Source of the DNA: Candidatus Omnitrophota bacterium
GTDB lineage: Bacteria; Omnitrophota; Gorgyraeia; Tantalellales; Tantalellaceae
Length of the DNA: 64,000 bases
Assembly: GCA_014728045.1 (NCBI GenBank)
Contig: WJMH01000015.1
Coordinates: 22,479-86,478, forward strand
Direction: 5' to 3'
Part shown: one piece after another, positions 1 to 64,000 of the stretch
Layout of the letters: every line of letters begins with the position of its first letter
Position numbering within the stretch: position 1 is the stretch's first letter
The notes under the pieces: generated by a model
Told to the model about the DNA's origin: nothing
Databases searched by the model: none
What the model saw: only the letters and a program-made list of their open reading frames with translations
Made by a program: the position numbers and the translations under genes

Positions 1-150
1 CTCGGCGTCCTGCTTGTAGCCGCTTAAGACCTCCTCGTACATGTTGGCCACCCGCTGGGGCGTTCCCTGCAGGCCTTCCCTGGCCGGATCCTCTCCCACG
101 GCTTCAAGTATGTCCCTCACGGCTTTTTTTATCTTTTCCTTGTCCATCTG
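1..150 (-). CDS. folE: GTP cyclohydrolase I (FolE), N-terminal part; gene continues beyond window start
   Basis: Reverse-complement translation of 1-150 gives [49 protein letters not shown], the conserved N-terminus of GTP cyclohydrolase I (LxxTPxRVAxMY motif). ATG at 150-148. Confidence 0.8.
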
Positions 151-188
151 TACCTCCGGTCCGTTACATTATAACACAACTTGACGCG

Positions 189-1580
189 TTATTTGCCTAT
201 ACAGAACTGTGAAAATATCCTGTCCAGTATGTCGCCCGGAACAGTCTCGCCGGTTATTCGGCCGAGCTGGCTCAGCGCCTCATTGAGGTCGCTGGCGAGC
301 AGTTCCGCGTTGAAGGTGTCCGCCAGGAGGCCGAGCGACCTTTCGACGCTCTTGAGGGCCTCCTTCAGCGCGTTACGGTGCCTGGCATTGGTGACCAGAA
401 CGCCTTCGGGGATCTGCGCATCCCCCTTGAAGAGTTTTTCTTCAAGCCTCTTCTCAAGCTTCTCAAGGCCTTCTTTTTTAAGAGCGGAGACTTCAACGGG
501 CTTTTGCCCCGCGCAAACGCCCTCAACTTCAGCGCTTTTAACGGCGAGCGGAAGATCGCATTTATTCAGAACCGGGACGTGCCTCTTATGCTTTATGGTC
601 TGGTATATACCGATGTCCTTCTCCGAAAGAGGACGGCTTGCGTCCATAACAAAGAGGACAACGTCACTTTCTTCGAGTTTCTCGCGCGAGCGCTTTATCC
701 CTTCTATCTCCACGCGGTCCTGCGTTTCTATTATGCCAGCGGTGTCGGAGATGCGCACCTTTATCCCCGATATATCCACCGCTTCCTCTATAACGTCCCT
801 TGTCGTGCCGGCAACGGAGGTCACGATGACCCGCTCGTGCCTTAAAAGAGCGTTCATGAGGCTGGACTTTCCGACATTGGGCTTTCCGCAGATCACGACG
901 CTCGCGCCTTCTCTGAGTATCATCCCTTTTTCGGATGTTCCTATAAGGCTCTTGAGTTTATCCCTGATACGTTCAACGCGTCCGGAGATCTCGCCGCCGG
1001 AAGGAAAATCAACATCCTCCTGCGAAAAATCTATCGTAAGCTCTATCTGGGCAAGCGTCTCTAAAAAGGCTTCCCTGAGACTTGTGACCTCCCCGGAAAA
1101 ATCACCCTCCAGCTGCCTGAGAGCGACGCGCCTTGCGGTATCGGTCTTCGACCTGATTATGTCCAGGACGGCCTCGGCCTGGGTAAGGTCGAGCCTGCCG
1201 TTGAGGAAAGCCCTTTTGGTGAATTCGCCAGGTTCGGCCAGACGCGCGCCTTCGGCCAGGCAGATATCAAGAACCCTGGATAAAGGCATCGCCCCTCCGT
1301 GGCAGCTGATCTCGACCATGTCCTCTTTGGTATAGGTCCTGGGCGATATCATTACCGTAAGAAGCACCTCATCAGCCACTTCTTCCGTCGCCGGGGAGAA
1401 GACGCGCCCGTAATGCACCCGGTGGCTCTCTGAAAAACTGGGACTCGCTCCCCTGGCGGGGCGGAAGACCTTCCGGGCTATCGCGATGGCATCCTTCCCG
1501 CTCACGCGCACTATACCTATACCGCCTTCACCGGGCGGGGTCGATATGGCCGCTATGGTGTCGTGTTCTATTTTCTGCAT
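189..1580 (-). CDS. mnmE: tRNA modification GTPase MnmE (TrmE)
   Basis: 463 aa. N-terminal TIAAISTPPGEGGIGIVRVSG, central G-domain (GKPNVGKSSLMNAL, DTAG), C-terminal CIGK motif typical of MnmE. Confidence 0.9.
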   Translation of the reverse strand: MQKIEHDTIAAISTPPGEGGIGIVRVSGKDAIAIARKVFRPARGASPSFSESHRVHYGRVFSPATEEVADEVLLTVMISPRTYTKEDMVEISCHGGAMPLSRVLDICLAEGARLAEPGEFTKRAFLNGRLDLTQAEAVLDIIRSKTDTARRVALRQLEGDFSGEVTSLREAFLETLAQIELTIDFSQEDVDFPSGGEISGRVERIRDKLKSLIGTSEKGMILREGASVVICGKPNVGKSSLMNALLRHERVIVTSVAGTTRDVIEEAVDISGIKVRISDTAGIIETQDRVEIEGIKRSREKLEESDVVLFVMDASRPLSEKDIGIYQTIKHKRHVPVLNKCDLPLAVKSAEVEGVCAGQKPVEVSALKKEGLEKLEKRLEEKLFKGDAQIPEGVLVTNARHRNALKEALKSVERSLGLLADTFNAELLASDLNEALSQLGRITGETVPGDILDRIFSQFCIGK

Positions 1581-2881
1581 GCAAGATCCCTTAATATGAT
1601 ATCCCTTACTTCCGCGATCACATAAAAAGAACCGGTTACGAGTATGAGGTCGCTTTCCTCGGCGAGTTTGAAAGCGCCGCCGAGAGCCTCGGGGACATCC
1701 CTTGTGATCATCGCGCTCCTTCGGCGGATGAACCCGCGGATGATCTCCGGATCCGCCGCCCTTTCGCTGGTGGCCCTGGTCAGGACGACCTCATCGGCAA
1801 GGGGCATGAGCTCATCGCACACGCTCTTGATCTCCTTGTCCCGGCAGATCCCCAAAACGAGCACGACCCTTCTTCCGGGGAATAGTCCCCTTACCGAAAC
1901 TGCCAGGGCGCGGGCGCTCGCGCCGTTCTGGGCGCCGTCTATCAAGACCATGGGCTTTTTGGAGAGGATCTCCATCCTGCCGGGAACATAAGCCCTGGCG
2001 ATGCCCCGTCTAAAAGCCTCCTTATCCCTGTTATCGCCTAAAAGTTCCTCGCAGATACCTGCCGCCGTCGCGCAGTTGGAGACCTGGAAAAAGCCCGGCA
2101 TGCGCGTTCTGCACAAGGTGTATTCGTCCCACTTGGTGAAAAGATCGAACCTGCTTCCTTCGGCGCCGGCCTCTCTCACCCGCCAGGTTATCTCCTCACC
2201 GGCCAGAGTCAGGGGAGAACCGACCTCCGCGCATCTTTTTTTTATGACAGAGAGGGCCTCCTCTTGCTGGGGAGATGATACGCACCGTGAGGCGCGCTTT
2301 ATTATCGCCGCCTTTTCGGCGGCGATCTCGCCGAGGGTCTTCCCCAGTACATGCGTATGGTCGTAGCTTACCGGGGTTATCCCGCAAACCGAGCTTTCAA
2401 GGACGTTCGTCGCGTCGAACCTCCCGCCGAGGCCGGTCTCGAAAACAGCGTAATCGACCCCGCTTCTGGCGAAATGCAGCATGGCCGCAAGCGTCATCAC
2501 CTCGAAATACGTAAAGTCCCCGGCGCCTTCGAGCCTCTCGCGTATAACGGATATCACATCCGCCAGTTCGCCATCTTCTATCTCTTTTGAGTTTATCCTT
2601 ATCCTCTCGTTCACCCTCAAAAGATGAGGCGAGGTGTAAAGCCCGGTACGGTACCCCGAACTGGAAAGGATCGATGAAGTGAACTGGCAGACAGACCCCT
2701 TGCCTTTGGTGCCGGCGACGTGGACGCTTTCGTAGGCCAGGTGCGGATCGTTGAGCTTCTTGAGAACCCCGGTGAGTTTTCCCGGATCGAGGCTCTCCGC
2801 GCCCACCCCCTCAAGCCCCCTCTTCTCGTAATTTACCAGGGAGGCCAGGAATCTTTCAGTGTCTGTCGGGAGTTTCTGCAT
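1568..2881 (-). CDS. folC: dihydrofolate synthase / folylpolyglutamate synthase
   Basis: 437 aa. Mur-ligase-type P-loop HVAGTKGKGS and FolC-like architecture. 13-nt overlap with mnmE start. Confidence 0.85.
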   Translation of the reverse strand: MQKLPTDTERFLASLVNYEKRGLEGVGAESLDPGKLTGVLKKLNDPHLAYESVHVAGTKGKGSVCQFTSSILSSSGYRTGLYTSPHLLRVNERIRINSKEIEDGELADVISVIRERLEGAGDFTYFEVMTLAAMLHFARSGVDYAVFETGLGGRFDATNVLESSVCGITPVSYDHTHVLGKTLGEIAAEKAAIIKRASRCVSSPQQEEALSVIKKRCAEVGSPLTLAGEEITWRVREAGAEGSRFDLFTKWDEYTLCRTRMPGFFQVSNCATAAGICEELLGDNRDKEAFRRGIARAYVPGRMEILSKKPMVLIDGAQNGASARALAVSVRGLFPGRRVVLVLGICRDKEIKSVCDELMPLADEVVLTRATSERAADPEIIRGFIRRRSAMITRDVPEALGGAFKLAEESDLILVTGSFYVIAEVRDIILRDLACRK

Positions 2882-2904
2882 GGGTAAACAATCTATCAGG
2901 TTGA

Positions 2905-4467
2905 TCAGTGGCGGAAATGGCGCTTCCCGGTAAAGACCATGGGAATGCCCAGCCTGTTACAGGCATCGATAACCTCTTTATCCCGGATCGAACCGCCAGG
3001 CTGGATTATCGCTGAAATGCCAGCTTTATGGGCTTCCTCCACAGAGTCGGCCATCGGGAAGAAGGCGTCGCTTGCAAGTACGGCCCCCTTCGCCCTTCCG
3101 GCTGCCTTGCGTATGGCGATCACGACCGAATCCACCCGCGACATCTGGCCGGCGCCTATACCGACGGTCTTGGTGCCCTGGGAGAGCACTATGGCGTTAC
3201 TTTTCACAAAACCCACCGCCTTCCAGGCGAAGAGCATCGATTCGATCTGTCCGGGGCCGGGCTTCTTTTCGGTGACCGCATCAAGGTCCTTTTTTGAGAT
3301 CTCCACGTTGTCCTTATCCTGCACCAGGAAACCTCCGGTGACCTTCTTGTAATCCTTACTCGCCCTGTCGCGGTAGGGCGCGAGCGCTTTTTTGAGGACT
3401 CTCAGGTTCTTTTTTGAACTGAATACTTCAAGCGCATCCTCCCCGTAGTCGGGGGCAACCACGCATTCAAAGAACCCGGCTTCCTTAATGATCATCTCCG
3501 CGAGCTCGCGGTCTATCTTCCCGTTAAAACCCATTATGCTGCCGAAGGCGCTCATCCTGTCGCAGTCAAGCGCCTGGATGAAGGCTTCCGGGAGCGTCCC
3601 GGAAGTTGCCAGGCCGCAGGGATTATTGTGCTTGACTATGCTGACGGCGGCGGAAGCGAAAGAGCTTACCATCTCAAGCGCCGAATCCAGGTCCATTATG
3701 TTGTTGAAGGAAAGCTCCTTGCCCTGGTACTGCCTGGCAGAGGCGAATCCCGCCCCGCCGTGTTTACCGCAGCTGTAATAGGATGCCTTCTGGTGAGGGT
3801 TCTCCCCGTACCTCAGGCTCATCGCCTTTGAAAGAGAAAGGTCGATCTTATCGGAAAGAGGTCCTTCGTCCTCTTCCTGGATCCCCCCGGAAAGATATTC
3901 GTATATGGCCCTGTCGTAGGAGCTGGTCCTCCTGTAGACCTCAACGGCAAGCTCTTTCAGGGTTTCCTCACCCAGACTGCCGCCGGTCCGCTCAAGTTCT
4001 TCTATCACCCGGGCGTACTGGCCGGGAGAACTTACCACGGCCACCGAGCGGTAGTTCTTGGCCGCGCTTCTGAGCATGGAAGGCCCGCCGATATCTATGT
4101 TCTCTATGGCCTCCTCCAGCGTTACGCCTTCTCGCGATACGGTCTTCTCGAAAGGATAAAGGTTCACCACGACCATGTCTATCATATCTATACCGGCCTG
4201 AGCGGCCTGTTCCATATGGCTTTTATTATCCCTTAAGCCGAGAAGGCCGCCGTGCACCTTGGGGTGCAGGGTCTTCACCCTGCCGTCCATCATCTCGGGG
4301 AACCCCGTGTATTCGGAGACTTCCTCGACATCAGCCCCCATACCGGCGATCTTTTTGTAGGTGCCCCCCGTTGACAAGATCTTGACCCCCAGGCGGGTGA
4401 GGGTCGCGACCATATCACTGAGTCCGGTCTTGTCCGATACGCTTATCAGTGCTCTTTGTACTTTCAC
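2905..4467 (-). CDS. purH: bifunctional AICAR transformylase / IMP cyclohydrolase PurH
   Basis: 520 aa. N-terminal MGS-like domain (ALISVSDKTGL) and AICARFT domain. Start codon is GTG at 4467-4465. Confidence 0.9.
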   Translation of the reverse strand: MKVQRALISVSDKTGLSDMVATLTRLGVKILSTGGTYKKIAGMGADVEEVSEYTGFPEMMDGRVKTLHPKVHGGLLGLRDNKSHMEQAAQAGIDMIDMVVVNLYPFEKTVSREGVTLEEAIENIDIGGPSMLRSAAKNYRSVAVVSSPGQYARVIEELERTGGSLGEETLKELAVEVYRRTSSYDRAIYEYLSGGIQEEDEGPLSDKIDLSLSKAMSLRYGENPHQKASYYSCGKHGGAGFASARQYQGKELSFNNIMDLDSALEMVSSFASAAVSIVKHNNPCGLATSGTLPEAFIQALDCDRMSAFGSIMGFNGKIDRELAEMIIKEAGFFECVVAPDYGEDALEVFSSKKNLRVLKKALAPYRDRASKDYKKVTGGFLVQDKDNVEISKKDLDAVTEKKPGPGQIESMLFAWKAVGFVKSNAIVLSQGTKTVGIGAGQMSRVDSVVIAIRKAAGRAKGAVLASDAFFPMADSVEEAHKAGISAIIQPGGSIRDKEVIDACNRLGIPMVFTGKRHFRH

Positions 4468-4488
4468 GCTGGCGGTGTTCCTTCCTTA

Positions 4489-5067
4489 TTATAGATTCAG
4501 GACGCTGTCCTTGAGCTTTGTTATCTCTATCTGGGTCTGGACCTTCTCTCTTTTCGCGTTAAGCTCGGTCTTCTTCTTGATGAGGGACGCCAGGCGGTCG
4601 TTCCATGTGCGTATCTCCTCCTGGGTGAGCGCGAGATCCTCTTTCTTGTCGATCAGTGAATTGATCTCGTTTATGTCCTTCTGTATGTCCCTCACCCGGT
4701 GGGTCAGTCTGCCGTACTCTCTTTTAAGTTCGGCAAGTTCCCTTTCCAGCTCTCTTTTCTCAGGCTGTATCTGCCTCTTTATCTTCTCCGCGCTGGTCCG
4801 GTACTCTTTGCGGGCCTGCTCTTTCTGCTCCTTAAGAGCGTTTATCTGGCTGTCGATGGTCTCGACCTTGCGCAGGTAGCTGGTCTTGTTCTGTTGAAGC
4901 TCCTGGCGCAGGCGGTTGCGGTTATCCAGGACCTTCTGGAAAGCGGGGTCATATGCAAGTATCTTTTTTTCCGCTTCGGCAGGTTTCGGGGCGCACCCGG
5001 CCAGGCTCAGGCACAATAGCAGCGCCGGTGCGATCAACCCTGTCGCGTAAAGCATCCGCCTCATCAT
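4489..5067 (-). CDS. coiled-coil lipoprotein, function unknown
   Basis: 192 aa. Signal peptide with perfect lipobox LAGC, followed by a K/E/Q-rich heptad-like helical region. Start ATG overlaps the upstream gene stop (ATGA). Confidence 0.5.
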   Translation of the reverse strand: MMRRMLYATGLIAPALLLCLSLAGCAPKPAEAEKKILAYDPAFQKVLDNRNRLRQELQQNKTSYLRKVETIDSQINALKEQKEQARKEYRTSAEKIKRQIQPEKRELERELAELKREYGRLTHRVRDIQKDINEINSLIDKKEDLALTQEEIRTWNDRLASLIKKKTELNAKREKVQTQIEITKLKDSVLNL

Positions 5068-5258
5068 TTGCCCTTCATCTTGAGAACGTCCTTCAGTTCG
5101 CTGAAACCTGAAAGCACGGCTATAATGCCCGCGAAAATAAGAACAAGAGGAAGCACGCCGCGCAGAACGAAAATAAGTTCATACCACCAGGAAATGAGCA
5201 GTATCAGTCCCACCACCATCACTATCGCGCCTATAAGAAGGCTCAGCAATTTACCCAT
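5064..5258 (-). CDS. small two-TM membrane protein, function unknown
   Basis: 64 aa with two hydrophobic helices. Stop overlaps the downstream lipoprotein start (ATGA), which suggests translational coupling. Confidence 0.4.
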   Translation of the reverse strand: MGKLLSLLIGAIVMVVGLILLISWWYELIFVLRGVLPLVLIFAGIIAVLSGFSELKDVLKMKGK

Positions 5259-5341
5259 TTTATTACCTCCATTTTATGGTTACTTGGATACGGGAAAATG
5301 AGTATAACACAGTTTTTTTTACGGTGTCAATACGGGTTGCT

Positions 5342-6715
5342 CTAACCCAGAAAAGTTGTCGCAACGCTCAGGTAAATAAAAACGCCTATAACGTCGTTGA
5401 GCGTCGTTATAAGGGGCCCGGAAGCTATCGCCGGGTCCACCCCTATTTTCTTGAACACAACCGGTATCAGGACCCCGACAAAGTTCGACCATACGACGAC
5501 AAGGAATATCGAAAGACCCACGATGATCCCGACGACGCTGTTGCCCTTCCAGTAATTGGCCAGGACTGAAAGGATCATCGCGCAGACCGCTCCCAGGATC
5601 AGGGCTATCTTGAGCTGGCGCCAGATCTCTTCCCACACCCTCGGGAAATCCATCCTGTCCAGGGCTATCTCCCTGACGACGACGGTAGAGGCCTGGACGC
5701 CGCTATTGCCTCCGGTGGCGGTTATGACGGGTATGAACGAGACCAGCGCTATCATCTCCGCCAGAGTGACCTCGAAGAACTGTATGACAAGCCCGGTCAC
5801 GATACTCCCGAGCATACAGGTAACAAGCCACGGCAGGCGGTTCTGCGTGGCCTGGACCGTGCTCTCGGTGCCCTGCTCCTCCTCTATGGTACCGGTCATG
5901 CGGCTTATGTCCTCGCCGTGCTCCTCGTCGACGACATCGAGGATGTCGTCGATGGTCACCCTCCCCACCAGTACGCCCTTACTGTCGACCACCGGAAGAG
6001 CCGTGAGGTCATACTTCTTCATGATCTGGGCGACCCTCTCCTGGTCCTCGTCGACAATGGCCGAGTGCACGTCCTCCTCCATGATGTCCTTTATCAGGGC
6101 TCCTTTTCTCGCGGTCAGCAGCTTCCTTATGGGGACGATACCCTTGAGTTTCATGTCCTTGTCGATGACATAGACGTAAAAAATATCCTCGTCGACCTCG
6201 AGGCTCCTTATGTACCTTATGGCGTCTTCTATGTCGTTCTCCTCGGAGACGTGCACGAACTCTGGGTTCATCACGCGCGCGGCGCTGTCCTTGGGGTAAC
6301 TGAGTATCTCCTCGACCTCCTCGACGTCCTTCTCTTCCATGAGCTCGAGGATGCTTTCGCGCTCGTCTTCGGGTATCTCCTCGACTATGTCGGCGGCTTC
6401 GTCCACAGGCATCGCGTCCAGTATCTGGGCGAGCTTGGCGTCGTCCACCTTCTGCAGTATTTGAAGGCGGGTCTGCGGGTCGGTGTCATCAAGTACTACC
6501 GCCGCTTCCTCGGATTCCAGAAGAGTGAATATCCGCAGCTTCTCCTCGACCTCGAATTCGGCGAGGACATCTGCTATGTCCTCGGGTTCCTGTCCCCGGA
6601 GGAACTCGGCGAGCTCCTGCCCGGAACCTTCCTCGAGTAAGCCGCGGAGAGTCGTTATCCTCTCTTCCCAGGTCTGCACCTCGGCGTGTTCTTTTTCTCT
6701 TGTGTTCTCTTCCAT
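5342..6715 (-). CDS. mgtE: magnesium transporter MgtE
   Basis: 457 aa. N-terminal acidic MgtE-N domain, tandem CBS domains, and a C-terminal 5-TM MgtE channel domain. Confidence 0.85.
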   Translation of the reverse strand: MEENTREKEHAEVQTWEERITTLRGLLEEGSGQELAEFLRGQEPEDIADVLAEFEVEEKLRIFTLLESEEAAVVLDDTDPQTRLQILQKVDDAKLAQILDAMPVDEAADIVEEIPEDERESILELMEEKDVEEVEEILSYPKDSAARVMNPEFVHVSEENDIEDAIRYIRSLEVDEDIFYVYVIDKDMKLKGIVPIRKLLTARKGALIKDIMEEDVHSAIVDEDQERVAQIMKKYDLTALPVVDSKGVLVGRVTIDDILDVVDEEHGEDISRMTGTIEEEQGTESTVQATQNRLPWLVTCMLGSIVTGLVIQFFEVTLAEMIALVSFIPVITATGGNSGVQASTVVVREIALDRMDFPRVWEEIWRQLKIALILGAVCAMILSVLANYWKGNSVVGIIVGLSIFLVVVWSNFVGVLIPVVFKKIGVDPAIASGPLITTLNDVIGVFIYLSVATTFLG

Positions 6716-6847
6716 GATCGAATATCCGCTGGATCTATCCGCGTGTTAAGGATTCTACTGATATTATTATACGGTCTATGAGCTTTATTTCCAAAATGTT
6801 TTTATTATTATAGAGATAATACGAAAATATGTTATAATCTCACCATT

Positions 6848-7738
6848 ATGACCAGATCGGGTTTTGTAGCCATATCGGGGCAGCCCAACGTGGGCAAGTC
6901 CACCATACTCAACGGGTTCCTGGGAGAAAAGGTAGCCATAACCAGCAGGAAACCCGAGACGACAAGGGACAATATAAGGGGCATCCTTTCCGAAGACGGG
7001 ATGCAGATCGTGTTCGTGGATACTCCCGGCATCCACAAACCCCACGACCTTCTGGGCAAGCTCATGCTCTCCAGGGCCCAGTCCACCCTGATGGAAGCGG
7101 ATATCATTCTTTTCATAACAGAGAAAAAGCTCGCCTTTAACAGTGAGGACCAGCTGATACTGAGCCGACTTCCAAAGCCCCAGGAAAACAGAAAGGTCAT
7201 CCTCGTCATAAACAAGGTGGACAAGGTGAAGGACAAGAAGCTCCTCCTGCCCGTCATCGACAAAGCCAGCAAGTTCTACCCGTTCGCCGAGATCGTTCCT
7301 GTCTGCGCCCTTAAACAGGCGGACCTGGACAGACTTCTGCAGGTAGTGAGGTCCTACGTGCCGGAAGGCCCGTTCCTTTACCCGGAGGAGCAGCTCACCG
7401 ACAGGGGCGAGGAATTCGCCGTCAGCGAGATCATACGCGAGAAGGTATTCTCCAACACCTACCATGAGGTGCCCCACTCGGTGGCGGTTGTGGTGGACGA
7501 AATGACCGAGGAGGACGGGCGGATGAACGTATACGCAACCATCTACGTCGAACGCGCCTCCCAGAGGTCCATCATAATCGGTAAGTCAGGCTCGATGATA
7601 AAAAAGATCGGGCGCGCCGCGCGCAGCGAAATAGAGAAACTGCTCTCGATGCGCGTGCACCTGGACCTGTGGGTCAAGGTCTACGAAAAATGGAAAAAGG
7701 ACCCGCGGGGCCTCAGGGACATGGGTTATACCGGCTAG
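6848..7738 (+). CDS. era: GTPase Era
   Basis: 296 aa. G1 motif GQPNVGKST, DTPG, NKVD, and a C-terminal KH domain. Divergent from mgtE across an AT-rich promoter region with a TTATAAT-like box near 6830. Confidence 0.9.
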   Translation: MTRSGFVAISGQPNVGKSTILNGFLGEKVAITSRKPETTRDNIRGILSEDGMQIVFVDTPGIHKPHDLLGKLMLSRAQSTLMEADIILFITEKKLAFNSEDQLILSRLPKPQENRKVILVINKVDKVKDKKLLLPVIDKASKFYPFAEIVPVCALKQADLDRLLQVVRSYVPEGPFLYPEEQLTDRGEEFAVSEIIREKVFSNTYHEVPHSVAVVVDEMTEEDGRMNVYATIYVERASQRSIIIGKSGSMIKKIGRAARSEIEKLLSMRVHLDLWVKVYEKWKKDPRGLRDMGYTG

Positions 7739-8358
7739 ACGGAAAGGCCGAACCTGGCCAGATCGGCGCGCAACTGCTCTGAAGAAGTGAAATGGAAAGC
7801 GTGTATGCCCATCACCCTCGCCGCCCGGATGAGGTCAAGCCTGTCATCCACATAGATCGTCTCAGGAGGTATGGAGCCCGCCTTGCGCATAGCCTCGGCG
7901 AATATCCTTCTGTCGGGCTTCTGGCATCCGGCCTCGTATGAGACAACGTGGCCGTCCAGCTCATCCAGGATCTTATAATTATCCCGTATATACCTGTAAT
8001 GCGCCTCGTTGGTATTGGAGATAAGTATGAGCTTTACATCCGGATAAGAACTCTTCAGGTTCCTTATAAGATCCTCCATGTCGCTCTTGGCGAGGAAGAT
8101 GCTGTTCCACACCCGGTAGAAGTCACCGAACTTCATGTCCAGCCTGAACCTGCGCCTTGCCCTGTAATAGAACTGGCTCGTGGAAAGTTTGCCTTCCATG
8201 TACCTGTTGGCATCCTGGGAAGCCTTGACGTAACTGACGAGCTCTCCCTCGGACACTTTCCCGTGGGGAGAATAGCTCCTCTCGAGCTTTACCTCGTCAA
8301 CGTCCACGATGACGTTACCCAGGTCGAAAAGTATGGCTTTTATGTTCTTTTTTCCCAT
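7735..8358 (-). CDS. HAD-superfamily hydrolase
   Basis: 207 aa. N-terminal motif I ILFDLGNV (DxD-type variant). Convergent with era, with a 4-nt overlap. Confidence 0.7.
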   Translation of the reverse strand: MGKKNIKAILFDLGNVIVDVDEVKLERSYSPHGKVSEGELVSYVKASQDANRYMEGKLSTSQFYYRARRRFRLDMKFGDFYRVWNSIFLAKSDMEDLIRNLKSSYPDVKLILISNTNEAHYRYIRDNYKILDELDGHVVSYEAGCQKPDRRIFAEAMRKAGSIPPETIYVDDRLDLIRAARVMGIHAFHFTSSEQLRADLARFGLSV

Positions 8359-8774
8359 CTTTCCCGGTATTTATCCAGCGCCTCTTTGAGTATGTCGCGG
8401 GAGCCTTCGTACTCTATGGTGCCGAGCGCCTCCTCCGCGCTCATCCACCTGGCCTCTTCGACTTCCTCTTCCTGCGGCCTGAGCGTTTCATCACCCTCGC
8501 TCTCCATGAGGAAAACCTGCACGGTCTTAAAGACCTTGACGCCCTTAAGAACATAATGGTACTGCTGTTTGCCGACCAGGCCAAGCAGCTTCAGCCGCTC
8601 AAGCCCCGTCTCCTCGGAGACCTCCCTTACGGCCGCTTCCTCGGCGGTTTCTCTGTCTTCCAGGTGGCCTTTGGGCCAGGTCCAGTGGCCGTAGCTGTCC
8701 CTGATAAGAAGTACCTGCACGGAACCGTCCCTTTCCCTGACGACCACGCCTCCCGCGGCAAAATGAAGTTCCAT
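8340..8774 (-). CDS. NUDIX hydrolase
   Basis: NUDIX box GHLEDRETAEEAAVREVSEETGL. I place the start at the internal ATG 8774 (MELHFAAGG...), which is preceded by GGAG. The six-frame ORF extends to 8954 only as an Arg/Thr-rich stretch overlapping the helicase gene. Confidence 0.75.
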   Translation of the reverse strand: MELHFAAGGVVVRERDGSVQVLLIRDSYGHWTWPKGHLEDRETAEEAAVREVSEETGLERLKLLGLVGKQQYHYVLKGVKVFKTVQVFLMESEGDETLRPQEEEVEEARWMSAEEALGTIEYEGSRDILKEALDKYRERWEKRT

Positions 8775-8787
8775 CCCTCTGCTCCTT

Positions 8788-10866
8788 TTAAAGGTCGATG
8801 ACCGTCTCCCCGCCGTAGCCCGAGTCGTGGTCCTCGTACTCAAAACTCTTCGGCCTCTCATGGTCCGTCCCGCCGTTAACGGAGGAAGAGTCAACCTCCC
8901 AGACCTCGTAATCTCCCGGTGAAAGCTCCTCGAGGAACCTGCTGCGCCTTGCAACGACGGTGCCCATCTGGTAATCGTACCTTGTCACCGGGTGTATCAT
9001 GTAAAGGTATTTCCTCGCCCTGGTCGCCGCCACATAAAACAAGCGCCTTTCCTCCTCCATCTCGCTTTCTTCGCCCATGGCCTTGGGATGCGGGAACTGT
9101 CCCTCGCAGAGACCTATTATCATGACAGCGTCCCACTCCAGACCCTTCGCCTGGTGTATGGTCGAAAGCACCAGGTGCTCGTCGTCCTCGCCGGTGGTGG
9201 TGACCGTCTCCCCCCTGAAACTCTCCCTCAGCGTTATGTCGTTGAGGAATTCGTTCGCAGAGGCGTAATCGTGCGAGAAATTGATAAGTTCGTGTATATC
9301 GTCCACCCTGTCCTTTGCGTTCTCGTAATTGGCGAGTATGTGGGTCTGGTATCCCGCATCGAGGATCGAGCTTATGATCTCACCCGGGGTCATCTCCCCT
9401 TCGTGGGCCGTTATATGCCGCATTATCCTGCTGAACCGGGAGTAACCGTTCTGGGCCCTCTTGGGGACCACCCCGGTTATGTCCTTTTTCACGAAATCGG
9501 AAAGCTCCATGCCGGTCTTGCGGAAGTTTTCGTAGATCCTCTCGGCGTAACCGGGGCCTATACCCGGGCACAGGGTGAGAACCCTCATCCAGGCGATCTC
9601 ATCGGTCGGGTTCACCGTGATCTTCATGTAGGCGAGAACGTCCTTTATATGCGCCTGCTCAAAGAACCTTATCCCTCCCCGGACTATGTAGGGTATCCCG
9701 CGCTTGACCAGCTCCATCTGAAGTTCCGCCGACTGGTAATGGGCCCTGAAAAGCACCGCCATGTCCTTCAGTTCCATCTCTTCCTCGCGCAACTCCAGAA
9801 CCCTCTGGGCTATGAAAGCGGCCTGTGAATAAAGGTCCTTTACCTCCACCAGGGCGGGTTTCTCCAGAGAAGGGTTGACCGCCCTGAGGGTCTTCTCGAA
9901 CTGGTTCCGGTTGTTAACGAGCGAGTCGTTGGCAAGGTCCAGTATCTCCGGGCTCGAGCGGTAGTTGGTCTCAAGCTTGTATATGTTGGCGTCCGGGAAC
10001 TTCTTCGGGAAGTTGAGTATATTGTCAACTCTCGCGCCCCTGAACGAATATATGCTCTGGGCGTCGTCGCCCACCACGAGAACGTTCTTGTGGTGGGCTG
10101 CCAGCATATCTATTATCTCCGCCTGCAGGTAGTTGGTGTCCTGGTACTCGTCGACCATGATGTACCGGAACTGTTCGGTGAACCTCTTCCTGGCGGAGGG
10201 GACGTTCTCAAGAAGCCATTTCCACTTGGAGAGAAGGTCGTCATAATCCATGTTGTTGGATTCCTTCTTCTTCTTTTCGTAAAGATCGCTTATAGCCCGT
10301 ATCTCCTTGGAGAATTTCTCGAAATACGGGTATTTCTCCTCCAGGACGTCGTCCAGGCTCATCTTGGTGTTCACCGAAAAACTTATTATCGACTGTATGA
10401 CCGAGGGTTTCGGGAAGCGCTCCTCCTTGGCCCTTGTGCCTATTTTCTTCATGCAGGCCTTGATAAGGTCCTTTGAGTCATGCTGGTCGAGTATCCCGAA
10501 ATCTCGCTTATACCCCAGGTGGGAGGCGTACATGCGAAGCGACCTGTTGCCCACGTGGTGGAACGTACCGCTCCAGAGCCCCTTCGGCCTGTATTTAAGA
10601 AGCATCTCCGTGCGGTCGCGCATCTCACGCGAGGCCTTGTTGGTGAACGTCATAAGCAGTATGTTCTGCGGAGGGACGCCCCTCTCCAACAGGTATGCCA
10701 GGCGGTATATTAGCGTGCGCGTCTTGCCGCTTCCCGCGCCGGCCAGAACGAGTGAAGGCCCCTCCGCCCGGGTAACCACCTCGTATTGCTGCTGGTTGAG
10801 GTTGCCCTTGAAATCTATATGGGTCTCCACCTTGCCGGTGGGTTCGTGAAGTACGTACTTTTTCAT
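8788..10866 (-). CDS. UvrD/PcrA/Rep-family ATP-dependent DNA helicase
   Basis: 692 aa. Walker A AGAGSGKTRTL and the helicase motifs of the UvrD family. Unusual ~90-aa acidic C-terminal tail. Confidence 0.85.
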   Translation of the reverse strand: MKKYVLHEPTGKVETHIDFKGNLNQQQYEVVTRAEGPSLVLAGAGSGKTRTLIYRLAYLLERGVPPQNILLMTFTNKASREMRDRTEMLLKYRPKGLWSGTFHHVGNRSLRMYASHLGYKRDFGILDQHDSKDLIKACMKKIGTRAKEERFPKPSVIQSIISFSVNTKMSLDDVLEEKYPYFEKFSKEIRAISDLYEKKKKESNNMDYDDLLSKWKWLLENVPSARKRFTEQFRYIMVDEYQDTNYLQAEIIDMLAAHHKNVLVVGDDAQSIYSFRGARVDNILNFPKKFPDANIYKLETNYRSSPEILDLANDSLVNNRNQFEKTLRAVNPSLEKPALVEVKDLYSQAAFIAQRVLELREEEMELKDMAVLFRAHYQSAELQMELVKRGIPYIVRGGIRFFEQAHIKDVLAYMKITVNPTDEIAWMRVLTLCPGIGPGYAERIYENFRKTGMELSDFVKKDITGVVPKRAQNGYSRFSRIMRHITAHEGEMTPGEIISSILDAGYQTHILANYENAKDRVDDIHELINFSHDYASANEFLNDITLRESFRGETVTTTGEDDEHLVLSTIHQAKGLEWDAVMIIGLCEGQFPHPKAMGEESEMEEERRLFYVAATRARKYLYMIHPVTRYDYQMGTVVARRSRFLEELSPGDYEVWEVDSSSVNGGTDHERPKSFEYEDHDSGYGGETVIDL

Positions 10867-10934
10867 GATTGGGGTATTATAACGTAAGCGTAAGCTAAAT
10901 GCAAATCGCCCCGGAAAGGCTTCAGCCGGGCTGC

Positions 10935-11387
10935 TCAGGGCTGATGGAACTGTTCGACCACGCTGGGACGGGTGAAAAAATATATCACCGAAAGCTCGAA
11001 AATCGTTATGGCCGCTGTCATGAAAACGGCATATGTGTAGACCGAACCGGCCATCTCCGGCGGGACCTTGGCCTGTTCGGTCATTATGTACTCCTTGAAA
11101 TTGGAAAGAACTGTCTTGTTCAAGAGGAAACCCGTTATCACGCTTATGGACGTCATCCCCACGATGAGCTTCCGGGCCCAGTTCTCAAGATGCAGTATGC
11201 GGTTGCCGCAGTAGGCGGCCGATATACCGTAAAGTATCGTGAAAACGTACATCGCGACCGTGACCGCCTGCGGGATCGTCTTGAAAAGCACGGAGAACTG
11301 TTTATACGCGCCCACCCCCAGAAGGTTGTATATCCCGAACGCTATCAGCAGAACGCCGTATATCCTGACCCCCTTGCTCCTCTCCAT
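10935..11387 (-). CDS. integral membrane protein, function unknown
   Basis: 150 aa with about 4 predicted TM helices. Start abuts the glgP stop. Confidence 0.45.
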   Translation of the reverse strand: MERSKGVRIYGVLLIAFGIYNLLGVGAYKQFSVLFKTIPQAVTVAMYVFTILYGISAAYCGNRILHLENWARKLIVGMTSISVITGFLLNKTVLSNFKEYIMTEQAKVPPEMAGSVYTYAVFMTAAITIFELSVIYFFTRPSVVEQFHQP

Positions 11388-13844
11388 CTATATCTCCACC
11401 TTCCAGATCTCGCGCGCGTATTCGGCGACGGTCCTGTCGCTCGAGAACCTTCCGCTGCAGGCGGTGTTCATTATAGACATTGAGCTCCACCTTTCGGTGT
11501 CCCGGTAGGCCCTGGACGCTTCCTGCTGCTTGAGGCAGTAATCCTCGAAATCCGCCAGAACCATGTATTCGTCATGCCAGATCAGAGAGTCATAGATGGG
11601 CTTGAATATGCCCGGCTCGAACTGTGAAAAATAGTCCTCCTTTACCAGGCGCAGCGCTTCCTCAAGAAGGGGGCTGTTCTTAAGGTATGACCTCGGTTTG
11701 TATTTGTCCTTCTTGAGAGCGGAGACCTCCTCGGCACTGAGGCCGAAGATGAAGATATTGTCCCGCCCCACCTGCTCGGCTATCTCTATGTTCGCCCCGT
11801 CCCAGGTGCCTATGGTGACAGCGCCGTTGAGCATGAACTTCATGTTCCCGGTGCCGGAGGCTTCCTTGCCGGCTGTGGAGATCTGTTCGGAAAGCTCGCT
11901 CGCCGGGAAGACCCTTTCGGCGACGGTGACCCCGTAGTTCTCAAGGAAGACGACCTTCAGCAGGTCCTTCACATCGGCGTCCCTGTTTATGACCGAAGCG
12001 ATATTGTTTATGAACTTGATCGTGAGCTTCGCCATCGCGTAGGAAGGCGCGGCCTTACCGGCGATGACCGCGGTTCTGGGAACCCTTTCCGCACCGGGGC
12101 TGTTCTTTATGTCTATATACTGACCGATAAGGTAAAGCGCGAAAAGAAGCTGTCTTTTGTATTCGTGGATCCTTTTGACCTGCACATCGAAAAGCGAACC
12201 CGGGTCTATGGTGATGCCGGTCGAACCTTTTACGTATTCGGCGAAGATCTCCTTGTTCCGCCTTTTGACCTCGCGCCACTTCTGGCGGAAAGCGCCGTCT
12301 CCGGCAAGGTCCTTAAGCTGCGTCAGCTTGCTGAGGTCGGTAACCCACCCTCCCCCGATGGAGCTGGTCACCAGGTCCGACTGGGCGGTATTCGCCTTCA
12401 GCAGCCACCTGCGCTGGGTGATGCCGTTCGTCTTGGAATTGAACTTCTCCGGGGAGTACTCGTAGAAATCGCGGAAAAGCGTCTTCTCCAGAAGCTCCGT
12501 GTGCAATCTTGATACCCCGTTTACCGAGTGGCTTCCCACTATCGCCAGGTGGCTCATCCTGATCTTCTTATCCGGCGCCTCTTCTATGATGGACATCCTC
12601 CTCAGCCTCTGGGTATCGTGGGGGAATCGCTTTGAGACATCGGCCAGGAACCTCATGTTTATCTCGTAGATCAGCTCCATGTGCCGCGGCAGGAGCTTCT
12701 GGAAAAGGGATACCGGCCAGTTCTCCAGAGCCTCGGGCATCATGGTATGGTTCGTGAAACCGAAGGTCGCGACCGTTATCTTCCACGCCAAGTCCCAGTC
12801 AAGTTCCTCCTCGTCTATGAGTATCCTCATCAGCTCAACTATCGCCACCGTGGGGTGCGTGTCATTTAGCTGTATGGCGACCTTATCCGGGAATTGCCGG
12901 AAGTCCGAATTATGCATCTTGAACCTGCGGATAATGTCCTGCATGGAGGCCGAGGTGAAGAAATACTCCTGCTTGAGGCGCAGCTCCTGGCCCTTGTAGA
13001 CGCTGTCGCTCGGGTAAAGGACGCGCGATATGTTCTCGGAGATTATCTTGTCCTCGCAGGCGCGGATATAGTCGCCCGTATTGAAATACTCGAAATCGAA
13101 TTCGTCCGTGCTCTTTGCAGACCACAGCCTGAGGTTATTCACCACGCTGTTACCGTAACCCGGTATCGGCGTGTCGTAGGCGATAGCCAGCACGTCCCGC
13201 GTGTTCACCCAGTCGACGCAGAATCTCCCTTTCCTGTCCACGCGCTTAACGGTCTTGCCGTAAAAATGAACCTTGAGGGTGAATTCGGGACGCTCGAACT
13301 CCCAGGGGTTTCCCAGCTTCAGCCACTCATCGGGGTACTCCACCTGGTAGCCGTTTATTATCCTCTGGTTGAAGATGCCGTAATCGTAGCGTATGCCGTA
13401 ACCGGTGGCGGGTATGGCGAGGGTCGCCATCGAGTCCAGAAAACACGCGGCGAGGCGCCCCAGGCCGCCGTTACCCAGACCGGGGTCTATCTCCTGCTCG
13501 TAGATATCCTCCAGGCTGTAGCCCAGCTCCTCAAGGGCCTTCCTGCACTCATCCTGTATCCCCAGGTTGAGTATATTACTTCCCAGAAGACGCCCGGTAA
13601 GGAACTCAAGGGAAAGGTAATAAACCCTTTTACAGTTCTCATCGTGGTACCTCTGCTGGGTCAGTATCCATTTCTCTATCAGCCTGTCGCGGATGGCTAT
13701 GGCCATGGACATGAAATTATCGTAATCGGTGGCGGTATAGAGGTCCTTCGCCAGAGAATATCTCCGGTTGTGCACGAAACTTTCCTTAAGGCTGTTAACC
13801 ACCGAAGACGGCCCCTGCGTCTTTTTTGTCTTTTTATCCTCCAT
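11388..13844 (-). CDS. glgP: glycogen / alpha-glucan phosphorylase
   Basis: 818 aa. GT35 phosphorylase with the PLP-lysine region EASGTGNMKFMLNGA. Confidence 0.9.
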   Translation of the reverse strand: MEDKKTKKTQGPSSVVNSLKESFVHNRRYSLAKDLYTATDYDNFMSMAIAIRDRLIEKWILTQQRYHDENCKRVYYLSLEFLTGRLLGSNILNLGIQDECRKALEELGYSLEDIYEQEIDPGLGNGGLGRLAACFLDSMATLAIPATGYGIRYDYGIFNQRIINGYQVEYPDEWLKLGNPWEFERPEFTLKVHFYGKTVKRVDRKGRFCVDWVNTRDVLAIAYDTPIPGYGNSVVNNLRLWSAKSTDEFDFEYFNTGDYIRACEDKIISENISRVLYPSDSVYKGQELRLKQEYFFTSASMQDIIRRFKMHNSDFRQFPDKVAIQLNDTHPTVAIVELMRILIDEEELDWDLAWKITVATFGFTNHTMMPEALENWPVSLFQKLLPRHMELIYEINMRFLADVSKRFPHDTQRLRRMSIIEEAPDKKIRMSHLAIVGSHSVNGVSRLHTELLEKTLFRDFYEYSPEKFNSKTNGITQRRWLLKANTAQSDLVTSSIGGGWVTDLSKLTQLKDLAGDGAFRQKWREVKRRNKEIFAEYVKGSTGITIDPGSLFDVQVKRIHEYKRQLLFALYLIGQYIDIKNSPGAERVPRTAVIAGKAAPSYAMAKLTIKFINNIASVINRDADVKDLLKVVFLENYGVTVAERVFPASELSEQISTAGKEASGTGNMKFMLNGAVTIGTWDGANIEIAEQVGRDNIFIFGLSAEEVSALKKDKYKPRSYLKNSPLLEEALRLVKEDYFSQFEPGIFKPIYDSLIWHDEYMVLADFEDYCLKQQEASRAYRDTERWSSMSIMNTACSGRFSSDRTVAEYAREIWKVEI

Positions 13845-13935
13845 ATGGTCCCTTCATATGATCTGTCCGGTAACCCGACCCTCCCGCCGGATAAAACTCC
13901 GGCGGGAGGGAATATGTCACCGGTAATTCACTCTT

Positions 13936-14859
13936 TTACACGCCCAGAAGGCCCAGAACGTCCTTGATCTTGGCGGTCGCCACGCAGACAACGGTGTCGG
14001 CCCCGCCGTAATACAGAAAGAGTTCATCCCCTATTGTGACCGCGCCGCAGGAAAAAGTAACGTTGGGAACCACCCCTTCCTTCTCGTACTTGGCCTCCGG
14101 TTCGAGGAAAGGCTTCTCGTAACGGCCTATCACCTTACCCGGGTCCTTAAGGTCAAGAAGCGCAAGTCCCAAGCGGTACTGCATCTTCCTGTCCACCCCG
14201 TGGTAGATGATTATCCAGCCTTTATCGGTCTTTATCGGGGGAGCGCCTCCTCCTATCTTGAAATATTCCCACTCGAACTGAGGGCTCATCAGGATCTTCT
14301 GGTTCTCCCAATTCTCCATGTCACTGGAATAGGCGATCCACATGTGCGGGGGTATCCTGTGAACGAAAACGTACTTGCCGTTCACCTTCTCCGGGAAAAG
14401 GAACGAGTTCTTGTTGTCCACCATGTAAAAGGGATACTGCCTTTCGCTCCAGTTCCATTTCTTGTTGAGGAAGTCATCCACCGAAATGGAGCTGATGCCG
14501 ATCTGGACCCTTTTAAGGGGAAAGACCATTCCCATGTTCATCCCGTAAGCGGAATAGTTCAGGTAGATCCTGTCATCTATCCTGGTAAGGCGCGGGTCCT
14601 CTATTCCCAGGCATTCCAGGTCACTCGCCGGGTCCGGCCCGAACACCGGGTAGTCCAGCCGCTCGTCGATATTGTAGCCGTCCTTGCTGGAAGCGTATCC
14701 TATCCTGGATACGCCCATCTTCGAACCCTGCGCCCGGTAAAGTATGTGGACCTTACCGCCTTCGCGGATCGCCGCGCAGTTGTAGACCATGATAGATTCC
14801 CAGGGGCTGTCCTCGCGCGGTGCCAGAATGGGATTATTACCGTACCTTTTCAAAACCAT
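13936..14859 (-). CDS. GH130-family glycoside phosphorylase (beta-mannoside phosphorylase-like)
   Basis: About 307 aa. GH130/DUF377 signatures (NPIL, GIEDPRLT). I prefer the start at ATG 14859 (MVLKRYG...), which is preceded by AAAGGAG with 5-nt spacing, over the ORF-track start at 14874. Confidence 0.75.
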   Translation of the reverse strand: MVLKRYGNNPILAPREDSPWESIMVYNCAAIREGGKVHILYRAQGSKMGVSRIGYASSKDGYNIDERLDYPVFGPDPASDLECLGIEDPRLTRIDDRIYLNYSAYGMNMGMVFPLKRVQIGISSISVDDFLNKKWNWSERQYPFYMVDNKNSFLFPEKVNGKYVFVHRIPPHMWIAYSSDMENWENQKILMSPQFEWEYFKIGGGAPPIKTDKGWIIIYHGVDRKMQYRLGLALLDLKDPGKVIGRYEKPFLEPEAKYEKEGVVPNVTFSCGAVTIGDELFLYYGGADTVVCVATAKIKDVLGLLGV

Positions 14860-14877
14860 CTCTACTCCTTTCATTGA

Positions 14878-15957
14878 CTAACTTACACGACCCAAAAGGA
14901 TCTCAAAAAGTTCCAGGAACTTCTCCGCCGTGGGTTCGGCGGACTTATCAGCCAAATATTCCTCGATGGCTTTCTGCTGGGCCTGGTACCTCGGCCCTTT
15001 TTCAAAGACCTCAACAAGGCATTCTTCCAGCTCGTAGAAATCACGGTACTTGAAGACCTCCCTGTTGAAGGGATAGACGAAATTGGATTCAAGCGCGATT
15101 ATCGGGCAGCCTGAGCCCATGCACTGGAAAACGGTGCTCCCCACCACTGCTATCGGCATCGAGGGCTTGTTGTATATCATGCAGTCGGCCGCGTAGAGAT
15201 ATTTGTACAAAAGATCCTGATCGGGCGACCTCTCCACGATCTTGAGGTCGAAGGCGACCTTGGGTTTGATGCGCTTGAAACCGGCCAGGGCTTTCTCCGC
15301 TTCGGTGACGAGGACCAGCATGACATCGTACTTCTTTGTCAGCCTGTCCAGGACCACCGACGTATTAAGAGCGTAATCGGAGGCCTGCCCGAAAAGAAGG
15401 ACTATCTTCTTGTCCGGCGGAAGGCCCAGCTCCTTGCGCGCCTTTTTCTGGTCGCCCCTTACCAGGGGGCATGAAGGATACGGTATTATGGACACCTTGC
15501 CTTCCGGATATGCGTCCTCCAGAAAACGGTAATACCTGTCGTCAAAACAGACCACATGGTCCCAGTCGAACTTGAAATATTCCGGTTTTGTCGAAAGCTT
15601 GCCGTCATGGACTATGTTGACGGTCTTGGCCTTTTTCTTTATCTGGGGGAATATCTGAAGGAGATTCGCCATGGGCAGCATGCCCAAGTCCTCGACCACG
15701 AAAACATCAAAATCCGCATCCAGTACGGGAGCCGTGTTCATCTCGGGGTTGGGCACACCGTAAACGGTAAAGCACCTTGTTACGTAATTCTCCTCTTCGG
15801 AGGCTTTCTTCGTAAGGGCCGTACCATGAAAACTGTGCCTGTAAAAGGAGAACACTTTGAGGTCTATCCCTTTTTCCACCCAGGCCCTGCCGATAAGCTC
15901 GGCGTGTATCGACGCACCCGAATCAGTGTTCCACGCACCCATCAAGGCGATCTTCAT
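14878..15957 (-). CDS. putative GT-B fold glycosyltransferase
   Basis: 359 aa from ATG 15957 (MKIALMGAWNTDSG...), preceded by AAAGGAGGGG. Two-Rossmann-like organisation. The upstream part of the six-frame ORF (to 16053) lacks an SD and looks spurious. Confidence 0.5.
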   Translation of the reverse strand: MKIALMGAWNTDSGASIHAELIGRAWVEKGIDLKVFSFYRHSFHGTALTKKASEEENYVTRCFTVYGVPNPEMNTAPVLDADFDVFVVEDLGMLPMANLLQIFPQIKKKAKTVNIVHDGKLSTKPEYFKFDWDHVVCFDDRYYRFLEDAYPEGKVSIIPYPSCPLVRGDQKKARKELGLPPDKKIVLLFGQASDYALNTSVVLDRLTKKYDVMLVLVTEAEKALAGFKRIKPKVAFDLKIVERSPDQDLLYKYLYAADCMIYNKPSMPIAVVGSTVFQCMGSGCPIIALESNFVYPFNREVFKYRDFYELEECLVEVFEKGPRYQAQQKAIEEYLADKSAEPTAEKFLELFEILLGRVS

Positions 15958-16141
15958 CCACCCCTCCTTTTTGACACCGCATGATACGGGATACCACGTG
16001 CAAAAAAATCTTGCTATCAGGTATATTATATGTATTATATAGTATGTTCGCAAGTGCTAGTAACGAACTATTTATGCCTCGTCCCCTCCACGGGGCTCTT
16101 ACCTCTTTCGGGAAAACTCCCGGGAGCGGCGGCAGCAGGCC

Positions 16142-17419
16142 ATGAAGAACAGAGTAAACCGAATATGCATGCTTACCCTTCACGGGTATGTTTCCAGGAA
16201 CCCCACCCTGGGCAAGACCGATACCGGCGGACAGGTAACCTATGTACTTGAACTTTCGAAGGCCCTTGCCAAACTGGGCGTCAAGGTCGATATATACACC
16301 CGCCGTTTCGGCAAATATCCAAAAACAGAAAAGGTCTCAAGGGGTGTGAGGATAATACGCATCCCCTGCGGCGGCAACAAGTTCATCCGCAAGGAGAACC
16401 TCTTCCCCTATCTCAACACATTCACCAGGAACATGGAGAAGTTCATCTCAAGAGAAGACCTTGAGTACGATTTGTACCATTCGCATTACTGGGACGCCGG
16501 CTATATAGCCATGAGGCTGACAGAAAAAATGGGCGGCCTTTTCGTACACACCTTTCATTCCCTGGGCGCCTGGAAAAGGGAACACATGGGAGGCGACCCC
16601 CTCGAGATGGAGAAAAAATACAAGTTCAAGCAGCGCATCGAGCACGAGAAGCAGATCTTCCGTAAGAGCCGCGCGCTGGTCATGACAAGCGCGGACATGA
16701 TACACAGTTCGAGGAAATATTACGGTTACAGCGGCAAAAAGCACATCGTTATCCCCGCAGGAGTCAACCTCAAGATGTTCCGCCCCCTCAAAAAGGGCGA
16801 GAAAGAACTTAAAATAGACGTGCCGCAGAACTACATATTCTGGGTGGGCAGGTTCGACACCAACAAGGGTCTCGATTACCTGCTCAGGGGGTTCTCCGAG
16901 GTAGTCACCAAGGCCAAGGACCTTTTCCTGGTGATAGGGGGCGGCTCGACCCATCCCAAGCCCATAGAGAAAGCTCTGAGGAAAGAGATAAACAGGATCA
17001 TAAGAAAATACGAATTGAGTAACAGGGTCTTCTTTACCCGGCACATAAGGGATAAATACATGCCCACTTACTACCGCAGGGCCAAGTTCTTCGTGCTCCC
17101 GTCGAAATTCGAGCCTTTCGGCATGACCGCGGCGGAAGCGATGGCCTGCGGGACGCCTCTTGTGGTAAGCCGCCGCGCCGGGATACGGCGCTACCTTAAG
17201 AACGGCGAGAACTGCCTGGTGGTGAACGCCGCGAACAAGAAGGATCTGGGATGGGCCTTCAGGGTGCTGGACAGGAACTCTTCCTTCCGCAAGAAGATCG
17301 CCCGGGGCGGCCTTAAGATCGCCCGTTCCAAGTTCAGCTGGTCCAATATCTCCGAAAAGAGCCTCAGGTTCTACAATAAGCTCATCAGGGAGAACGAAAA
17401 GAAACTTCAAAAGCCATGA
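16142..17419 (+). CDS. GT4 glycosyltransferase, sucrose-phosphate-synthase-like
   Basis: 425 aa. N-terminal LTLHGYVSRNPTLGKTDTGGQVTYVLELSKALA, characteristic of SPS-like GT4 enzymes. Confidence 0.7.
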   Translation: MKNRVNRICMLTLHGYVSRNPTLGKTDTGGQVTYVLELSKALAKLGVKVDIYTRRFGKYPKTEKVSRGVRIIRIPCGGNKFIRKENLFPYLNTFTRNMEKFISREDLEYDLYHSHYWDAGYIAMRLTEKMGGLFVHTFHSLGAWKREHMGGDPLEMEKKYKFKQRIEHEKQIFRKSRALVMTSADMIHSSRKYYGYSGKKHIVIPAGVNLKMFRPLKKGEKELKIDVPQNYIFWVGRFDTNKGLDYLLRGFSEVVTKAKDLFLVIGGGSTHPKPIEKALRKEINRIIRKYELSNRVFFTRHIRDKYMPTYYRRAKFFVLPSKFEPFGMTAAEAMACGTPLVVSRRAGIRRYLKNGENCLVVNAANKKDLGWAFRVLDRNSSFRKKIARGGLKIARSKFSWSNISEKSLRFYNKLIRENEKKLQKP

Positions 17420-17718
17420 AAACGCGAACTGTTATCCTTATACTGGCGCTTGCGGCCATACTTGCCGGGGCGTGTAACACGCACTCTGAATATATCCGGG
17501 CCGAAGGCATTGTCACCCGGATCGAGCTTGAAGGCGGCTTCTGGGGCATAAAGACCGATGACGGAAGAAAGTTCGACCCGCTCAACCTTCCCGATGAATT
17601 CAAGAAGGACGGCCTCAGGGTGAATGTAAGGCTCAAACCACGCGACGAGATGGCGGGATTCCACATGTGGGGCCAAGTGGTCGAGGTCCTCAGAATAGAA
17701 AAAGCCCGGGAAAGATGA
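17416..17718 (+). CDS. small secreted protein / lipoprotein, function unknown
   Basis: 100 aa. Signal peptide ending ILAGAC. ATGA overlap with the preceding GT4 gene. Confidence 0.45.
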   Translation: MKTRTVILILALAAILAGACNTHSEYIRAEGIVTRIELEGGFWGIKTDDGRKFDPLNLPDEFKKDGLRVNVRLKPRDEMAGFHMWGQVVEVLRIEKARER

Positions 17719-17731
17719 TTTCCCCGGGCTC
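17696..17731 (-). terminator. putative rho-independent terminator for the histone-like gene
   Basis: Hairpin AGCCCGGG..CCCCGGGCT; on the minus strand it is followed by TTTTTCTATTC. It overlaps the 3' end of the plus-strand lipoprotein CDS. Confidence 0.4.
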
Positions 17732-17752
17732 CTGTCCGTAATAATCTTTACC

Positions 17753-18019
17753 TTACTTCTTTTTAGGGGTCTTTTTAGCGGGCTTCTTCGCGGCGGTCTT
17801 CTTTTTCGGCCTTTTCTTCGGTTTGGCGGATTCCTTCTTGCCGGCTTTCTTTTTAGCCGCTTTTTTCAGGTTCTCCCTTATTTCGACGGTGGTCATGCTG
17901 TGGAGTTCGTCTTCAGTGTATCCGGCCGCGAGCAGCCTTTTTTTCTGAGCCAGCACCCTCTGCTTTTTCCTGGCACCGCTTTTCTTGGGTCTCTGGCGGT
18001 AATTCTTACGTGGTTTCAT
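17753..18019 (-). CDS. lysine-rich histone H1-like DNA-binding protein
   Basis: 88 aa. The C-terminal half is almost pure AKKKAGKK / PKKK repeats (bacterial Hc1/H1-like composition). A TATAAT box lies about 35 nt upstream and there is an AAGGAGAAAG RBS. Confidence 0.55.
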   Translation of the reverse strand: MKPRKNYRQRPKKSGARKKQRVLAQKKRLLAAGYTEDELHSMTTVEIRENLKKAAKKKAGKKESAKPKKRPKKKTAAKKPAKKTPKKK

Positions 18020-18055
18020 GGTCTTTCTCCTTCATTTACGAACACTTCTCTCTGA

Positions 18056-18065
18056 GCTGAGTATT
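18056..18065 (-). promoter_or_regulatory. candidate -10 box (TATAAT) for the histone-like gene
   Basis: The reverse complement reads GTATAATACT, about 37 nt upstream of ATG 18019. Confidence 0.35.
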
Positions 18066-18073
18066 ATACACGA

Positions 18074-19525
18074 TTACGCGGTCTTTTCAAGGCCTTTTAT
18101 TCCTATATCCAGTATGAATATGTCGTCAGTGGACTTGCCCGAACGGTAAAGCTCAACGTCCTTCAAAAGGGCCCTGTTGAACTCCTCGGCGGGAACGTAC
18201 TTGTTCTCGGCGATGAACGCCTCGAGCCTGCCGTCGCCGTACTGCTCCCCTCCTCCTCCGGCGGTCTCGGTGAGCCCGTCGGTAAACAGCAGCACCCTGT
18301 CGCCTCTCTCCAGTGCGAGATCCTTCTCGTGCAGGAGGTCTTCCTCGAAAGGCACTCCCAGTAGACTTGCCTGCGCCTTAAGTGCTACTATGTTCCCCTG
18401 CCTGGCGTGATAGACGTACTGCGGGGGGTGGCCGTAACTTGAATAGGTTAGGCGCATCCGGTCAAGGTCGACCATGCCGCAGAAAGCGCTCAGGTACATC
18501 TCCGTACCTTCGAAATCCTCCTCGATGAAACTGTTGAGGTCCCTGAGCAGCACCCCGGGACTCTTGCCTTCCTGGGCCAGGCGCTCGAACTCCGCGTGGA
18601 CCCTGTTGACCAGAAGGGCGGCCGACACGCCGTGACCGGTAACATCGCAGATAATGAAAATGAACCGGTCCTCGTCAAGGAACTTGTACTTGGCGTAGTC
18701 GCCTCCCATGTAATAGACCGGCAGATAGCTGACGGCTATATCGACCCTGGGGGAGGTCACCGAAGGCGGAACGAGCGTCTTGTGTATGCGGGTTGCCAGC
18801 TCCAGTTCCCTGCGCATCTGGTCGCTTTTCTCCTCGACCTCCTTGAAGAGCACGTAATTCTGAACGTCCCGTGCCATCTCGGCCCTGCGCACCACCACGC
18901 ACAGAAAGACCGCCATTATTATGAAAATGAACCCGTCGAGGTAAGGCATAAGCCCGAACTGTTCAAGGTCGGTCCCCGCCAGGCTCCTTATCCTCAGAAA
19001 AGAAGCCGAGTAGGCCACCAGGTGCATAAGACCTATTGCGATAACTTCCAGCGGTTTCCAGGGGATGGTCACAGATACGAAAAAGACCGTGAAGACGAAG
19101 GTGGCCGCGGCCACTACAGGGTCATCCCTGTAGACCACGCTCAGTTTGACCAGGACCGCCAGCATGAGCGCGGTAAAAATATAAGCGTTGAACCTGGCGG
19201 AGGTAAGGCTGGTAGCCTTCTGGTTGAAATAAAAAATGACCGCTGCGGCCAGAAGAAGCAGTACCCCGAGGAGGATATCCAGGATAATCACCTGCTCCGG
19301 ATACATCACCAGGCTTGCCGCGACCGTGAAAAAGTAAAGGAAAACCACCAGGGCGCAGAAAAGGTTGACCCTGGACCTGATAAGAGATGTCTGTTCATGG
19401 ATGAAGCCGGGAAGGTATTTGCCGGGTATGTCCCTGATAGACCTTAACCGTTCCATGTTCAGCAGTTTCTCCGCGACTGACCTTTCCCCCGAAAAGAAGC
19501 TTTTCATATAATATGAAAATAGCAT
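18074..19525 (-). CDS. membrane-anchored PP2C / SpoIIE-family serine phosphatase
   Basis: 483 aa. N-terminal multi-TM region, then a PP2C domain (ICDVTGHGVSAALL, FTDGLTE). Confidence 0.75.
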   Translation of the reverse strand: MLFSYYMKSFFSGERSVAEKLLNMERLRSIRDIPGKYLPGFIHEQTSLIRSRVNLFCALVVFLYFFTVAASLVMYPEQVIILDILLGVLLLLAAAVIFYFNQKATSLTSARFNAYIFTALMLAVLVKLSVVYRDDPVVAAATFVFTVFFVSVTIPWKPLEVIAIGLMHLVAYSASFLRIRSLAGTDLEQFGLMPYLDGFIFIIMAVFLCVVVRRAEMARDVQNYVLFKEVEEKSDQMRRELELATRIHKTLVPPSVTSPRVDIAVSYLPVYYMGGDYAKYKFLDEDRFIFIICDVTGHGVSAALLVNRVHAEFERLAQEGKSPGVLLRDLNSFIEEDFEGTEMYLSAFCGMVDLDRMRLTYSSYGHPPQYVYHARQGNIVALKAQASLLGVPFEEDLLHEKDLALERGDRVLLFTDGLTETAGGGGEQYGDGRLEAFIAENKYVPAEEFNRALLKDVELYRSGKSTDDIFILDIGIKGLEKTA

Positions 19526-19563
19526 ATAACAGGTGCCGCTTCAACAAATTTCGTCGGCTCAGG

Positions 19564-19593
19564 TTGACTCAGGCGGGCATAAGCAACTATACT
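19564..19593 (+). promoter_or_regulatory. sigma70-like promoter for the EamA transporter gene
   Basis: TTGACT, 18-nt spacer, TATACT, about 25 nt upstream of ATG 19618. Confidence 0.4.
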
Positions 19594-19617
19594 TAAGAAA
19601 AAGGTTTCAGGAAAATC

Positions 19618-20511
19618 ATGGATCTGAGTCATACCATAATAGGATGCACGGCCGCTCTTATCTCTGCCGCCGCGTGGGCTTTCGACCCGATACTCTTCAA
19701 GAAGCTCGGCGAAAAGGTCCTTCCCGCGGCCATGAACCTGGGCAGGGCGCTGGTGGGGATGGTATACCTGTTGCTTTTGGTCTCTTTCATCGGGATCGAG
19801 ACGATGCCGGCGAAGTCCCTGCTTTATCTGGGGGTAAGCGGCATCCTGGGTATCGCCCTGGGGGACACCTTCTTCCTGATGGGGCTGGTCAGGCTCGGTC
19901 CGAGGCTTGCCGTTCTTATGGAGACCCTCTGCCCGGTAATGACGGTCCTGCTTGCTGTAGTGTTCCTCGGCGAACGCCCTTCCCTGCCGGTATGGACCGG
20001 TATCGTATTGACGATAGGCGGAGTCCAGTGGGTCCTCTGGGAAAGGACCCCTCGTGAAAAGCTCAAACATAACTGGCTGGCGGGCATCAAGTTCGGCGCT
20101 CTCTCTGTAACATGCACCTCGGTGGGCATAATATTCGCGAAGATAGGACTGGTCGAAGCCTCGCCCGTAGAAGCTACGATGGTCAAACTCTTTTTCGGGA
20201 GCATTGGTCTTCTCATATGGGGCTTTGCGGGCCTGCGGATAAAGAAATGGATCGCACCCTTCCGGGAAAACCCCCGGCTCGCGTTCAACCTCTCATACGC
20301 GGTATTCGTGGCGATAGGCATAGGCCTTCTTTTCTCGGTGATCGCCCTTAAATACGCCAACGCGACGATAGCGGTACCCCTTAATTCCACCAGCCCCCTT
20401 TTCGTGCTGCCCTTGGTCGCTTTCTTCTTCAGGGAAAAGGTCTCACTACGCGCGGTGCTCGGCGCCGCGGTCGCGGTCGCGGGAATAATCTTGATTTTCC
20501 TTTATAGTTGA
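19618..20511 (+). CDS. EamA/DMT-family transporter
   Basis: 297 aa, 10 predicted TM helices in the two-EamA-repeat architecture. Confidence 0.75.
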   Translation: MDLSHTIIGCTAALISAAAWAFDPILFKKLGEKVLPAAMNLGRALVGMVYLLLLVSFIGIETMPAKSLLYLGVSGILGIALGDTFFLMGLVRLGPRLAVLMETLCPVMTVLLAVVFLGERPSLPVWTGIVLTIGGVQWVLWERTPREKLKHNWLAGIKFGALSVTCTSVGIIFAKIGLVEASPVEATMVKLFFGSIGLLIWGFAGLRIKKWIAPFRENPRLAFNLSYAVFVAIGIGLLFSVIALKYANATIAVPLNSTSPLFVLPLVAFFFREKVSLRAVLGAAVAVAGIILIFLYS

Positions 20512-20525
20512 GTATATTCTAAAGC

Positions 20526-21953
20526 ATGGCGCAAATACGAGAAGATATCATGAAAATGGCCCGGCAGCGCCGGGAGGACTTTAAGCGCTTCCAGCAAGAG
20601 GGGCTTATCCCCCTTGACGGGGACTTTTTCCCTTCTGTGCACTACCCTCCCATAACAATGTATCCTCCGATAAGCGAGAAGGATCTTTTCAGGACCTATA
20701 CAAACCCTCCCGACGGTCTGTTCGACCTTTACGCTCACCTGCCCTTCTGCATACAGCACTGCACGTTCTGCCACTACCCGGTGAAAGTGGGCGAACTCGA
20801 AGAAGAGAAGGACAGGTACCTCGACGCGCTGGAGAAGGAAATGGATATCTACATGCGCCTTCTGGGCCTCGAGAAAATAAAGGCCAGGTCCATACTCGTC
20901 GGCGGGGGGACACCGACCTACCTGAGCCCCGCCCAGCTTGAGAGGTTCCTGGAGTTCTTTACTTCCCGTCTGGACACCAGCTCACTCACCCAGTTCACTT
21001 ACGACGTGGACCCTCCCACTCTGCTCGGGGAGGAAGGAGCCCAGCGGCTCAAGCTGATGCGTGATTTCGGAGTGAGCAGGCTGACCATAGGTCTACAGTC
21101 GCTTGATGATGAGGTGCTGGATAAAATGAACCGCCCCCACACCGCGAAGGAAGCCGTCGAATCGGTCGAAGCCTCCCGCAGGGCCGGATTCACCAACAAC
21201 ATAGAATTCATCTTCGGCTACGAAGGCCAGAGCCTGGAGAACTGGACCGAGATGATGGAGCGGGCTGTCGGGCTGGATACTGAAGAAGTGCAGCTCTACC
21301 GGCTCAAGGTCGTTCCCTACGGTGATTTCGAGGGTCCGGTCAAGCGCAAATACATACAGAACACCGAAAGCTTCCCCAGCCCCGAGGAAGCTATAATGAT
21401 GAAGCAGATAGCCATTTCCATACTCAACGAGAACGGTTACAGCGAGAACCTCAGAAGGGTGTTCACGAAAAAAAGAGATGATTACTCCCATTACGCGGAC
21501 AACCAGTGCTGTAAACTGCGTGACGAAGTCGGCTTCGGCCTTACCGCCTTCAGCAGCCTCCGGGACAGGTTCGCGCTCAACACGCAGAACTTCAAGGAAT
21601 ATTACGACATGGTCTCGCGGGAGCGCCTTCCCGTTAACCGCGGCCTGGTAAGGACAAGGGACGACCAGCTCAGGTGGGCCCTGGTCCTGCCTCTTAAGAA
21701 CCGGGAGATCTACAAGAGCCTTTACGAAATGAGAACAGGCGCAAGTCTGGATGAGGTCTTCCGGAAGAAAATAGAGAAACTCAAAAGGTTCGGCCTGTTG
21801 TACGAAAACGAAAAGCTCCTCAGGTTGACCGAACTGGGGGCTTTTTTCGCGGACGAGGTCTGCGAACAGTTCCACCACCCCGACTATATACCCTTCCCCA
21901 GGGAGAACTACGCCCGGGGGCAGCTCTATCCCTATGATGACTGGCAGCCCTAA
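20526..21953 (+). CDS. HemN-like radical SAM protein (oxygen-independent coproporphyrinogen oxidase family)
   Basis: 475 aa. CxxxCxxC (CIQHCTFC) and GGGTPT motif. Confidence 0.75.
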   Translation: MAQIREDIMKMARQRREDFKRFQQEGLIPLDGDFFPSVHYPPITMYPPISEKDLFRTYTNPPDGLFDLYAHLPFCIQHCTFCHYPVKVGELEEEKDRYLDALEKEMDIYMRLLGLEKIKARSILVGGGTPTYLSPAQLERFLEFFTSRLDTSSLTQFTYDVDPPTLLGEEGAQRLKLMRDFGVSRLTIGLQSLDDEVLDKMNRPHTAKEAVESVEASRRAGFTNNIEFIFGYEGQSLENWTEMMERAVGLDTEEVQLYRLKVVPYGDFEGPVKRKYIQNTESFPSPEEAIMMKQIAISILNENGYSENLRRVFTKKRDDYSHYADNQCCKLRDEVGFGLTAFSSLRDRFALNTQNFKEYYDMVSRERLPVNRGLVRTRDDQLRWALVLPLKNREIYKSLYEMRTGASLDEVFRKKIEKLKRFGLLYENEKLLRLTELGAFFADEVCEQFHHPDYIPFPRENYARGQLYPYDDWQP

Positions 21954-21957
21954 AGGC

Positions 21958-22833
21958 TTATTTCCCGCCTCGGTCCGATACAGGTTTTTCGAACACCAGA
22001 AAGAACATCTCGTTGGCGAATACCTGCCGTTCACGGCGCGGGATCGACCTGAAAAACGCCGAACTGCTGAAATCCTCCACGTCCTCCCGGTGAGATGCGG
22101 TCATGAATATGTCAAAACTCTCTTTCAGGCGGAACCCCACTGACTCGTAATTATCCACAACGGTATCGACCTCTAGGGCCATGGACACAAAAGGCAGGTT
22201 TTTCCTGTTATATTTGCGCATGAACGAATGGACGAACGGCGTGTTGATGATATCGATGACGACCGCCCTTCCCCCCCGGCTTGAGGGATCTGTATATATT
22301 CTCAACGAGAACTCTGTCCCTCCGGTAGAATCTGTCGTGGTACCTCCTCTGCGCGTCCGGATCTCCCAGAAAGTAACCGCAAAGGCTGAGAAAGGCCATG
22401 TCCGCGGTGTGTGGCGGAAGGAGCTGCTCCTTGTAGCTTTTTTTCATGAGGGTAACATTATCATACGGGTTAAGCTCATCGTCCTTGAGGGCTGATTGCA
22501 TGTACTCATCCATGCTACGGCTTGTCTCGGGGTATACCTGGATGCCGTAAACATGGCCCTCCGGCCCCGCCGCTTTTGCCAGTTTGAAGGTCCAGTACCC
22601 CGGGCCGGGGTCAAGATCGAGGATCTTTTCACCCGGGAGATATCTAAAAGCCTGATCACTTTCTCCGGATAATGCAATAAGTCCCTCTCCGGGCGGATAA
22701 GCTCTTCCCAGCCGAAAACATACGATCCCCTCTCAGGGCGGTCATTCTGCTGGAGCGAATGGGAAAAAGAGCAGACGAAAATGCAATAAACCAGGCCGGC
22801 GAGGACCAATGTTCTCTTTATGTGTCGTGTCAT
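21958..22833 (-). pseudogene. frameshifted paralog of the downstream secreted SAM-dependent methyltransferase
   Basis: Three consecutive ORFs (22444-22833, 22208-22513, 21958-22305) in different frames each align to successive parts of the intact paralog 22856-24280 (for example ILDLDPGPGYWTFKLAKAAGPEGHVYGIQV versus VADVGAGAGYWTFPLAKAVGPTGKVYAIDI, and MFFLVFEKPV versus MFFFIFKKPV). The C-terminal domain is absent. Confidence 0.6.
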
Positions 22834-22855
22834 TCGGCTCTCCTTTAATCCTACG

Positions 22856-24280
22856 TCAATCTTCCCCGGGAATTATCCTGAAAGAAACAGGATTGGATAC
22901 CACTTTTTTGATAATGGGTTCGCCACCATTGAAATAGGTCTTCATTTCCCTGGTGAGGGTCACGGTATATTCCCCCGGTACCCGGTCAAGGCAGTACAGG
23001 GTGGAACCAGATGGCCCGATCTGCGCGGTGAACCCCGCGCCCCTGTAAACGATCTTTCCGGTAACAGGGTCCTTCCATTCACCCGAGCGTATCTTCCATT
23101 CGGGCTGTTCACCTTCGGGCCCTACCGGGAAGAACTTGTTTCCCCCGGAGGCATCACCCAGAGCGATCGATTCAACCGGCTCTCCATCTGCGTGATAGAC
23201 CCGTGGCACGACCGATACGTTCAAGAACCTTCCCCTTTCCTCACCATAAGTAAGTCTCCGGTACCTGTCCTCCAGGGTCAGCCTTATCCCCTCTTCCGGC
23301 AGGTTACGGTACTCAGCTTTTATCCTTATGGTCTCTCCCGCCCGGTAGGTCCCCCTGTCGGCAGAGATCGTTACTCGGGCTGGAACTGACGCCTTCACAG
23401 GTTTCTTGAAGATAAAGAAGAACATGTCGTTGACGTAGAACAATCTGGCCTTCGGTGACAACTTCCTGTATACCGGAAGACTTTGGAACTCGCGAACATC
23501 CTGTTTGTGTTCCTCATCAGAATATAGGTCGTACTCCTTCTCGAAGATAAAACCCATGCGCTCGAAGTTCTCTTTCACCAGGCTCTTGCTCTTTGCCGCT
23601 ACAAAAGCCCTGTATTGGCCCAGGCTCTTCGAATAAAACCTGTTCGACCGGATAAGAGGAGAATCGAACATATCTATGACGATAAGTTCGCCCCCGGGTT
23701 TAAGGGCTCTAAAAATGCTTTCAACAACCCTCCGGGATATCCGCATTTTGGTCACATTGTACGAATAGGTATCCATGTTACTGGAATAGGCGTCCTCTTC
23801 CGCGGCGCGCAGTATCCCCATCTGGCAGAGGAACGCCGCGTCCAGCGTCTCCGGAGGCATACCTATATCGTCCTCGAGCGTCCTCATTATCCTTATGTTG
23901 TCGTGGACGTTCATCGTGTCGTTCAGGACCTTTTTGCCGAAATATTCATAAAGCTCCGGGAAATAATCGGCGTCGATATCGATCGCATAGACCTTCCCTG
24001 TGGGCCCTACCGCTTTAGCCAGGGGAAAAGTCCAGTAACCGGCTCCAGCGCCTACATCAGCCACCCGGTCCCCTTTTTTCAAGCCCATCAGATCTACCGC
24101 CTCCTCGGGATGGTAAATAAGGTCCCTTTCGGGCAGCACCATGCTGACCCAAGGGAAATCACCTTCAATAAGATCGGTCTCAGACTGTGTCCACGCACGC
24201 CCGGCGCATAGCGAAAGCACCATGAGCCCGGCTACTATCCCGCGCGGGAAAGCCATAACAAGTTTCATTCCAGAGAACAT
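22856..24280 (-). CDS. secreted class I SAM-dependent methyltransferase with extra C-terminal beta-rich domain
   Basis: 474 aa. Signal peptide, motif I DVGAGAGYWT, and a C-terminal ~170-aa domain of unknown function. Start ATG 24280 is preceded by AAGGAG. Confidence 0.7.
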   Translation of the reverse strand: MFSGMKLVMAFPRGIVAGLMVLSLCAGRAWTQSETDLIEGDFPWVSMVLPERDLIYHPEEAVDLMGLKKGDRVADVGAGAGYWTFPLAKAVGPTGKVYAIDIDADYFPELYEYFGKKVLNDTMNVHDNIRIMRTLEDDIGMPPETLDAAFLCQMGILRAAEEDAYSSNMDTYSYNVTKMRISRRVVESIFRALKPGGELIVIDMFDSPLIRSNRFYSKSLGQYRAFVAAKSKSLVKENFERMGFIFEKEYDLYSDEEHKQDVREFQSLPVYRKLSPKARLFYVNDMFFFIFKKPVKASVPARVTISADRGTYRAGETIRIKAEYRNLPEEGIRLTLEDRYRRLTYGEERGRFLNVSVVPRVYHADGEPVESIALGDASGGNKFFPVGPEGEQPEWKIRSGEWKDPVTGKIVYRGAGFTAQIGPSGSTLYCLDRVPGEYTVTLTREMKTYFNGGEPIIKKVVSNPVSFRIIPGED

Positions 24281-24408
24281 ATCGATTCTCCTTGCTTAAA
24301 GTGAAAATTTATCCGAAAAACCCTGTTAAAAGTAATATACTACATTACTTTCCATATACAAAAAGAATTTCTGTTGCTGACCGGGACCAGTTATGATAAA
24401 TTAAATCG

Positions 24409-25462
24409 CATGTTCAGTAAACTCGCCAAAGACATAGATAAAGCGCTTTTGGACCTCTCCGGACAGCTCAAGGGCTCGGAAGGCTATCGCCTCCTCTATA
24501 AAGGCATTAAGGATTTCATGCTCAGGCCCGGCAAAAGGATACGCCCGGTTCTTTTCATGACAGCTTACAGGGGCTACACGAAAAAGAAACGCATCCCCGC
24601 CGGGAAACTCGCCAGAAGCGCTCTTTCGGTGGAACTATTGCATGATTTTTTGCTGGTGCATGACGATGTAATAGATAATTCTGCTGTAAGGCGCGGCAAG
24701 CCTTCCCTTCACCGCTTCTTCAATAAAGAACTTTCAAGAAGCGCCGGGGATAAGATCGGCTCCGACCTCAGTATAGTTGCCGGGGACATAATATTCGCCC
24801 TGGCCGTTGACGCTCTCATGACGGTGGATGAGACCCCACTCAGGAAGCAGAAGGCGCTTGAAAAGTTCACTGAAGCCGCCCGCCTTACAGGTATAGGCGA
24901 GTTCATCGACGTGGTGAACGACACCAGAAGCATCTGCTCCATGAAAAAAGAGGATATACTGAGGGCCTACGAGCTCAAGACGGCGCGGTATACTTTCGAG
25001 GCGCCCCTTCTCATCGGGGCCATACTCGCAGGCGCGCCGGAAAGTGAGCGGAAGAAGCTTTCAGGCCTTGGGGTTACGCTCGGGCAGGCGTTCCAGATAT
25101 ATGATGACCTCCTGGACACCTTCTCCACCAGCGAAAAGATCGGTAAACCCGTGCTCTCAGATCTTGCCGAATCCAAGAAGACCCTCATGGTCTGGAAAAC
25201 CTACAACACGCTGAAAGGAAAAGACAGGCGTCTCCTTAAAGAACTCCTTGAAAAGGACAAAAAGACGCGCTCGGACCTTCTTAAGTTCCGCAGACTCATC
25301 ACCTCCTCCGGAAGCGACAGGTACTGCGCGAACAAGGTGCTTTCTCTGCTGCTGGAGGCTGGCACCGTCTGCGCCGGCCTTAAGATGAGGTCCGGCCCGA
25401 AAAAAACCCTGAGGCAGTTCATCAGGTCTTTCTATTCCAAAACCGTCACTTTCTCAAAATAA
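24409..25462 (+). CDS. polyprenyl diphosphate synthase (IspA/GGPP synthase family)
   Basis: FARM LLVHDDVIDNS and SARM QIYDDLLD motifs. I chose the ATG start at 24409; the six-frame ORF begins at a TTG at 24374. Confidence 0.8.
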
Positions 25463-25475
25463 GCAGGACTGAACC

Positions 25476-26315
25476 ATGGAGATAAACATAGCAAAAAGTT
25501 CTGGTTTCTGTTTCGGGGTAAAGCGCGCCATCGACATGTGCATGGAGCTTGCTGGCGGGGACGAGGCGGTCTACATACTCGGCGACATAGTACATAACGA
25601 GCATGTGGTTGAAACCCTCGCCAAAAAAGGCATAAAGAAGCTGCGGAAAATAAAAAGGCCTCCCGAAGGCTCCGTGCTTGTCATCAGGGCGCACGGCGCT
25701 CCACGGCAGACCTTCCTTGAGGCCGGGAAAGCCGGTTTCAGGATCGTGGACGCTACCTGCCCCATGGTGAAGGATATCTACAAGATAGGCAGGAAGCTCG
25801 AGAAGACCCACAAGATAATCATCATAGGGGACGCGGGGCACGACGAGGTCAAGGGTATAGCCGGGCAGCTCGATAATGAACCTGTGATCATAGAGTCCCC
25901 GGAAGCCGTTCCGGCCAAAGCATTTTCCGGGGTCCGCAAAGCTGCCGTAATAACCCAGTCCACCCAGACGAAAGAGAACATACAGGCGATCATGGAAAAG
26001 CTCAAGAGTATCATCCCCCGGGTGCAGCTGCATGACACGACCTGCCGCACCACGGTGGTAAAACAGCAGCAGATAAAGAAACTGCCCCGGGAGAATGACG
26101 TAGTGCTCATCGTGGGATCCCGAACCAGCGCCAATACCAAGAGGCTCTACCAGATAGCCCGGAAAATAAAAAAACGTACTCACTGGATATCGTCATCAAA
26201 GGACCTCAAAAAAGAATGGTTCCGGGGCGCCCGGAAAGTGGGCATAATGGCGGGGGCATCCACGCCGGATGAAGTAACCCGCTCTATCGTGAAAAAACTC
26301 AGAAGCTGGACCTGA
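25476..26315 (+). CDS. ispH: 4-hydroxy-3-methylbut-2-enyl diphosphate reductase
   Basis: 279 aa. N-terminal GFCFGVKRAID and the conserved Cys ligands of IspH/LytB. Confidence 0.9.
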   Translation: MEINIAKSSGFCFGVKRAIDMCMELAGGDEAVYILGDIVHNEHVVETLAKKGIKKLRKIKRPPEGSVLVIRAHGAPRQTFLEAGKAGFRIVDATCPMVKDIYKIGRKLEKTHKIIIIGDAGHDEVKGIAGQLDNEPVIIESPEAVPAKAFSGVRKAAVITQSTQTKENIQAIMEKLKSIIPRVQLHDTTCRTTVVKQQQIKKLPRENDVVLIVGSRTSANTKRLYQIARKIKKRTHWISSSKDLKKEWFRGARKVGIMAGASTPDEVTRSIVKKLRSWT

Positions 26316-26319
26316 GAGA

Positions 26320-26877
26320 ATGTACCTACTTATCGACAATTACGATTCCTTTACCTACAACCTTTACCAGGCTTTCGCTGAACAGGGGGTGGACCTTCTG
26401 GTCAGAAGGAACGACCGAATAAGCCTTGGCGAGATCGAGAAGCTTGCCCCTGAGAAGATAATAATCTCGCCCGGGCCCAAAACTCCCGAAAGCGCGGGAA
26501 TATCCGTTGAGGTCATAAGAAGCTTCTCGTCCCTGAAACCGATACTGGGCGTATGCCTAGGGCTTCAGTGCATAGTTCAAGCCTGCGGCGGCAGGATAGA
26601 CCGGGTTAAAAAGATCGTACACGGGAAGACCTCGCTCATAGAACATGACCGAAAGGGTATATTCAAAGGGGTGCCCTCCCCTTTCCGGGGAGCTAGGTAC
26701 CACTCCCTTCACGCCGAGCGGATACCCGATTGCCTCAGGGTCACCGCCCGCACTCAGGATGATATCGTAATGGGAGTTGAACACCTGGAGCTGCCCCTGG
26801 TGGGGTTACAATTCCACCCCGAGTCCTTTCTCACGGAGGAAGGATCAGTAATAGTTAAGAACTTCATCGAGTTATAA
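26320..26877 (+). CDS. pabA: glutamine amidotransferase component II of aminodeoxychorismate / anthranilate synthase
   Basis: 185 aa class-I GATase (MYLLIDNYDSFTYNL...). pabA is preferred over trpG only by neighbourhood and partner size. Confidence 0.8.
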   Translation: MYLLIDNYDSFTYNLYQAFAEQGVDLLVRRNDRISLGEIEKLAPEKIIISPGPKTPESAGISVEVIRSFSSLKPILGVCLGLQCIVQACGGRIDRVKKIVHGKTSLIEHDRKGIFKGVPSPFRGARYHSLHAERIPDCLRVTARTQDDIVMGVEHLELPLVGLQFHPESFLTEEGSVIVKNFIEL

Positions 26878-26879
26878 TA

Positions 26880-28283
26880 ATGGAAAAATACTTGCCACCG
26901 ATAAATAGAAGCTGCCTTATCGAAAGGATACCCCTCTGGCGTCCGGTGGAAGAGGTCTTTTCGTATTTCGCGGAGCGCCCCTACACGTCTCTCCTTCACA
27001 GTTCTCTCCGGACGGACGCGGGAAGATACTCTTTTCTCGGTATCGACCCTTTTCTGGTCATGCGCAGTAAAGGACGTAAGATAACGGTTGAGACCGGCAG
27101 GAAGACCCGGATCGGCGAAGGCGATGTCTTTGAATGCCTTAAGAGAATCCTGAACACATACCGGGTGGATAACCCCACCTCTTTCCCGCTCATCTCCGGA
27201 GGGATGGGTTATTTCTCCTACGACCTCAAAGACCTGATCGAGGATCTGCCAAGAAGGGCTGTGGATGACCTGGCTCTGCCGGAAAGCTGTTTTTGCTTCT
27301 TTAGGACGATACTTATTCATGACAGGAAGGACCCTGGATGCATACATATCTCGATAACCTCCGACGGCGGTGAAACCCGCCAGTTGCTCGAGAATTACAA
27401 GGCCATCATGAATGGAACGCGGAAAGAAGGATCTACCCTGATAGATAGCTCAAAGGCTTTCCCCGGCCTGTGCGCCGATATCTCCCGGAAGGATTACCTG
27501 AAGAAAGTTGAAAAAGTGCTGGATTACATACGCGCTGGTGATATCTACCAGGCATGCCTTTCACAGCGCTTTACGGCACGGTGGCCTCTGGGGGGTTATT
27601 CCCTCTACCAGAGACTTAACAGGAAAAATCCCGCGCCCTTCAGCGCGTATCTTAACCTTCCCGAAGCGAAGGTCCTCTCCTCCTCCCCGGAAAGGTTCCT
27701 CCGCGTGGCGGACGGACAGGTGGAGACCAGGCCCATGAAAGGCACGCGAAGCCGCGGATCCTGTGAAGCGAGCGACAGGAAAATGAGGGAAGACCTCGTC
27801 AATAGCTCCAAGGACGCCGCGGAACTTGCGATGATAGTGGACCTTGAAAGGAACGACCTGGGAAAGGTCTGCGTGCCCGGATCGATCAGGGTGACAGAGC
27901 ACCGCAGGGTCGAGACCTATCCCACGGTATTCCAGACGATCTCGGTGGTAAGGGGTCTGCTGGCTAAAGATACAAGCCTTGGCCAGATCGTGAAAGCCTC
28001 TTTCCCGGGGGGCTCGATCAGCGGGTGCCCGAAGGTGCGCGCCATGGAAATAATAGACGAGCTCGAACCCACCGCGAGGAGCGTGTACACCGGGTCTATA
28101 GGTTACATGAGCTTTCACGGGACCATGGACCTCAATATGGCCATTAGAACGATGTTGCTTAAACAGGGGCGGGTTTATTTCCAGACAGGGGGCGGCATAG
28201 TAGCCGATTCAGATCCTGAGGAGGAATACGAAGAAACACTTCACAAAGCGCGCGCTATGATGGAGATATTCGGTAAACAGTAA
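26880..28283 (+). CDS. pabB: aminodeoxychorismate synthase component I (chorismate-binding enzyme; anthranilate synthase I family)
   Basis: 467 aa chorismate-binding domain (PERFL, MKGT, GGxxxGxP motifs). The size fits PabB better than TrpE. Confidence 0.75.
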   Translation: MEKYLPPINRSCLIERIPLWRPVEEVFSYFAERPYTSLLHSSLRTDAGRYSFLGIDPFLVMRSKGRKITVETGRKTRIGEGDVFECLKRILNTYRVDNPTSFPLISGGMGYFSYDLKDLIEDLPRRAVDDLALPESCFCFFRTILIHDRKDPGCIHISITSDGGETRQLLENYKAIMNGTRKEGSTLIDSSKAFPGLCADISRKDYLKKVEKVLDYIRAGDIYQACLSQRFTARWPLGGYSLYQRLNRKNPAPFSAYLNLPEAKVLSSSPERFLRVADGQVETRPMKGTRSRGSCEASDRKMREDLVNSSKDAAELAMIVDLERNDLGKVCVPGSIRVTEHRRVETYPTVFQTISVVRGLLAKDTSLGQIVKASFPGGSISGCPKVRAMEIIDELEPTARSVYTGSIGYMSFHGTMDLNMAIRTMLLKQGRVYFQTGGGIVADSDPEEEYEETLHKARAMMEIFGKQ

Positions 28284-28293
28284 GAAGAACTCA

Positions 28294-31200
28294 TCATGCT
28301 CTGGCCAGCATGGTCTTGATGCTGTCCATCAGATCCCTGAGCCTTTCCTTGTCCAGCTCCTCGGCATCCGGGACGAGCTTTATGACCACCATCCTGTCAC
28401 TTCCGAAAAGCATGCGGCACTCCTCCGCGGAAAGGTCCCTGGAGGAGACGACATTGGGTATCATCCGGTAATTGCGCTTGAGGGTCTCCGGATCCCACTG
28501 CAGGTACTTGCCGATCGCGAAGAGCATTATGTCCAGGAGAGGCAGGTATGCCGCCTCCGGGAATTCACTATCGTCTATCCCCGCTATCACTGACCTCCCC
28601 TGAAAGGAGCTGTAGTAGGCGGTGTTCTTATTGCTGGTAATGACAATGAGGTTGTCCGGGTCCACCGCTCCTTTGGAAGGATCGGTTATGTTCGAAACCC
28701 GGCGGGCCAGGTTGCGGCCCTCTCCCTTTATGATCTCCAGATTCTTGAAGAACCTTTCCAGGTCCTCGTTGTTATCCACTATCGTCGGCAGGAATTTAGC
28801 CAGATCCCTCAGGCAGTCGTTTATCTCGCCGCTTCCCAGGTCGAGATCAAGGGCCAGCACGACCCTTTCCTTTTTGCTGATAGCGGCTATGAGCGCGTTC
28901 ACGAAGGAGGGGATAAGCTTCTCGAGGTCCGGCACCGAACCCGTGCCGCTACTTATACCCTCTTCGATACCGAAAAGGTCCCTGCTGAGTGCCTCGTGTA
29001 AAGTGTCTATATACTCACCCGGCGCCAGCGCATCTTTTATGTGTTCGTAATCGGGAACATATCTTGGATATTTGTCAGAAGGATCTGGTATATGTTTCTT
29101 AAGTCCTTCTGCAAGGGACGGCGAGATGTCCGATAAAAAGACGATCTTGCCCGCGTGCTCAGGGAATTCCTTTTCGAGAGTCTCGGCGATGAAGCCGGAA
29201 GGAGCCACGATGAATTCGGAACCCTCGGCGGTCCCGGCCGTTATCTGCCTGGTGAGGAAATCTTCGACGAATCCGGGGGCCATCCCCTTCCGGATGCAGG
29301 CTGTGACCAGCTGCCTGTGGGGTTTACCCGAAGAAGGATCGGCCACGCGCAATCCGCAGGATAAGGCGTTTACATTGCTGAAGACGGGATTACGGGATAT
29401 GATATCCTTGGCTATGACCTCCATGAGGAAGCTTCTCTGAGCGTTAAGCACGCAGGTAAAAAGGATATCCGCCCCTTCCCCGTTAGCGAGCTTCTCTTTA
29501 AGCCGTGCCGCGTTCCTGGCGGACCTGATAGAAAGGTCCTCGAATTTTTTCACGGGTATGTCCTCGCTCTCGGATACTTCGAACTTTATGGGTATGTGCC
29601 TGGTCTTCCCGGGATCATCTTGCGGTGATCTGTCTTTACCGGCATCGGCCAGAGAGGCGGGCGCGTAATCGGGATTATCTACCGTGGGGGTATCCCCGTA
29701 TACATCCTGGTTGATGTTCTCGTGACGCAAACGTGCCATAGCGTAGGAAATAATGTTAAAAAGCACCGTCGTGACTACAAGCGCCCCCGCAGGCCACTGG
29801 ACGTGCGCGGAATGCGCAAGTCCGCCACCGAGCATGGAAACGATCATCAGGTTGAAGCCGGCAACGTAAACAGGCGCTTTGTAAGCGTACTTGAGCCGGC
29901 CCCATAAGGTCTTGCCCTTCGGCGCCCTGAAAAGGTTCGGGGTATGAAGCGCTACGAACAGAGCATACATTCCCGACATGCCGGCTATAAGGGTGAATAT
30001 GCCTATGACGCTGGCCGATACGAGCGAAGAAAGTACGGCAAATGGAAGAAGCGTGAAGATCCTCTCCTCCACCCTCGGCCCGACCTCAAGGGAATATTCC
30101 CACATGGCAAGGTCAGGATCGACTATCCTCTTAAGCAGCCTGACCGTCGCCGGGGCCGCGCTGTTAAAAGTGCCGGGTTTCTCATCCGAACTGATGGGTC
30201 CGGCGGCCACGGCATCGTTATTGACGTTCTCGTGGCGCAGAAGCGCCATCGCGTAGGATATAATGTTAAAAAGCACCGTCGTGAATATCAGTGCTCCCGT
30301 CGGCCACTGGGCGTGCGCGGAATGCGCAAGTCCTCCACCGAGCATGGAGACGATCATCAGGTTGAAACCGGTGACATATACAGGCGCCTTGAAGGCGTAC
30401 CTGATCCTCTCCCAAAGGCTGCTGCCTTTGTGGGCCCTGAAGATATTGGGCGTATGCATGGCCACGAAGAGCGAGTAAACAGCAGCCATGCCGATTATCA
30501 GGGTGCCTATTCCTATCACGCTGGCGGATACCAGCGAGGAAAGAACGGCAAAGGGAATTAGAGTGAAGATCTTCTCCTCGGTCCTCGGTCCGGCCCCTAT
30601 CGCGTACTGCCAGAAAGAGGAATCCGGGTCGACGATCCTCTTGATAAGATAAACGGCCGATGGTGCGTTACCGGCACCCTTCTCGCCCTCGGGGTTGAAG
30701 ATATCACCCTTGAGCGTCCTTCTCTGGGTGGCTTTAAAGATCAGTTCCTGGGTAAGCTTGTACCTGAGGCTGTTTATCTCCTTGAACCTCCTGCGATCGG
30801 TATTGGTAAGCTCCCCTACGCCGACCATCTCCCGGGGCAGGATCTCCTCTATGGGCTTTCGGGCCTTCATGTCCTGTTCTCTCAGCTTAAGAGAGGTCTT
30901 GTACTTTTCCAGAGCCGAATCAAAGTTCTTGACGTAATGTTCCGCTATTCCGTAGCTCAGGTAGTATTCCTTGACCCTGGGGTCACCCTCGGGCAGCATG
31001 TTCACGGCCTGCTGGAAAGCCTCCAGGGCTGCATCGTGAAAATGCCAGAAGAATTCGGCCCTGGCGAGCGTATAATGATCGGCGGCCACGTCGCTTCCGT
31101 TCATCTGTTTGCTCTTGACATCATCCCTGACTATCAGCAGCGTAAGGTACTGCCTGACTTTAAGGAAGCTGCCGGGAGCGATCTGGCAGAACTCCGCGAT

Positions 31201-33828
31201 AAGCTGGTTTATGGCGAGCATCTCTTTCCTGCTCTCCTCGCCGGTGGAGCGGGAAGCTATCCTCTGGGAAACCTCCTGAGCTATCTCCTGCAGGGCCCGG
31301 GCCAGTTCCTCGTAATCTTCCGAGACCCAATTCTTCAGCCTCTGTATCTCGAAATTGAGGCTGAAACCCCATTCAAGTTCGCGCAGGATGCTGAAAACTA
31401 TGGGACGAAGTTCTTCCTTGATCTTTGAGATGTCACCGGTGTAATTCCTTGAATCAAGCCTGAAGACCGCGTCCAGCACGTTACGGGTATCAAGGGGAGG
31501 TTCTGCGGCGAGGATCCTGTCTTTTTTCTTTTTGTCCTTTTCTCCGGAACTGCCGGTTTCCTTCCCGGCGTCCTTCTGGCGGACCCCGAACATGAGCTTG
31601 ATCATCCTCATTATGTACTGCAATAGATCGAACGATATATGCACGGCCCGGTAGGCGTATTTCATGGCCTTTATCGCTTCTTCCCGCTTTTTCGGATCGT
31701 CCATATCTTTTTCCTCGGGTTTTTTCTCTTTCTCTGGCTCATCAGGCTTTTTGACCTCTTCTGCCGCCCTCGCGCGGGAGCTCATCTTTTTCCTGTTAGC
31801 GATGAGCCTTACCATTACGACCACTGCCAGAGAAAGGCCGAACCACGGTATCGGCAGGAACATGGAAAGCCCTACAGATATTATGACAGTAAGTCCCGCG
31901 ACCAGCAAGAAATTCTTCCATCCCGTCCAGTTCTTTATAAGAAGCGCCGCGAAAAGCGTGACCGGAACGACGATAGCTATACCCACGGTGATGATATTTA
32001 CCGGCATCACCATGTAAAGTATACCTGAAAGAAGAAGAGCGCTCGTGAAAGTGATCAGGACGCTCTTCCAGTTTATCGCTCTGACCCTGTCCCAGAAGGA
32101 AAGTCTTATCCTCAAGGAGGCCTCTTTCTTTTCGGGGCTATCTTCTTCGGGGGCCTTTTCTTTCTCAGGCGCCTTAGCGCTTTCCGAGGACGGTTTCTCT
32201 TCAGCGGGGCTTTCTTCGGTGCCGAGTATGGCACGCAGCTTGCTGATAACGGCCCTTATGCCTTCATCCTCCTTCAAAAGGTCAGAGGCGGAGTTCTTTT
32301 TCATGAAGCTTTCATGCTTTGCGAGAAGCTGCTGTATAACCTCCCTCAGCTTCTCCATCTCATCCGGCGTGAGCTTATCGTCCATGCCTTTCTGTCCGAG
32401 TATCTTCGTGCCCTTTTCCCAGGCGACTTCCATCTCCCAGATCCAGCTGAGCCTTGCGAAAATATACCGGTACTCTTCCGCGAGCGCTCGGAGCGTCTTC
32501 ATAGCCATCTTGCGGCTACCCGGGAAAAGACGCGACTGCTTGAGCATGTACTGGCGCTTGATCCATTCGAAATACTGCTTATATAAGGTAAAGAAATGCG
32601 AGGCATCCTGAGGTCCCGTCTTCTTGAGGAAATCCTGCTGCTTGAACTTCTCGAGCTGTTCGCCGATCTCGGTGCTGCTTCTGGCCTGGTCCGGGAACGG
32701 GTCACACCTGTCCCAGAGGACGTTTTTGAGCACGATGGAGAGTTCCCCGTCCCGGTGTCCCGCGATGCGGTCGCCTTCGATCGCCTCGTAATTCTCCGGG
32801 AAAAGCTTCACCTGTATGGCACGCGCCCTTTCATGCCCGAAATAAGGACATATCATTTCGTGAAAAATATATTCCTGCAGCAGGGGTTCGTCCATCTCTA
32901 TGAGGTCCAGTACCTGCGTGCAGAGTCCTATTGTATCGGGATAATCATCTTTCAGTTTCGAGAAAAGCGTATCGATCGGTCCGGTGTGGGCAGTAAACCC
33001 CGTCAGTTCGACGCCGGACCCTGAAGTGGTATTGAACCCGAGAAGCCAGTTATGGGGCCTGGTCGGCTCCTGCCTGTCGGTCAGGACCACCGCGCTGAAC
33101 TCAAGGAACTTTGAAGATGCGGAAAGTTCCACGACCTGCTGCAGTTTCTTTCTGGTCCACGCGTCTATCTGAGCTTTCTGTATCCTTTTGTCGAGCTTCT
33201 TCTCAATCCCTTTGACCCGTTTGATCAGGCGGTGCCTCAGATCCGCCGGCGGATTGACGTTCTCGACCAGAGCTTCATGTATCCGGTGGGCTTCATTCTT
33301 GTTCTCGACCCTGGTGACGAACCCGCGTTCGTCAGGAGGCTCGAGTACCAGCTGCCGCATCAGGTATTCGCCTACTTTCTCCTGGCTCTGGACTTGGCAA
33401 GAAGAACCCGGGTCACTGGACCCGGGTATTTTAGGGTTGAAATATCTTATCCTGTAAGGACCGATCCCGATCGATACCTCACCGGAGGCCTCTGAACCGG
33501 TAACGAGCGGCCACCGCTGAAGGAATCCCGCCGGGATGTTCTTGGTGTTTTTTACCTGATCAAGCGCCAGCTGCGCGCAATCCTTTATACTGAACAGGTT
33601 CCGGTTGGCCGGATCGGCCTCGAATGCAATAAGCGCGTCGATGACATACCTGGTCATCACCATGAAATAACTTTCACCCTGCTTGGAAGGATCAAAGAAT
33701 GTCTGCGGCTGAAGATCGCTTTTCCGAGTTATATCCGGATTGGCCCACACCACCCCCTGCCATACCAGGAGGATGCAAAGAACGAACGCTATTGATCTTA
33801 CAGATTTATTTTTTGATAATTCCCTCAT
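28294..33828 (-). CDS. giant polytopic membrane protein A (about 1844-1861 aa), function unknown
   Basis: Uninterrupted 5.6-kb ORF. I place the start at the first ATG, 33828 (MRELSKNKSVRSIAFVLCILLVWQG.., a signal peptide); the track begins at TTG 33879. Domain order is: N-terminal periplasmic-type domain, multi-TM region including an internally duplicated 170-aa TM module, a CX5R(S)..DP low-molecular-weight PTP-like module, and a ~190-aa C-terminal domain shared with gene A' (44681-48589). Ends with a double stop TGATGA. Confidence 0.85.
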   Translation of the reverse strand: MRELSKNKSVRSIAFVLCILLVWQGVVWANPDITRKSDLQPQTFFDPSKQGESYFMVMTRYVIDALIAFEADPANRNLFSIKDCAQLALDQVKNTKNIPAGFLQRWPLVTGSEASGEVSIGIGPYRIRYFNPKIPGSSDPGSSCQVQSQEKVGEYLMRQLVLEPPDERGFVTRVENKNEAHRIHEALVENVNPPADLRHRLIKRVKGIEKKLDKRIQKAQIDAWTRKKLQQVVELSASSKFLEFSAVVLTDRQEPTRPHNWLLGFNTTSGSGVELTGFTAHTGPIDTLFSKLKDDYPDTIGLCTQVLDLIEMDEPLLQEYIFHEMICPYFGHERARAIQVKLFPENYEAIEGDRIAGHRDGELSIVLKNVLWDRCDPFPDQARSSTEIGEQLEKFKQQDFLKKTGPQDASHFFTLYKQYFEWIKRQYMLKQSRLFPGSRKMAMKTLRALAEEYRYIFARLSWIWEMEVAWEKGTKILGQKGMDDKLTPDEMEKLREVIQQLLAKHESFMKKNSASDLLKEDEGIRAVISKLRAILGTEESPAEEKPSSESAKAPEKEKAPEEDSPEKKEASLRIRLSFWDRVRAINWKSVLITFTSALLLSGILYMVMPVNIITVGIAIVVPVTLFAALLIKNWTGWKNFLLVAGLTVIISVGLSMFLPIPWFGLSLAVVVMVRLIANRKKMSSRARAAEEVKKPDEPEKEKKPEEKDMDDPKKREEAIKAMKYAYRAVHISFDLLQYIMRMIKLMFGVRQKDAGKETGSSGEKDKKKKDRILAAEPPLDTRNVLDAVFRLDSRNYTGDISKIKEELRPIVFSILRELEWGFSLNFEIQRLKNWVSEDYEELARALQEIAQEVSQRIASRSTGEESRKEMLAINQLIAEFCQIAPGSFLKVRQYLTLLIVRDDVKSKQMNGSDVAADHYTLARAEFFWHFHDAALEAFQQAVNMLPEGDPRVKEYYLSYGIAEHYVKNFDSALEKYKTSLKLREQDMKARKPIEEILPREMVGVGELTNTDRRRFKEINSLRYKLTQELIFKATQRRTLKGDIFNPEGEKGAGNAPSAVYLIKRIVDPDSSFWQYAIGAGPRTEEKIFTLIPFAVLSSLVSASVIGIGTLIIGMAAVYSLFVAMHTPNIFRAHKGSSLWERIRYAFKAPVYVTGFNLMIVSMLGGGLAHSAHAQWPTGALIFTTVLFNIISYAMALLRHENVNNDAVAAGPISSDEKPGTFNSAAPATVRLLKRIVDPDLAMWEYSLEVGPRVEERIFTLLPFAVLSSLVSASVIGIFTLIAGMSGMYALFVALHTPNLFRAPKGKTLWGRLKYAYKAPVYVAGFNLMIVSMLGGGLAHSAHVQWPAGALVVTTVLFNIISYAMARLRHENINQDVYGDTPTVDNPDYAPASLADAGKDRSPQDDPGKTRHIPIKFEVSESEDIPVKKFEDLSIRSARNAARLKEKLANGEGADILFTCVLNAQRSFLMEVIAKDIISRNPVFSNVNALSCGLRVADPSSGKPHRQLVTACIRKGMAPGFVEDFLTRQITAGTAEGSEFIVAPSGFIAETLEKEFPEHAGKIVFLSDISPSLAEGLKKHIPDPSDKYPRYVPDYEHIKDALAPGEYIDTLHEALSRDLFGIEEGISSGTGSVPDLEKLIPSFVNALIAAISKKERVVLALDLDLGSGEINDCLRDLAKFLPTIVDNNEDLERFFKNLEIIKGEGRNLARRVSNITDPSKGAVDPDNLIVITSNKNTAYYSSFQGRSVIAGIDDSEFPEAAYLPLLDIMLFAIGKYLQWDPETLKRNYRMIPNVVSSRDLSAEECRMLFGSDRMVVIKLVPDAEELDKERLRDLMDSIKTMLARA
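29690..30665 (-). repeat. intragenic tandem duplication (2 x ~510 bp) inside giant gene A
   Basis: Two DNA copies offset by 510 bp (for example GTTCTCGTGACGCAAACGTGCCATAGCGTAGG at 29716 versus GTTCTCGTGGCGCAGAAGCGCCATCGCGTAGG at 30226). They encode two ~150-aa TM modules (RIVDPD..FAVLSSLVSASVIGI..GFNLMIVSMLGGGLAHSAH..FNIISYAM) about 75-80% identical. Confidence 0.8.
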
Positions 33829-33879
33829 ATCGACAATACCTACACCTACCCCCCCGTAGCCTTTTGTAAGCTTTAACAA

Positions 33880-34070
33880 AGTAGTCGTATTATGCTTTTT
33901 GATTTCTTAACTTTATGTTGACATGAAAGATAATAACATTTATAGCTGAATTATTCAATACAAATAACTGGCTTTTTTAATTTTAACGAGGATATGAAGG
34001 CGTGTTTTGCTCGATGAGCGGAAAATACCCCTGGTAAGAAAGGTGAGATAAAATAGGAATTATTATTATA
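33880..34070 (-). promoter_or_regulatory. AT-rich upstream island of giant gene A (putative promoter region)
   Basis: A 190-bp stretch far more AT-rich than the window average (TTGACATGAAAGATAATAACATTTATAGCTGAATTATTCAATAC...). It lies between the B stop and the A start, which implies an independent promoter. Confidence 0.4.
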
Positions 34071-37000
34071 TTAGAGCGATACCGCGACCGCTTCCTGCAT
34101 CATCTGCCAGTCGCGTATCTGCTCGTAATCTACAGCGCGTATCTTCAGAAAGAGCTTGTCCAGTAAAGTATTGATATCCTCTACCCCGGCAAGCTGATCG
34201 GCAGCCTCTTTTCCGGAGATACGTGTAAGAAGGTCCTTGATATAATCAATACCCATACGCCTGGCATCCGGGTTGGTAGCGTTAAGACAGAATGCTATCT
34301 GCCTGGCGAGAACGAACCGCACCGCTATGTCCGGGGGCCTCATTCTCCCCGTCTCCGGGTCCAGACCGTCGGTATAGGCATCTTTTACGAAGGTTACGTT
34401 CTCGTTGGCTCTGTATTCCTTGAAGAGATCGTTTTCGTTCACCACCTCTGCCATCTCGAGGCCTTCCATCTGGGGTGTGTATGAAACTATCCTGCCGCCT
34501 TCGGGCAGTGTCCGGGTCGCCCTCTCAAGTGCCTTAAGGTATTCCTTGGCCGTCGCGTCAGTGTCACCGGGTATTATCTTATAGGTTATTATCTGCTGGT
34601 TATCGGGTTTTTCACCGAACTTTGCCTTGAGTTCGGAGTTCATTTCACGCACGCCGCTCTCAACGCTCTGGTACGTCTGGTGGTCTTCCAGGTTGTACAC
34701 CACCCCAACGACCATCCGCACCGGGTCGCTCCTTCTTTCGATCTCTTCTCCCGCGCCTATCGCTAACACCTGGCGCGTTGCGGCATTGTCCCCTTGAGGG
34801 GCTTCACCGGTCTCGCCGGACGCTACCATCTCGGCGGCTTCGCCCGGCATCATGCCTATTTCGGTGAGACTTGCAAGCTGGAATTTACGCGCTTCCATGT
34901 TTATGAAGTTGCGGAACTTGTCCTTCAGGGTGTTCCTTCCGAAGATCTTGCCCTGAAGAGAATTTGCCCTGTCGGTCTTACCGTAGATCTCCTCGTGACC
35001 GTAATCCATCTCATACATCTCATGAAAGATGAATTCTGCCAGCTCCATCTCATCAAGCGTCTCGACAAGTTCGGCTGAAAGGCCGATGTTCCCTGCGATG
35101 GCCGGATCAAGCCCGGGGTCGTCGCCCGTATTGAATCCCAACAGATAATTCTCTTCGCCTTCCACCTTGGCGTTGAAGAGGTATATGTTATTGATAACCG
35201 CGGATCTGTGCAAAGCCCTTTCCTCGTCCCCCATCTCAAGGTCGCCCACCATGTTCTCTACCAGAGCCATCAATCCCGGGTCATTATCCGGAAGGCCCCC
35301 TGACCGCATCTTCTCATAGAGCTTATTGAAAGCGAGGTTGATCTTGGTCCGCATGGCCTGGGTCATGTCCATCTTCTCACCCACCAGGTCCTTCAGTTCC
35401 TTTTCGGTACGGACCTGGTCCATTCTATCGGCAAGCTCGCCATGACCCACCATCACTTTGGGGATCTTCACCTGCGAGGCGGGGGCCACCTTATCGCGTA
35501 TGGCTTCTGTCTGCTGTTTGAGATCCGCTATAGCTCTGGTCACGGGGTCTATGTCACCTACGCGGTAGGGCTGGTACGGTTTGCCGGCGTCTCGCAAAGC
35601 CTCAAGATGGGCTTTCTCCAGGCGGACCTGAACCGCCCTGAACAGCTCCGGATTCGTCATTTCAAGCTCCTGGAGTCTTTCGGATTTGGCGCTGTCGGGA
35701 CCCATAGCGACATTAAGGTAGTTTTCCAGCATCTTTATCATTTCGGTATTCTCAATCCCCTGATCCACCATAGGCTGATCCATTATCTCCTGCTGGTGAC
35801 GGTACTGGGTGAGGTCGACTATCCTCTCGCGTGTCGCACCCAGCACCTTAAGCCCCTTATCGACAGCCTCCCTGTTCATTCCTCTCAGTTCAGCTGCGGG
35901 GTCCTGTATCCCGGCGTCTCGCATGGAAAGCTGAAGGGTCTTCTTCCCGGCGTCGGTTTTCACGAAATTATCGTACTCCTCCACCGCTAGTCTGTCCGTC
36001 ATACCTTCCAGACGCCTTTTCCAGCCGTTGGGCAGACCGAACTGGCCCTTTTCAAGCTGGGAATCCATCTGCTGTTCGGTAAGTTGTACCGCCCTCAGAA
36101 CGAGCGGCAGGTTCGAATTGAAAAAGTCCAGCCCTTCTCCTCTGTATATGTCAAATCCGTATCCCCCGTCCTCCACGCTCTTTTCCAGATCACCAAGTGC
36201 GGCGATCACCTGATCCGGGCTCAGCCTGAGAGAATATCTGTTCAAGCCTATAAGGCTCTTGTTCAGAAAAGAAAATACCTGGGGCGTACTGCTGGCGACG
36301 TTCACAGCGAGACGCCTTATGAGAGTAACTCCTATACTGCCTTTCAACGAATCAAACCCATAGTTTTCGCCCTTCATCTCATCCAGCATCTTCCGGCTCT
36401 GGGCTTCGTCCAGCCCCATTCCCTTGAGCCTGTTAAGTTCTGCCAGCATGGCGTTATGGACCTCGTTCACTGTCTCGGCCATCTCGGGCGCGTCTTCCTC
36501 CTGGGCCTGGCGTATTATCTCAAGAGCTTCTTCCAGGGTGGAGGCATTACCGAACGCCTCTTTCAGTAAAGCGTCCTGCCCGGAAGTAAGGGTAAGGTAA
36601 TTGGTCTGGAGACCGTATTTATCGATGATCTCCTTGCGGGCATCAACCGTACTCGGGTTGCTCTTGAATAGATACACCGGAGCCTTATCACCGTAGATAT
36701 CGACCCCCCAGCTCACTAGCTTGTTCACAAAACTTTTCAGAGTGGCATAACCGCCTTCTTCGGCATACCCGCTGAAAGGCTTGACCTCCCGTCCGGTCAG
36801 GGACTGAATCGCTTCTTCTGTGGAAGTGGAAATATCATAAGCTCTCTTCCTGGCCATCCTCATATCCAGTTCATTGCTACTCAAGGCTAGCATGTTAAGC
36901 CCCCTGCCGAGAAATATATCATAACCCAACCTGTCCGCAAGGTTTATGCGTTCTTTCAGTTCGTTTATATCAAGGACTGAAAGTTCCCCGCCCAGATCCG

Positions 37001-40000
37001 TGGACGGGTCTATCTGAAGAGCCCTCAGGATGGTCTCTGCCTCTTCGGCACTCTGCACATATTCTCTCCTCGTTCTTTCGAACTGGCTGACCCTTTCCTG
37101 GAGGTCCATGTATTCCTTTTCAAGTTCGGCCGCGTCCTCCCTGACCTGGAGCATGTCAATGATGCCCCTGGCCCTCTGGACCATGTTGTCAAGAACCGTA
37201 TCCGCTGCCATCTGCGTCACCGTGGCCAGCTCGCCCCTGTTGAGAGCTCCTCCTTCCTCTATTGCGGTACGCATTATCCTGTCCGCCCTTGCGATTGAAT
37301 CACGGGCTATGGCCGCGTTCACCTGGTATTGGTTCTTTGCCGACTCGATCTGTTGCTTTATATCGCGTCCCAGCTGATCTTCTCTGTTAAGAAAATTCAT
37401 AACTTCTTTTTTCATGCGACTGGTGGCAGCACTGTCCTTATTGGTCGCATCCGTTATCCTTGAAAGCATCTCCTCGAGCCCCTCCTCTCCGAAATAGCCC
37501 TGGTAGGCTTTATGCAGGGAGAGGAGGTCTTTGGTCCTTCCGTACTCGTCAAGATCAGCCTGCACGCTGTCGAAGGCCTTCCTCAAGACCGCCATATCTA
37601 TCATATGAAGAAGCCTGGGGTCACCGCTGTCAATGGCCTCATCCCGACCCGCAGCCATGTCCATCATTAGCCCCATGACCCTCTGGAATCCCTCTCTGTC
37701 GGCGGCGCGTCGCTGGTCCGCCTCAGCCTGGGACTTTTCATAAGCTACCCTTAACCCCCCCGGCAGTGCCGCCAGCTCTTTCTCAGAGGGCCTCTCAACG
37801 GGCAAAGTGTACCTCCTGAACGAGCCCCAGTCCTTCGCGGCCAGCCCCTTTTCGATAAGCGCCTCAGAGAACTGTTCGGAGAACCTTATCCGGTTGACGT
37901 CCTGCTCCAGCTTGGCGATCTCATGCTCGTATCTTTGCACCTTGTCCGGCCCCAGGAAATCGGAACTATCGAACTGTATAAGATATGTAAGCCCCTTGGC
38001 CCTTGCCTGGCTGAAGGTCTCCCCGAACCGGTCATGGAGCGGAAGCTTGTTGTATACATGTTCCTTCCCCAGAGACCTGTCCATCCAGTAATATACTCCC
38101 AGCATTTTGAGCAGCGCGTCCCTCAGCGCGGGAACGGCCTCCTCCGCTTCGGCGAGCATGCGCGAGTACTTGTCCACCCACGCTTGTTCCTTTTCAGCGG
38201 TCCGTATCCTTGCGCGGGTCCTCTCTACCCGGTTACGCAGGTTCCTGGCCCGCTGTTCCATGACCTCGTAGAGCATTCTCTCAAAAACCTTCGTTGCCTT
38301 GGCCAGAACGATGGGCTTGCGCCAGGGATGCAGGCTCAGGCTCCCGAACTGATCCCGCCAGGGCCCGGGCTTATCGGCAGAGCCCTGCATGCTCCAGGCG
38401 AGCCTGTTGACGTTGGAGATGGCGTCTCCGTAATTATCGATTATCTCCTGCACATCGGCGCTCCTGGAATCCATATCTTTAACGCTCTCTGCCGCGGCGG
38501 CAAGAAGGGCTATCCTGCCCGATGTATTCTTGTACTTATTGCCAACGAGCATCTCCAGCTGTTTTTCGAGATATTCAAGCTCCCTGTCGTTCATCTCATC
38601 CAGGGACCTTACGCGCATAAGGTCCTTCCGGCTGGTCGCCGGGCTTTCAGCGGCCAGCCTGCTTAGAACACCTCTGGCCGTCTGCATTTCCTGGGGCGTG
38701 GCCGGAAGAAGCATATCCACGGCCATTTCGTAAGGATATGACTCGGCGGGAATTATTTCAGGCTCCAATATACCCTCGGCGGGTTCGGTCTCGGCCAGCT
38801 CGATCTGGTTCACTTCATCGAGGGAGATAACGTTCATGAACCTGTCGGCGACCTCGGCCGGACCACCCAGATTCTCTGAAAGCGCTTCCATCTCGTGGTC
38901 GCTAAGTCCGAAATAGAGTTTTACCACCTCAACCAGGTCCTGTGCGTTATCATATGTACCCATCAGGTTGAAAGCTTCCCTGCGCGCGCGTACCATTGCC
39001 CCGACAAGGTTCTTGGCGTTCTTTGCCTGCTCGGTATTGACTTGGACCGCGCGGGTTATTTTCATGACAAGGCCTTTTTTACCTATCTGGTCGCCCGGCT
39101 TGACCGAATCATCTTTACTCCCGTAGGGCTCTGCGGTTATCTTCTTAAGATGCTTGTCAGCGAGGTTCTCGCCAAAAAGAGCCTTGAACTCTTCATCGGA
39201 ATAGCCCCTTTCCTGGACGACGGACATGGTGACGTCCGTTACGCGCCCGTCCTGGACATCCAGGTCGAACTCGACCTGGCCCAGACGGAAAGCTCCCGCG
39301 TTATACGCCGCGAGGCTCATGCCCGCGGTCATTATGTTAAGATCGTTCATCACCGTGTACTTGTAGGTCTGGGCTTCCGCCGGCGTAAGGCGGTCCTCAC
39401 CTGGCTGCCGGGCGGCCCGTTCTATATTATCAATCATCTGCTCCCTGATGCCTTCCAGGAGCCTCGCGTAAAGCCCTTTATTGAGTTTCCCGTCTATCGT
39501 ACACAGCTGGGCCAGTTCGTGGAGTTTGCCCAGAAGACCGTTATTGGCAGGAACACGCGTGAACGCGTCCATGAACTTTTCCGCGGCGGCCGTGTTATCG
39601 GCTACTTCCGTCATGGTCATTACCGCCGCTTCCGGGGTAGAGAAATCCACACCGGTATAATCATGAAAAGCGATGTTATCGGCGATCCTTCTCTTCCCGT
39701 CCGCCCCGAAAAGACCTGTGAACAGGCTGTCGGCATCCTCGGTATTCAGATATTTGGTCGCCGCCGCTCCGTGACCGGCTTTAAGGTCCTCTACATCACC
39801 GAATATACCCAGCCCGGCGTTGGCGTTCCTGATATTGCCGGCCATCGCGTCATGCATCATAAGGGCCACCCTCGCCTCAAGCAAGAGTTCCGGCGTAATG
39901 AAACGGCTTTCGTATTCCTCCTGGCTTATCCTGCCGGCCTTGCGCGCCTCGGCCAGTTCAGCGTTATAGCTTCTGGCCATGGCATCCACCTTGTCGGAGT

Positions 40001-43000
40001 TCATGATCGCGTGTATCGCGCCGTTGGAGCCCCTTAACCTGTTACCTCCGGAACCGTAAGCGAGACTTACCGTGACGGGGTTGCCGTCGGCGTCGGTCAC
40101 GACACGCCCGTCTTCATCGGTCACGGCGACTTCCTGGACGCCCCCTTTCTGCAAAACGTACATATTGAGAGAGTAACTGAGTAGATCCACGAACTTCCTA
40201 ACGTCACTTTCCCGGAGGGGCTTGTCCATGCGGCCCATGAGGTAGAGGTCTATCATCCTTTCGAGGGATTCCCTGATCATGTACCCCTCGTCACGGGCGG
40301 TCCGGTCGTATCTTAACAGCCCCCTTGTATCATATATATTGAGTATCCCGTCTATAGAAGTGGCGAGCGCGTTCTTAAGACCCTCCAGGTTCTTCCTTCT
40401 TTCGCCGGCACGGTCGAAGAGCTCAGAGTCCCTTCTGACCCGCCGCGCTATAGCATCGCCGTAGCCTATCGGCATCATCTGCAGCTTCTTCTGGAGGTCC
40501 TCTATCTCGCTTTCTTCGGTCATTTCAACGTTGATCAGAGTATTGAGCGTCTTGAAATCAAGTTCATCTTTTTTGATATCGACACGCGAAAGCGCAGGAT
40601 CCGTTATCCGGGACCTGTTGACCCTGAAAGCGACCTGCTTCTTTTTTTCATCCATCAGGTCCTTGAGTATGGGAACTATAGACTTGCGGTAGGCGGTCTC
40701 CAAAGCCTCCATGAGCTCGCTGAGATCAGCGGCTCCCTTTTCCATCAGTTCCTCTATCCGGTCTATCGCCTCGTCCCTCCTCTTTTTATCCTTCTCGTCC
40801 CTGAACCTGGTCTTTTTAACCTCGTCCAGGGCTTCCTGGAGGATGGACTCAAGTTCCTCTCCCGAAGGCATCCTCTCCACCGTTACTATGCCTTCGGATA
40901 TCAGACTCTCCAGAGCCGAGAACTGTTCCCGGCCTATGGGGCCCACCACCGAGAACTTGGCGGAATGTGTCTCCCGGCGTCTTTGTTCCTGACGGTCTTC
41001 CACGACTGCGTCTATGGCCTCGAAAAAAGCCTTCTCAAGATCAGGCCTTCCCTTGAAGGCCTCATCCAGGGCGTCTTCTGTCATGACAAGAACCCTCATC
41101 GGGGTATCGGCGACGACATCAGCGTTCCTGCGCGTCCTGTGTACCAGAGCTATCTCGCCTACCATCTGCCCGGCGCCGTTATCCGTCTGGAAGACGGTGT
41201 TCTTGGTCCTGCTCCCTATGAGCGGATAATCCACCCTGTACCCCCCAGAAAGCACGAAATACGCGGAATTATCATCCGGAGTTCCCGCCTTGATAAAGGT
41301 CTCCCCGGGCTGTATATATGTAACGCCCAGGTTTTCGCTCATTCTTCTGACGAGTTCATCACGGTCTTCCCGGGAAAGCGAATTGAAAAAGACATTGAGA
41401 TCAGAACCTTCTACCTGAAAAGCATTCTCTATGACTTCAAGGGATTCACCGTAATCGACGACCCCCATCCTGTTCCTGCCGCTTGCCAGAAGCTGTTCCT
41501 GCTCGCGGGAGAGGCCCCGGTCACGCACCAGCCGCTGAAGGGCATCCGCTATGTCCTGCGCCGCGTCGATCTTGCCGTCCTGGAAACTGCTCCTCAGCCT
41601 CTCAAGCGAAGTGGATAATTTGCTTATCTTGACCGGGCTGAGCCCGGGCCGGTTCTGCCTGCCCTCGGCCATGGCGGGAAGGATATCTTCCTTTACACGG
41701 GCGATCTCAGAGGCTATCTCAGCGTCGTTCAAAAGCCCCTTGACCATGTCGCCTATCTCCATGCGCGTGTTAAGGAAGAAATCATCCAGCTCCTTCTGTA
41801 TTTCGGCCTTTCTCTCCTTCTGGAACTGTGAACTGAGTGAATTCACCGTTCTCTGGAGTCCGTTCAGGAAGTTTACCAGGCCCACAAGTTCGTCAGCGGC
41901 TTTCTGTTTGTCATCCTCTTGTCTAAGTCTGCGCGCCAAGGTATATACCAGGTTACTGGCGGTGGATGAAGCAAATGAATCGATCTTGTCGGAGTATCCT
42001 GTCATCGCGTAATCATCCAAGGTGCGGCAGAGACTTTTTGCGGAGGTGATCAGGCCCTCGCTCTCCAGCTGGCGCCTTATAGCGGGCAGCATCTTTGAAG
42101 TAAGCTTAAGACCTCCTTCCAGAGGCGCGGTATAGTCCCTGTCCACTTCGAGCCTTTCTTCGGCTTCCATCTGCCAGACGGCGGCGGTCACCAGTTCACC
42201 CGCCTCATCCGGTTTCTTAAGCGGAGTCTCATCCGCGAGAAGTTTATCCCGCCTGTCATTAGCGCGATAGGCCTGTTCAACCTGCTCTGCGAGTATATGG
42301 TCGCCGTAGATGCCGCCGACTATTTCATGGAGGATAACGCTTCGCCCGTCCCTGCCGATCCTGCCGTCCGCGTTCTGGTACTTTGCGTTTATGCGTATAC
42401 CGTAACCGCCCGGAGTACCTTCGAAATTCACCCCTTCAACTGTACGTACAAGGGGAAGTCCCGTGAGAACACTGTTGCCGGTAAGTCCTTTTACTATCTC
42501 TTCGACATCAGGGGAGATGCCCATCGCTTCGAGAAAGGGAAGCAGGTCGTTATTTATTATATCGTCAAGTTCCCCTTCGGGGATGTCCTTGAAGCTTTCG
42601 GGAGCCTGCAGGCTAATAGCTTCCATCTGCTGGTCTGTCTCGCGTTCATGTACCCGGTGGAGGAGTTCCCGGAGGGGCATGGTAATGGGCCTTCCCTTCT
42701 TCATCCTGAGGACAAGATCCTCTCCCTTTCTTTCGATACCTACGATCTCGTTGCCCTCGGCGATAGCCTTCTGGTTCTGGGTGACCACGATCACGGCCGC
42801 CTTGAAAGCGTCTATGCTCCTTCGATCCCATACGTCCTCTCCCAGCGGAGAGAGAAAACTCGCCACCTGTATGAGTGAAGCCTCGCTCAGGATCCGGTAC
42901 ATCTTCTCGTAGGTGCCGGAGATCTTCCCCGAAAGAAGGTCGAAATACGGGCATTCGTACCCCTTTTCGTTCTTGAAGTCCGGAATTATCGAAACATAGG

Positions 43001-44489
43001 ATATATCCTCCTGCTTATACAGGTCACAGAGGTTCTCCGTGTGGAAACCTCCCGTTACGACTATTGCGGCCTGTTTCCCGCGGTCGGTGAAATTTATGTT
43101 CTCCAGGAAAGCTTCGTCCCTGCCGAAAGAGTATTCGTAGAAACGCTCAAGATCGGCGCGGTATCTGTCAAGTTGCCGGGACTCTTCGGGCGAGCGGACG
43201 GAGATATTATAAACGGGGGCCTTCTCATCTATAAAGGAAGAAAAATTATTTACCCTGAAAGCGTCCCTGTTCTGCTTGTAATACTTGTAATCCTCTTTGG
43301 TCAGGCTCAACGCGAAAAGGTTCTTCATCAGGGTAAGATTCCTGGAAAGCCCGTTAAGGCGCCTCTGTTCATTGTTCTGGTAAAGATTGGATTTAAGATC
43401 CGCTTCTATGCGGTCCATCTCCTCCATCACTGCGAACCTGTCCGCAGCGTGGTAAAGGGTAATATAAACTATATATTTCTGGAGGTCGGGATATTCATCC
43501 AGCGATATATCGGCGAGTTTGGCCTTTTTTACCAAAAAATCATAGAACTCGAACTGTGATATCTTTTTAACCTTGAAGTCTATGGTCTTCATCACCAGCT
43601 CATCAAGCGCCTTCCTGGAAAGCATTCTCTCGAGCTGGTCAACAAGAAGATCCCTCTGCGTGTTAGCCGCCTGGAAGTCAATGCCCCCCTCCTGGTTCAG
43701 GGACTGGTAAAGCAGGTAGATATTGGGATAATCCTTGGGATCTATCATCTGCTCTTTGGCTTTCTGCATGAGAAAGCTTAAGTAGTCCTTGAACTGAAGC
43801 TCCCCCTGTTTGTAGGCTTCGTATCGGGTATCCACTTCAAGAAGCTGGGGGGTATAAATGCTCTTTTTAAGAAGGTCCATAACCCGGCTTATGCCCCCCA
43901 AGAGCTCTTTCGCCTGTTCCTTGTAATCCTCCGACTCCCAATAGACCGAGATATTGTTCATGTAAAGGACCGGGTCTTCTATTCCCCAGAGCCTGACATC
44001 GAAGGGATGGTTGACCGCATAGTATTCAGGACCACTTACAAGTCCCTGTTTTACAAAGTGGTCCGCGACCTTCTCGCGTATCACCCTGTCGGCAATACCG
44101 GTAAAAATAGATAGATCGTATTCCCCGACACCGCCTTCAAGATTGATATCGGTAATACCGTATTCTTTTACAAGATAGGAGATTATCTCGGATATCTTTT
44201 TCTGAGCGCCGTAGTTACAATGCGCATCCTGTATGTGGATTATGAGTTTATCGGAATCGGCATTATGGGTGAATTTCATGGTCCCCAGATGCTGAGGAAC
44301 GGTAAAGGTCTCAACGTTAAGTGGGGCGAACTGCTGCTCAGGCGCGCTCAATACGGAGAATACCGGTTCGGGCACCTCCGCAACAGCACCAGCATCTTTA
44401 ACGGAAAAGCTAGTCATGAAGACTACTATCACGATCAGTGAAGTGATCTTTTTCGCGACCGTATGTGCTTTTTTAATGCCCCATAACAT
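34071..44489 (-). CDS. giant secreted/anchored acidic helical protein B (3472 aa) with embedded cNMP-binding-like segment, function unknown
   Basis: Uninterrupted 10.4-kb ORF. ATG 44489 is preceded by AGAGAGGA with 5-nt spacing. N-terminal signal/anchor (KKITSLIVIVVFMTSFSV). Segment aa ~1025-1160 matches the CAP-family cNMP-binding pattern (..GETFIKAGTPDDNSAYFVLSGGYRV..GQMVGEIALVHRTRRNADVVADTPMRVLVM). C-terminal region has an NYLLGFNT..IFHEM..GHE module shared with gene A. Confidence 0.85.
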   Translation of the reverse strand: MLWGIKKAHTVAKKITSLIVIVVFMTSFSVKDAGAVAEVPEPVFSVLSAPEQQFAPLNVETFTVPQHLGTMKFTHNADSDKLIIHIQDAHCNYGAQKKISEIISYLVKEYGITDINLEGGVGEYDLSIFTGIADRVIREKVADHFVKQGLVSGPEYYAVNHPFDVRLWGIEDPVLYMNNISVYWESEDYKEQAKELLGGISRVMDLLKKSIYTPQLLEVDTRYEAYKQGELQFKDYLSFLMQKAKEQMIDPKDYPNIYLLYQSLNQEGGIDFQAANTQRDLLVDQLERMLSRKALDELVMKTIDFKVKKISQFEFYDFLVKKAKLADISLDEYPDLQKYIVYITLYHAADRFAVMEEMDRIEADLKSNLYQNNEQRRLNGLSRNLTLMKNLFALSLTKEDYKYYKQNRDAFRVNNFSSFIDEKAPVYNISVRSPEESRQLDRYRADLERFYEYSFGRDEAFLENINFTDRGKQAAIVVTGGFHTENLCDLYKQEDISYVSIIPDFKNEKGYECPYFDLLSGKISGTYEKMYRILSEASLIQVASFLSPLGEDVWDRRSIDAFKAAVIVVTQNQKAIAEGNEIVGIERKGEDLVLRMKKGRPITMPLRELLHRVHERETDQQMEAISLQAPESFKDIPEGELDDIINNDLLPFLEAMGISPDVEEIVKGLTGNSVLTGLPLVRTVEGVNFEGTPGGYGIRINAKYQNADGRIGRDGRSVILHEIVGGIYGDHILAEQVEQAYRANDRRDKLLADETPLKKPDEAGELVTAAVWQMEAEERLEVDRDYTAPLEGGLKLTSKMLPAIRRQLESEGLITSAKSLCRTLDDYAMTGYSDKIDSFASSTASNLVYTLARRLRQEDDKQKAADELVGLVNFLNGLQRTVNSLSSQFQKERKAEIQKELDDFFLNTRMEIGDMVKGLLNDAEIASEIARVKEDILPAMAEGRQNRPGLSPVKISKLSTSLERLRSSFQDGKIDAAQDIADALQRLVRDRGLSREQEQLLASGRNRMGVVDYGESLEVIENAFQVEGSDLNVFFNSLSREDRDELVRRMSENLGVTYIQPGETFIKAGTPDDNSAYFVLSGGYRVDYPLIGSRTKNTVFQTDNGAGQMVGEIALVHRTRRNADVVADTPMRVLVMTEDALDEAFKGRPDLEKAFFEAIDAVVEDRQEQRRRETHSAKFSVVGPIGREQFSALESLISEGIVTVERMPSGEELESILQEALDEVKKTRFRDEKDKKRRDEAIDRIEELMEKGAADLSELMEALETAYRKSIVPILKDLMDEKKKQVAFRVNRSRITDPALSRVDIKKDELDFKTLNTLINVEMTEESEIEDLQKKLQMMPIGYGDAIARRVRRDSELFDRAGERRKNLEGLKNALATSIDGILNIYDTRGLLRYDRTARDEGYMIRESLERMIDLYLMGRMDKPLRESDVRKFVDLLSYSLNMYVLQKGGVQEVAVTDEDGRVVTDADGNPVTVSLAYGSGGNRLRGSNGAIHAIMNSDKVDAMARSYNAELAEARKAGRISQEEYESRFITPELLLEARVALMMHDAMAGNIRNANAGLGIFGDVEDLKAGHGAAATKYLNTEDADSLFTGLFGADGKRRIADNIAFHDYTGVDFSTPEAAVMTMTEVADNTAAAEKFMDAFTRVPANNGLLGKLHELAQLCTIDGKLNKGLYARLLEGIREQMIDNIERAARQPGEDRLTPAEAQTYKYTVMNDLNIMTAGMSLAAYNAGAFRLGQVEFDLDVQDGRVTDVTMSVVQERGYSDEEFKALFGENLADKHLKKITAEPYGSKDDSVKPGDQIGKKGLVMKITRAVQVNTEQAKNAKNLVGAMVRARREAFNLMGTYDNAQDLVEVVKLYFGLSDHEMEALSENLGGPAEVADRFMNVISLDEVNQIELAETEPAEGILEPEIIPAESYPYEMAVDMLLPATPQEMQTARGVLSRLAAESPATSRKDLMRVRSLDEMNDRELEYLEKQLEMLVGNKYKNTSGRIALLAAAAESVKDMDSRSADVQEIIDNYGDAISNVNRLAWSMQGSADKPGPWRDQFGSLSLHPWRKPIVLAKATKVFERMLYEVMEQRARNLRNRVERTRARIRTAEKEQAWVDKYSRMLAEAEEAVPALRDALLKMLGVYYWMDRSLGKEHVYNKLPLHDRFGETFSQARAKGLTYLIQFDSSDFLGPDKVQRYEHEIAKLEQDVNRIRFSEQFSEALIEKGLAAKDWGSFRRYTLPVERPSEKELAALPGGLRVAYEKSQAEADQRRAADREGFQRVMGLMMDMAAGRDEAIDSGDPRLLHMIDMAVLRKAFDSVQADLDEYGRTKDLLSLHKAYQGYFGEEGLEEMLSRITDATNKDSAATSRMKKEVMNFLNREDQLGRDIKQQIESAKNQYQVNAAIARDSIARADRIMRTAIEEGGALNRGELATVTQMAADTVLDNMVQRARGIIDMLQVREDAAELEKEYMDLQERVSQFERTRREYVQSAEEAETILRALQIDPSTDLGGELSVLDINELKERINLADRLGYDIFLGRGLNMLALSSNELDMRMARKRAYDISTSTEEAIQSLTGREVKPFSGYAEEGGYATLKSFVNKLVSWGVDIYGDKAPVYLFKSNPSTVDARKEIIDKYGLQTNYLTLTSGQDALLKEAFGNASTLEEALEIIRQAQEEDAPEMAETVNEVHNAMLAELNRLKGMGLDEAQSRKMLDEMKGENYGFDSLKGSIGVTLIRRLAVNVASSTPQVFSFLNKSLIGLNRYSLRLSPDQVIAALGDLEKSVEDGGYGFDIYRGEGLDFFNSNLPLVLRAVQLTEQQMDSQLEKGQFGLPNGWKRRLEGMTDRLAVEEYDNFVKTDAGKKTLQLSMRDAGIQDPAAELRGMNREAVDKGLKVLGATRERIVDLTQYRHQQEIMDQPMVDQGIENTEMIKMLENYLNVAMGPDSAKSERLQELEMTNPELFRAVQVRLEKAHLEALRDAGKPYQPYRVGDIDPVTRAIADLKQQTEAIRDKVAPASQVKIPKVMVGHGELADRMDQVRTEKELKDLVGEKMDMTQAMRTKINLAFNKLYEKMRSGGLPDNDPGLMALVENMVGDLEMGDEERALHRSAVINNIYLFNAKVEGEENYLLGFNTGDDPGLDPAIAGNIGLSAELVETLDEMELAEFIFHEMYEMDYGHEEIYGKTDRANSLQGKIFGRNTLKDKFRNFINMEARKFQLASLTEIGMMPGEAAEMVASGETGEAPQGDNAATRQVLAIGAGEEIERRSDPVRMVVGVVYNLEDHQTYQSVESGVREMNSELKAKFGEKPDNQQIITYKIIPGDTDATAKEYLKALERATRTLPEGGRIVSYTPQMEGLEMAEVVNENDLFKEYRANENVTFVKDAYTDGLDPETGRMRPPDIAVRFVLARQIAFCLNATNPDARRMGIDYIKDLLTRISGKEAADQLAGVEDINTLLDKLFLKIRAVDYEQIRDWQMMQEAVAVSL
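41010..41417 (-). other. cNMP-binding (CAP effector)-like domain inside giant protein B
   Basis: See gene B. The pattern G-E-[IL]-A-L..R[RT]A-[DT]-V-[VI]-A with the preceding beta-roll glycines is characteristic of cyclic-nucleotide-binding folds. Coordinates are approximate, derived by residue counting. Confidence 0.45.
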
Positions 44490-44680
44490 GATATCCTCTC
44501 TTAGTCTGCATCTTTTTAAAAGTTTTTATTTAGTTGCCAAAAAAAGAGTATTTCCCTATAATTTATATATAGAAAAAATACAATTTTTTAATATTATAAA
44601 TACTTCCTCTATATATAGTTTACACCTCTAAAAATCCATTTTCAAACCAATTGAGCTTACTTTTTTAAACTTTAACTGCA
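44490..44680 (-). promoter_or_regulatory. AT-rich upstream island of giant gene B (putative promoter region)
   Basis: 191 bp between the A' stop and the B start, strongly AT-rich (TATAATTTATATATAGAAAAAATACAATTTTTTAATATTATAAATAC...), with several TATAAT-like boxes. Confidence 0.4.
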
Positions 44681-47600
44681 TCAGGCCCTTGCCAGCATAA
44701 GCTTGATATTCTCCATTATATCCCTGAGTCTTTCTATCCCAAGGCTGGTAGCATCCGGGATAAGACGCAGCACCATGGCTGACCTTGTCTCCCCGAAAAG
44801 CAGATCGCGTTCGATCATGCTAAGCTCATCATAAGAAATAACATTGGGGATCGTCCTGTAGCATTCCATCAATGTTTGCCTGTCCCATCCCAGATGTCTG
44901 CCAATGGCAAAAAGCATGGTTTCAAGTACCGGCAGGTAAGCACCTTCCGGAAGGTCCGAAGAATCTATACCGGCAAGAGTAGCCCTGCCCTCGAACCTGT
45001 CGTAATACTCCAGGTTATTCTTGCTTGTTAGAACTATCAGGTTCTCCGGATCCACCGAGCCTTTTTCCGGATCGGTGAGGCTCTCCACCCTCCTGGCAAG
45101 TATCCCGCCTTCGCCTTTTATTATCTCAAGGTCCCTGAAGAACCTCTCGAGATCCTTATTGTTCTTCTCAAGATCGGGAAGAACTTCCAGTATATCCCGC
45201 ATGATGGAATTCACCCGGCCTTCGCCTATATCAAGATCCAGCGCGATCAGCACCTTTTTCTCTTTTCCGGAAAAAGCGAAAAGCGAATTCACTATCTCGT
45301 TTATAACCCTTGATGCGTTCCGGATGATGGAGGCGGCAAGGGATCTGCTTGAAGCCTTCTGTTTCTCCTCGGCCCTGCGGATCTTGCCATACTCAACGGG
45401 ATAGGCGTATCTGGCAAGTTCCAAAGCCCTCCGGGATGTCTCCGGGCCGGAAAAACACATTGAAAGAACCGACTGCTTTACGGACTTAAAATCCCCTCTA
45501 TATGCCTGGTCCAGTATCCGCTGCACCTCTTCGGGGAAAATATGCGACCTGATCCTGTCGATATGCGCGTCAACCAGATCCCGGAAACGTTCGTGAATAT
45601 TACCGTTTACCAGCCGGACCACGTCATTTGCCTCCGGATCGTCCCTGAGACCGGTATCGATGGTCTCGAGGGCGGTACTGACAAGATCGGTATTCAGCAC
45701 GTAACGGCCGAGGAATTCATCAAGCTGCACGTTTTCAAGCCTGTCCATATTGACCTTGCCCACAACCAGGTCTTCCCTGTAAAAAGCACCGATCTGCTCT
45801 TTCATGTCCAGGTATATCTTTTCCAGCTCTTTGTCGGTTATCCCGTATCCATTCGTGCTGGCGCTGGACGCCGTCACCAGATAGAACGCCATGGCAAGTT
45901 TTCTCTTCATCAACGCGTTGGAACCGATCAGGAAGAACTTTGTCTGGGTGCCCCCGGTCGCGGGGTCGTCCCCGCCAAGGCGTTTTCCCGTCCATGGGTC
46001 TATGGCGTAACCCTTTCTTCCGGCGGCTATCCAGGGCTTGCCGGGGACTTCTCCCGACGAGGTCCTGCTTACCGGGCGGGCGCCTGCGAAATACATAAGA
46101 GAAAAAAGAAACAAACCTTCGCGCATATGGTCACCGGATACGGTTATCCCGAAATCCCTTGCATCTATTATGCGCATGTTCTCGAGCTGGCCGGCGAACA
46201 GGAGCATGACCGGATACGGGGCGGGCGGGAGCCTTATGATCCTTTCACCGTTATTCTTCAGCACGGACCTATCCAGCTCATGTGGCGTCCTGGTCCGGGA
46301 TATGTAATTGACAAGCTTGGCCCTGAGGCTGTGCTCGGCGTCCACAGCCGACAGAAGCTCCCTGCCGGACCTGTGATAATCAAGCCCCATTGCCGGATAA
46401 TCCTTCGAGATCTTTTCAAGAACCATTAGCCCGGGTATGACCTCTTCTTTCAATCTCGCGATAAATCTCTCTGAGATCTCTTCTTTTGAGGCGACTTCCT
46501 CCAGTAGCAACAGCTTCACGTATGCCTGCGCGCCTATTGAAAGAGCCGAAAGGTCCAGCAGGTCATATGTCTCATCCACAATCCGCATCAGATTTTGACC
46601 GTTCTCACAAAGACGCTGGTAAAGTGGCACATCCGGAGTGTTCGAAGAAAGCTCGGCTATGAGATCCCTCTCAGCTTTCCTGCAGAACTCAAGGGCCTCT
46701 TTTTCGTCCATATCCAGGCCGAACTGGCCGAAGTAACGCAATGTACCTTCGAGGTTCTCCCCGGCACAGGCTCGCGCAACGGATTCGGCGTGCCTTCTGC
46801 CTCTGAGACCGAATTTCCTGAAATTGACCGCGGTGGACCTGCCGTTGTGACGCGCGCAGGATAATGCTAAATTCAAAATGACCTCCTGGTGGTGTTCCTC
46901 ATCAAATCCGAAATTCCGGAAATTCACGGCCACGCTCTCCGGGCTCTCGCGTGAGGCTATCTGCGCTATACCCGAGACCTCTCTGAGCTCCTTACGGGAT
47001 GCGGTGGGGTCAAGACCGAACTGGTCGAAATACAGCGCTACGCCGTGTCCGTTCTGCATCGCCGAGAGCGTGGCGATCTTCACGGCGTGAGATCTCTCAA
47101 CCAGGCCGAATCTTTTGTAATGCCGGGAAGTGCTCTCCCCGTCGCAGGAAGCGCAATGCTGTGCCAGGTCCAGGATGAGGTGCTCATGGTGTTCCGCATC
47201 AAATCCGAAATTCCGGAAATTCATGGCTGCATGACCGGCGGCGACATTTATGCATAAGAGCGCGATCTCATGGACTGTCTCCGGGTATCTGTACGGATCA
47301 AGGTTGAACTGGGAGAACGACTCAACAGTCTTCCTGGGAGACTGCCCCGCGCTCTTTAAGGCTAATCTGGCCCTGAGAGAAGCATATTCGTGCTGATCGA
47401 TATCGATACCGAATGTGCTTTTGGTAACTTCCTTGATACGGGGGTACTCTCTCGCGATAAGTCCGCCCTCTGGCACCAACCCCATAACGAAACCTACCAG
47501 GTCATCATCCCTGCCCCTCTTGAAGAAAGATGCGTACATTCCGTCCATGCCGGATCTGCGCAGAAAAGCCACCATAAGATTTACGAATAAGTGCCATCCC

Positions 47601-48589
47601 ATACTGAGCAGGAGCGCCCATGCAGGCTGCGAGGCCAGAACCGAAGCGAGCGCTATCCCGCCTGCGGCGGTCGCGAAAGGCGCTGCGAACACGCTAAAAG
47701 CTCTTTTAAGATCCAGTCTGGTTCTCTCTTGCGCAGACAAGTTATAAATGTGACCAGCGGTAAAGACGCTCCCGGCGAGGATCAGCCCACTATAAAAAAG
47801 GCCGATCATGAGCGGTGGTGCGACGCAGCCGAACTTCCTCAGAAAGATAAGAACACCAAGTGGTAACCCCACCTTCAAAAGCTCTTCAGCGACCGGCGCA
47901 TGGAAAAAAGCGGAGTACCTCACCTTGAGCCTTGAAGCGACGAAGTCAAGAGAACTCGTATGAGGAGAGGTCCGGCCTTCTTCCTCCTGGGGCGGACTTC
48001 CAGGGACGTCCGGACCCGTACTTTCGCCGGGCTTCGGCGCGACCGACTCCCGTATAAGGCGTTCATCGCGCCCGTCATCCCCGTTCAGGATGATCTGCCG
48101 CGCAAGATACTCTCCTATCCTTTTCTGTTCTATCACCCTGCGTCCGGGGTTACTGCCTAGGGCATCTCTCAGCTTGGGATTGTAATAACGGATGATACAC
48201 AGCCCGAGGTCGATAACAAACTCTCCTTCTTCGGCTTCGTCTTTTATAACCGGCAAAGCCTCAAGAATGCGCACCGAAGTTTCGAGTTGATTTATCGCCT
48301 CTTGCGCGCGGTCTTTCATCCTGAAAATATTCCGGTTAAGAGGATCTCTCTCGCAAGCGGCAAGAGTGCCGGTAAGGTAGGCCATCACTGCAGAAACTTG
48401 GCCGGCGGGATCACTGATCAGCGTTCTTGGCTGCAACTGGTCACGGTTTGTTATCAGACCAGGATCGGCCCAGACCATACCCTGCCAGAGCAGCAGGACG
48501 CTCAGAAGTATCGATACGCATCTTATCGGATATATGTATTTCCGCGTTTTTATCATAGTATCATTATGATCATTTAATACAACATTCAT
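44681..48589 (-). CDS. giant membrane protein A' (1302 aa), paralog of A, function unknown
   Basis: Uninterrupted 3.9-kb ORF. The N-terminal ~180 aa and the C-terminal ~190 aa align with gene A (for example ...LVLTSKNNLEYYDRFEGRATLAGIDSSDLPEGAYLPVLETMLFAIG...MLARA versus ...LIVITSNKNTAYYSSFQGRSVIAGIDDSEFPEAAYLPLLDIMLFAIG...MLARA). Signal peptide and TM region present. An alternative start at ATG 48556 (MIKTRK..) gives a more canonical signal peptide. Confidence 0.85.
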   Translation of the reverse strand: MNVVLNDHNDTMIKTRKYIYPIRCVSILLSVLLLWQGMVWADPGLITNRDQLQPRTLISDPAGQVSAVMAYLTGTLAACERDPLNRNIFRMKDRAQEAINQLETSVRILEALPVIKDEAEEGEFVIDLGLCIIRYYNPKLRDALGSNPGRRVIEQKRIGEYLARQIILNGDDGRDERLIRESVAPKPGESTGPDVPGSPPQEEEGRTSPHTSSLDFVASRLKVRYSAFFHAPVAEELLKVGLPLGVLIFLRKFGCVAPPLMIGLFYSGLILAGSVFTAGHIYNLSAQERTRLDLKRAFSVFAAPFATAAGGIALASVLASQPAWALLLSMGWHLFVNLMVAFLRRSGMDGMYASFFKRGRDDDLVGFVMGLVPEGGLIAREYPRIKEVTKSTFGIDIDQHEYASLRARLALKSAGQSPRKTVESFSQFNLDPYRYPETVHEIALLCINVAAGHAAMNFRNFGFDAEHHEHLILDLAQHCASCDGESTSRHYKRFGLVERSHAVKIATLSAMQNGHGVALYFDQFGLDPTASRKELREVSGIAQIASRESPESVAVNFRNFGFDEEHHQEVILNLALSCARHNGRSTAVNFRKFGLRGRRHAESVARACAGENLEGTLRYFGQFGLDMDEKEALEFCRKAERDLIAELSSNTPDVPLYQRLCENGQNLMRIVDETYDLLDLSALSIGAQAYVKLLLLEEVASKEEISERFIARLKEEVIPGLMVLEKISKDYPAMGLDYHRSGRELLSAVDAEHSLRAKLVNYISRTRTPHELDRSVLKNNGERIIRLPPAPYPVMLLFAGQLENMRIIDARDFGITVSGDHMREGLFLFSLMYFAGARPVSRTSSGEVPGKPWIAAGRKGYAIDPWTGKRLGGDDPATGGTQTKFFLIGSNALMKRKLAMAFYLVTASSASTNGYGITDKELEKIYLDMKEQIGAFYREDLVVGKVNMDRLENVQLDEFLGRYVLNTDLVSTALETIDTGLRDDPEANDVVRLVNGNIHERFRDLVDAHIDRIRSHIFPEEVQRILDQAYRGDFKSVKQSVLSMCFSGPETSRRALELARYAYPVEYGKIRRAEEKQKASSRSLAASIIRNASRVINEIVNSLFAFSGKEKKVLIALDLDIGEGRVNSIMRDILEVLPDLEKNNKDLERFFRDLEIIKGEGGILARRVESLTDPEKGSVDPENLIVLTSKNNLEYYDRFEGRATLAGIDSSDLPEGAYLPVLETMLFAIGRHLGWDRQTLMECYRTIPNVISYDELSMIERDLLFGETRSAMVLRLIPDATSLGIERLRDIMENIKLMLARA
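46700..47290 (-). repeat. intragenic ~297-bp tandem repeats inside giant gene A'
   Basis: ATCAAATCCGAAATTCCGGAAATTCA(C/T)GGC recurs at 46901 and 47198. The encoded ~99-aa units each contain YFxQFGLD and NFRNFGFDxEHHxxxILxLAxxCA. Confidence 0.7.
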
Positions 48590-48722
48590 TACGCACAGGA
48601 AAATGACAAAGAATGCTTGTTATTACTTTTTTTTATCTTAACAGAGATAGTACTTTAGTACTATAACATTATAAAAGGTATAAATCAATGCTAAAGGTGC
48701 TTACTTTTTATTGTTTAACTCA
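48590..48722 (-). promoter_or_regulatory. AT-rich upstream island of giant gene A' (putative promoter region)
   Basis: 133-bp AT-rich spacer (..TTATCTTAACAGAGATAGTACTTTAGTACTATAACATTATAAAAGGTATAAATC..) between the radical-SAM gene stop and the A' start. Confidence 0.35.
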
Positions 48723-50051
48723 TCAGGCGGGTATATCGTGGGTATTCTTACCGGACAACAGCTTTGTATTAAGCTGCCTGGTGTATTCTTTGATCTTTTT
48801 GACCTGGCCCCATTCGGAGGCACAGAATGTGGGAAATATACTGTTATTCTGGTATAAAGGGTCCTTCTCATCAGCTGTAAAGCAGGGCGTCTTCGTTGAA
48901 CCCGGTACGGGTGAATATTCACTCAATGATACTTTCGCTCCCAGCGAATGCACGAGGTCCACGCTCCGCTTAACGTCACTGATGCTGGTTCCCGGCATGC
49001 CCAGCATCAGGTATACCGTGTACCTGCCTTTTCGGTAACCTGCCTTCCGGAGAGAGCCTATCGCTTTTCTCAGCTCCTCTACCGTGACTTTGTTATGCCA
49101 GGAGCGGGCCTTGTCGGGATCGGCGATCTCAAGGCTCAAGGTTGGATTAACGAACCCCGCCTTTTTCATGAGATCCGCTTTCCTCTGCGACATGAACCTT
49201 GCGTGCAGTCCGTTGGGGGTATAGAACCTCGCATCAAGCCCCGAACTTGTTATCCTTTCCAGGTATTGGACCAGGTAATCTCCCGCGAACAGGAGTGCGT
49301 CGTCATAAAATGCGAAGTTCCTTATGCCTCTTTCATAAAGAGCGCTGAACTCGCTGATGGCCGCCTGTTCCTCTTTTAACATGAAAGAGGGACCTAAGCG
49401 CTTCTGGGCGCAATAGGCGCAATCAAAGGGGCACCCGAGGGACAGCCTGAGAACCGCATACGCACTCCTCGGGTACCAGTCATAATCAATGGTCTTATCA
49501 AGAAGGTTCTGGAAGGAAAGATCATACCCTCCGCCCAAAAGCTCAGAAAGCTTATCCAGTTCACTGTTTGATATAACAATGTCCGCGCCGCTATTTAAAC
49601 GGGCGTGTTCGTATTCCAGCGTAGCATAAGTGCCTCCGAGCGCTATGGCAACTCCGGGGTATTCCATGCGCAGGAGTCTCACGGCCTCGAAAACCCCCGG
49701 ATACCAGTACGTCATGCCCGAGGAAAGAAGGATTAGGTCTATATCCTCTTCCGGCAGCGCCCCCAGGAAAGCTTCCACGGAAAGGCCGTACCTTTTGTAC
49801 TTTCTGGGTATCTTCTCCAGTATACCGGGCTTTTCTATTTCTTCCTCGCGGAACTTGCCCGTGCCATCCATATGATCCCTGGGTCTTTCATCAAGCCCCG
49901 GGTGATGCCTGTCGGTAGTATCCACCATGAAAAGACGCAGCCCTTTCTCTTTCAGGACCGCGGATATCTTCAAGAGCCCCCAGGGTTTAAGCCACAGGTC
50001 ATAAGCCGCAAAATCATATATCCAGGGGTTTACAAGCAGGATATTCCTCAT
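48723..50051 (-). CDS. B12-binding-domain radical SAM protein
   Basis: 442 aa. N-terminal B12-binding-like Rossmann region, then CxxxCxxC (CPFDCAYC). Confidence 0.7.
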   Translation of the reverse strand: MRNILLVNPWIYDFAAYDLWLKPWGLLKISAVLKEKGLRLFMVDTTDRHHPGLDERPRDHMDGTGKFREEEIEKPGILEKIPRKYKRYGLSVEAFLGALPEEDIDLILLSSGMTYWYPGVFEAVRLLRMEYPGVAIALGGTYATLEYEHARLNSGADIVISNSELDKLSELLGGGYDLSFQNLLDKTIDYDWYPRSAYAVLRLSLGCPFDCAYCAQKRLGPSFMLKEEQAAISEFSALYERGIRNFAFYDDALLFAGDYLVQYLERITSSGLDARFYTPNGLHARFMSQRKADLMKKAGFVNPTLSLEIADPDKARSWHNKVTVEELRKAIGSLRKAGYRKGRYTVYLMLGMPGTSISDVKRSVDLVHSLGAKVSLSEYSPVPGSTKTPCFTADEKDPLYQNNSIFPTFCASEWGQVKKIKEYTRQLNTKLLSGKNTHDIPA

Positions 50052-50596
50052 AAACGGCTCGTAGAGTAAGATTTTTTAATATGTTCGGAAATGCGCCTGA
50101 GGAAGTAGCCCAGAAAGATCCCCACGAACGCGCCGGCAATGACATCTGAGGGATAATGCACGCCAAGATACACCCTGGAGAACGCGGAAGCCGAAGCCAG
50201 TAGGTAAAAAAGCGCGGAAGAGCGCCTGAAGTTAGCCCCCAGTATATATGCGGCCATAAAGGCCATGGAAGCGTGAGCGGAAGGAAAGCTGAACCCACTG
50301 GTCGTGAAAAGCGTGTTAACCTCGGCCAGGGACATGAAAGGCCTGGGGCGGCCTATTATCATCTTAAGCAGGTAGACGGTCTGGTAGGTCAGGGTAACTC
50401 CCGCCATGAGGATCACACCGGTCATCTTTACATCCCTGCGCTTTACGAAAAGCATCAGTAATGCCACAACGAATATGATCCTGCCGCCTCCTATTTCTGT
50501 GATATACGGCATTACCATGTCAAGAAAAAGCGTCTTGCAGTCCCTGTTGATGAAGTAAAATACCGCCGTATCGATACTCTTTAAAAATTCCGTCAT
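50048..50596 (-). CDS. PAP2-family phosphatase (membrane)
   Basis: 182 aa. PAP2 motifs KxxxxxxRP (IGRPRP), PSAH (SFPSAH), SRxxxxxHxxxD (SRVYLGVHYPSD). Confidence 0.75.
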   Translation of the reverse strand: MTEFLKSIDTAVFYFINRDCKTLFLDMVMPYITEIGGGRIIFVVALLMLFVKRRDVKMTGVILMAGVTLTYQTVYLLKMIIGRPRPFMSLAEVNTLFTTSGFSFPSAHASMAFMAAYILGANFRRSSALFYLLASASAFSRVYLGVHYPSDVIAGAFVGIFLGYFLRRISEHIKKSYSTSRL

Positions 50597-51072
50597 GCGC
50601 CTTCCCCCATTCTCTTTCTGATGGCTTTTTCAAGCTCTTCCACCGAATCCAGGCGGCAGACACCCTCGATATCCCATGTCCCGAAACCGTAGACCGGTAT
50701 CTTAGCGTTAAGAGCGAAAGCTATCTCTGAAAGCGTGCCGTACCTTCCCGGAAGGGCCACCACCATATCGGGCGTGCCGGCGACCAGCGTGTTACGCGAG
50801 TAGCCCATGCCGGTGGCGATAACGATATCAACACACTTATTCGCCTCGGACTTATCCTCCCCGGGGATTATCCCCAAGGTAAGTCCGCCTTTTCCTTTCG
50901 CACCGCGGCAGGCAGCTTCCATGATGCCGCCGAGGCCCCCGCAGACAAGCACGGCGTCTTCTTCGGCTATTGTCTCTCCTATCTGCCGTGCCAGTTCTGC
51001 GATATCCCCGTCGCATTCATGCCCGCCGATGACCGAAACCATGAACCTTCTCATTATCTTCCTTTCTTTCAT
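50593..51072 (-). CDS. TIGR00725/LOG-family Rossmann-fold protein
   Basis: 159 aa; VSVIGG...VLVCGGLGGIMEAACRGA..GIIPG, typical of the LOG / TIGR00725 family. Confidence 0.65.
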   Translation of the reverse strand: MKERKIMRRFMVSVIGGHECDGDIAELARQIGETIAEEDAVLVCGGLGGIMEAACRGAKGKGGLTLGIIPGEDKSEANKCVDIVIATGMGYSRNTLVAGTPDMVVALPGRYGTLSEIAFALNAKIPVYGFGTWDIEGVCRLDSVEELEKAIRKRMGEGA

Positions 51073-51893
51073 ATACCATGTTTTTTCAAAAAAGAATCGA
51101 TCCCATCCCTGAAATCCGGATCATCGTACAATGGGTCGTTATGCCCTCCCTCTACGGTCAGAAGTTCCTTCGGCGGAAGTGCTTTACTGAAAAGTCTTTC
51201 ACCGTGGGAATAAGGCACGATCTCATCGGTTTTGCTGTACACGAAGAGCTTGGGGCATTTAACCAGGCCGATCTTGGAGGATGCGTCGAACTTCTGCGTT
51301 ATGAATTTCCCCAGGGGCAGAAAAGGATATATCTCCCGGGCCATATCCGGCGTTGAAGTAAAAGCGCTGTTGGCAATAAGGATATCGGCATCCACCCCGA
51401 CCGCCAGGTCGATGGCAACGTTCCCGCCGATGGATTTTCCGTATAGAACGATACGGTGCGCGCCGAGGTCTTTCTCTTTCGCAAGATAGCTGTATGCCCC
51501 CTCGGCGTCCAGGTACAGGCCCTCCTCGCTCGGGCTTCCCGAGCTTTTCCCGTACCCGCGATAATCGAATATGAAAACGTCAAGCCCCATCCGGTGGAAC
51601 ATCTGCATGATCCCCAACCTGTGGCTTATGTTGCCCGCGTTCCCGTGGCATATGAGGACCGCCGCCCTTGCGCTTCCCCGGGCGGGAATGAACCACCCGT
51701 TCAGGCTGACACCGTCAGCCGCGGTAAAATCCACCTCTTGGTAACTAAGACCGACGGACGCTGGAGTGGCATCCATCTGGCGTGTGGGAAAGTAGATATT
51801 GCTTCTTTCGAACCACTTTAAATAGAGGTAAAATAAAGCGGCCAGTATTATGGCAATGGCTATGTAATAGATGAATCTGCCTGCAGGAGACAT
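51069..51893 (-). CDS. alpha/beta-fold hydrolase, membrane-anchored
   Basis: 274 aa from ATG 51893 (MSPAGRFIYY.., preceded by GGAGGG). N-terminal TM helix and a nucleophile elbow GKSIGG. The ORF-track extension to 51998 lacks an SD. Confidence 0.7.
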   Translation of the reverse strand: MSPAGRFIYYIAIAIILAALFYLYLKWFERSNIYFPTRQMDATPASVGLSYQEVDFTAADGVSLNGWFIPARGSARAAVLICHGNAGNISHRLGIMQMFHRMGLDVFIFDYRGYGKSSGSPSEEGLYLDAEGAYSYLAKEKDLGAHRIVLYGKSIGGNVAIDLAVGVDADILIANSAFTSTPDMAREIYPFLPLGKFITQKFDASSKIGLVKCPKLFVYSKTDEIVPYSHGERLFSKALPPKELLTVEGGHNDPLYDDPDFRDGIDSFLKKHGI

Positions 51894-51982
51894 TAAAACC
51901 TCTTTCCCTCCGTTACCGGCCAACCCGCCGGAAATAAACACTCGCTTTGCGATAACGCGTATTTTTATTATATAATAAAGGC

Positions 51983-52819
51983 ATGATGAGACAAACATTC
52001 TTTTCGGTCATAATACCCACTTTCAACAGGCATGATCTGCTCAAAAAAGCCGTTGATTCGGTCCTGGATCAGACGTTCGGGGATTTGGAGCTGGTCATCG
52101 TCGATGACGGTTCAAGTGACGGTACCGAGCACCTCATACGCGGATACACCGACAGGCGCATAATTTATCTTCGGCAGGATAATGAAGGCGTTTCCCGCGC
52201 CCGCAACAGGGGCCTGGAACTGGCTGCCGGGCGTTATATCGCTTTTCTGGATTCGGACGACCGTTGGGTAAGCGAGAAGCTCAACAGAGCAGTCGACTAC
52301 ATTAACCGCTTCCCGGAAATAAAGATATTCCATACCGAAGAGATATGGTACCGCAAGGGAAAGCTTCTTAACCAGAAGAAAAAACACAAAAAACCCACCG
52401 GCAGTGTCTATCTCAAAGCCCTGCCTCTTTGCTGCATAAGCATTTCTACGGCGGTCATCGAAAGGGAGGTCTTCCGAAGGGTCGGGAATTTCGACGAGAA
52501 CCTGGAAGCTTGTGAAGACTACGATTTCTGGCTGAGGGCCACCAGTATCTATCCCGTCAAACTCATACCAGAATATCTTACCGTCAAGGACGGGGGCAGA
52601 CCGGACCAGCTTTCCTCGAGCGTATGGGGTCTGGACAGGTACAGGATAAGGGCCCTTGAAAAAATGCTGGATGCGGACGTGTTGTCTGATGCTTACCACG
52701 AGGCGACACTTGATGAACTTCGCGACAAGTGCAGGGTTTTTTCCGCAGGAGCGCTAAAGCGCGGCAATAAAGAAGCCGCCGGATATTACGCACGCCTTAC
52801 TGAAAAATATGAAACCTGA
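51983..52819 (+). CDS. GT2-family glycosyltransferase
   Basis: 278 aa. VIIPTFN and DDGSSDGT motifs, DSDD (DxD). Confidence 0.8.
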   Translation: MMRQTFFSVIIPTFNRHDLLKKAVDSVLDQTFGDLELVIVDDGSSDGTEHLIRGYTDRRIIYLRQDNEGVSRARNRGLELAAGRYIAFLDSDDRWVSEKLNRAVDYINRFPEIKIFHTEEIWYRKGKLLNQKKKHKKPTGSVYLKALPLCCISISTAVIEREVFRRVGNFDENLEACEDYDFWLRATSIYPVKLIPEYLTVKDGGRPDQLSSSVWGLDRYRIRALEKMLDADVLSDAYHEATLDELRDKCRVFSAGALKRGNKEAAGYYARLTEKYET

Positions 52820-52833
52820 TAAAATAAGCTCGC

Positions 52834-52869
52834 AAAAAAAACAGGGGCGGACATGACCGTCCGCCCCTG
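52834..52869 (-). terminator. rho-independent terminator (fba; also serves the convergent GT2 gene)
   Basis: Perfect 11-bp stem CAGGGGCGGAC / GTCCGCCCCTG with a 6-nt loop. It is flanked by an A8 run on the plus strand, which is U8 on the minus-strand transcript. Confidence 0.7.
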
Positions 52870-52892
52870 TGTGATCTTGCCCTCCGGGCTAC

Positions 52893-53864
52893 TTACGCCT
52901 TGCCCGCGCTTCCCAGGACGTTCTCATTCTTGTGCTTGTACATCTTGATGAGTTCGTCCCTGGCCGGACCGAGGTATTTCCTCGGATCGAACTCTTCCGG
53001 CTTGGTGGCTAGGACTTCGCGAACCTTGGCGGTCATGGCCAGCCTGCCGTCGGAATCAATGTTTATCTTACATACCGCCGACTGTGTAGCTTTTCTGAGC
53101 TGGTCTTCCGGAACACCGCAGGCGTTCTCCAGTTTACCGCCGTAACGGTTTATTATATCCACGTATTCGGGTATAACCGAACTGGCCCCGTGGAGCACTA
53201 TCGGGAACCCGGGTATCCTCTTCTCCACCTCTTCAAGTATATCGAACCTGAGCGGTGGAACCTCTTCGCCTGGTTTTAGCTTGAATTTGTAAGCTCCGTG
53301 GGATGTGCCGATGGATATGGCCAGGCTGTCCACCCCGGTCTTTGCAACGAACTCCTCGACCTCCTCGGGTTTCGTGTAATGGCTCACCTCATGCTGTACT
53401 TCATCCTCTATCCCCGCCAGCACCCCGAGCTCCCCCTCTACCGAAACGCCGTGCTTATGGGCATAATCAACGACCTTCTTCGTCAACGTTATATTATCCT
53501 CGAATGAATGGGACGAGCCGTCTATCATGACCGAAGAAAAACCGGTCTCTATGCAGGATACGCATAATTCAAAGGAATCCCCGTGGTCCAGGTGCAGAGC
53601 GACAGGGATATTCGCCCCCGCTTCTTTAACAAGGTCCATCGCACCGTTCGCCAGGTGCCTCAGAAGCGTCTGGTTGGCGTACTTCCGGGCGCCGGAAGAT
53701 ACCTGTAGGATAACGGGCGAGGCGGTCTCTATACATGCAGTCATTATGGCCTGAAGCTGCTCCAGGTTATTGAAATTATAACCCGGAACGGCGTATTTGC
53801 CGTCAATTGCCTTTACATACATCTCTTTAGTGGGAGTTAGACCAAGATCCTTGTAGCTATGCAT
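52893..53864 (-). CDS. fba: class II fructose-bisphosphate aldolase
   Basis: 323 aa. The N-terminus and the HLDHG metal-binding motif are typical of class II FBA. Confidence 0.9.
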   Translation of the reverse strand: MHSYKDLGLTPTKEMYVKAIDGKYAVPGYNFNNLEQLQAIMTACIETASPVILQVSSGARKYANQTLLRHLANGAMDLVKEAGANIPVALHLDHGDSFELCVSCIETGFSSVMIDGSSHSFEDNITLTKKVVDYAHKHGVSVEGELGVLAGIEDEVQHEVSHYTKPEEVEEFVAKTGVDSLAISIGTSHGAYKFKLKPGEEVPPLRFDILEEVEKRIPGFPIVLHGASSVIPEYVDIINRYGGKLENACGVPEDQLRKATQSAVCKINIDSDGRLAMTAKVREVLATKPEEFDPRKYLGPARDELIKMYKHKNENVLGSAGKA

Positions 53865-54016
53865 TTTTCATCACCTTTCCTTACCGTGTTAATTATGGTT
53901 GAACAAGAACAGATTTTAGAGGTTTATTTTATCAAGATTCTGCCTTATTACAAGAGAAAAATCAGGGTCAGGGCATCTTCAGAGGCCCTTGATGAGAGGA
54001 TAATACCGCTTCAAGC

Positions 54017-54760
54017 TTAATGGACCTCTGCGGTCATCCTCCCCTTGAACGGGTTAGTCCGCATCGCCAGTGAAAATAGATACGGGTACGACTTCGAGAG
54101 GTGTCTCATATAATCTATCCATTCATATAAAAGCTGCCCGTACGCCCGTTCAACGTCCCCCGCCAGGTGTTCAAGATCGGTTTCCGGGACTTCGGCGAGA
54201 TCATCCCTGTGCTGGAGTTCCTCCGCCAGATGGAAGACCGCCCAGAGAAGATCGGTGAACGAGTCATGTTCAAGAAGGTTCGGATTGGCCAGAAGGTTCA
54301 TTAAAAGGTTCCTTTTACCGGATAAAAGGTCCCGAACCTCCACCAGTTCGCCGGCGTTAACCGAAAGGCTGAACCCGTGCTGGGAAACAAGTTTTTTCGC
54401 TGAGTCAAAATCCCCGTGTGTCCATTCCGAATCCGGTCTCAGCGCCTTCTTCAGAGCCTCCGAATCCCGGTCAAACCCGGAAAAGATCCTCAAAAGGTCT
54501 GTCCCCACGTCACTGAAGAAGGTGCCGATGAGCATGTTCATCTTGTTGAGCAGGTGCCTCTTCTCGCGTTTCTCCAGGAGATGGTGTATTATCAGCGTAA
54601 CGAGCAGGACCTCCACCGGGACGAACGCGATATCCCCTAACAGGTATATGAAGATATGGTGGGCATCATGGAATATCCTGAAGTGGGTGTAATACAAGGC
54701 CGCTGAAAGCGCGATAAGAGCCAGCGCCATGCCGACCCGCCAGTTGAATATCCTTTTCAT
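54017..54760 (-). CDS. membrane protein with cytoplasmic helical domain, function unknown
   Basis: 247 aa. Two N-terminal TM helices with His-rich HHIFIYLL / IIHHLL, then a soluble domain with no recognisable motifs. Confidence 0.45.
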   Translation of the reverse strand: MKRIFNWRVGMALALIALSAALYYTHFRIFHDAHHIFIYLLGDIAFVPVEVLLVTLIIHHLLEKREKRHLLNKMNMLIGTFFSDVGTDLLRIFSGFDRDSEALKKALRPDSEWTHGDFDSAKKLVSQHGFSLSVNAGELVEVRDLLSGKRNLLMNLLANPNLLEHDSFTDLLWAVFHLAEELQHRDDLAEVPETDLEHLAGDVERAYGQLLYEWIDYMRHLSKSYPYLFSLAMRTNPFKGRMTAEVH

Positions 54761-54812
54761 CTGAATGCCTCCGTATATATCGTTCTGTGGGCGTCCTTCA
54801 GTTACGGACGGT

Positions 54813-55154
54813 TCAATCGCCCCTGATCATAACAAGCATCATCTTGAGCCTGCTCGCTGCTTTTACTGAATGTGGCCTGTTGGCGGGCATGATTATGATC
54901 TGGCCTTTTTTAAGATCATGTTTTTCTGAAGATATGACCACTTCTCCGGTTCCTTCTATGACTCCTACCAGCGCGTCGAACGGAGCGGTATGTTCGCTCA
55001 GCCCCTCACCCGCTTCAAAAGCGAACACGCTGACCGTCCCTTCGGGCTTGTCTATAAGCGTACGGCTGACCACAGCTCCGGGCTGGTAGTCAATGACCTC
55101 CGCCAGATCGAGCGCTCTGGAGCTGAGAGGTTCTTTGTTATTATCTGATATCAT
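54813..55154 (-). CDS. cupin-domain protein
   Basis: 113 aa small-barrel cupin pattern (G..xxH..xxE..G..P...H). Confidence 0.6.
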   Translation of the reverse strand: MISDNNKEPLSSRALDLAEVIDYQPGAVVSRTLIDKPEGTVSVFAFEAGEGLSEHTAPFDALVGVIEGTGEVVISSEKHDLKKGQIIIMPANRPHSVKAASRLKMMLVMIRGD

Positions 55155-55169
55155 TATTCCACCTCCTGG

Positions 55170-55595
55170 TCATACCTCGCCGGTAAAGTCCGGGCCTTTT
55201 TTAAGAAGCGACCTGATCGTGATACTTTTCATCTCACGGGTAATGATCCTTTCCAGCTCATCCAGCTTCTTTTTGAGGAAACAAGTCTCTATGAACTGGC
55301 ATGTCTTGCCCTTGAAAAGGTGCTCGCTTATACTGAAGGGTCCCTGGAAGACCCTCATGACCGAGTAAACGCTGATCTTTTCAGGCGCAAGCGCCAGGGT
55401 AAACCCCCCGCCGCGCCCTTTTGAAGAATCAAGCAAACCCTCTTTATTGAGCTTCTGGAGTATCTTCCTCAGAAACGGCCTCTGCATGTCCAGCTTCCCC
55501 GTGAGGTCCCTTACCGAAAGCGTCTTCTCCCTCGCCCCGGCGATACAGCAGAGCGCGCGGATAGCATAATCTGTGTCTCTTGTTATCAGTTTCAT
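55170..55595 (-). CDS. Rrf2-family transcriptional regulator
   Basis: 141 aa. N-terminal wHTH (TDYAIRALCCIAG..) and GRGGGFTLA typical of Rrf2/IscR/NsrR. Only one Cys in the C-terminal half, so probably not a Fe-S-binding member. Confidence 0.8.
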   Translation of the reverse strand: MKLITRDTDYAIRALCCIAGAREKTLSVRDLTGKLDMQRPFLRKILQKLNKEGLLDSSKGRGGGFTLALAPEKISVYSVMRVFQGPFSISEHLFKGKTCQFIETCFLKKKLDELERIITREMKSITIRSLLKKGPDFTGEV

Positions 55596-55620
55596 GATAT
55601 TTTGTGGCCATAACGCCTTA

Positions 55621-56049
55621 TCAGCGCTTCTTGCCGCCGACCTTGTCGATTTCCCTGGAGACCACCTTCATGGTGCCGTCATCTTCTATCTCAACGTACA
55701 CGCTGACCTTAAGCTGTTCATTGTTGTCAAGGTCCCGGAATATAGCGCTTGAATAGTAGTACTCTTTCTCCTCACCCTCGACCGTCACAAGGGTCTTGCT
55801 GACGCCCTTATTAAATTTAAGCACGTAAAGCCTTCTCTGGCGTTCTATCCTGGGATCGTATACTGTGAAAAAACCATTTTCCCGCTGTTCTGAGACAACA
55901 CGGTCCCTTATGAAATCCTGGACCTTTTGGGGCACGGGCTCTGTCTCCTGCCGAGGGTAATATAATCTGTAATCCACCGCCAGAGCACCGCGCAGAAGCA
56001 TGAGTGTCATAAATGCGACCACAGCAAAGAAAAAGGTCCTCTTGAGCAT
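55621..56049 (-). CDS. secreted protein, function unknown
   Basis: 142 aa from ATG 56049 (MLKRTFFFAVVAF.., preceded by AGGAGG). Signal peptide. Confidence 0.45.
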   Translation of the reverse strand: MLKRTFFFAVVAFMTLMLLRGALAVDYRLYYPRQETEPVPQKVQDFIRDRVVSEQRENGFFTVYDPRIERQRRLYVLKFNKGVSKTLVTVEGEEKEYYYSSAIFRDLDNNEQLKVSVYVEIEDDGTMKVVSREIDKVGGKKR

Positions 56050-56059
56050 GTTCAGCCTC

Positions 56060-56692
56060 CTACTTGAATATTTCCCCGGTCTCCTCTGACCAGAACAATA
56101 GATCAAGTTCTTCCATTGGTATATCTATTTTTTGGGAGAACTTCCTCATCTTCTCCTCGATCCGGAGGTATCTGGCCCTTGATAGATTGGATGGGGCTTC
56201 TTCAACAACCCCGTACCTGATGAGGTTCCTGATTATGTGCACGTCCAGTATCGCAAGCCCCCTGCCGAATCCTATGTTCCTCAGGAAATGGCTCGCTTCC
56301 TTATATCCGAGACCCTTCACGTTCATCACGAGCCAGTCACGGGTCTTGAGTATATCGCCCGGGTCTATTTTATCCTTGATCCTGATAGAACCGTCGGTGG
56401 TGAAGAGCTTTCTAGCTCCGACTATGTACCTGGCCTTGTTATTCGGAAAGCGCACCGCCTCAAGGCCTTTTCTTATCTGTCGGACGGTGCCGGTAAAAAG
56501 GGTACCGCTCCTCTCAAGGCGCGAGACCGCCTTATCGCAGTATACCGCCCGTGACTGCGGGGTGCATATACAGAAACACAGCTCACTGAAGATCTTCTTT
56601 TCAGTTCCGTTCCATGTTTTCTTGAATTGCCTGAGCCGCCTTTTTATAAGGTCCTTTTTTCGCGCGTGGCCGGCGATGAGTTCTTTCATCAT
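56060..56692 (-). CDS. N-glycosylase/DNA lyase, Ogg2-type 8-oxoguanine DNA glycosylase
   Basis: 210 aa. HhH-GPD region VKGLGYKEASHFLRNIGF...DVH, with a length and pattern like archaeal-type Ogg. Confidence 0.65.
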   Translation of the reverse strand: MMKELIAGHARKKDLIKRRLRQFKKTWNGTEKKIFSELCFCICTPQSRAVYCDKAVSRLERSGTLFTGTVRQIRKGLEAVRFPNNKARYIVGARKLFTTDGSIRIKDKIDPGDILKTRDWLVMNVKGLGYKEASHFLRNIGFGRGLAILDVHIIRNLIRYGVVEEAPSNLSRARYLRIEEKMRKFSQKIDIPMEELDLLFWSEETGEIFK

Positions 56693-56877
56693 GAGACCAG
56701 TTCTATGAGTTTTTTGGCGATCTGGATGTGGCGTTTCTCGTCATCCCTTATTTCGGAAAGGGTCTGTTTAATCTTTTCATCGTCCACCTGTTCTATGTAA
56801 TGGTCATAAAAACTCTTGGCCCTTTCTTCATAGCCCAGGATCTCCTCGAATTCCTTGCGCAGGTGATCAGTATTCAT
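56689..56877 (-). CDS. small helical protein with ferritin-like E..H signature (distal half)
   Basis: 62 aa from ATG 56877 (MNTDHLRKEFEEILGYEERAKSFYDHYIEQVDDEKIKQTLSEIRDDEKRHIQIAKKLIELVS). Overlaps the preceding small ORF by 11 nt in another frame. Could be the C-terminal half of a frameshifted ~140-aa ferritin-like gene. Confidence 0.3.
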   Translation of the reverse strand: MNTDHLRKEFEEILGYEERAKSFYDHYIEQVDDEKIKQTLSEIRDDEKRHIQIAKKLIELVS

Positions 56878-57109
56878 CACGCGAATCCTTTTCAATTTTG
56901 AGTAACAGCTCCTCGACCATTTCCCTGTGGCGGGAAGAGTCACGATGAAGTTGAGAGATAAGGCTATCTATCTTTCTGCGTTTCTCATCTTCGATGCCTT
57001 CGGTCTCACCGACGAGCACCTTGGTGAAATTAGTGAAGACCGTCACCATCCCTTCCTCTACGTAAATAAGCTCATGTAAGCCCGCAAGAAGCCTCTGTTT
57101 TGATATCAT
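56867..57109 (-). CDS. small helical protein with ferritin-like E..H signature (proximal half)
   Basis: 80 aa (..LHRDSSRHREMVEELL..). See the partner ORF 56689-56877. Confidence 0.3.
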   Translation of the reverse strand: MISKQRLLAGLHELIYVEEGMVTVFTNFTKVLVGETEGIEDEKRRKIDSLISQLHRDSSRHREMVEELLLKIEKDSRDEY

Positions 57110-57156
57110 ATCATACCGCTTTCCTTTGGTCGGGAAGAAGGGAAAGAACGCTGCAT

Positions 57157-57390
57157 TTAAAGATCAAGTGCCTCGTCTATTTTTTCCTTATCGAACCCGA
57201 CAATGATCTGTCCTTCTATATCCACAACGGGCACTCCCATCTGTTTGGATTTATCGACCATTTTCTGGACCTTGTCCTGATCCTGGGAAACATCGATATT
57301 ATCGAAATCCACGCCGTTATCCTTAAGATGTTCCTTGAGTTTTTTGCAGTACGGACATGTCGAAGTGGTGTAAATGGTCACATTTTTCAT
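57157..57390 (-). CDS. glutaredoxin-like protein (CPYC)
   Basis: 77 aa from ATG 57390 (MKNVTIYTTSTCPYCKKLKEHL..), which makes an ATGA overlap with the stop of the upstream ferritin-like gene. Thioredoxin fold with a CPYC active site. Confidence 0.75.
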   Translation of the reverse strand: MKNVTIYTTSTCPYCKKLKEHLKDNGVDFDNIDVSQDQDKVQKMVDKSKQMGVPVVDIEGQIIVGFDKEKIDEALDL

Positions 57391-57869
57391 TCGCTGCATC
57401 CCTTCTTCAATCCGAGCAGCCTCCGCAAATGTTCCTTCTCCTGCTCTATCAGTTCATCCACGAGATGCTTGTCATCATCAGGCACCAGCTCGCGCATCTC
57501 CTGGTAGAGAAGGATGGAATCCTTCTCGAAACCTATGCCCATTTCTATACCCTGGCGGCAGTCCTCAACTTTTTTCGCCATTTCGGATCCAGAACCCTTT
57601 TGGGTAAAAACATACTGCCCGGCCAGTGAGTTCATGTAGGAGAAATATTCATCCGGATAAGCCCCCTTGGGCTGGCGGTCACAGGAGGTGTCATGTATCT
57701 TCCTGAAAACCTCTATGTGTTCTTCTTCCTGATGCGCCAGGTCCCTCATAACCTGCTTTACCTCGTCCGTATCGGCCTTCTCCAGCAAGTTAAGATAGAA
57801 CTCCCTGCCGTTCTTCTCGATCTCTATGCCCATTTCGGCTATCTCGCAGCCTGTGAACTGCTTTGCCAT
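57387..57869 (-). CDS. rubrerythrin-like ferritin-like diiron protein (no rubredoxin domain)
   Basis: 160 aa. Paired E..ExxH motifs (EEEHIE, EKEHLR). RBS GAGGAGG. Confidence 0.6.
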   Translation of the reverse strand: MAKQFTGCEIAEMGIEIEKNGREFYLNLLEKADTDEVKQVMRDLAHQEEEHIEVFRKIHDTSCDRQPKGAYPDEYFSYMNSLAGQYVFTQKGSGSEMAKKVEDCRQGIEMGIGFEKDSILLYQEMRELVPDDDKHLVDELIEQEKEHLRRLLGLKKGCSE

Positions 57870-57894
57870 GGCTAAACCTCCTCAAGGTTGGTGT

Positions 57895-58473
57895 TCAATA
57901 ATTCTCGGCCAGCACCTCGTAATAAGCCTGCGGGTGGCGGCACGCCGGGCAGACCTGTGGCGGTTCTTCCCCTTCGTGCACGTAGCCGCAGTTACGGCAG
58001 TGCCACTTAACGGTTGAAGACCTCTTGAATACCGTGCCTTTTTCCAGGCTTTCGAGGAGTTTCCTGTATCTGGCCTCGTGCTCTTTCTCCACCTTGCCTA
58101 TTTCGTCGAACTGCTCGGCTATTTCTTCGAACCCTTCAGACCTGGCCACTCCCGCGAAATCCTTGTACAGGCTGGTCCACTCCAGCTGTTCGCCGTCCGC
58201 TGCAGCCTCGAGGTTCTCGGCCGTATTGCCGATGACACCCGCGGGGTAAGCAGCAGTTATCTCCAGATCCCCTCCTTCAAGATATTTGAAGAACCTTTTG
58301 GCGTGCTCTTTCTCGTTCTCGGCGGTTTCCAGGAATATCGCGGCTATCTGCTCATAACCGGCCTTTTTCGCCACACTGGCGAAATACGTGTATCTATTCC
58401 TTGCCTGCGACTCGCCAGCGAAGGCGGCAAGAAGGTTTTTCTCGGTCTGTGTGCCTTTCACGCTCTTTTCCAT
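57895..58473 (-). CDS. rbr: rubrerythrin
   Basis: 192 aa. N-terminal diiron four-helix domain (ExxH x2) plus a C-terminal rubredoxin-like CxxC...CxxC (WHCRNCGY...CPACRHP). Confidence 0.85.
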   Translation of the reverse strand: MEKSVKGTQTEKNLLAAFAGESQARNRYTYFASVAKKAGYEQIAAIFLETAENEKEHAKRFFKYLEGGDLEITAAYPAGVIGNTAENLEAAADGEQLEWTSLYKDFAGVARSEGFEEIAEQFDEIGKVEKEHEARYRKLLESLEKGTVFKRSSTVKWHCRNCGYVHEGEEPPQVCPACRHPQAYYEVLAENY

Positions 58474-58494
58474 GTTTTCTCCTTTCGTCCTCTT

Positions 58495-58914
58495 CTAAGC
58501 CTTCCACAACATATGCACGTTGCAGAACTCCCTTACTTCAACTATATCACCCTTTGAAACGCAGCAGAAATGTGCCTGTGGGTTGTCGCCGGGCTTAAGC
58601 TCATATCTCATGACCTTGTCTTGCGTCAAGACCTCGATGAACTTGATATAATGGTCCTCTTCCATGGGGTGCGGCTCGCTGCCGATTTTGACCTCTATAC
58701 AGACAGACCCTTCCCCGCAGGAGGCGCAGGATACGTCCTCCTTACCGGTCTCACTGACCACGGGAACGTGTTTTTCCTGCCCTTTATCCTCTGTCTTGGC
58801 CTCAAGCTTGACCATAGGCTTCTCGCAGCAGACAAGTGACGGTGCCCCCTCTTTGGCTATCTCGACGACATGCCCGCATACCTCACAATAATATAAGTCC
58901 CGTAACCCTGTCAT
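58495..58914 (-). CDS. dfx: desulfoferrodoxin (2Fe superoxide reductase)
   Basis: 139 aa. N-terminal desulforedoxin-like CEVCGHVVE..LVCCEKPM, then a KHVPV..H..H..C..H SOR centre II. RBS AAAGGAGG. Confidence 0.85.
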   Translation of the reverse strand: MTGLRDLYYCEVCGHVVEIAKEGAPSLVCCEKPMVKLEAKTEDKGQEKHVPVVSETGKEDVSCASCGEGSVCIEVKIGSEPHPMEEDHYIKFIEVLTQDKVMRYELKPGDNPQAHFCCVSKGDIVEVREFCNVHMLWKA

Positions 58915-58991
58915 AGCGACCTCCTTTGCCCTGCGGGGACCTGCGGCCCGGCAGGCTAAATGCGTCTATTCTTCTTAATTGATTGGGGTAA

Positions 58992-59129
58992 TTAGACCGG
59001 TTCGAACTGGTCTTTTCCGACACCGCATTCGGGACATACCCAGTCATCGGGAAGATCGTCAAAAGCAACATTATCGTTCTCCGCCGGATCATAGATATAT
59101 CCGCAAACAGTACATCTGTATTTCTGCAT
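58992..59129 (-). CDS. rd: rubredoxin (45 aa; below the ORF-track length threshold)
   Basis: Hand translation of the minus strand: [45 protein letters not shown] with the two CxxCG knuckles. ATG 59129 is preceded by AGGAG with 7-nt spacing (an alternative start is MAMQ.. at 59135). Confidence 0.8.
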
Positions 59130-59217
59130 GGCCATGCTCCTTTCTGATAATTGGATCAACTCGCTATCAGTTCACTCTATTTTATGTCAGTTGGGATTAT
59201 CTTTCTACTGTTATTTA

Positions 59218-59240
59218 ACAAATAATATTGATAATTCCCG
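59218..59240 (-). promoter_or_regulatory. Fur/PerR-like AT-rich box upstream of the rubredoxin-dfx-rbr operon
   Basis: AACAAATAATATTGATAATTCCC resembles GATAATGATAATCATTATC-type Fur/PerR operators. It lies about 90-110 nt upstream of the rubredoxin ATG. Confidence 0.3.
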
Positions 59241-59266
59241 TTCTTGAGACACTCCTAATTCGAACC

Positions 59267-59301
59267 AGCCCCGCACCGGCAACATACCCCGATGCGGGGC
59301 T
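59267..59301. other. stable GC-rich hairpin in the 410-bp intergenic region
   Basis: AGCCCCGCA (17-nt loop) TGCGGGGCT, a 9-bp perfect stem. It is followed on the plus strand by TATTCTCTT, and on the minus strand lies between a small Cys-rich ORF and the Fur-like box. Confidence 0.4.
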
Positions 59302-59333
59302 ATTCTCTTATCGCGTCCAAAGGCAGTTTAACG

Positions 59334-59411
59334 TCATGCCCGGGACCTGGTACAGCATCCCTCTTTGCAATGCGTCACCGGACGCAACATAAATTTCAAG
59401 GTTACATTCAT
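59334..59411 (-). CDS. putative 25-aa Cys-rich small ORF (possible leader peptide)
   Basis: AAAAAAGGAGGAGCTT-ATG; peptide MNVTLKFMLRPVTHCKEGCCTRSRA*. Strong SD with ideal spacing, followed 33 nt later by the hairpin. No homology assessable. Confidence 0.25.
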   Translation of the reverse strand: MNVTLKFMLRPVTHCKEGCCTRSRA

Positions 59412-59553
59412 AAGCTCCTCCTTTTTTAAGCCATTATTCACTCCACACTTTAATGATACCATGATAGTATCATTTGTCAAGGGTGATAATGTACCTTTTT
59501 TATACCCGGATACCTAACTTCCGCGAAAAGGAATAACCGCGGGAAAAAACTTT

Positions 59554-60099
59554 TTACAAAAGGTCTTTTATACGAGATTCGAAAAATTCCCTGTCTCTAT
59601 ACCCTACGACCTTTTCGACGATCCTGCCTTGTCGATCGATTATGAAAGTGGTCGGTATCCCCCTTATCCCGCCGTATGCGCTGACCGTGGCCTGATCGCC
59701 CATAACAAGGGGATAACTTACGTCGGCTTCACGGGCGAACTCCCTGACAGGTGCCGCCCCTGCCCTGTCCAGGCTCACGCCCACTATCACAAGGCCCTCT
59801 GACTTGTAGCGCCTGTAAAGTGCCTCGAAATGAGGGACTTCCATCCTGCAGGGCGGGCACCATGTCGCCCAGAAATCCAGTATGACCACCTTCCCCTCTG
59901 TGTTCGACAGGCTGAAGTCATTGCCACTTATATCTTTAAGTGTAAAGTCCGGGGCCGTCTGACCGTCACTGACCGCGGATGAACTCTGACAGGAGAGAAC
60001 GCCCCCGGCCAGCAGTATAAGCATTACCAAAGGCAGGATCACAAATCTATTTTTCACCGCTTCCTCCTCCATTTTATTTAGCAAAACCGTAAAATTCAT
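59554..60099 (-). CDS. TlpA/ResA-family thiol-disulfide oxidoreductase lipoprotein
   Basis: 181 aa. Thioredoxin fold WATWCPPC and lipobox VLSC. Start uncertain: ATG 60099 overlaps ccdA by 26 nt; the alternative is ATG 60072. Confidence 0.75.
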   Translation of the reverse strand: MNFTVLLNKMEEEAVKNRFVILPLVMLILLAGGVLSCQSSSAVSDGQTAPDFTLKDISGNDFSLSNTEGKVVILDFWATWCPPCRMEVPHFEALYRRYKSEGLVIVGVSLDRAGAAPVREFAREADVSYPLVMGDQATVSAYGGIRGIPTTFIIDRQGRIVEKVVGYRDREFFESRIKDLL

Positions 60100-60802
60100 C
60101 GGGTATGTACCTGGTAAGAACGCCGAGACTGTCGAAAAATATCAGGATCCCCACTATTATCAGAAAGAGACCCGCTATAACTTCTCCGGTGCGTATGAAC
60201 CTTTTATAACGCTCAAAGAACTTCATGAAAACCCCCACGGCGAAGCCCGTAAGAATGAAAGGTATCCCCAAACCCATGGAATAAACCAGTAAAAGCAGAA
60301 CGCCTCTTACCACTGTCTCCTGGGTTGCGGCAATAGCGAGTATGCCGGCGAGTATCGGACCCACGCACGGGGTCCAACCGAACCCGAAAGCCATTCCGAT
60401 AAAAAAAGCCGATGCCGGGGACGGGGCCGCGGGACTGATATCGAATTTTTTCTGGTAATTCAGCCAGCTGAGATTGAATAGACCCACCAGATGAAGACCA
60501 AGCAGAACGATAACCACCCCGGCTATCTTGGTGATCAGGCCCTGGTATTCCGAAAGCAACCTTCCGATAAAGGTCGCTGAAGCACCAAGGGCCGTAAAAA
60601 CCACTGAAAAACCGAGAACGAAGAATATCGATACTATACCGGCTTTTACAAGAACCTTTTTTTCGGGAGCTCCCCTCTTCAATTCCTCCAGGGAGGTTCC
60701 GGAAAGGAACGAGATATAACCGGGGACCAGCGGAAGCACGCAGGGAGAAAGGAATGAAAGCACCCCTGCCAGAAAAGCTATCCCGAATGAAACATTCTCC
60801 AT
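60074..60802 (-). CDS. ccdA: cytochrome c-type biogenesis protein CcdA (DsbD-family thiol-disulfide transporter)
   Basis: 242 aa, 6-8 TM. Conserved Cys in TM1 (LSPCVLPLVPGYISF) and a second TM Cys (GWTPCVGP). Confidence 0.8.
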   Translation of the reverse strand: MENVSFGIAFLAGVLSFLSPCVLPLVPGYISFLSGTSLEELKRGAPEKKVLVKAGIVSIFFVLGFSVVFTALGASATFIGRLLSEYQGLITKIAGVVIVLLGLHLVGLFNLSWLNYQKKFDISPAAPSPASAFFIGMAFGFGWTPCVGPILAGILAIAATQETVVRGVLLLLVYSMGLGIPFILTGFAVGVFMKFFERYKRFIRTGEVIAGLFLIIVGILIFFDSLGVLTRYIPDEFYGFAK

Positions 60803-60924
60803 ATCAAGGCCTCTACCTTCTGTTACGGCTCGCTGTCATACACTATGATACCATGCCGAAAGTGATATGCAAAAAAAATCGCCCGGAACCTCCCGGTCCC
60901 GGGCGATCCTCTCGCAAAAGGTTA

Positions 60925-62343
<1,419 letters not shown>

Positions 62344-62392
62344 CTAAAAGACCGGGAAATGTATGTTTTGGGATGCCTTTTCAGGCATAAAC

Positions 62393-62440
62393 AGCATAAA
62401 AAAAAGGCGTTCTTCCTCTAAGGAAAGAACGCCTTTGTTC
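62393..62440 (-). terminator. rho-independent terminator downstream of the response-regulator gene
   Basis: GGCGTTCTTCCT..AGGAAAGAACGCC hairpin, about 11 bp with one bulge. It is flanked by an A9 run upstream and TTTGTTCCTTT downstream on the plus strand, so U-runs follow on both transcripts. Confidence 0.65.
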
Positions 62441-62523
62441 CTTTAGTCAGTTATTATCTACGAATAGGACCTGTGAGTCAAGTAAAAAGCGTACTTTTTG
62501 GGTGATCTTGAAGCGATCGACCC

Positions 62524-62904
62524 CTATTCCGGCTTTTTACGGCGCATTGCCTCTATCTTCGGGAAAAGAAAGTCCTTCAAAAACTCTATACGGAAGGGTT
62601 TGGGTATAAAACCGTCCGCGCCGAGGGATTTGGCTTTTTTAATGTTCTCCTCGGAGTCATATCCGCTGAATATCAGAACGGGGATCTCCGGGTGCTCCTT
62701 CTTGATCCTCTCAAGGAGAGGGAAACTGGTATCTTCTCTCAGATTGATATCCAAGAGGACCAGGTCATATGCTTCGGGGTCGTACATATCCATTGCCGTG
62801 GGCAGGTCATAAGCTACATCGACCTCAAAACCCTTTTTTTCGAAGAACCTGGCGATAACATCAGCCACCATTTTTTCATCTTCGACCAGAAAAATCTTCT
62901 TCAT
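62524..62904 (-). CDS. single-domain CheY-like response regulator receiver
   Basis: 126 aa from ATG 62904 (MKKIFLVEDE.., preceded by AAGGAGG). Receiver Asp pocket (EDE, D in LLDINL, K in PKPF). No output domain. Confidence 0.75.
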   Translation of the reverse strand: MKKIFLVEDEKMVADVIARFFEKKGFEVDVAYDLPTAMDMYDPEAYDLVLLDINLREDTSFPLLERIKKEHPEIPVLIFSGYDSEENIKKAKSLGADGFIPKPFRIEFLKDFLFPKIEAMRRKKPE

Positions 62905-62979
62905 GCCCAAGACCTCCTTGATCCCGCCATTTTTAAGTGAAGCGCTCCTATGAATCAATTACCCAACCGGACGCCTTAA

Positions 62980-63402
62980 CTATTTGATGCTCTCTTCGGA
63001 AAGATACCTGAGAAGCTCTTTAGTGGTCCGGGGCCCCACAATGCCGTCCACCTTGAGGCCGTGATCCTCCTGGAACTGTTTTATAGCTTTAAGCGACAGC
63101 CTTCCTATTTTGCCGTCAATAGCTCCGTAATAATAACCCGCGTTCTTAAGGGCTGTCTGTATTTCCTTCTTTGACAGGGTGACCTTGGTCTTGCCTGCCT
63201 TAGCCGGAGACTTGCGTTTGGGCTCGATATTGGTACGGTACTCGGGCTCCTCATCGGTGGCCAGCCTGTCCTCAAGAGCTTCCTGCTTCTCTTCGACGGA
63301 AGTAACGCGCTCATCCAGTTTGTCTATCTTTTTCGACTGAAAGACCGCACAACCTGAAAGCGGAAAGGTCAGTAGAAGGAGTAAAGCTATCGCTTTTTTC
63401 AT
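62980..63402 (-). CDS. peptidoglycan-binding-domain lipoprotein
   Basis: 140 aa from ATG 63402 (preceded by GGGAGG). Lipobox LSGC, a coiled central region, and a C-terminal PG_binding_1-like domain (GYYYGAIDGKIG..AIKQFQEDHGLKVDGIVGPRT). Confidence 0.65.
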   Translation of the reverse strand: MKKAIALLLLLTFPLSGCAVFQSKKIDKLDERVTSVEEKQEALEDRLATDEEPEYRTNIEPKRKSPAKAGKTKVTLSKKEIQTALKNAGYYYGAIDGKIGRLSLKAIKQFQEDHGLKVDGIVGPRTTKELLRYLSEESIK

Positions 63403-63510
63403 CTTGCCTCCCGGGATTATCGCTTTGCACAAAAAAAACGGACCGTTCTCAACTATATTACTTCATCAAGACCAATAAATCAAATCATTAATACCAAAAA
63501 CGGGCGGGGT

Positions 63511-64000
63511 TTAGCGCCGGCTCTTGGCGGCGGCCTTAACGAAATCCCTGAAAAGGGGGTGAGATCTGTCAGGTTTGGACTGGAACTCGGGATGGAACTG
63601 GCAGGCCACGTACCAGGGGTGGTCCTTGATCTCGATGATCTCGACCAGGCGCTGGTCGGGATGGATGCCCGAACATACAAGACCCTTCTTATTCATCCGC
63701 TTCTTGTATTCGTTGTTGAACTCGTACCTGTGCCTGTGCCTTTCGGAGACGGAAGATCTTTTATAGGCCTTGAAGGCGCTGGTGCCTTTGACCAGGCTGC
63801 ACTTATACGCGCCCAGGCGCATGGTCCCGCCTTTTGCCTTCACTTTTTTCTGCTCCTCGAGCAGACTGATGACAGGATACTTGGTCTTGCTGTTGAATTC
63901 GGTGGAATTGGCGCCTTTCATGCCGCATACGTTCCGGGCGAACTCTATGACCGCCGTCTGCATTCCCAGGCAGATGCCGAAAAAAGGAACGCCGTTCTCC
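63511..64000 (-). CDS. pyrG: CTP synthase, C-terminal glutamine amidotransferase domain; gene continues past window end
   Basis: [31 protein letters not shown] matches the PyrG GATase domain. Upstream translation continues (..FFGICLGMQ) to the window edge. Confidence 0.85.

What the first reader, a model, noticed from the sequence alone, without database searches (positions are those of the whole stretch)
28294..48722. Three-gene giant-protein locus (1861 + 3472 + 1302 aa) with individual AT-rich promoter islands: candidate undescribed envelope-spanning system
Twenty kilobases are occupied by three consecutive same-strand ORFs with no stop codons. Each is preceded by a 130-190 bp AT-rich island in an otherwise ~58% GC, tightly packed genome, and each has its own start/RBS context, which suggests separately regulated promoters. 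The outer two (A, A') are paralogous polytopic membrane proteins. The central one (B) is a signal-peptide-bearing, highly acidic, helical protein carrying a cNMP-binding-like segment. Apart from the LMW-PTP-like and cNMP-binding-like modules, none of the three shows a recognisable motif. A membrane giant - secreted giant - membrane giant arrangement with shared domains looks like a dedicated surface, signalling or contact system rather than housekeeping.
Basis: partly seen in the sequence, partly recalled or inferred. Interest (0 to 1): 0.9.

Follow-up and report, generated by a model that had tools for sequence, protein, structure and literature searches.

The report
Omnitrophota giant modular envelope protein trio
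Three real, separately promoted giant genes of an uncultured Omnitrophota bacterium encode exported or membrane proteins built as conserved end caps around changeable middle domains, so they are new members of that phylum's known giant-protein repertoire rather than a demonstrated three-part envelope machine.

Summary
Three intact minus-strand ORFs (A' 1302 aa, B 3472 aa, A 1861/1844 aa) are each preceded by an AT-rich spacer. The source is a Candidatus Omnitrophota MAG, and the arrangement recurs in at least four other assemblies, so it is not a misassembly.

B belongs to a very large Omnitrophota family: 7,859 clusters at 50% identity share its first ~550-800 residues, always at the N-terminus. 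A predicted structure plus invariant residues (D88-x-H90, E118, H483) place this cap in the TIKI/TraB/erythromycin-esterase hydrolase superfamily. It is followed by a small zincin-like domain. The middle of the protein is variable, and a Rossmann-like cap ends it.

A and A' share a signal peptide plus N-domain, CPBP-like membrane modules and a C-cap. The same caps occur elsewhere around enolase, kinase or HTH cargo.

Distant relatives carry a single A-type gene at this chromosomal slot, and sampled B-family genes elsewhere stand alone. The trio is therefore a lineage-specific juxtaposition. It is probably co-regulated through a promoter signature shared by many giant genes across the phylum. 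No secretion machinery lies nearby. Function remains inferred.

The parts
44681..48589 (-). Gene A' (1302 aa; NCBI GF409_05440 starts 11 codons later). Order of modules: signal peptide, shared N-domain, CPBP-like 4-TM module, unassigned soluble region, shared A-type C-cap.
48068..48526 (-). A' signal peptide (VWA|DP) and A-type N-domain (aa 22-174), 40% identical to that of A.
47552..47923 (-). A' membrane module (aa 223-346). The CPBP/PrsW-like motifs EExxK, FxxxH and HxxxN are conserved in its orthologues.
   Evidence: (PrsW E 0.013, below threshold)
44684..45310 (-). A' C-terminal cap (aa 1094-1302), 56% identical to the cap of A.
48660..48709 (-). Promoter-like site of A': A-tract AAAAAGTAAG, TTGATT, 17 nt, TG-TATAGT. 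Conserved in L001-L003.
34071..44489 (-). Gene B (3472 aa), identical to an NCBI 'cyclic nucleotide-binding domain-containing protein' of a Candidatus Omnitrophica MAG.
44382..44489 (-). B signal peptide: basic n-region, hydrophobic core, DAGA|VA site. The family consensus at this site is DAxA.
42975..44312 (-). B N-cap core (aa ~60-505): TIKI/TraB/Ere-like alpha/beta hydrolase fold with a ~290-aa helical insertion. Invariant D88, H90, E118 and H483.
42255..42467 (-). B N-cap zincin-like subdomain (aa ~675-745) with the motif HEIxxGxxGDH.
41052..41318 (-). B cNMP-binding domain (aa 1058-1146), with phosphate-binding cassette GEIALVHRTRRNA. Present only in the closest orthologues.
34935..35372 (-). 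B selecase-like mini-zincin domain (aa ~3040-3185) with the motif FIFHEM..YGHE. A has a similar domain at aa 276-363.
34074..34787 (-). B C-terminal cap (aa ~3235-3472), Rossmann-like alpha/beta fold. It always lies at the extreme C-terminus of family members.
44617..44675 (-). Promoter-like site of B: TTAAAGTTTAAAAAAGTAAG, then TTGAAA, 17 nt, TAAACT. Conserved in five orthologous loci, and the same signature lies upstream of distant B-family genes.
28294..33879 (-). Gene A (ORF 1861 aa from TTG; probable start ATG at 33828 giving 1844 aa, NCBI GF409_05430).
33280..33828 (-). A signal peptide (VWA|NP) and A-type N-domain.
32791..33054 (-). A mini-zincin-like 'LLGFNT...YIFHEM..FGHE' domain (aa 276-363), similar to B aa 3113-3186 (E 1e-6).
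31801..32061 (-). A first block of four hydrophobic helices (aa 607-693).
29725..30612 (-). A tandem pair of 4-TM modules (aa ~1090-1385) with P-x-EE and FxxxH motifs, weakly homologous to the A' membrane module.
29038..29466 (-). A LMW-PTP/arginine-phosphatase-like domain (aa 1472-1614), P-loop CVLNAQRS. Absent from the closest orthologues (L001, L002) and present in L003 and L004.
28297..28920 (-). A C-terminal cap (aa 1654-1861).
33930..33979 (-). Promoter-like site of A: TAAAAAAGCCAG, TTGAAT, 17 nt, TG-TATTAT. Conserved in orthologous loci.

Best explanation
The locus holds three independently transcribed and probably co-regulated members of the Omnitrophota repertoire of large modular exported and membrane proteins. 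They are built as conserved N-terminal cap, variable cargo, conserved C-terminal cap.

B (inferred): it is exported by the Sec pathway.

B domain order (shown at the level of sequence and predicted structure):
1. signal peptide;
2. TIKI/TraB/erythromycin-esterase-type hydrolase domain with a complete catalytic set (D88-x-H90, E118, H483);
3. small zincin-like domain;
4. long, acidic, fast-evolving middle region that in this lineage carries a cNMP-binding domain;
5. second selecase-like domain;
6. Rossmann-like C-cap.

A and A' are paralogous polytopic membrane proteins. They share a signal peptide plus N-domain, CPBP-like intramembrane-protease-type modules and their own C-cap. A additionally carries a mini-zincin-like domain, TPR repeats and an apparently active LMW-PTP domain.

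Origin (inferred from synteny): an ancestral single A-type gene at this chromosomal slot was duplicated, and a B-family gene came to lie between the copies.

Mechanism (inferred, not shown): the three act at the cytoplasmic membrane/periplasm/cell-surface interface as hydrolase- and protease-bearing envelope proteins. The caps would provide export, processing or docking functions, and the middles would provide lineage-specific activities. They do not form an obligate three-part machine.
For: Organism and family:
- B is 100% identical to an NCBI Omnitrophica MAG protein. The top 120 of its 351 hits (the set mapped), all giant proteins of 1.9-6 kaa, share only B aa ~30-550(-800); about 33 of the 120 also share the last ~240 aa.
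- 7,859 clusters at 50% identity match the N-cap, and in the 150 best-scoring matches it lies at or near the N-terminus.

N-cap fold:
- The AF2 model has pLDDT 75.6.
- D88, H90, E118 and H483 are invariant in 18 diverse members.
- H90 and E118 are 28 residues apart, the same spacing as the His-Glu pair of RRSP and Bcr135 (PMC6254334).

Variable cargo: relatives carry kinase, PPDK, HATPase, GNAT, metallophosphatase, HEAT and other domains. A-type caps flank enolase+HEAT, kinase+GNAT, HTH arrays, and M50+glutamate dehydrogenase. The cNMP and LMW-PTP domains are each present in only some of the syntenic orthologues.

Topology: all three have a signal-peptide-like N-terminus with an AxA-type site, and A and A' have even numbers of hydrophobic helices.

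Lineage-specific origin: the trio occurs in L001-L004 and L010-L012 with the same flanks. Single A-type genes occupy the same slot in L008 and L009. B-family genes stand alone in L005-L007.

Co-regulation: one promoter-like site lies on the correct strand in each spacer. These sites are conserved in orthologous spacers and share an A-tract/-35/-10 signature.
Against: - Signal peptides and topology come from hydropathy and motif inspection only, because no dedicated predictor was available.
- Predicted extracytoplasmic placement of cNMP-binding and LMW-PTP domains (and of enolase, GDH or HTH domains in relatives) is biologically awkward.
- The CPBP-like assignment is motif-based, and the Pfam PrsW match (E 0.013) is below threshold.
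- Some evidence points the other way, towards real A-B coupling: three of 12 other A-type loci have a B-family gene within 4.5 kb downstream on the same strand; B shares a mini-zincin domain with A; and all three share the promoter signature.
- No expression, localisation or activity data exist.
Confidence: 0.55

Rival explanations
1. Dedicated three-component envelope system. A' and A would form a membrane platform that processes, anchors or exports B, for example with CPBP-like modules cleaving B's signal anchor and the shared caps docking on B. The three would work only together.
For: - The order A'-B-A is conserved although B's overall identity falls to ~30%.
- All three genes share the promoter signature.
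- B and A share a mini-zincin domain.
- A-type genes are followed by B-family genes in L017, L020 and L021.
- A, A' and B all contain protease-like modules.
Against: - A-type genes occur alone at the same slot in L008 and L009.
- Sampled B-family genes elsewhere have no A-type neighbour.
- The flanking housekeeping genes are equally syntenic, so conserved order is not specific evidence.
- A-type caps occur on unrelated cargo proteins, one of them without a signal peptide.
- The B C-cap and the A C-cap show no detectable homology (hhalign probability 0.5%).
- No outer-membrane or secretion genes lie in the window.
- The promoter signature is also found upstream of lone giant genes.
Confidence: 0.15
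2. Host- or prey-directed effector platform that works like a MARTX toxin. The conserved caps would mediate export and translocation, a cap hydrolase would autoprocess the protein, and the cytoplasmic-type cargo (cNMP-binding here; kinases, acetyltransferases, phosphatases and HTH domains in relatives) would act inside the cell of the host on which the Omnitrophota bacterium lives.
For: - The cap-cargo-cap architecture combines signal peptides with cargo domains that normally work in a cytoplasm.
- The N-cap fold is shared with the bacterial effectors RRSP and HopBA1.
- The middle regions evolve fast.
- Omnitrophota are inferred to be host-dependent or predatory, and their giant proteins are proposed to act on host cells (PMC10066038; bioRxiv 10.1101/2023.11.21.568195).
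Against: - There are no RTX repeats, no type I secretion signal and no cysteine protease domain.
- No secretion or pilus genes lie nearby.
- The locus is in a core housekeeping neighbourhood without mobile elements.
- Nothing shows autoprocessing or translocation.
- A and A' are polytopic membrane proteins, not soluble effectors.
Confidence: 0.15
3. Membrane-tethered cytoplasmic scaffolds. The N-terminal hydrophobic segment would be an uncleaved anchor or not membrane-inserted at all, and the bulk of each protein, including the cNMP-binding and LMW-PTP signalling domains, would work in the cytoplasm as a regulatory or metabolic scaffold.
For: - The cargo domains (cNMP-binding, LMW-PTP with intact P-loop, and kinases, enolase, GDH and HTH domains in relatives) need cytoplasmic ligands.
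- One A-type-capped giant protein has no signal peptide (L013 86-10627).
- The literature classes 46% of Omnitrophota long proteins as TM-only with cytoplasmic bulk (bioRxiv 10.64898/2026.06.07.730766).
Against: - The positive-inside rule and the conserved AxA-type sites predict export of everything after the first helix.
- Even helix counts in A and A' put their soluble parts on the same side as the N-domain.
- From general knowledge of the superfamily, TIKI, PrgY and ChaN are extracytoplasmic.
Confidence: 0.15

Closest known systems
Omnitrophota giant / very long modular proteins ('Archaeovorins' and the multi-enzyme class; West-Roberts et al. 2023 bioRxiv 10.1101/2023.11.21.568195; Seymour et al. 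2023 PMC10066038; Nielsen & Lui 2026 bioRxiv 10.64898/2026.06.07.730766)
   Same: Same phylum. Same signal-peptide-only (B) or signal-peptide-plus-TM (A, A') topology classes. Same mixture of unannotated sequence with scattered cytoplasmic-type regulatory and enzymatic domains: HATPase, kinase, GNAT, PPDK, HEAT and TPR in B's relatives. Sequences are poorly conserved outside small parts.
   Different: These proteins are 1.3-3.5 kaa, far below the 10-30 kaa thresholds of those studies. No SecA-DEAD, C39 or S8 domains are present. No type II secretion or pilus genes lie nearby. The conserved TIKI-like N-cap, the two C-cap types and the shared promoter signature were not mentioned in the passages of those papers I read. 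West-Roberts et al. state that the N-terminal regions generally lack identifiable domains.
TIKI / TraB / PrgY / ChaN / erythromycin-esterase / RRSP superfamily
   Different: No sequence-profile match to any Pfam or PDB member. Asp replaces the first Glu. A ~290-aa helical insertion splits the fold. The domain is fused to the N-terminus of multi-kiloresidue proteins. Activity and substrate are unknown.
MARTX toxins (conserved terminal regions flanking a variable array of effector domains plus an autoprocessing protease)
   Same: Cap-cargo-cap logic, variable central domains of cytoplasmic type, and a hydrolase domain inside the conserved part. One MARTX effector (RRSP) has the same fold as the N-cap.
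   Different: No RTX or glycine-rich repeats, no type I secretion signal or transporter genes, and no inositol-hexakisphosphate-activated cysteine protease domain. B has a Sec-type signal peptide instead. The resemblance is architectural only.
CPBP (CAAX protease / Abi) and PrsW intramembrane proteases
   Same: The A' membrane module has the three ordered motifs EExx(K), FxxxH and HxxxN in successive hydrophobic helices, conserved in its orthologues. It gives a weak Pfam PrsW match.
   Different: The match is below the Pfam threshold. Lys replaces the motif-1 Arg. The tandem modules of A keep only the first two motifs. The module is embedded in proteins of 1300-1860 aa.
Minigluzincins (selecase, abylysin) and other small zincins
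   Different: The canonical HExxH motif is replaced by HE-x7/8-(D/G)H(E), so metal binding and activity are uncertain.

Membership tests
Omnitrophota giant modular proteins (Archaeovorin / multi-enzyme class) | Encoded by Omnitrophota genomes | tested here: met
   B, A and A' are identical to NCBI proteins of a Candidatus Omnitrophica MAG. Every relative that carries a source name is Omnitrophota, except two TPA-labelled MAG records titled 'uncultured Planctomycetia bacterium'.
Omnitrophota giant modular proteins (Archaeovorin / multi-enzyme class) | Length of at least 10,000 aa (Nielsen & Lui) or 30,000 aa (West-Roberts) | tested here: not met
   The proteins are 1302, 3472 and 1844-1861 aa. 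The listed family members reach ~7.7 kaa.
Omnitrophota giant modular proteins (Archaeovorin / multi-enzyme class) | Signal peptide and/or transmembrane helices | tested here: met
   Hydropathy scan and AxA-type sites. No dedicated predictor was available.
Omnitrophota giant modular proteins (Archaeovorin / multi-enzyme class) | Many distinct enzymatic or regulatory Pfam domains tiled along the polypeptide | tested here: inconclusive
   Each window protein has at most one Pfam domain above threshold: cNMP-binding in B, LMW-PTP in A, none in A'. Relatives with the same caps carry kinases, PPDK, HATPase, GNAT, enolase, GDH and HTH domains.
Omnitrophota giant modular proteins (Archaeovorin / multi-enzyme class) | SecA DEAD-like domain and neighbouring type II secretion / type IV pilus genes | tested here: not met
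   No such Pfam hit in the three proteins or in the scanned ORFs of the 64 kb window.
TIKI/TraB/ChaN/Ere superfamily (B N-cap) | Alpha/beta fold with a parallel beta-sheet core shared by superfamily members | tested here: met
TIKI/TraB/ChaN/Ere superfamily (B N-cap) | 2His/2Glu catalytic set at the strand ends (RRSP E3900, H3902, E3930, H4030) | tested here: met
   D88-x-H90, E118 and H483 are invariant in 18 members and each follows a predicted strand. The H90-E118 spacing of 28 residues equals that of RRSP and Bcr135. The first acid is Asp rather than Glu.
TIKI/TraB/ChaN/Ere superfamily (B N-cap) | Sequence-profile match to a curated family (TraB_PrgY_gumN, ChaN or Erythro_esterase) | tested here: not met
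   No Pfam hit at E up to 10 for the window protein or 17 relatives. The PDB profile search was empty.
TIKI/TraB/ChaN/Ere superfamily (B N-cap) | Hydrolase (protease or esterase) activity | not testable with these tools
   Needs a biochemical assay of the purified N-cap and of D88, H90, E118 and H483 mutants.
CPBP / PrsW intramembrane proteases (A' and A membrane modules) | Motifs EExxxR, FxxxH and HxxxN/D in successive TM helices | tested here: inconclusive
   A' and three orthologues keep EExxK, FxxxH and HxxxN. The modules of A keep EE and FxxxH only. The Pfam PrsW match (E 0.013, 15.5 bits) is below the 23.5-bit cut-off.
Cyclic-nucleotide-binding domain (B aa 1058-1146) | Pfam PF00027 above gathering score, with a phosphate-binding cassette containing the conserved Arg | tested here: met
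   41.3 bits against a 27.5-bit cut-off. PDB matches to PKG and HCN cyclic-nucleotide-binding domains. The cassette GEIALVHRTRRNA is conserved in the three close orthologues.
LMW phosphotyrosine / arginine phosphatase (A aa 1472-1614) | Pfam PF01451 above gathering score, with a CX5R(S/T) P-loop | tested here: met
   28.2 bits against a 23.2-bit cut-off. The best PDB match is YwlE. CVLNAQRS is present here and in six other distinct A-family sequences (the L003 and L004 orthologues, P0126, P0127).
MARTX toxins | RTX/glycine-rich repeats, cysteine protease domain, type I secretion | tested here: not met
   No corresponding Pfam or NCBIfam hits. B has a Sec-type signal peptide instead.

The most novel reading that the evidence does not exclude
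The TIKI-capped proteins (thousands of clusters) and the A-type-capped proteins would form a phylum-wide, promoter-coordinated delivery platform. Omnitrophota would export large polypeptides that carry cytoplasmic-type enzymes and regulators. A cap hydrolase would process them, and the cargo would be placed on or into the host or prey cell. In this lineage the membrane giants A' and A would serve as the dedicated processing or anchoring partners of B. This would be a new kind of effector system in ultra-small host-dependent bacteria.
Probability: 0.15. Interest if true: 0.85.

Novelty: new variant of a known kind. Interest (0 to 1): 0.55.

Why it matters
Omnitrophota are widespread, uncultured, host-dependent nanobacteria. 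Their giant proteins are their most striking feature and the least understood.

This analysis shows that thousands of their 2-8 kaa proteins begin with one conserved domain. That domain is probably a catalytically competent TIKI/TraB/Ere-type hydrolase. It also shows that two kinds of conserved C-terminal caps close very different cargo proteins, and that a common promoter signature precedes these genes.

Together these give concrete handles on the biology:
- a domain that can be expressed and assayed;
- four residues that can be mutated;
- a motif for defining the regulon.

For the specific locus, the result tempers the claim. It is a lineage-specific neighbourhood of such proteins, not a demonstrated new envelope machine.

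Tried and rejected
- Exact look-up of B in the assembly index: not on record.
- tRNA and Rfam scans of the window: nothing.
- NCBIfam on the three proteins: only sub-threshold noise.
- Pfam on isolated modules (N-cap, both C-caps, A N-domain, membrane modules): nothing meaningful.
- Pfam on all 18 N-cap sequences: no TraB, ChaN or Ere hit.
- PDB profile searches with the N-cap and C-terminal alignments: empty, or one chance hit.
- Homology between the B C-cap and the A/A' C-cap, suggested by eye: rejected by hhalign (probability 0.5%).
- Foldseek of the N-cap model against the PDB: no significant hit, with EreC, TraB and HopBA1 appearing only among weak matches. The AFDB library was unavailable.
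- Homology search with A': returned only itself because of candidate limits. Its orthologues were recovered from the syntenic loci instead.
- Internal repeats by self-BLAST in A', A and B: none at E 1e-3.
- Folding the B leader RNA: no excess stability (z -0.96).
- Intrinsic terminators in the spacers: none convincing.
- Misassembly or chimera: rejected by independent assemblies.
Full report
**1. The observation**

The region holds three consecutive minus-strand ORFs with no internal stops. They are A' at 44681-48589 (1302 aa, ATG), B at 34071-44489 (3472 aa, ATG) and A at 28294-33879 (1861 aa from a TTG). Transcription runs A', then B, then A.

For A, the ATG at 33828 follows a G-rich Shine-Dalgarno-like stretch and matches the 1844-aa NCBI model.

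The three upstream spacers are 133, 191 and 191-242 bp long with GC 0.23-0.33. Nine AT-rich islands of this kind occur in the 64 kb, so AT-richness itself is ordinary intergenic composition here.

B has a cNMP-binding domain at aa 1058-1146 (E 1.6e-10). A has an LMW-PTP domain at aa 1472-1614 (E 2.6e-6). Pfam and NCBIfam give nothing else above threshold.

A and A' are 40% identical over the N-terminal ~150-160 residues and 56% identical over the last ~210 residues. B and A share one short domain, B 3113-3186 against A 276-363 (E 1e-6, motif LLGFNT...FIFHEM..YGHE).

A hydropathy scan gives these results:
- B has a single N-terminal hydrophobic segment.
- A' has an N-terminal segment plus about four helices at aa 244-343.
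- A has an N-terminal segment, four helices at aa 607-693, and two tandem four-helix modules at aa ~1100-1385.
- B has a net charge of -137.

**2. Source, and exclusion of artefact**

B, A and A' are 100% identical to proteins of one Candidatus Omnitrophica MAG contig of 283,552 bp. A is locus tag GF409_05430 and A' is GF409_05440; B is annotated 'cyclic nucleotide-binding domain-containing protein'.

The same order A'-B-A, with intact ORFs and the same flanking genes, occurs in four further loci:
- two ENA metagenome scaffolds, L001 and L002, whose B orthologues are 60-67% identical;
- an NCBI MAG, L003;
- a further scaffold, L004, where B aligns at only ~45% over its N-terminal quarter.

The shared flanks are a B12-radical SAM gene, PAP2, a SLOG gene and an alpha/beta hydrolase upstream. 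Downstream and converging are anthranilate-synthase-like genes, LytB and a polyprenyl synthase. A scan of GTDB genomes found the trio again in JBAROK010000027.1. The ORFs are therefore not chimeras.

The rest of the window is housekeeping. It includes MnmE, a Mur ligase, PurH, MgtE, UvrD, glycogen phosphorylase, a SpoIIE phosphatase, aldolase, rubrerythrin and glutamate dehydrogenase. It has no secretion, pilus or mobile-element genes.

**3. What B is**

The homology search returned 351 proteins. Those that carry a source name are from Omnitrophota, and most are 1.9-6 kaa long.

Mapping the top 120 hits onto B showed where they align:
- All 120 align to B aa ~30-550, and about 40% of them (47-54 of 120) continue to aa ~700-800. 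The match begins within the first ~120 residues of every hit.
- About 33 also align to B's last ~240 residues, and that match always ends at their last residue.
- The middle of B aligns only in the closest orthologues.

An exhaustive HMMER search with B aa 1-800 found 7,859 clusters at 50% identity with E ≤ 1e-3, and 2,656 with E ≤ 1e-30.

The relatives' middles carry very different domains: Ser/Thr kinase, PPDK/PEP-utilising, HATPase, metallophosphatase, UbiB, M48 peptidase, GNAT, HEAT and TPR.

Within the syntenic orthologues, identity stays high for aa 1-550 and 3100-3472. It falls to 12-30% in between, and the cNMP cassette is found only in the three closest orthologues.

B is thus a cap-cargo-cap protein.

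**4. The N-cap**

An alignment of 18 diverse N-caps (A1) has these invariant residues: Q87, D88, A89, H90, N92, Q96, N116, L117, E118, G119, T479, G480, G481, F482, H483 and N486. I read these as a GxxH...E...GxxH pattern of the TIKI/TraB type and then tested that idea.

- AlphaFold2 on A1 gave a model with mean pLDDT 75.6.
- The RRSP structure paper defines the catalytic set as 2His/2Glu: E3900, H3902, E3930 and H4030. It equates H3902-E3930 with H85-E113 of Bcr135 (PMC6254334).
- B has D88-x-H90, then E118 exactly 28 residues after H90 (the same spacing as in both of those enzymes), and H483. Each follows a predicted beta-strand.
- A helical insertion of ~290 residues (aa ~173-465) splits the fold.

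There are caveats. Foldseek on the whole 820-aa model was not significant. No Pfam or PDB sequence profile links the cap to TraB, ChaN or Ere families. I rate the fold assignment as likely (about 0.7) and the catalytic competence as plausible but untested.

**5. The C-terminal part of B**

By eye it resembles the A/A' C-cap, in that both end in a strand, an Asp and a terminal helix. Profile-profile comparison does not support homology (probability 0.5%).

**6. What A and A' are**

The A family is small, with 12 hits. All share the signal-peptide-like start, whose consensus is WQGVVWA followed by N/D/S/A and then usually P, and the N-domain. Most end in ...IRLIPDA..F...LR.LM..I..MLARA-COOH.

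The membrane module of A' keeps three ordered motifs in A' and its three full-length orthologues: P-x-EE-x-x-K, F-x-x-x-H and G-W-H-x-x-V-N. This is the CPBP (CAAX protease/Abi) signature with Lys in place of Arg. Pfam gives only a sub-threshold PrsW match.

The tandem modules of A align with the A' module in register over the first two motifs (hhalign E 1.3e-4, probability 54%).

The LMW-PTP domain of A has an intact CX5R(S) loop. Its best PDB match is the arginine/tyrosine phosphatase YwlE. The domain is missing from the two closest A orthologues and present in more distant ones.

A-type caps are also modular:
- L013 encodes signal peptide + N-domain + HEAT repeats + enolase + C-cap.
- A 3513-aa neighbour in L013 has kinase + HEAT + GNAT + the same C-cap, but no signal peptide.
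- L020 has a protein of at least 3537 aa made of HTH arrays + TPR + C-cap.
- P0131 carries an M50 peptidase and a glutamate dehydrogenase after the A-type N-terminal part.

**7. Is the trio a system?**

*Points against an obligate system*
- Three distant B-family genes that I looked up sit alone in unrelated neighbourhoods. L005 is among mobile and defence genes, L006 is next to an RND pump, and L007 is after the ribosomal protein/rpoA cluster of a complete genome.
- The distant A homologues P0129 and P0130 occupy the same syntenic slot next to polyprenyl synthase, LytB and a chorismate-binding enzyme. They do so as single genes, with no B and no A'.
- The simplest history is therefore an ancestral single A, later duplicated, with a B-family gene between the copies in one lineage.
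- Because the housekeeping flanks are equally conserved, conserved order by itself does not prove functional linkage.

*Points for some linkage*
- Among 12 A-type loci outside the trio lineage, three (L017, L020, L021) have a B-family gene 0.5-4.5 kb downstream on the same strand. I could not measure the genomic density of B-family genes, so I cannot give a P value.
- B and A share the mini-zincin domain.
- The three promoters are alike, as described next.

**8. Promoters**

Each spacer has one sigma-70-like site on the coding strand:
- 48688-48660: TTGATT, 17 nt, TATAGT, with an extended TG.
- 44645-44617: TTGAAA, 17 nt, TAAACT.
- 33958-33930: TTGAAT, 17 nt, TATTAT, with TG.

Alignments of the orthologous spacers show that exactly these hexamers, plus an upstream A-tract (AAAAAAGTAAG or similar), are conserved, while the neighbouring coding sequence has diverged to 30-50% protein identity.

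The composite AAAAAG-YMAG-N8-14-TTGA occurs three times in the window, only at these sites. It recurs at the corresponding places in L001-L003 and L012. It also lies directly upstream of the lone A-type genes of L008 and L018.

A broader signature, TTAR-N4-WAAAAAAG-N12-17-TTG, lies ~95-200 nt upstream of the B-family genes in L001, L002, L005, L006, L007, L012, L017 and L021. It also lies upstream of the A-type genes in L004 and L014. It has almost no other matches in ~440 kb of loci, and none in block-shuffled window sequence. One further loose match in the window, at 59453-59502, precedes unrelated genes.

The patterns were derived from these sequences after the fact, so the counts at the defining sites are circular. 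The informative parts are the conservation across loci and the rarity elsewhere.

The promoter type seems to be a common feature of giant genes across the phylum. It could be an UP-element-like strong promoter or the site of a shared regulator.

**9. Mechanism**

*Shown by sequence or predicted structure*
- The domain orders given above.
- The conserved catalytic-type residues.
- The modular gain and loss of cargo.
- The signal-peptide-like N-termini.

*Inferred*
- B is exported and A/A' are inserted with their soluble parts on the outer side. The basis is the basic n-regions, the AxA-type sites and the even helix counts.
- The caps provide export, processing or docking functions, and the middles provide lineage-specific functions.

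This fits what is published for much longer Omnitrophota proteins. In that work 94% have a signal peptide or TM helices, and the domain content is dominated by regulatory and metabolic enzymes. It inherits the same unresolved paradox of cytoplasmic-type domains in predicted extracytoplasmic regions.

Three rivals remain open:
- an obligate A'-B-A complex;
- a MARTX-like effector platform directed at the host cell;
- membrane-tethered cytoplasmic scaffolds.

**10. Novelty and score**

Giant modular proteins of Omnitrophota are known, so the phenomenon is not new, and the locus is not shown to be a new machine.

What appears new relative to the curated libraries and the papers I could search:
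- thousands of mid-sized giants share one N-terminal cap;
- that cap is probably a TIKI/TraB/Ere-type hydrolase followed by a zincin-like domain;
- at least two C-cap families and one N-domain family recombine with varied cargo;
- a conserved promoter signature precedes these genes.

I classify the finding as a new variant of a known kind, with moderate interest (0.55). The ceiling is higher if the effector-platform reading proves true.

Noticed in passing
window 48660-48709, 44617-44675, 33930-33979 (minus strand); also L001 9816-9874, L005 9825-9883, L006 9873-9931, L007 9804-9862, L014 3461-3519, L017 6074-6131, L021 14375-14407, L008 9905-9929, L018 5677-5700: A conserved promoter signature (TTAR-N4-WAAAAAAG, 12-17 nt, TTGnnn, ~17 nt, TAnnnT) precedes both B-family and A-type giant genes in widely diverged Omnitrophota. 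It is almost absent elsewhere in the sequences held. It could be an UP-element-like strong promoter or the site of a regulator shared by giant genes. The pattern was derived post hoc.
   Followed up: partly
window ~44500-44540 (minus strand); L005 ~9930-9965; L007 ~9925-9960: A T-run followed by an A/T-rich block ending in TTTAAAAAG lies ~25-70 nt before the start codon of B. Similar leaders precede distant B-family genes (CTCTTTTTTTGGCAACTAAATAAAAACTTTTAAAAAG here, ATTTTTTCACCTCTTATTTTAGAGGTTTACAAAG in L005). Folding the window leader shows no excess stability (z -0.96), so it may be a protein-binding or translation element.
   Followed up: partly
L013 86-10627 and 10677-15029; L020 17-10630; protein P0131: The A-type N-domain and C-cap enclose unrelated cytoplasmic-type cargo in other Omnitrophota: HEAT repeats plus a full enolase, kinase+HEAT+GNAT (this one without a signal peptide), long arrays of HTH domains, and M50 peptidase plus glutamate dehydrogenase.
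   Followed up: partly
window 24374-28283 (plus strand); L001-L003, L008, L009: The A-type gene always converges on or abuts the same block of polyprenyl synthase, LytB/IspH and chorismate-binding (anthranilate-synthase-like) genes, even in lineages without B and A'. Whether this link between a CPBP-like (CAAX-protease-type) membrane protein and isoprenoid genes has meaning is untested.
   Followed up: no
This suggests tandem B-family genes on one contig, so giant genes may cluster. That matters for judging whether A-B adjacency exceeds chance.
   Followed up: no
window 59453-59502 (minus strand): A fourth match to the loose A-tract/-35/-10 promoter pattern lies in an AT-rich island, upstream on the minus strand of a 139-aa ORF (58495-58914) that I did not scan and, beyond it, the rubrerythrin gene. 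It is unrelated to the giant genes.
   Followed up: no
window 18074-19525 (minus strand); L008 20744-22126; L009 20586-21974: A SpoIIE/PP2C-type phosphatase gene lies on the far side of the isoprenoid-gene block from the A-type gene in L008 and L009, and about 9 kb from A in the window. One B-family relative (P0107) carries a SpoIIE domain internally.
   Followed up: no

What the first reader, a model, noticed from the sequence alone, without database searches (positions are those of the whole stretch)
28294..28870. Conserved ~190-aa C-terminal domain shared by the two membrane giants A and A' (also 44681-45260)
The last ~190 residues of A and A' align end to end (ALDLDLGSGEIND..DLERFFKNLEIIKGEG..ARRVSNITDPSKGAVDPDNLIVITSNKN..AGIDDSEFPEAAYLPLLDIMLFAIGKYL..MLARA versus ALDLDIGEGRVNS..DLERFFRDLEIIKGEG..ARRVESLTDPEKGSVDPENLIVLTSKNN..AGIDSSDLPEGAYLPVLETMLFAIGRHL..MLARA), although the rest of the proteins have diverged and carry different internal repeats. 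The N-terminal ~180 aa (signal peptide plus periplasmic-type domain) are also homologous. A conserved cytoplasmic C-terminal module on two paralogs flanking gene B suggests a shared docking or enzymatic function.
Basis: seen in the sequence. Interest (0 to 1): 0.7.

Follow-up and report, generated by a model that had tools for sequence, protein, structure and literature searches.

The report
Omnitrophota C-terminal "bookend" domain family
The shared tail of the two membrane giants is real and belongs to an unannotated ~210-residue domain that always ends large Omnitrophota proteins, always pairs with a conserved signal-peptide N-terminal domain, and brackets an interchangeable middle that is often an ordinary cytoplasm-type enzyme.

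Summary
The C-termini of A (28297-28926) and A' (44684-45328) are 56% identical over 209 aa (E=8e-68). Their N-termini are 41% identical (E=2e-24). The middles are unrelated.

This is more than a local paralogy. A full HMMER scan found 233 cluster representatives. The domain always sits at the extreme C-terminus, and 142 of 147 proteins end in Ala. Every named member is from Omnitrophota. Pfam, NCBIfam and PDB sequence searches give no match.

The domain co-occurs with a Sec-type signal peptide plus a ~150-aa N-domain. The 283-5960 aa between them is hypervariable cargo: PGK, iPGM, enolase, kinases, methyltransferases, HD domains, and LMW phosphatase in A.

Its most likely role is a common docking or sorting handle with a metal- or ligand-binding pocket. 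An enzymatic or regulatory role, or an export-signal role, remains open. "Cytoplasmic" is unproven because the topology indicators conflict. The link to B is partial.

The parts
28297..28926 (-). C-terminal domain (C-dom) of A, residues 1637-1846, ending in Ala followed by a stop
   Evidence: BLASTP against A' E=8e-68. Family HMM match 258 bits, E=1e-80. AF2 pLDDT 90.9.
44684..45328 (-). C-terminal domain (C-dom) of A', residues 1088-1302, ending in Ala followed by a stop
   Evidence: BLASTP. Family HMM match 249 bits, E=5.6e-78.
33325..33834 (-). Sec-type signal peptide of A (predicted cleavage VWA|NPD after residue 31) plus the conserved N-domain, to about residue 170
   Evidence: BLASTP against A' E=2e-24. 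N-dom HMM E=4.6e-54. Signal-peptide features across the family.
48068..48589 (-). Sec-type signal peptide of A' (VWA|DPG after residue 41) plus the N-domain, to about residue 174
   Evidence: (E=5.3e-46).
29038..29466 (-). Cargo of A directly upstream of C-dom: a low-molecular-weight phosphatase/ArsC-like domain (residues 1457-1599). The CX5R(S) loop reads 'CVLNAQRS' in the translation.
   Evidence: Pfam PF01451 E=2.5e-6, above the curated cut-off. Absent from the ortholog P0002, whose alignment jumps from A residue 1465 to 1639.
29728..30573 (-). Two tandem 4-helix transmembrane modules of A (residues 1088-1369)
   Evidence: Hydropathy. DNA repeat 29703-30002 / 30213-30512, 78% identical.
31795..32067 (-). 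First 4-helix transmembrane block of A (residues 590-680)
   Evidence: Hydropathy and K/R distribution.
47552..47914 (-). 4-helix transmembrane block of A' (residues 226-346) with CPBP/PrsW-like motifs (EELLK, FTAGH, HLFVN)
   Evidence: Hydropathy. Weak Pfam PrsW-protease match, E=0.013, below the cut-off. Motifs read from the translation.
34071..44489 (-). Gene B (3472 aa), flanked by A and A'. It has its own signal-like N-terminus and a cNMP-binding domain. It is not a member of the C-dom/N-dom family.
   Evidence: Pfam PF00027 E=1.6e-10. No C-dom or N-dom match. Ortholog next to the A' ortholog in L002, and B-like genes downstream of family members in L008, L011, L012 and L015.

Best explanation
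The shared tail is one copy of an unannotated, apparently Omnitrophota-restricted domain of about 210 aa. I call it C-dom. It is the C-terminal half of a two-ended carrier architecture: Sec-type signal peptide, then a ~150-aa N-domain, then variable cargo of 283-5960 aa, then C-dom ending in Ala-COOH.

C-dom is a self-contained flavodoxin-like alpha/beta domain. Its near-invariant polar residues sit at the C-terminal edge of the parallel sheet. I infer that they form an acidic pocket that binds a divalent metal or a phosphorylated or carboxylate ligand. In A numbering these residues are:
- Asp1663 after strand 1
- Asn1728 and Thr1733 on strand 3
- Asp1754 and Asp1755 after strand 4
- Tyr1763-x-Pro1765-x-x-Glu/Asp1768
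- Pro1822-x-Ala1824 after strand 5

My best reading is that C-dom, together with the N-domain, is a common handle. It would dock or sort many different cargo-carrying polypeptides to one shared partner or site at the cell envelope, as a dockerin or a T9SS C-terminal domain does for varied cargo. On this reading it is not part of any cargo's own chemistry.

Shown: the homology, the family size, the terminal position and terminal Ala, the coupling with the N-domain, the cargo diversity, the fold class, and the absence from curated libraries.

Inferred: the pocket, the ligand, the docking or sorting role, and the compartment.
For: - A against A': E=8e-68.
- Family size: 233 representatives at E<=1e-3 and 54 at E<=1e-30 among 1.84 billion.
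- Position: the domain envelope ends on the last residue in 127 of 147 proteins, and within 3 residues in the rest.
- Last residue is Ala in 142 of 147, and in 129 of 129 aligned sequences.
- Residue frequencies: D1663 136/140; N/D1728 142/146; T/S1733 126/147; Y1763 143/146; P1765 143/146; E/D1768 136/147.
- AF2 with 54 sequences: pLDDT 90.9, pTM 0.88, with these residues at strand ends.
- N-domain present in 85 of 117 proteins of at least 600 aa, and in every complete ORF in the fetched loci.
- Pairwise identities of N-dom and C-dom co-vary (Pearson r=0.69, 2650 pairs).
- Only 294 of 3570 pairs share any similarity in the middle.
- The cargo spans dozens of unrelated Pfam families.
- A carries an LMW phosphatase that its ortholog lacks.
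- All 9 named members among 20 looked up, and all 14 genome loci, are Omnitrophota or mislabelled bins.
- No Pfam, NCBIfam or PDB sequence match.
Against: - No partner or machinery gene is conserved next to the family. The recurrent neighbours are housekeeping genes: trpE/G, ispH, polyprenyl synthase, radical SAM, PAP2, LOG.
- A cluster of near-invariant acidic and polar residues at strand ends is more typical of a catalytic or metal site than of a pure docking surface.
- Known terminal tags (T9SS CTD, dockerin) have different folds.
- The cargo is cytoplasm-type, which is odd for an envelope or exported assembly.
- Topology indicators conflict.
- I could not inspect the model's coordinates, so the clustering of conserved residues into one pocket is inferred from secondary-structure positions only.
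Confidence: 0.4

Rival explanations
1. C-dom is an enzyme or a small-molecule/phospho-sensing regulatory domain. It could be a Mg2+-dependent phosphoesterase or transferase, or a receiver-like switch. It would act in cis on the adjacent cargo or on a common substrate, as REC domains are attached to many outputs.
For: - Near-invariant D, N/D, T, D/N/E and E residues at the C-terminal ends of strands 1, 3 and 4 of a flavodoxin-like fold.
- A D-x-(D/E)-x-G motif at strand 1.
- The enzyme cargo often sits directly upstream. Examples are PGK 1212-1593 before C-dom at 1629 in P0015, LMWPc in A, and a methyltransferase in P0038.
Against: - HAD and REC defining motifs are not all met. There is no conserved Lys, and the +2 Asp is acidic in only 59%.
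- An enzymatic role does not explain the obligatory extreme-terminal position, the invariant last Ala, or the strict pairing with the N-domain.
Confidence: 0.25
2. C-dom is the recognition domain of a second-step export or delivery pathway. The signal peptide takes the protein across the inner membrane. C-dom, possibly with N-dom, then targets it to the surface or into prey or host cells, where the cytoplasm-type cargo (kinases, nucleases, deaminases, methyltransferases, glycolytic enzymes) acts as effectors.
For: - Classical Sec signal peptides across the family, with a conserved 'WQGxVWA|xPD' and a mean n-region charge of about +3.
- 30 of 83 members have no other hydrophobic segment.
- The cargo needs ATP, SAM or DNA.
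- The architecture parallels T9SS cargo: signal peptide plus an obligatory C-terminal domain.
- Omnitrophota include epibiotic predators, and predator RNA has been seen inside dead prey cells (PMC13153191; PMC10066038).
Against: - A and A' carry 12 and 4 membrane helices. Their K/R distribution places the soluble parts on the cytoplasmic side.
- The locus is core-chromosomal and syntenic, with no secretion genes nearby.
- The embedded glycolytic enzymes are unusual effectors.
- No machinery has been identified.
Confidence: 0.2
3. The similarity is only a remnant of a local duplication of A and A' around B, with no wider meaning.
For: A and A' are neighbours, and both ends are homologous.
Against: - 233 clusters share the domain, with unrelated middles.
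- Orthologs of A and of A' exist separately in another MAG at 52-57% identity.
- The ends are far more conserved than the middles.
Confidence: 0.02

Closest known systems
T9SS C-terminal domain (CTD) of Bacteroidota cargo proteins
   Same: Both are phylum-restricted. Both sit obligatorily at the extreme C-terminus of many paralogous proteins, often very large, that start with a Sec signal peptide and carry heterogeneous cargo.
   Different: The T9SS CTD is an ~80-100 aa Ig-like beta-sandwich (PMC11285876, abstract seen). C-dom is a ~210 aa alpha/beta domain with an active-site-like polar cluster. C-dom also comes with a second conserved domain at the N-terminus, and its cargo is cytoplasm-type. 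There is no Pfam match to any model.
Cellulosomal type I dockerin on enzymes that dock to a giant scaffoldin
   Same: A conserved, usually C-terminal, metal-dependent module on signal-peptide-bearing enzymes with varied catalytic domains. Giant signal-peptide proteins (B here) are encoded nearby. True dockerin-bearing giants exist in Omnitrophota (10.1101/2023.11.21.568195; 10.64898/2026.06.07.730766).
   Different: The fold and sequence are different, and there is no PF00404 match. No cohesin-like repeats were detected in B (one search finds no repeat families in B). The docking role here is an inference, not a result.
Omnitrophota 'multi-enzyme metabolic cluster' long proteins (Nielsen & Lui 2026 preprint)
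   Same: Membrane- or signal-peptide-bearing polypeptides from the same phylum that embed methyltransferase, HATPase_c, GNAT, HD, kinase and sugar-metabolism domains. This is the same cargo spectrum as found here.
   Different: That work catalogues proteins of at least 10,000 aa. Its text does not mention a conserved C-terminal or N-terminal bookend domain. The family here spans about 650-6400 aa and is defined by its two termini.
Flavodoxin-like alpha/beta domains (CheY-like receivers, HAD MDP-1, lumazine synthase, periplasmic-binding-protein type I lobes)
   Different: No hit stands out, identities are 1-18%, and Foldseek finds nothing at E<=1e-3. The family-defining motifs of REC and HAD are not all present.

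Membership tests
T9SS C-terminal sorting domain | Extreme C-terminal position in proteins with an N-terminal Sec signal peptide | tested here: met
   The domain ends on the last residue in 127 of 147 proteins. Signal-peptide features across the family.
T9SS C-terminal sorting domain | ~80-100 aa Ig-like 3+4 beta-sandwich; match to T9SS CTD sequence models | tested here: not met
   The AF2 model is alpha/beta with 5 strands and 9 helices over ~210 aa. No Pfam or NCBIfam match.
HAD-like phosphatases | Motif I DxD(T/V) at the end of strand 1 | tested here: inconclusive
   First Asp 136/140. The +2 position is D or E in only 82/140, and +4 is Gly in 89/140.
HAD-like phosphatases | Motif III conserved Lys, plus a significant sequence or fold match | tested here: not met
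CheY-like receiver domains | Asp at the end of strand 3, Thr/Ser at strand 4, Lys at strand 5 | tested here: not met
Toprim domain | Conserved Glu after strand 1 and DxD after strand 3; significant sequence match | tested here: not met
   The only matches are to 1t6t at E=0.21 and 0.069, covering about 55 residues. The D-x-D-like motif is on strand 1, not strand 3.
Cellulosomal dockerin | Duplicated Ca-binding F-hand segment of ~70 aa (PF00404) | tested here: not met
   No Pfam match. The fold is different.
New C-dom/N-dom bookend family (defined here) | C-dom HMM match at the extreme C-terminus ending in Ala, plus signal peptide and N-dom at the N-terminus | tested here: met
   A: C-dom E=1e-80, N-dom E=4.6e-54. 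A': C-dom E=5.6e-78, N-dom E=5.3e-46. Both end in ...MLARA followed by a stop.

The most novel reading that the evidence does not exclude
C-dom and N-dom together mark the substrates of a so far unrecognised, Omnitrophota-specific protein delivery or assembly pathway. The signal peptide with its conserved WQGxVWA|xPD motif, and the terminal alpha/beta domain with its free Ala carboxylate, would be the two recognition elements. The interchangeable middles (kinases, nucleases, deaminases, methyltransferases, even PGK, iPGM and enolase) would be effectors or tethered enzymes placed at the predator-prey interface or inside the prey. A variant reading is that the metal pocket of one C-dom binds the terminal carboxylate of another, polymerising the carriers.
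Probability: 0.2. Interest if true: 0.85.

Novelty: new variant of a known kind. Interest (0 to 1): 0.62.

Why it matters
Omnitrophota are uncultured, ultra-small, host-dependent or predatory bacteria, and their many long proteins are mostly uncharacterised. A single pair of terminal domains that brackets hundreds of unrelated cargos gives a sequence handle for three tasks:
1. Enumerating a whole class of these proteins per genome.
2. Searching for the partner or machinery by phylogenetic profiling.
3. Testing whether cytoplasm-type enzymes are really exported.

There is also a practical annotation issue. Members are annotated as 'phosphoglycerate kinase' or 'carbamoyltransferase'. Metabolic reconstructions may therefore count divergent, tethered paralogs as housekeeping enzymes.

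Tried and rejected
1. B's C-terminus as a divergent C-dom. It looked similar by eye, but BLASTP gives E>1, the family HMM gives no hit, and hhalign gives probability 0.5%. Rejected.
2. The word-indexed homolog search found only one hit, both with the single sequence and with the 54-sequence profile. The full HMMER scan was needed.
3. The search for related loci with the 54-sequence alignment failed because no conserved stretch was found. A 10-sequence alignment worked.
4. The first AF2 run with 3 sequences was unusable (pLDDT 48).
5. The afdb50 fold library was not available. The model's coordinates are not exposed, so pocket geometry could not be checked.
6. TM-number parity across the family, from a crude hydropathy scan, gave 48 even against 35 odd. 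It is too noisy to use.
7. PADLOC: nothing for A or A'. B matches only through its generic cNMP-binding domain.
8. Pfam scan of all 54 C-dom sequences at E<=5: only scattered single-member hits.
9. PDB profile search with the N-domain: nothing significant.
10. Exact look-up of A' in the assembly collection: not on record.
11. Toprim, HAD, REC and dockerin membership: see the membership test. None is met.
12. Literature: no paper in the library describes the bookend domains.

Full report
**1. Observation**

Three long genes lie head to tail on the minus strand:
- A: 28294-33879
- B: 34071-44489
- A': 44681-48589

BLASTP of A against A' gives two significant segments:
- C-termini: 116/209 identical, E=8e-68.
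- N-termini: 61/150 identical, E=2e-24.

Nothing else is significant. Each protein carries its own internal repeat. A is numbered from the Val codon at 33834, giving 1846 aa.

**2. This is a family, not a local duplication**

- Pfam and NCBIfam give nothing for the tail.
- The word-indexed protein search found one relative, P0001, a partial Omnitrophota protein. Its contig is syntenic with A, with a convergent chorismate-binding gene.
- A full HMMER scan of 1.84 billion cluster representatives found 233 proteins at E<=1e-3, 131 at E<=1e-10 and 54 at E<=1e-30. Their lengths range from 70 to 6377 aa.
- In the 150 best hits the domain ends on the very last residue in 127 of 147 cases, and within 3 residues in the rest.
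- The last residue is Ala in 142 of 147, and in 129 of 129 aligned sequences.
- All 9 of the 20 looked-up representatives that carry a source name are Omnitrophota.
- All 14 loci recovered from GTDB species genomes are Omnitrophota MAGs. Three of these loci (L003, L006, L011), from two bins, are labelled Planctomycetia.
- Several genomes have two or more copies, sometimes in tandem (L003 and L010).

**3. Anatomy of the domain**

With a 54-sequence alignment, AlphaFold2 gives pLDDT 90.9 and pTM 0.88. The model has an N-terminal helix, followed by strand 1, two helices, strand 2, helix, strand 3, helix and strand 4, then a helical excursion, strand 5 and a long C-terminal helix.

The best-conserved positions are:
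- D1663: 136/140
- N/D1728: 142/146
- T/S1733: 126/147
- D/N/E1754: 136/146
- D1755: 101/146
- Y1763: 143/146
- P1765: 143/146
- E/D1768: 136/147
- Y1789: 135/149
- P1822: 137/147
- A1824: 126/148

Mapped on the model, the polar residues fall at the C-terminal ends of strands 1, 3 and 4 and at the start of the next helix. This is the usual ligand site of Rossmann-like and flavodoxin-like folds.

Fold comparison:
- Foldseek against the PDB finds nothing at E<=1e-3.
- PDB profile searches give only E>=0.03.
- A Pfam scan of all 54 members at E<=5 shows no recurrent family.

**4. What it is attached to**

- An HMM of the A/A' N-terminus finds the N-domain in 85 of 117 family proteins of at least 600 aa, almost always starting within the first 50 residues. 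It is present in every complete C-dom ORF in the window and in the loci.
- The N-termini are textbook Sec signal peptides. They have a K/R-rich n-region (mean net charge about +3), a 12-18-residue h-region and a conserved 'WQGxVWA|xPD'.
- Pairwise identities of the N-domain and C-dom co-vary (r=0.69).
- The middles are 283-5960 aa long, with a median of 1226. Only 294 of 3570 pairs share any similarity there.

Pfam scans of 71 members show very diverse cargo, mostly of cytoplasmic type:
- Central metabolism: PGK, iPGM, enolase, phosphotransacetylase, glucosamine-6-P isomerase-like, DeoC, mannitol dehydrogenase, CofD.
- Other enzymes: carbamoyltransferase, phosphoribosyltransferase, cytidine deaminase, alpha-amylase, GDE_C, inositol monophosphatase, SAM methyltransferases, HD domains.
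- Signalling and nucleic-acid-related domains: HATPase_c, Ser/Thr kinases, PAS, HTH, a helicase domain, beta-CASP, PD-(D/E)XK.
- Scaffolding repeats: TPR and HEAT.

In P0015 the PGK domain (1212-1593) directly precedes C-dom (1629-1839). In A the equivalent slot holds an LMW phosphatase/ArsC-like domain (1457-1599). The ortholog of A, P0002, lacks this domain.

**5. Genomic context**

The neighbourhood is core-chromosomal and syntenic. On one side are polyprenyl synthase, ispH, trpG and trpE. On the other are a radical SAM gene, PAP2, a LOG-like gene and a hydrolase.

- L002 holds the A' and B orthologs. The ortholog of A lies on the same 105,708-bp contig, two locus tags before the A' ortholog, so one gene (B) lies between them.
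- B-like genes follow a family member in L002, L008, L011, L012 and L015.
- B itself has neither domain.
- No secretion or processing genes recur nearby.

**6. Compartment**

This is unresolved.
- The signal peptides, and the 30 of 83 members with no further hydrophobic segment, argue that the N-domain, cargo and C-dom are exported together.
- In A and A', all four 4-helix blocks have every K/R on the side of the long soluble regions: 18, 8, 8 and 10 against 0, 0, 0 and 0. By the positive-inside rule this argues for the cytoplasm.
- Both indicators agree that the blocks contain an even number of helices. The N-domain and C-dom therefore lie on the same side of the membrane.

**7. Interpretation**

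Four properties together describe a common handle on interchangeable cargo: the obligatory terminal position, the invariant free Ala, the strict pairing with the N-domain, and indifference to the cargo. This is functionally comparable to dockerins or to T9SS C-terminal domains.

The conserved acidic and polar cluster suggests that the handle works through a bound metal or ligand. I give about 0.4 to a docking or sorting role, 0.25 to an enzymatic or regulatory role, and 0.2 to an export or delivery signal for effectors. These readings are not mutually exclusive.

Published context:
- Omnitrophota long proteins often embed many metabolic and regulatory enzymes and are mostly signal-peptide- and/or TM-bearing (10.64898/2026.06.07.730766).
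- Giant proteins are linked to attachment and predation (10.1101/2023.11.21.568195; PMC10066038).
- Predator RNA reaches prey cells (PMC13153191).
- None of these texts mentions the bookend domains.

**8. Verdict**

This is a real and statistically solid finding. It turns out to be larger than described: a new domain family and a new two-ended architecture in a poorly known phylum. The function is inferred only. Interest is 0.62. At the level of systems it is a new variant of a known kind (a terminal tag on modular cargo). At the level of the domain family it is new.

Noticed in passing
window 32791-33054 (A residues 261-348) and 34932-35153 (B residues 3113-3186), minus strand: A and B share a short module, 'N(W/Y)LLGFNT ... 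E(Y/F)IFHEM-x5-GHE' (BLASTP E=1e-6). The same module recurs, sometimes twice, in other family members: P0088, P0133, P0135, P0145 and P0060. It may be a metal-binding or protease-like motif, and it has no Pfam match.
   Followed up: partly
window 47552-47914 (A' residues 226-346); 29728-30573 (A residues 1088-1369): The 4-helix block of A' carries CPBP/PrsW-like intramembrane-protease motifs (EELLK, FTAGH, HLFVN). The Pfam PrsW match is weak (E=0.013). A has two tandem copies of a similar 4-helix module (78% identical at DNA level). They keep F-x-x-x-H but lack the last His.
   Followed up: partly
window 46865-47227 (A'): Internal protein repeat in A' with a period of about 99 aa, containing 'VNFRNFGFD-x-EHH' (DNA copies at 46865-46930 and 47162-47227, 80% identical). 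There is no family match.
   Followed up: no
window 29038-29466 (A residues 1457-1599): The LMW phosphatase/ArsC-like domain keeps the CX5R(S) loop (CVLNAQRS) and sits directly upstream of C-dom. The ortholog P0002 lacks the whole segment. This is a clean example of cargo gain or loss at the junction with C-dom.
   Followed up: yes
window 34071-44489 (B); cNMP-binding domain at 41052-41318: B has a signal-peptide-like N-terminus (KK...ITSLIVIVVFMTSF...AGA|VAE) yet contains a cyclic-nucleotide-binding domain (PF00027, E=1.6e-10). PADLOC matches it only through that domain. Its first ~540 aa are conserved in L008, L011, L012 and L015. The motifs 'IIHIQDAH' and 'VVTGGFHTENL' recall ChaN/Tiki-type domains. 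That resemblance is from memory and was not tested.
   Followed up: partly
P0015, P0030, P0067 (family members, not in the window): NCBI names these 1300-4300 aa bookend proteins 'phosphoglycerate kinase', 'carbamoyltransferase C-terminal domain-containing protein' and 'methyltransferase domain-containing protein'. The embedded PGK scores only 179 bits against PF00162. Automated metabolic reconstructions may miscount such divergent paralogs.
   Followed up: partly
window 28261-28998 plus strand; equivalent places in L001-L015: Antisense ORFs of 100-400 aa overlapping C-dom cluster across 15 loci. They are shadows of the conserved coding strand, not genes.
   Followed up: yes
window 48723-52000 and 24374-28283: The flanking genes are housekeeping genes and are syntenic in related MAGs. 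They are a B12-binding radical SAM gene, PAP2, a LOG/SLOG-like gene and an alpha/beta hydrolase on one side, and polyprenyl synthase, IspH, TrpG and TrpE on the other. The giant-gene trio is therefore not on a mobile island.
   Followed up: yes

Follow-up and report, generated by a model that had tools for sequence, protein, structure and literature searches.

A divergent LMW-PTP-fold module in the tail of a large membrane protein of Candidatus Omnitrophota

Introduction

Whether a large membrane protein of Candidatus Omnitrophota carries a cysteine phosphatase in its tail is the question raised by the locus described here. Omnitrophota are uncultured, ultra-small, possibly predatory bacteria, and to our knowledge hardly any annotation exists for their giant proteins. 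The window, i.e. the whole stretch of 64,000 nucleotides that was analysed (GCA_014728045.1, WJMH01000015.1:22479-86478), contains three large consecutive genes on the minus strand, A', B and A. From the sequence alone, an earlier note had placed a module resembling low-molecular-weight PTPs (LMW-PTPs) and ArsC at positions 29050-29500, in the tail of protein A. Here we present the features of this module, its predicted fold and catalytic residues, and its relatives in other proteins.

Locus and gene features

The window is chromosomal and carries the housekeeping genes mnmE, purH, mgtE, era, uvrD, glycogen phosphorylase, ispH and trpE/G. Its nearest protein relatives all originate from Candidatus Omnitrophota metagenome-assembled genomes. 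The three large genes and the main parts of protein A are the following.

44681..48589, minus strand: A', a paralog of protein A, 1,302 aa, similar to A in the N-terminal cap and the C-terminal domain (CTD) only
34071..44489, minus strand: giant B, 3,472 aa, between A' and A
41052-41318, minus strand: cNMP-binding domain of giant B, aa 1058-1146, the only recognised domain of B
28294..33879, minus strand: open reading frame of protein A, 1,861 codons counted from TTG
29695..30669, minus strand: membrane module of protein A, a tandem duplicate according to hydropathy, aa ~1071-1225 and ~1242-1395, immediately preceding the tail
28972..29532, minus strand: LMW-PTP-fold module of protein A, aa 1450-1636, built of four beta-strands with helices on their flanks and one further helix in front
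28297..28932, minus strand: CTD of protein A, aa 1650-1861, alpha/beta, ending in ...MLARA

Judged by start-codon context, the true start of protein A is likely the ATG at 33828. A promoter/terminator scan gave a possible promoter about 100 nt upstream of protein A and nothing else that bears on an operon.

Hydropathy and Pfam suggest the following order from the N- to the C-terminus of protein A: a signal-anchor with a conserved cap, 3-4 clustered TM helices (aa ~607-690 by hydropathy), a TPR-like region, the duplicated membrane module, the LMW-PTP module and the CTD. Beyond the tail, domain searches of the body of protein A delivered TPR-like matches only. A lysine/arginine-rich loop precedes the penultimate helix and the last helix is followed by an RLRHEN exit, so that according to the positive-inside rule the tail would be cytoplasmic. 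The occurrence of the CTD also behind Pkinase, HATPase_c_2, GNAT and enolase domains (see below) argues for the cytoplasm as well, and for a protein-modification theme.

The similarity of A' to A is confined to the ~150 N-terminal and the 214 C-terminal residues, with 54% identity between the CTD of protein A and the C-terminus of A'. The earlier observation that A' lacks the module was confirmed: A' has no Pfam match, and a six-frame HMM scan of the window found one single copy of the module, that of protein A.

Parts of this gene arrangement recur in other genomes. In L001, the gene of an ortholog of giant B is immediately followed by that of an ortholog of protein A (P0004), and the B-A gene order is thus kept in at least one other genome. 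Another ortholog, P0006, is convergent with trpE, as is A in the window. On contig JBAROK010000027 an A-like locus (L003) and an A'-like locus (L005) are again ~16 kb apart. A signalling locus in which the module is coupled to its cNMP-binding neighbour, as the earlier note had proposed, is reasonable but unproven; the link consists of the conserved gene order only.

Assignment of the fold

The earlier note had made its reading depend on profile support. The Pfam profile LMWPc (PF01451), with a curated gathering cut-off of 23.2 bits, matched protein A with 28.2 bits when the whole protein was used (E 2.6e-6) and with 30.8 bits when the tail alone was used (E 4e-7). The match spans aa 1472-1614 of protein A and positions 1-132 of the 144 positions of the profile. 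The other module-bearing proteins scanned likewise scored above the cut-off (24.7-29.3 bits), with the exception of P0010. The motifs that had led to the interval 29050-29500 are located there on the minus strand, but the full domain, 28972-29532, is slightly larger.

With single-sequence phmmer, the best PDB sequence match of the module was YwlE of B. subtilis (E 5e-4). A family profile was built from an alignment (A1) of 11 modules, three of which are canonical LMWPc repeats of the protein P0009. Against PDB sequences it matched YwlE over the full YwlE length at E 2e-27, a value somewhat inflated by the three canonical repeats inside the profile.

Relatives of the module are rare. Searched exhaustively with phmmer, 1.84 billion representative proteins delivered only seven (E 4e-36 to 1e-4), all of them embedded in proteins of 634-4,110 residues, and pattern scans for the module in the genome_contigs and metagenome_contigs collections delivered none. 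The GTDB representatives contained no relative, although the P-loop pattern used there fits the sequence of the window itself, and an exact look-up of protein A with its start at ATG 33828 gave no record. A word-indexed search returned nothing with the module alone as query and CTD matches only with the whole tail or the CTD profile, indicating that the recall of this search is poor here.

The AlphaFold model of the module, based on the 11 sequences of alignment A1, reached a mean pLDDT of 92.9 and a pTM of 0.90, with the caveat that the three canonical P0009 repeats in the alignment may bias it toward the canonical fold. The predicted fold is a four-stranded parallel beta-sheet with flanking helices; superposition on LMW-PTPs of solved structure gave 2.0-2.6 A for ~145 residues. 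When the model was compared with the PDB by Foldseek, the top 50 matches were all LMW-PTP, YwlE or Wzb, each with a probability of 1.00. Strand beta1 (model residues 21-27) ends at Cys1476, a loop of 5 residues follows, and helix alpha1 starts at Arg1482. The predicted model thus places Cys and Arg at a strand-loop-helix junction, an arrangement in keeping with the P-loop geometry on which the earlier note had also made its reading depend, with a pLDDT of 97 in both 10-residue blocks of the P-loop stretch (model residues 21-40). Judged from the profile matches and the predicted model, aa ~1450-1636 of protein A truly belongs to the LMW-PTP / YwlE fold, although the sequence has diverged.

Catalytic and second-shell residues

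The segments of the module in which the catalytic and second-shell residues are located are listed below.

29431-29466, minus strand: ILFTCVLNAQRS, aa 1472-1483 of protein A
29431..29454, minus strand: P-loop C1476-V-L-N1479-A-Q-R1482-S1483, with C, N, R and S invariant in the alignment, at the strand-loop-helix junction of the model
29350..29364, minus strand: L-S1507-C-G1509-L, aa 1506-1510, the equivalent of 'DSAG', with Ser invariant and Gly nearly so in alignment A1; aligns with SAG of YwlE
29311-29346, minus strand: VADPSSGKPHRQ, aa 1512-1523 of protein A
29257..29259, minus strand: Phe1541, in the His72 column of bovine LMW-PTP; Phe in 8/8 giant-embedded modules
29059-29094, minus strand: HIPDPSDKYPRY, aa 1596-1607 of protein A
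29047..29097, minus strand: D-loop, aa 1595-1611, KHIPDPSDKYPRYVPDY, coil in the model

The C-X5-R-S P-loop with the conserved Asn, the starting point of the earlier note, is found in ILFTCVLNAQRS, and C-X5-R occurs a single time in the 1,861 residues of protein A. All 11 aligned modules, the hosts of which are otherwise unrelated, have Cys1476, Asn1479, Arg1482, Ser1483 and Ser1507 in common without exception. The module does not carry the canonical signature C-x-G-N-x-C-R-S: in the P-loop CVLNAQRS of protein A, Leu1478 replaces the canonical Gly and Gln1481 the second Cys. Across the aligned modules, position 3 of the P-loop is occupied by L, M, A, G or F and position 6 by Q, N, E, C or S. 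Position 5 is Ala1480 in protein A, and Ala occurs there in the five closest relatives, too.

A segment between P-loop and D-loop had been thought to resemble the second LMW-PTP motif loosely. The resemblance stands, with LSCGL at aa 1506-1510, while the following VADPSSGKP aligns with FASPNGKATP of YwlE. The position of Ser1507 is that of Ser43 in bovine LMW-PTP. The second-shell network of LMW-PTPs consists of Ser19, Ser43 and His72 (bovine numbering). His is present in the His72 column in YwlE ('LNHVSS') and in the canonical P0009 repeats, and the Phe substitution is subfamily-specific. Judged from the aligned sequences, the module is part of a rare subfamily of LMW-PTPs, so far found only inside very large proteins, in which the signature is relaxed to C-x-x-N-x-x-R-S and Phe takes the place of His72.

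As for the general acid, the earlier note had named an Asp-Pro pair about 123 residues downstream of the Cys. Asp1599-Pro1600 is present at about the canonical position and the spacing from Cys1476 to Asp1599 is 123 residues, but the pair is not conserved in the orthologs, where it is replaced by SERER (P0004, L004), AEDIE (P0005) or PPADS (P0006). The column of Asp1599 (29083-29085) holds D or E in seven of the eight giant-embedded modules; the eighth has an Asp two residues on. In the HMM alignment with YwlE, the Asp of YwlE falls 4 residues earlier than Asp1599. The D-loop is modelled as coil with a pLDDT of 83-91. Asp1599 is the most likely candidate for the general acid. Asp1610 (29050-29052, 'VPDY'), which is invariant in the four closest relatives only, is ranked second, since in the profile alignment it falls where the last helix of YwlE begins, outside the D-loop.

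C-terminal domain and orthologs

Among the proteins and loci recovered here, the CTD occurs only in Omnitrophota-like metagenome-assembled genomes. It also terminates Ser/Thr kinase proteins (P0003, L006), a protein that combines Pkinase, HEAT and GNAT domains and is 2,874 aa or more in length, and proteins with HEAT plus enolase, HEAT/ARM, and WD40 plus AAA. Seven CTDs, when aligned, differed too much to give a scan pattern; the pattern of a four-sequence alignment delivered 7 GTDB loci and 5 JGI loci, the JGI matches being the same as those from GTDB.

Orthologs of protein A differ in the stretch that leads from the last TM helix to the CTD. Protein A and P0006 carry LMWPc alone, whereas L004 and P0004 carry LMWPc together with a ~250-residue unrecognised domain, for which no significant PDB or Pfam match was found. 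L003, the closest ortholog of protein A with 62% identity in the N-terminal part, is cleanly missing the whole catalytic core, with the helix preceding the core kept. Because more distant orthologs carry the module, its loss in the lineage of L003 is the parsimonious explanation.

One may speculate that the module is one of several exchangeable cassettes in a family of large proteins specific to Omnitrophota, which share the ~210-residue CTD and in some cases a ~150-residue N-terminal cap and which carry protein-modifying enzymes ahead of the CTD. The CTD might then dock writers and erasers on a common partner, and A, anchored in the membrane, might act as the eraser in a phosphorylation network peculiar to the phylum, perhaps with the cNMP giant as its gate; we regard this picture as doubtful.

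Predicted mechanism and alternative readings

With a probability of about 0.65, the module is an active, membrane-tethered cysteine phosphatase, as predicted from the conserved residues and the modelled fold. The thiolate of Cys1476 would act as nucleophile on the substrate phosphate, which the backbone amides of the P-loop and Arg1482 would hold, while Asn1479, Ser1483 and Ser1507 would maintain the conformation of the P-loop. The leaving group would receive its proton from an acidic D-loop residue, most likely Asp1599. The polytopic body of protein A would tether the phosphatase domain, followed by the shared CTD, to the membrane on its cytoplasmic side. Orthologs are 36-42% identical in the module and 31-39% in the remainder of the protein; with conservation at the same level, the module is not decaying. 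No kinase partner is encoded in the 64-kb window, and phosphoproteins from kinases which carry the same CTD in related genomes are our best guess for the substrates.

The non-canonical P-loop CVLNAQRS, the replacement of His72 by Phe and the Asp-Pro pair that is not conserved among orthologs would also suit a pseudophosphatase or phospho-ligand-binding domain which has kept the fold and the anion-binding P-loop and binds a phosphorylated protein or small molecule, or acts as a scaffold, but performs no turnover. So would the missing aromatic residues that clamp the substrate, and the dispensability of the module, since the host protein persists without it in L003. Against such a reading, every relative found has kept Cys, Asn, Arg and both Ser despite otherwise unrelated architectures, whereas pseudophosphatases of the PTP superfamily normally lack the Cys or the Arg; in addition, 8/8 giant-embedded modules have an acidic residue in the general-acid column or beside it. 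Loss of turnover is the main alternative, but is considered unlikely.

The label 'ArsC-like' of the earlier note is not supported. In ArsC of S. aureus the relay cysteines Cys82 and Cys89 follow strand beta3, whereas in the module the segment after strand beta3 reads IVAPSGFIAETLEKEF, without a cysteine, and aa 1555-1600 of protein A and the aligned orthologs contain zero Cys. ArsC profile matches, for their part, cover the N-terminal half only and are ~20 orders of magnitude weaker than the match to YwlE, and no ars genes were found among the ORFs of the window. Without a cysteine relay, with partial and weak profile matches and without ars genes nearby, a thioredoxin-coupled arsenate reductase of the ArsC type is very improbable, and so is a different enzyme of this fold that acts on small molecules. 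A chance co-occurrence of motifs in a large low-complexity protein without any domain, suggested by the shortness of the motifs and by modest single-sequence scores (28 bits in Pfam, E 5e-4 in the PDB), is refuted by the Pfam match, the exhaustive search, the AlphaFold model, Foldseek, the YwlE profile match and the superposition.

Significance

In the literature searched, no paper was found that links LMWPc to Omnitrophota, and no mention of LMWPc was found in the preprints on giant Omnitrophota proteins that were consulted. The present assignment provides one of these giant proteins with a confidently predicted enzymatic fold, the catalytic residues of which can be named. If the subfamily is active, the sequence rules by which LMW-PTPs are called active or 'pseudo' need widening. 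The presence and absence of the cassette, together with the kinases and acetyltransferases found before the same CTD, offers a testable entry to Omnitrophota signalling. The enzyme family as such is textbook matter; the variant of the P-loop and the architecture of cassette plus CTD are the interesting parts.

Comparison with known systems

YwlE of B. subtilis (PDB 4KK3, 4ETN, 1ZGG) and YfkJ resemble the module in fold, in the C-X5-R-S motif with Asn at position 4 and in S-x-G. The D-loop Asp-Pro of YwlE lies at a comparable distance from the Cys, and the module has ~7 extra residues between DP and the last helix. YwlE is a free-standing protein of ~150 residues with the P-loop CTGNTCRS, whereas the module is located inside a membrane protein of 1,861 residues and reads CVLNAQRS. 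Phosphoarginine specificity is conferred by Thr at position 5 of the P-loop, according to a passage in PMC7772506 that cites Fuhrmann 2013. Arginine phosphatases of the YwlE type have this Thr, in contrast to Ala1480 in protein A, and a McsB-type arginine kinase was not found within the 64-kb window.

The phosphotyrosine-specific LMW-PTPs, such as bovine and human ACP1, Wzb of E. coli and MPtpA of M. tuberculosis, have Ile or Val at position 5, where protein A has Ala1480; Ile at this position favours phosphotyrosine (PMC7772506). In these enzymes the phenyl ring is clamped by aromatic residues of the W-loop and of D-P-Y-Y (PMC7772506). The W-loop equivalent of protein A, RVADPSSGKP, contains no aromatic residue, and its DP is followed by S-D-K instead of the Y-Y pair. 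A further difference is Phe1541 of protein A in the column of His72. Genes for a BY-kinase (Wzc), a Wza-like protein or polysaccharide export were not found among the window ORFs scanned. ArsC of S. aureus pI258 and of B. subtilis shares the fold and the P-loop with the module, but not the Cys82/Cys89 relay.

Further counterparts are modules in other very large proteins. P0004-P0008 and P0010 share with protein A the Phe at the His72 column and the acidic D-loop column. P0005, P0007, P0008, P0009 and P0010 resemble protein A in the C-x-x-N-x-x-R-S motif without obligatory Gly and Cys and in the very large size of their hosts, whereas the architectures of these hosts are unrelated to that of protein A. 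P0005 combines HATPase_c_2, LMWPc, GNAT and the CTD; P0007 (3,313 aa) has two copies of LMWPc, and P0010 comprises 4,110 aa. The kinase-like N-terminus of P0008 gave no significant PDB or Pfam match. P0009, from Elusimicrobiota, consists of a PEP-utiliser domain, PPDK_N and five tandem LMWPc repeats, which have kept the His and are nearer to the canonical LMW-PTP type than is the module of protein A.

Orthologs and architecture of giant A

The phosphatase core is wholly missing from the closest ortholog of the 1,861-aa membrane giant A, where it is replaced by a clean gap, with the helix preceding the core retained. This ortholog, from another genome, shares 62% identity with A in the N-terminal part and 68% in the C-terminal domain (CTD). 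The phosphatase occurs together with an additional domain of about 250 residues, which has no match in Pfam or PDB, in locus L004 of another genome and in P0004, a protein carrying LMWPc (PF01451).

Features of the window and of related loci
L003:3558-8630, contig JBAROK010000027.1: closest ortholog of A
~33325-33762: conserved N-terminal cap, A aa 40-185; also the corresponding N-terminus of A', the paralog of A, and L006:8677-9144
29695-30669 (-): multi-helix membrane module of A, tandem internal duplication, aa ~1071-1225 and ~1242-1395
34071-44489 (-): giant B, 3,472 aa
18074-19525 (-): SpoIIE/PP2C-type serine phosphatase, 483 aa

The N-terminal cap consists of a hydrophobic anchor followed by WQG(V/M)VWA(N/D)P... 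and is present in both A and A', as well as in a protein of another genome (L006) that has HEAT, enolase and CTD domains; some CTD proteins thus have both ends in common. The duplicated membrane module reads LIKRIVDPD...FNIISYAMA, and a weak hit to Pfam 'Jiraiya' is its only family match.

Genomic neighborhood

Giant B is more than 95% unannotated, its sole recognizable domain being a cNMP-binding domain (aa 1058-1146, window 41052-41318). In locus L001 of another genome the B ortholog comes before the A ortholog. A and B have a short segment in common (BLASTP E 1e-6), which spans aa 276-363 of A (window ~32791-33054) and aa 3113-3186 of B; it reads LLGFNT ... E(Y/F)IFHEM...GHE and contains a His/Glu-rich motif. 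Besides A, the only protein-phosphatase-type gene seen within the window is the SpoIIE/PP2C-type gene, located about 9 kb from A.

Other LMWPc-bearing proteins

P0007 (3,313 aa) contains two LMWPc modules at a spacing of about 1,070 residues. In P0009, a 1,679-aa protein from an Elusimicrobiota MAG, five LMWPc repeats in tandem accompany PEP-utiliser and PPDK_N domains; a subset of these repeats has E-N-P in place of the expected D-P.

Follow-up and report, generated by a model that had tools for sequence, protein, structure and literature searches.

Genes A and B, two adjacent giant genes in the 64,000-nucleotide window from a Candidatus Omnitrophota contig, share a genuine, unannotated domain of about 120-160 residues, here called the module. 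On balance, we think it probable that the module represents a new metallohydrolase domain, zincin-like but atypical, and probably a protease, with a metal site built on an HE pair and a downstream His and with a role in protein processing. The longest bacterial proteins known come from Omnitrophota, and large parts of them are without annotation; the finding bears on whether these 'multi-enzyme' giants work as intact chains or only after cleavage into fragments.

The coordinates of the features are collected in Table 1. A begins with a signal-like N-terminus, followed by the module, some ten hydrophobic segments, an LMWPc-like domain and a C-terminal domain. B also opens with a signal-like N-terminus, continues with a conserved region (residues 50-790) and a cNMP-binding domain (residues 1058-1146), and after a long unannotated middle carries the module, which ends 10 residues upstream of the B C-terminal domain. 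A periplasmic location of the A module and secretion of B are plausible from the signal-peptide-like N-termini and the hydrophobicity of the two proteins. The C-terminal domain of A recurs in the neighboring gene C (nt 44684-45403; 54% identity, E 9e-68) and is distantly similar to that of B (hhalign P 6e-4). C itself (44681-48589) was examined as a potential further carrier of the module and rejected: both of its ends are common with A, and it contains no module.

Table 1. Positions of the genes, domains and putative active-site residues in the window
Feature	Position (nt)	Strand	Remarks
Gene A	28294..33879	-	1861-aa ORF from TTG
Gene A, NCBI model	start ATG 33828	-	1844 aa
Module in A	32647..33135	-	A aa 249-411, profile envelope
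Module core in A, NWLLGFNT...FHEMICPYFGHE	32830-33051	-
A E336, predicted metal/catalytic residue	32872-32874	-
A H340, predicted metal/catalytic residue	32860-32862	-
A E341, predicted metal/catalytic residue	32857-32859	-
A C344, predicted metal/catalytic residue	32848-32850	-
A H349, predicted metal/catalytic residue	32833-32835	-
A/C-type C-terminal domain of A	28297..29079	-	A aa 1601-1861
Gene B	34071..44489	-	3472 aa
Module in B	34845..35210	-	B aa 3094-3215, family HMM E 2.8e-24
Module core in B, NYLLGFNT...FHEMYEMDYGHE	34992-35150	-	B aa 3114-3166
B module residues			E3152, H3156, E3157, E3160 (replaces Cys of A), H3165
B-type C-terminal domain	34074..34814	-	B aa 3226-3472, directly downstream of module
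Second zincin-like subdomain in B, divergent	42090..42632	-	B aa 620-800, within N-terminal region
Sequence of B second subdomain, GTPGGYGIRIN ... ILHEIVGGIYGDH	HE..H at 42297-42329	-

When A was compared with B, a single region of significant similarity emerged (BLASTP E 1e-6; Smith-Waterman z 13.6 against shuffled sequences), which confirms the shared block described in the first-pass annotation. The sequence quoted there for A is the exact minus-strand translation of 32830-33051, and the one quoted for B is present at residues 3114-3166 (nt 34992-35150), but its approximate position of 35060-35250 was shifted by about 70-100 nt. The block is also larger than the 60 or so residues first assigned to it. 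The profile envelope spans residues 249-411 of A and 3094-3215 of B, taking in the N-terminal strands and a downstream helix of the pattern R-A..IQ.K[LI]F ... L..L[RK].[FV]I. We weighed the reading that a short His/Glu motif had matched by chance or composition, with no common ancestry, since the BLASTP alignment shows only 33% identity with 29% gaps. Against this, the shuffle score is accompanied by reciprocal HMM detection of the two copies, the family HMM recovers both (E 1.7e-29 for A, 2.8e-24 for B), and the conserved stretch covers more than 100 columns, hydrophobic core positions included. A low-complexity or coiled-coil origin is likewise ruled out, and the similarity reaches well past a few residues. 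A chance match is refuted by these results, its probability being practically nil.

An exhaustive HMMER search of 1.84 billion proteins identified 365 cluster representatives at E<=1e-3, 179 of them at E<=1e-10. A three-sequence profile run earlier against a word index of 5.8 billion proteins had matched nothing; the HMMER result shows that this was a failure of sensitivity. We analyzed 164 proteins with 215 module copies; 36 of these proteins carry more than one copy, up to a maximum of four. All taxon-labelled members are Omnitrophota/Omnitrophica and, as far as the source names of labelled sequences show, the family is confined to this group. Scans of 27 module copies against Pfam, NCBIfam and PHROGs gave only scattered single matches (E>=0.006). 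No sequence-profile link to the peptidase families of Pfam and NCBIfam was found, with nothing at E<=1 beyond noise, and searches of PDB sequences with a single sequence and with a profile returned nothing or a noise match (PilC, E 1.7).

Conservation within the family centers on the signature [E/Q]xxxHExx[C/E]...H, which reads HExxC (HEMIC) in A and HExxE (HEMYE) in B. When 27 diverse copies were aligned, E, H, E, H and L were invariant; the near-invariant residues are E336, H340, E341 and H349 in A and E3152, H3156, E3157 and H3165 in B. The HE pair is present in 204 of 215 copies, and in 197 of these 204 position -4 is E or Q. At position +4, where a classical zincin has its second His, A-type copies carry Cys and B-type copies Glu: C or E occupies it in 162 of the 204 copies (86 and 76, respectively), while 19 copies have P there and no more than three have H. 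The first-pass annotation was thus right that the motif is not a classical HExxH. Because a QYIFHEC.PE subtype carries Pro at +4, the ligand set is not uniform. The next His after HE mostly falls at +9 or +10, at the start of the following helix (the invariant H102 of alignment A2, equivalent to A H349 and B H3165), and the loop can be as short as 5 residues or longer than 20. Of the HEM...GHE pattern first called invariant, the H, the E and the downstream H hold, but the final E varies across the family, being replaced in B orthologues (GHG, GHQ, GHD) and in A orthologues (GHK, THR). The A and B motifs, HExx[C/E]xxxGH, recall the Gly-turn-His spacing of metzincins. Of 128 single-copy proteins, 126 retain the complete signature, and degenerate copies occur almost only in proteins that have other copies.

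An AlphaFold2 model of the module (pLDDT 83, pTM 0.77) predicted a minimal zincin fold: a small mixed beta-sheet with a backing helix and an edge strand ('TIGL' or 'NIGL'), then the active-site helix and one more helix. The HE helix comprises model residues 84-100, and the helix after it begins at the conserved His, which would supply the downstream ligand element. The best structural matches were peptidases, not YbeY, with selecase among them; lower matches included BlaR1, BepA, YbeY, 3e11, Spartan, ArdC, Wss1, ZMPSTE24, deuterolysin and M48 domains. A Foldseek search of the PDB gave nothing with E<0.9. Profile alignment with hhalign to bona fide M48 domains of sister proteins placed HE on HE in register, but the score was not significant (P 0.089), and we therefore claim no M48 membership at the sequence level.

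Judged against the defining features of zincins, the module has the Glu directly after the first His but not the HExxH with two His ligands, and this absence weakens the zincin assignment. The conserved downstream residue is a His, not the Glu of gluzincins and minigluzincins; similarity to the M48/M56 Pfam profiles was not found; and the HExxHxxGxxH of metzincins is missing its second His, with a different register and a variable loop length. The predicted fold nevertheless places the module within the zincin fold class, as an atypical member nearest to the minigluzincins. Together with the near-invariance of H-E...H over about 215 copies, it supports the first-pass reading of a shared metal-binding or catalytic motif.

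If the module is active, a divalent metal would be held by the first His, by the residue at +4 (Cys344 of A or Glu3160 of B) and by the His of the next helix (H349 or H3165), with the Glu beside the first His (E341 or E3157) as the putative general base. Such a scheme would be that of zincins with the second ligand substituted, and the likely activity would be hydrolysis of peptide or amide bonds. Peptide deformylase has a zincin-like site in which one Cys and two His bind the metal and a catalytic Glu stands beside a His, the same set as that proposed for the A-type copy (H340, C344, H349, E341). A preprint describing CLCA1 as 'HEXXE' was considered as a further precedent and rejected, as that protein has normal His/His/Asp zinc ligation. 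Should the proposal hold, the zincin fold class would gain a family whose second His ligand is systematically swapped for Cys or Glu.

Several known families resemble the module in part. The minigluzincins proabylysin (4jiu), projannalysin (4jix) and selecase (4qhf) are soluble minimal scaffolds of M48/M56 catalytic domains. They combine HExxH with a Glu as third ligand, whereas the module has HExx[C/E] and a His, with a conserved E/Q at -4; they are stand-alone archaeal proteins of about 100 residues, whereas the module invariably forms part of a very large Omnitrophota protein, has extra N-terminal strands, sometimes occurs in several copies and shows no detectable sequence-profile relationship to them. 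The M48 (HtpX/Ste24/BepA) and M56 (BlaR1) domains keep HExxH and Glu, unlike the module. The mini-zincin Acel_2062 (3e11; PMC3890501) and SprT/Wss1/Spartan have HExxH(xxGxxD/H) motifs and a different biology, and matched the module with lower Z scores (3.3-3.8).

The replacement of the second His in nearly all copies could also mean that catalysis has been lost and that the module is a pseudo-protease or structural unit, perhaps with a structural metal, serving as scaffold, linker, or interaction or oligomerization unit between cassettes, possible homotypic contacts such as those of A with B included. The E at -4, the H and the C/E at +4 follow one another at intervals of one turn along a single face of the helix and, with the downstream His, could close a four-ligand structural site that leaves no room for water. 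Some copies are clearly degenerate, selecase is regulated by oligomerization, and A and B are adjacent genes with one copy each. Yet the Glu next to the first His, the catalytic base of zincins and not a ligand, is conserved as strictly as the His residues, and single-copy proteins almost never lose the signature. Nor is the module limited to partner pairs: many proteins have two to four copies, and an A orthologue occurs with neither B nor C beside it. We consider loss of catalysis unlikely, while granting it more weight than any other rival.

Distinctly less likely still is an active zincin-fold metallohydrolase with a non-protein substrate, either a peptidoglycan or cell-envelope amidase directed against a host or prey or a YbeY-like nuclease. 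Both A and B have signal-peptide-like N-termini, and published studies connect the giant proteins of Omnitrophota with breakdown of cell walls and with life as episymbionts or predators (bioRxiv 10.1101/2023.11.21.568195; 10.64898/2026.06.07.730766). A His/Glu/His or His/Cys/His ligand set would also suit Fe or Mn chemistry. On the other side, peptidases and not YbeY head the structural matches, and no cell-wall-binding domain lies beside the modules in the proteins examined. Moreover, the edge strand, which binds peptide substrates in zincins, is predicted before the active-site helix. We favor a processing metalloprotease.

The surroundings of the module argue for such a role and against the suggestion that it is a homotypic device linking B to A. 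Occurrence was not restricted to cognate partners encoded together: the 365 representatives, the multi-copy proteins (36 of 164) and the A orthologue P0010, which keeps the same gene neighborhood but lacks an adjoining B or C gene, leave a docking device specific for A and B unsupported. Only close relatives retain A and B as neighboring genes, and the B module is conserved in the B orthologues P0014-P0018. A general role in protein-protein contacts is possible.

A jackhmmer search found the B-type C-terminal domain in 123 proteins, 43 of which also contain the module; in about 23 of these 43 the two abut (gap of -20 to +23 residues). In P0147 and P0145, modules lie on either side of enzyme domains. 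These positions, before the C-terminal domain or flanking enzyme cassettes, make proteolytic processing or maturation the most likely role, and the module may process the giant multi-domain proteins or their partners. More tentatively, and with the odds against it, we propose that the modules are maturation proteases acting in cis or on neighbors, which would cut the giants between cassettes, freeing or activating their C-terminal domain, a bacterial polyprotein-processing system based on a new His/(Cys or Glu)/His variant of zincins. The cysteine protease domain of MARTX toxins is an autoprocessing protease inside a large multi-effector protein. The likeness is a functional analogy only, that of a small protease domain embedded in a very large secreted protein and repeated between its cassettes; the MARTX domain differs from the module in catalytic class and fold. 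West-Roberts et al. have speculated that the giant proteins of Omnitrophota might be split into shorter polypeptides by C39 and S8 domains (10.1101/2023.11.21.568195). A protease-like module at cassette boundaries and before the C-terminal domain offers a concrete handle on whether the giants are cleaved, being small, expressible and mutable, and the family would be relevant to metalloprotease classification (MEROPS, Pfam) and to the annotation of hundreds of 'hypothetical' giant proteins.

B also contains a divergent, second zincin-like subdomain in its N-terminal region. Residues 601-750 were aligned by 47-54 of 120 B homologues among the matches listed by BLASTP, and jackhmmer found the subdomain in 53 of 263 proteins. 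As a 'third copy' of the module (residues ~690-745) it was missed by the module HMM (score -3.6) and was not recruited by local iteration of the family. On profile-profile comparison (P 7.4e-4) and fold evidence, the second subdomain may be distantly related to the module.

The giant genes A, B and C of the window lie among ordinary chromosomal housekeeping genes (MnmE, Mur ligase, PurH, MgtE, UvrD, glycogen phosphorylase, TrpE/G, LytB, polyprenyl synthase, class II aldolase, rubrerythrins and glutamate dehydrogenase). Deposited MAG proteins labelled Candidatus Omnitrophica bacterium are 100% identical to A and B. The mechanical ORF of A begins with TTG at 33879; the public gene model (deposited as P0001, 1844 aa) uses the ATG at 33826-33828, which brings a signal-like segment close to the N-terminus. 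Residues of A are numbered here on the 1861-aa ORF, and subtracting 17 gives the deposited numbering. A signal-peptide-like hydrophobic segment is found at the N-terminus of A, B and C, with additional hydrophobic segments in A and C and none in B. The only Pfam domains detected were LMWPc-like in A (aa 1472-1614) and cNMP-binding in B (aa 1058-1146).

Coordinates of the giant genes, their C-terminal domains (CTDs) and related features
Feature	Position	Strand	Remarks
Gene A	28294-33879	minus	ORF of 1861 aa
Gene B	34071-44489	minus	3472 aa
Gene C	44681-48589	minus	1302 aa
CTD of A	28297-29079		
CTD of B	34074-34814		
CTD of C	44684-45403		
Second zincin-like element of B	B aa 620-800		'GTPGGYGIRIN ... 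ILHEIVGGIYGDH'; within the N-terminal part conserved across the B family
Locus of A orthologue P0010 (L002; JGI 3300009431, Ga0120401_1000079)	1-26987		
Multi-copy protein P0147			order: module, inositol monophosphatase, histidine phosphatase, module
Multi-copy protein P0145			order: module, alpha/beta-hydrolase, module, further module

The first-pass annotation had pointed to a ~60-aa His/Glu block shared by A and B. Translation of 32830-33051 (minus strand) reproduces its A peptide exactly, and its B peptide is indeed present, at aa 3114-3166 (nt 34992-35150), somewhat lower than it had been placed. The homology extends beyond 60 aa: in A it spans aa 249-411 (about 160 aa) and in B aa 3094-3215 (about 120 aa). 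Relative to B, the A copy has a ~20-aa insertion behind the LLGFNT strand, and its C-terminal extension is longer. When the whole proteins were compared by BLASTP, this module was the single significant HSP (E 1e-6), with no other HSP below E 0.65. The Smith-Waterman score was 90, against 27 +/- 4.6 for shuffles (n=2000; z = 13.6), and a profile made solely from the orthologues of either protein picked up the copy in the other, at E 1.8e-6 and 2.3e-5. Chance similarity is excluded. A six-frame scan of the window revealed no module copy outside A and B, and C lacks the module.

All 12 homologues of A found in a set of 5.8 billion proteins carry the module nearly unchanged. With a local iterative HMM, 33 proteins among the first 132 proved to carry it. 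When 1.84 billion representatives were searched exhaustively by HMMER, a 27-sequence profile brought up 365 proteins at E<=1e-3, 179 of them at E<=1e-10. Module proteins reach 7371 aa; the short ones that we looked up lie on short contigs and are likely to be fragments. Two to four copies are present in 36 of the 164 carriers in the local set. Every taxon-labelled carrier belongs to Omnitrophota, Candidatus Omnitrophus magneticus included. The module had no match in Pfam, NCBIfam, PHROG or PDB sequences, and no description of it was found in the preprints consulted on Omnitrophota giant proteins. We conclude that the module is a family, restricted to one lineage as far as taxon labels show, and not a peculiarity of A and B; it merits a Pfam or MEROPS entry.

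Five columns are invariant in an alignment of 27 diverse copies: E336, H340, E341, H349 and one leucine, L380 (A numbering). The HE pair is kept in 204 of 215 copies. Four positions ahead of the His, these 204 have E (176) or Q (21); four positions past it they have C (86; A type), E (76; B type), P (19; the 'QYIFHEC.PE' subtype) or, in just 3, His. The following His most often lies at +9 to +10 from the first, across a loop of variable length; the final E of 'GHE', initially included among the invariant residues, is unconserved across the family. Single-copy proteins keep the full signature in 126 of 128 cases, and degenerate copies occur almost exclusively in proteins with further copies. 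Such a distribution would be expected for functionally required residues, with occasional pseudo-copies arising after duplication.

Modelled by AlphaFold2 from the 27-sequence alignment, the A module reached pLDDT 83.3 and pTM 0.77. The model opens with four short strands and a helix, followed by the 'TIGLC' strand and a short helix; next comes a long helix bearing E336, H340, E341 and C344, then a helix starting at H349 and a later one bearing the L..LK.V motif. Profile-profile alignment with genuine M48 domains of sister proteins placed strand-helix-HE in register at P 0.089, and because of this value we claim resemblance of fold class and not M48 family membership at the sequence level. As modelled, the module would be a new atypical variant inside the zincin fold class and not something categorically new. 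The second zincin-like element of B was modelled at pLDDT 91.7. The module HMM does not pick it up, its profile aligns with that of the module at P 7.4e-4 with HE...H in register, and some homologues have Gly in place of its Glu. This element is a probable distant relative of the module and independently strengthens the zincin reading.

Of the two roles originally proposed, a metal-binding or catalytic motif and a homotypic A-B interaction module, the former better suits the conservation pattern and the predicted fold. The module is probably a minimal zincin with Cys (A) or Glu (B) in place of the second His of HExxH; the His that opens the following helix would provide the third metal ligand, and the retained Glu beside the first His would act as general base. 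His/Cys/His and His/Glu/His are each competent to bind a metal, and Cys/His/His plus Glu can catalyse amide hydrolysis in peptide deformylase. The conserved E/Q, which lies one helical turn upstream, may help to place either the third ligand or the substrate. A non-catalytic scaffold or interaction unit is unlikely and accounts poorly for the conservation of a Glu that is not a ligand, and we consider action on a non-peptide substrate quite improbable.

A device specific for A-B docking fails on distribution, given 365 carriers, multi-copy proteins and an A orthologue, P0010, without B. Much of the window's flanking gene set recurs at the P0010 locus: aldolase, alpha/beta-hydrolase, SLOG/LDcluster4 and PAP2 lie to one side of P0010, while its other side has polyprenyl synthase, LytB and a chorismate-binding enzyme. 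A single giant gene stands there in place of the window's three, with no B or C gene beside P0010, and the A copy is therefore independent of a B partner. Since this locus keeps the flanks with a single giant gene, B, C and the radical-SAM gene (48723-50051) look like lineage-specific insertions. P0005, a closer relative of A, has a B-like gene immediately upstream.

In multi-copy proteins, modules stand on both sides of enzyme cassettes. The B-type CTD occurs in 123 proteins, together with the module in 43 of them; the two adjoin in about 23 of the 43, as they do in B (gap -20 to +23 residues). Putative substrates of a zincin-like module would be the carrier proteins themselves or their neighbours, cut at cassette borders or at the CTD; external proteins are also possible because the N-termini are signal-like. 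From this context, the position of the module suggests a role in the maturation of Omnitrophota giant proteins.

The B family has at least 351 matches, in Omnitrophota. Among the listed homologues, all 120 share at least B aa 101-500, coverage falls to about 45 by aa 750, and the CTD was aligned by BLASTP in about a quarter. The family layout is a conserved N-terminal region of at most about 750 aa, then an enzyme 'cargo' that varies greatly and sometimes a related CTD of ~240 aa. Kinases, HATPase, PEP-utilisers, M48, GNAT and metallophosphatases populate the variable middle, and B's own cargo includes the cNMP-binding domain. This layout resembles a polymorphic delivery scaffold. B aa about 50-500 (43000-44350, minus strand), for which Pfam gave no match, contain the motifs 'LIIHIQDAHCNYGAQ' and 'AIVVTGGFHTENL', which we take to recall TraB/Tiki/ChaN-type proteins.

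The CTDs of A, B and C, each about 240-260 aa at the protein end, had no Pfam match. The A/C and B types are distantly similar (hhalign P 6e-4) and have a terminal '...D.E.L/I....' helix in common; the three proteins therefore probably end in related domains. At both of its ends C is paralogous to A, with 41% identity over N-terminal aa 35-175 (E 2e-24) and 54% over the CTD (E 9e-68), and its middle contains repeated 'NFRNFGFD(A/E)EHH' units. A itself contains an internal duplication of a ~140-aa block of hydrophobic segments (aa about 1075-1215 and 1245-1385; about 29720-30660, minus strand), in which LIKRIVDPDSSFWQYAIGAGPRTEEKIFTLIPFAVLSSLVSASVIG... recurs as LLKRIVDPDLAMWEYSLEVGPRVEERIFTLLPFAVLSSLVSASVIG...
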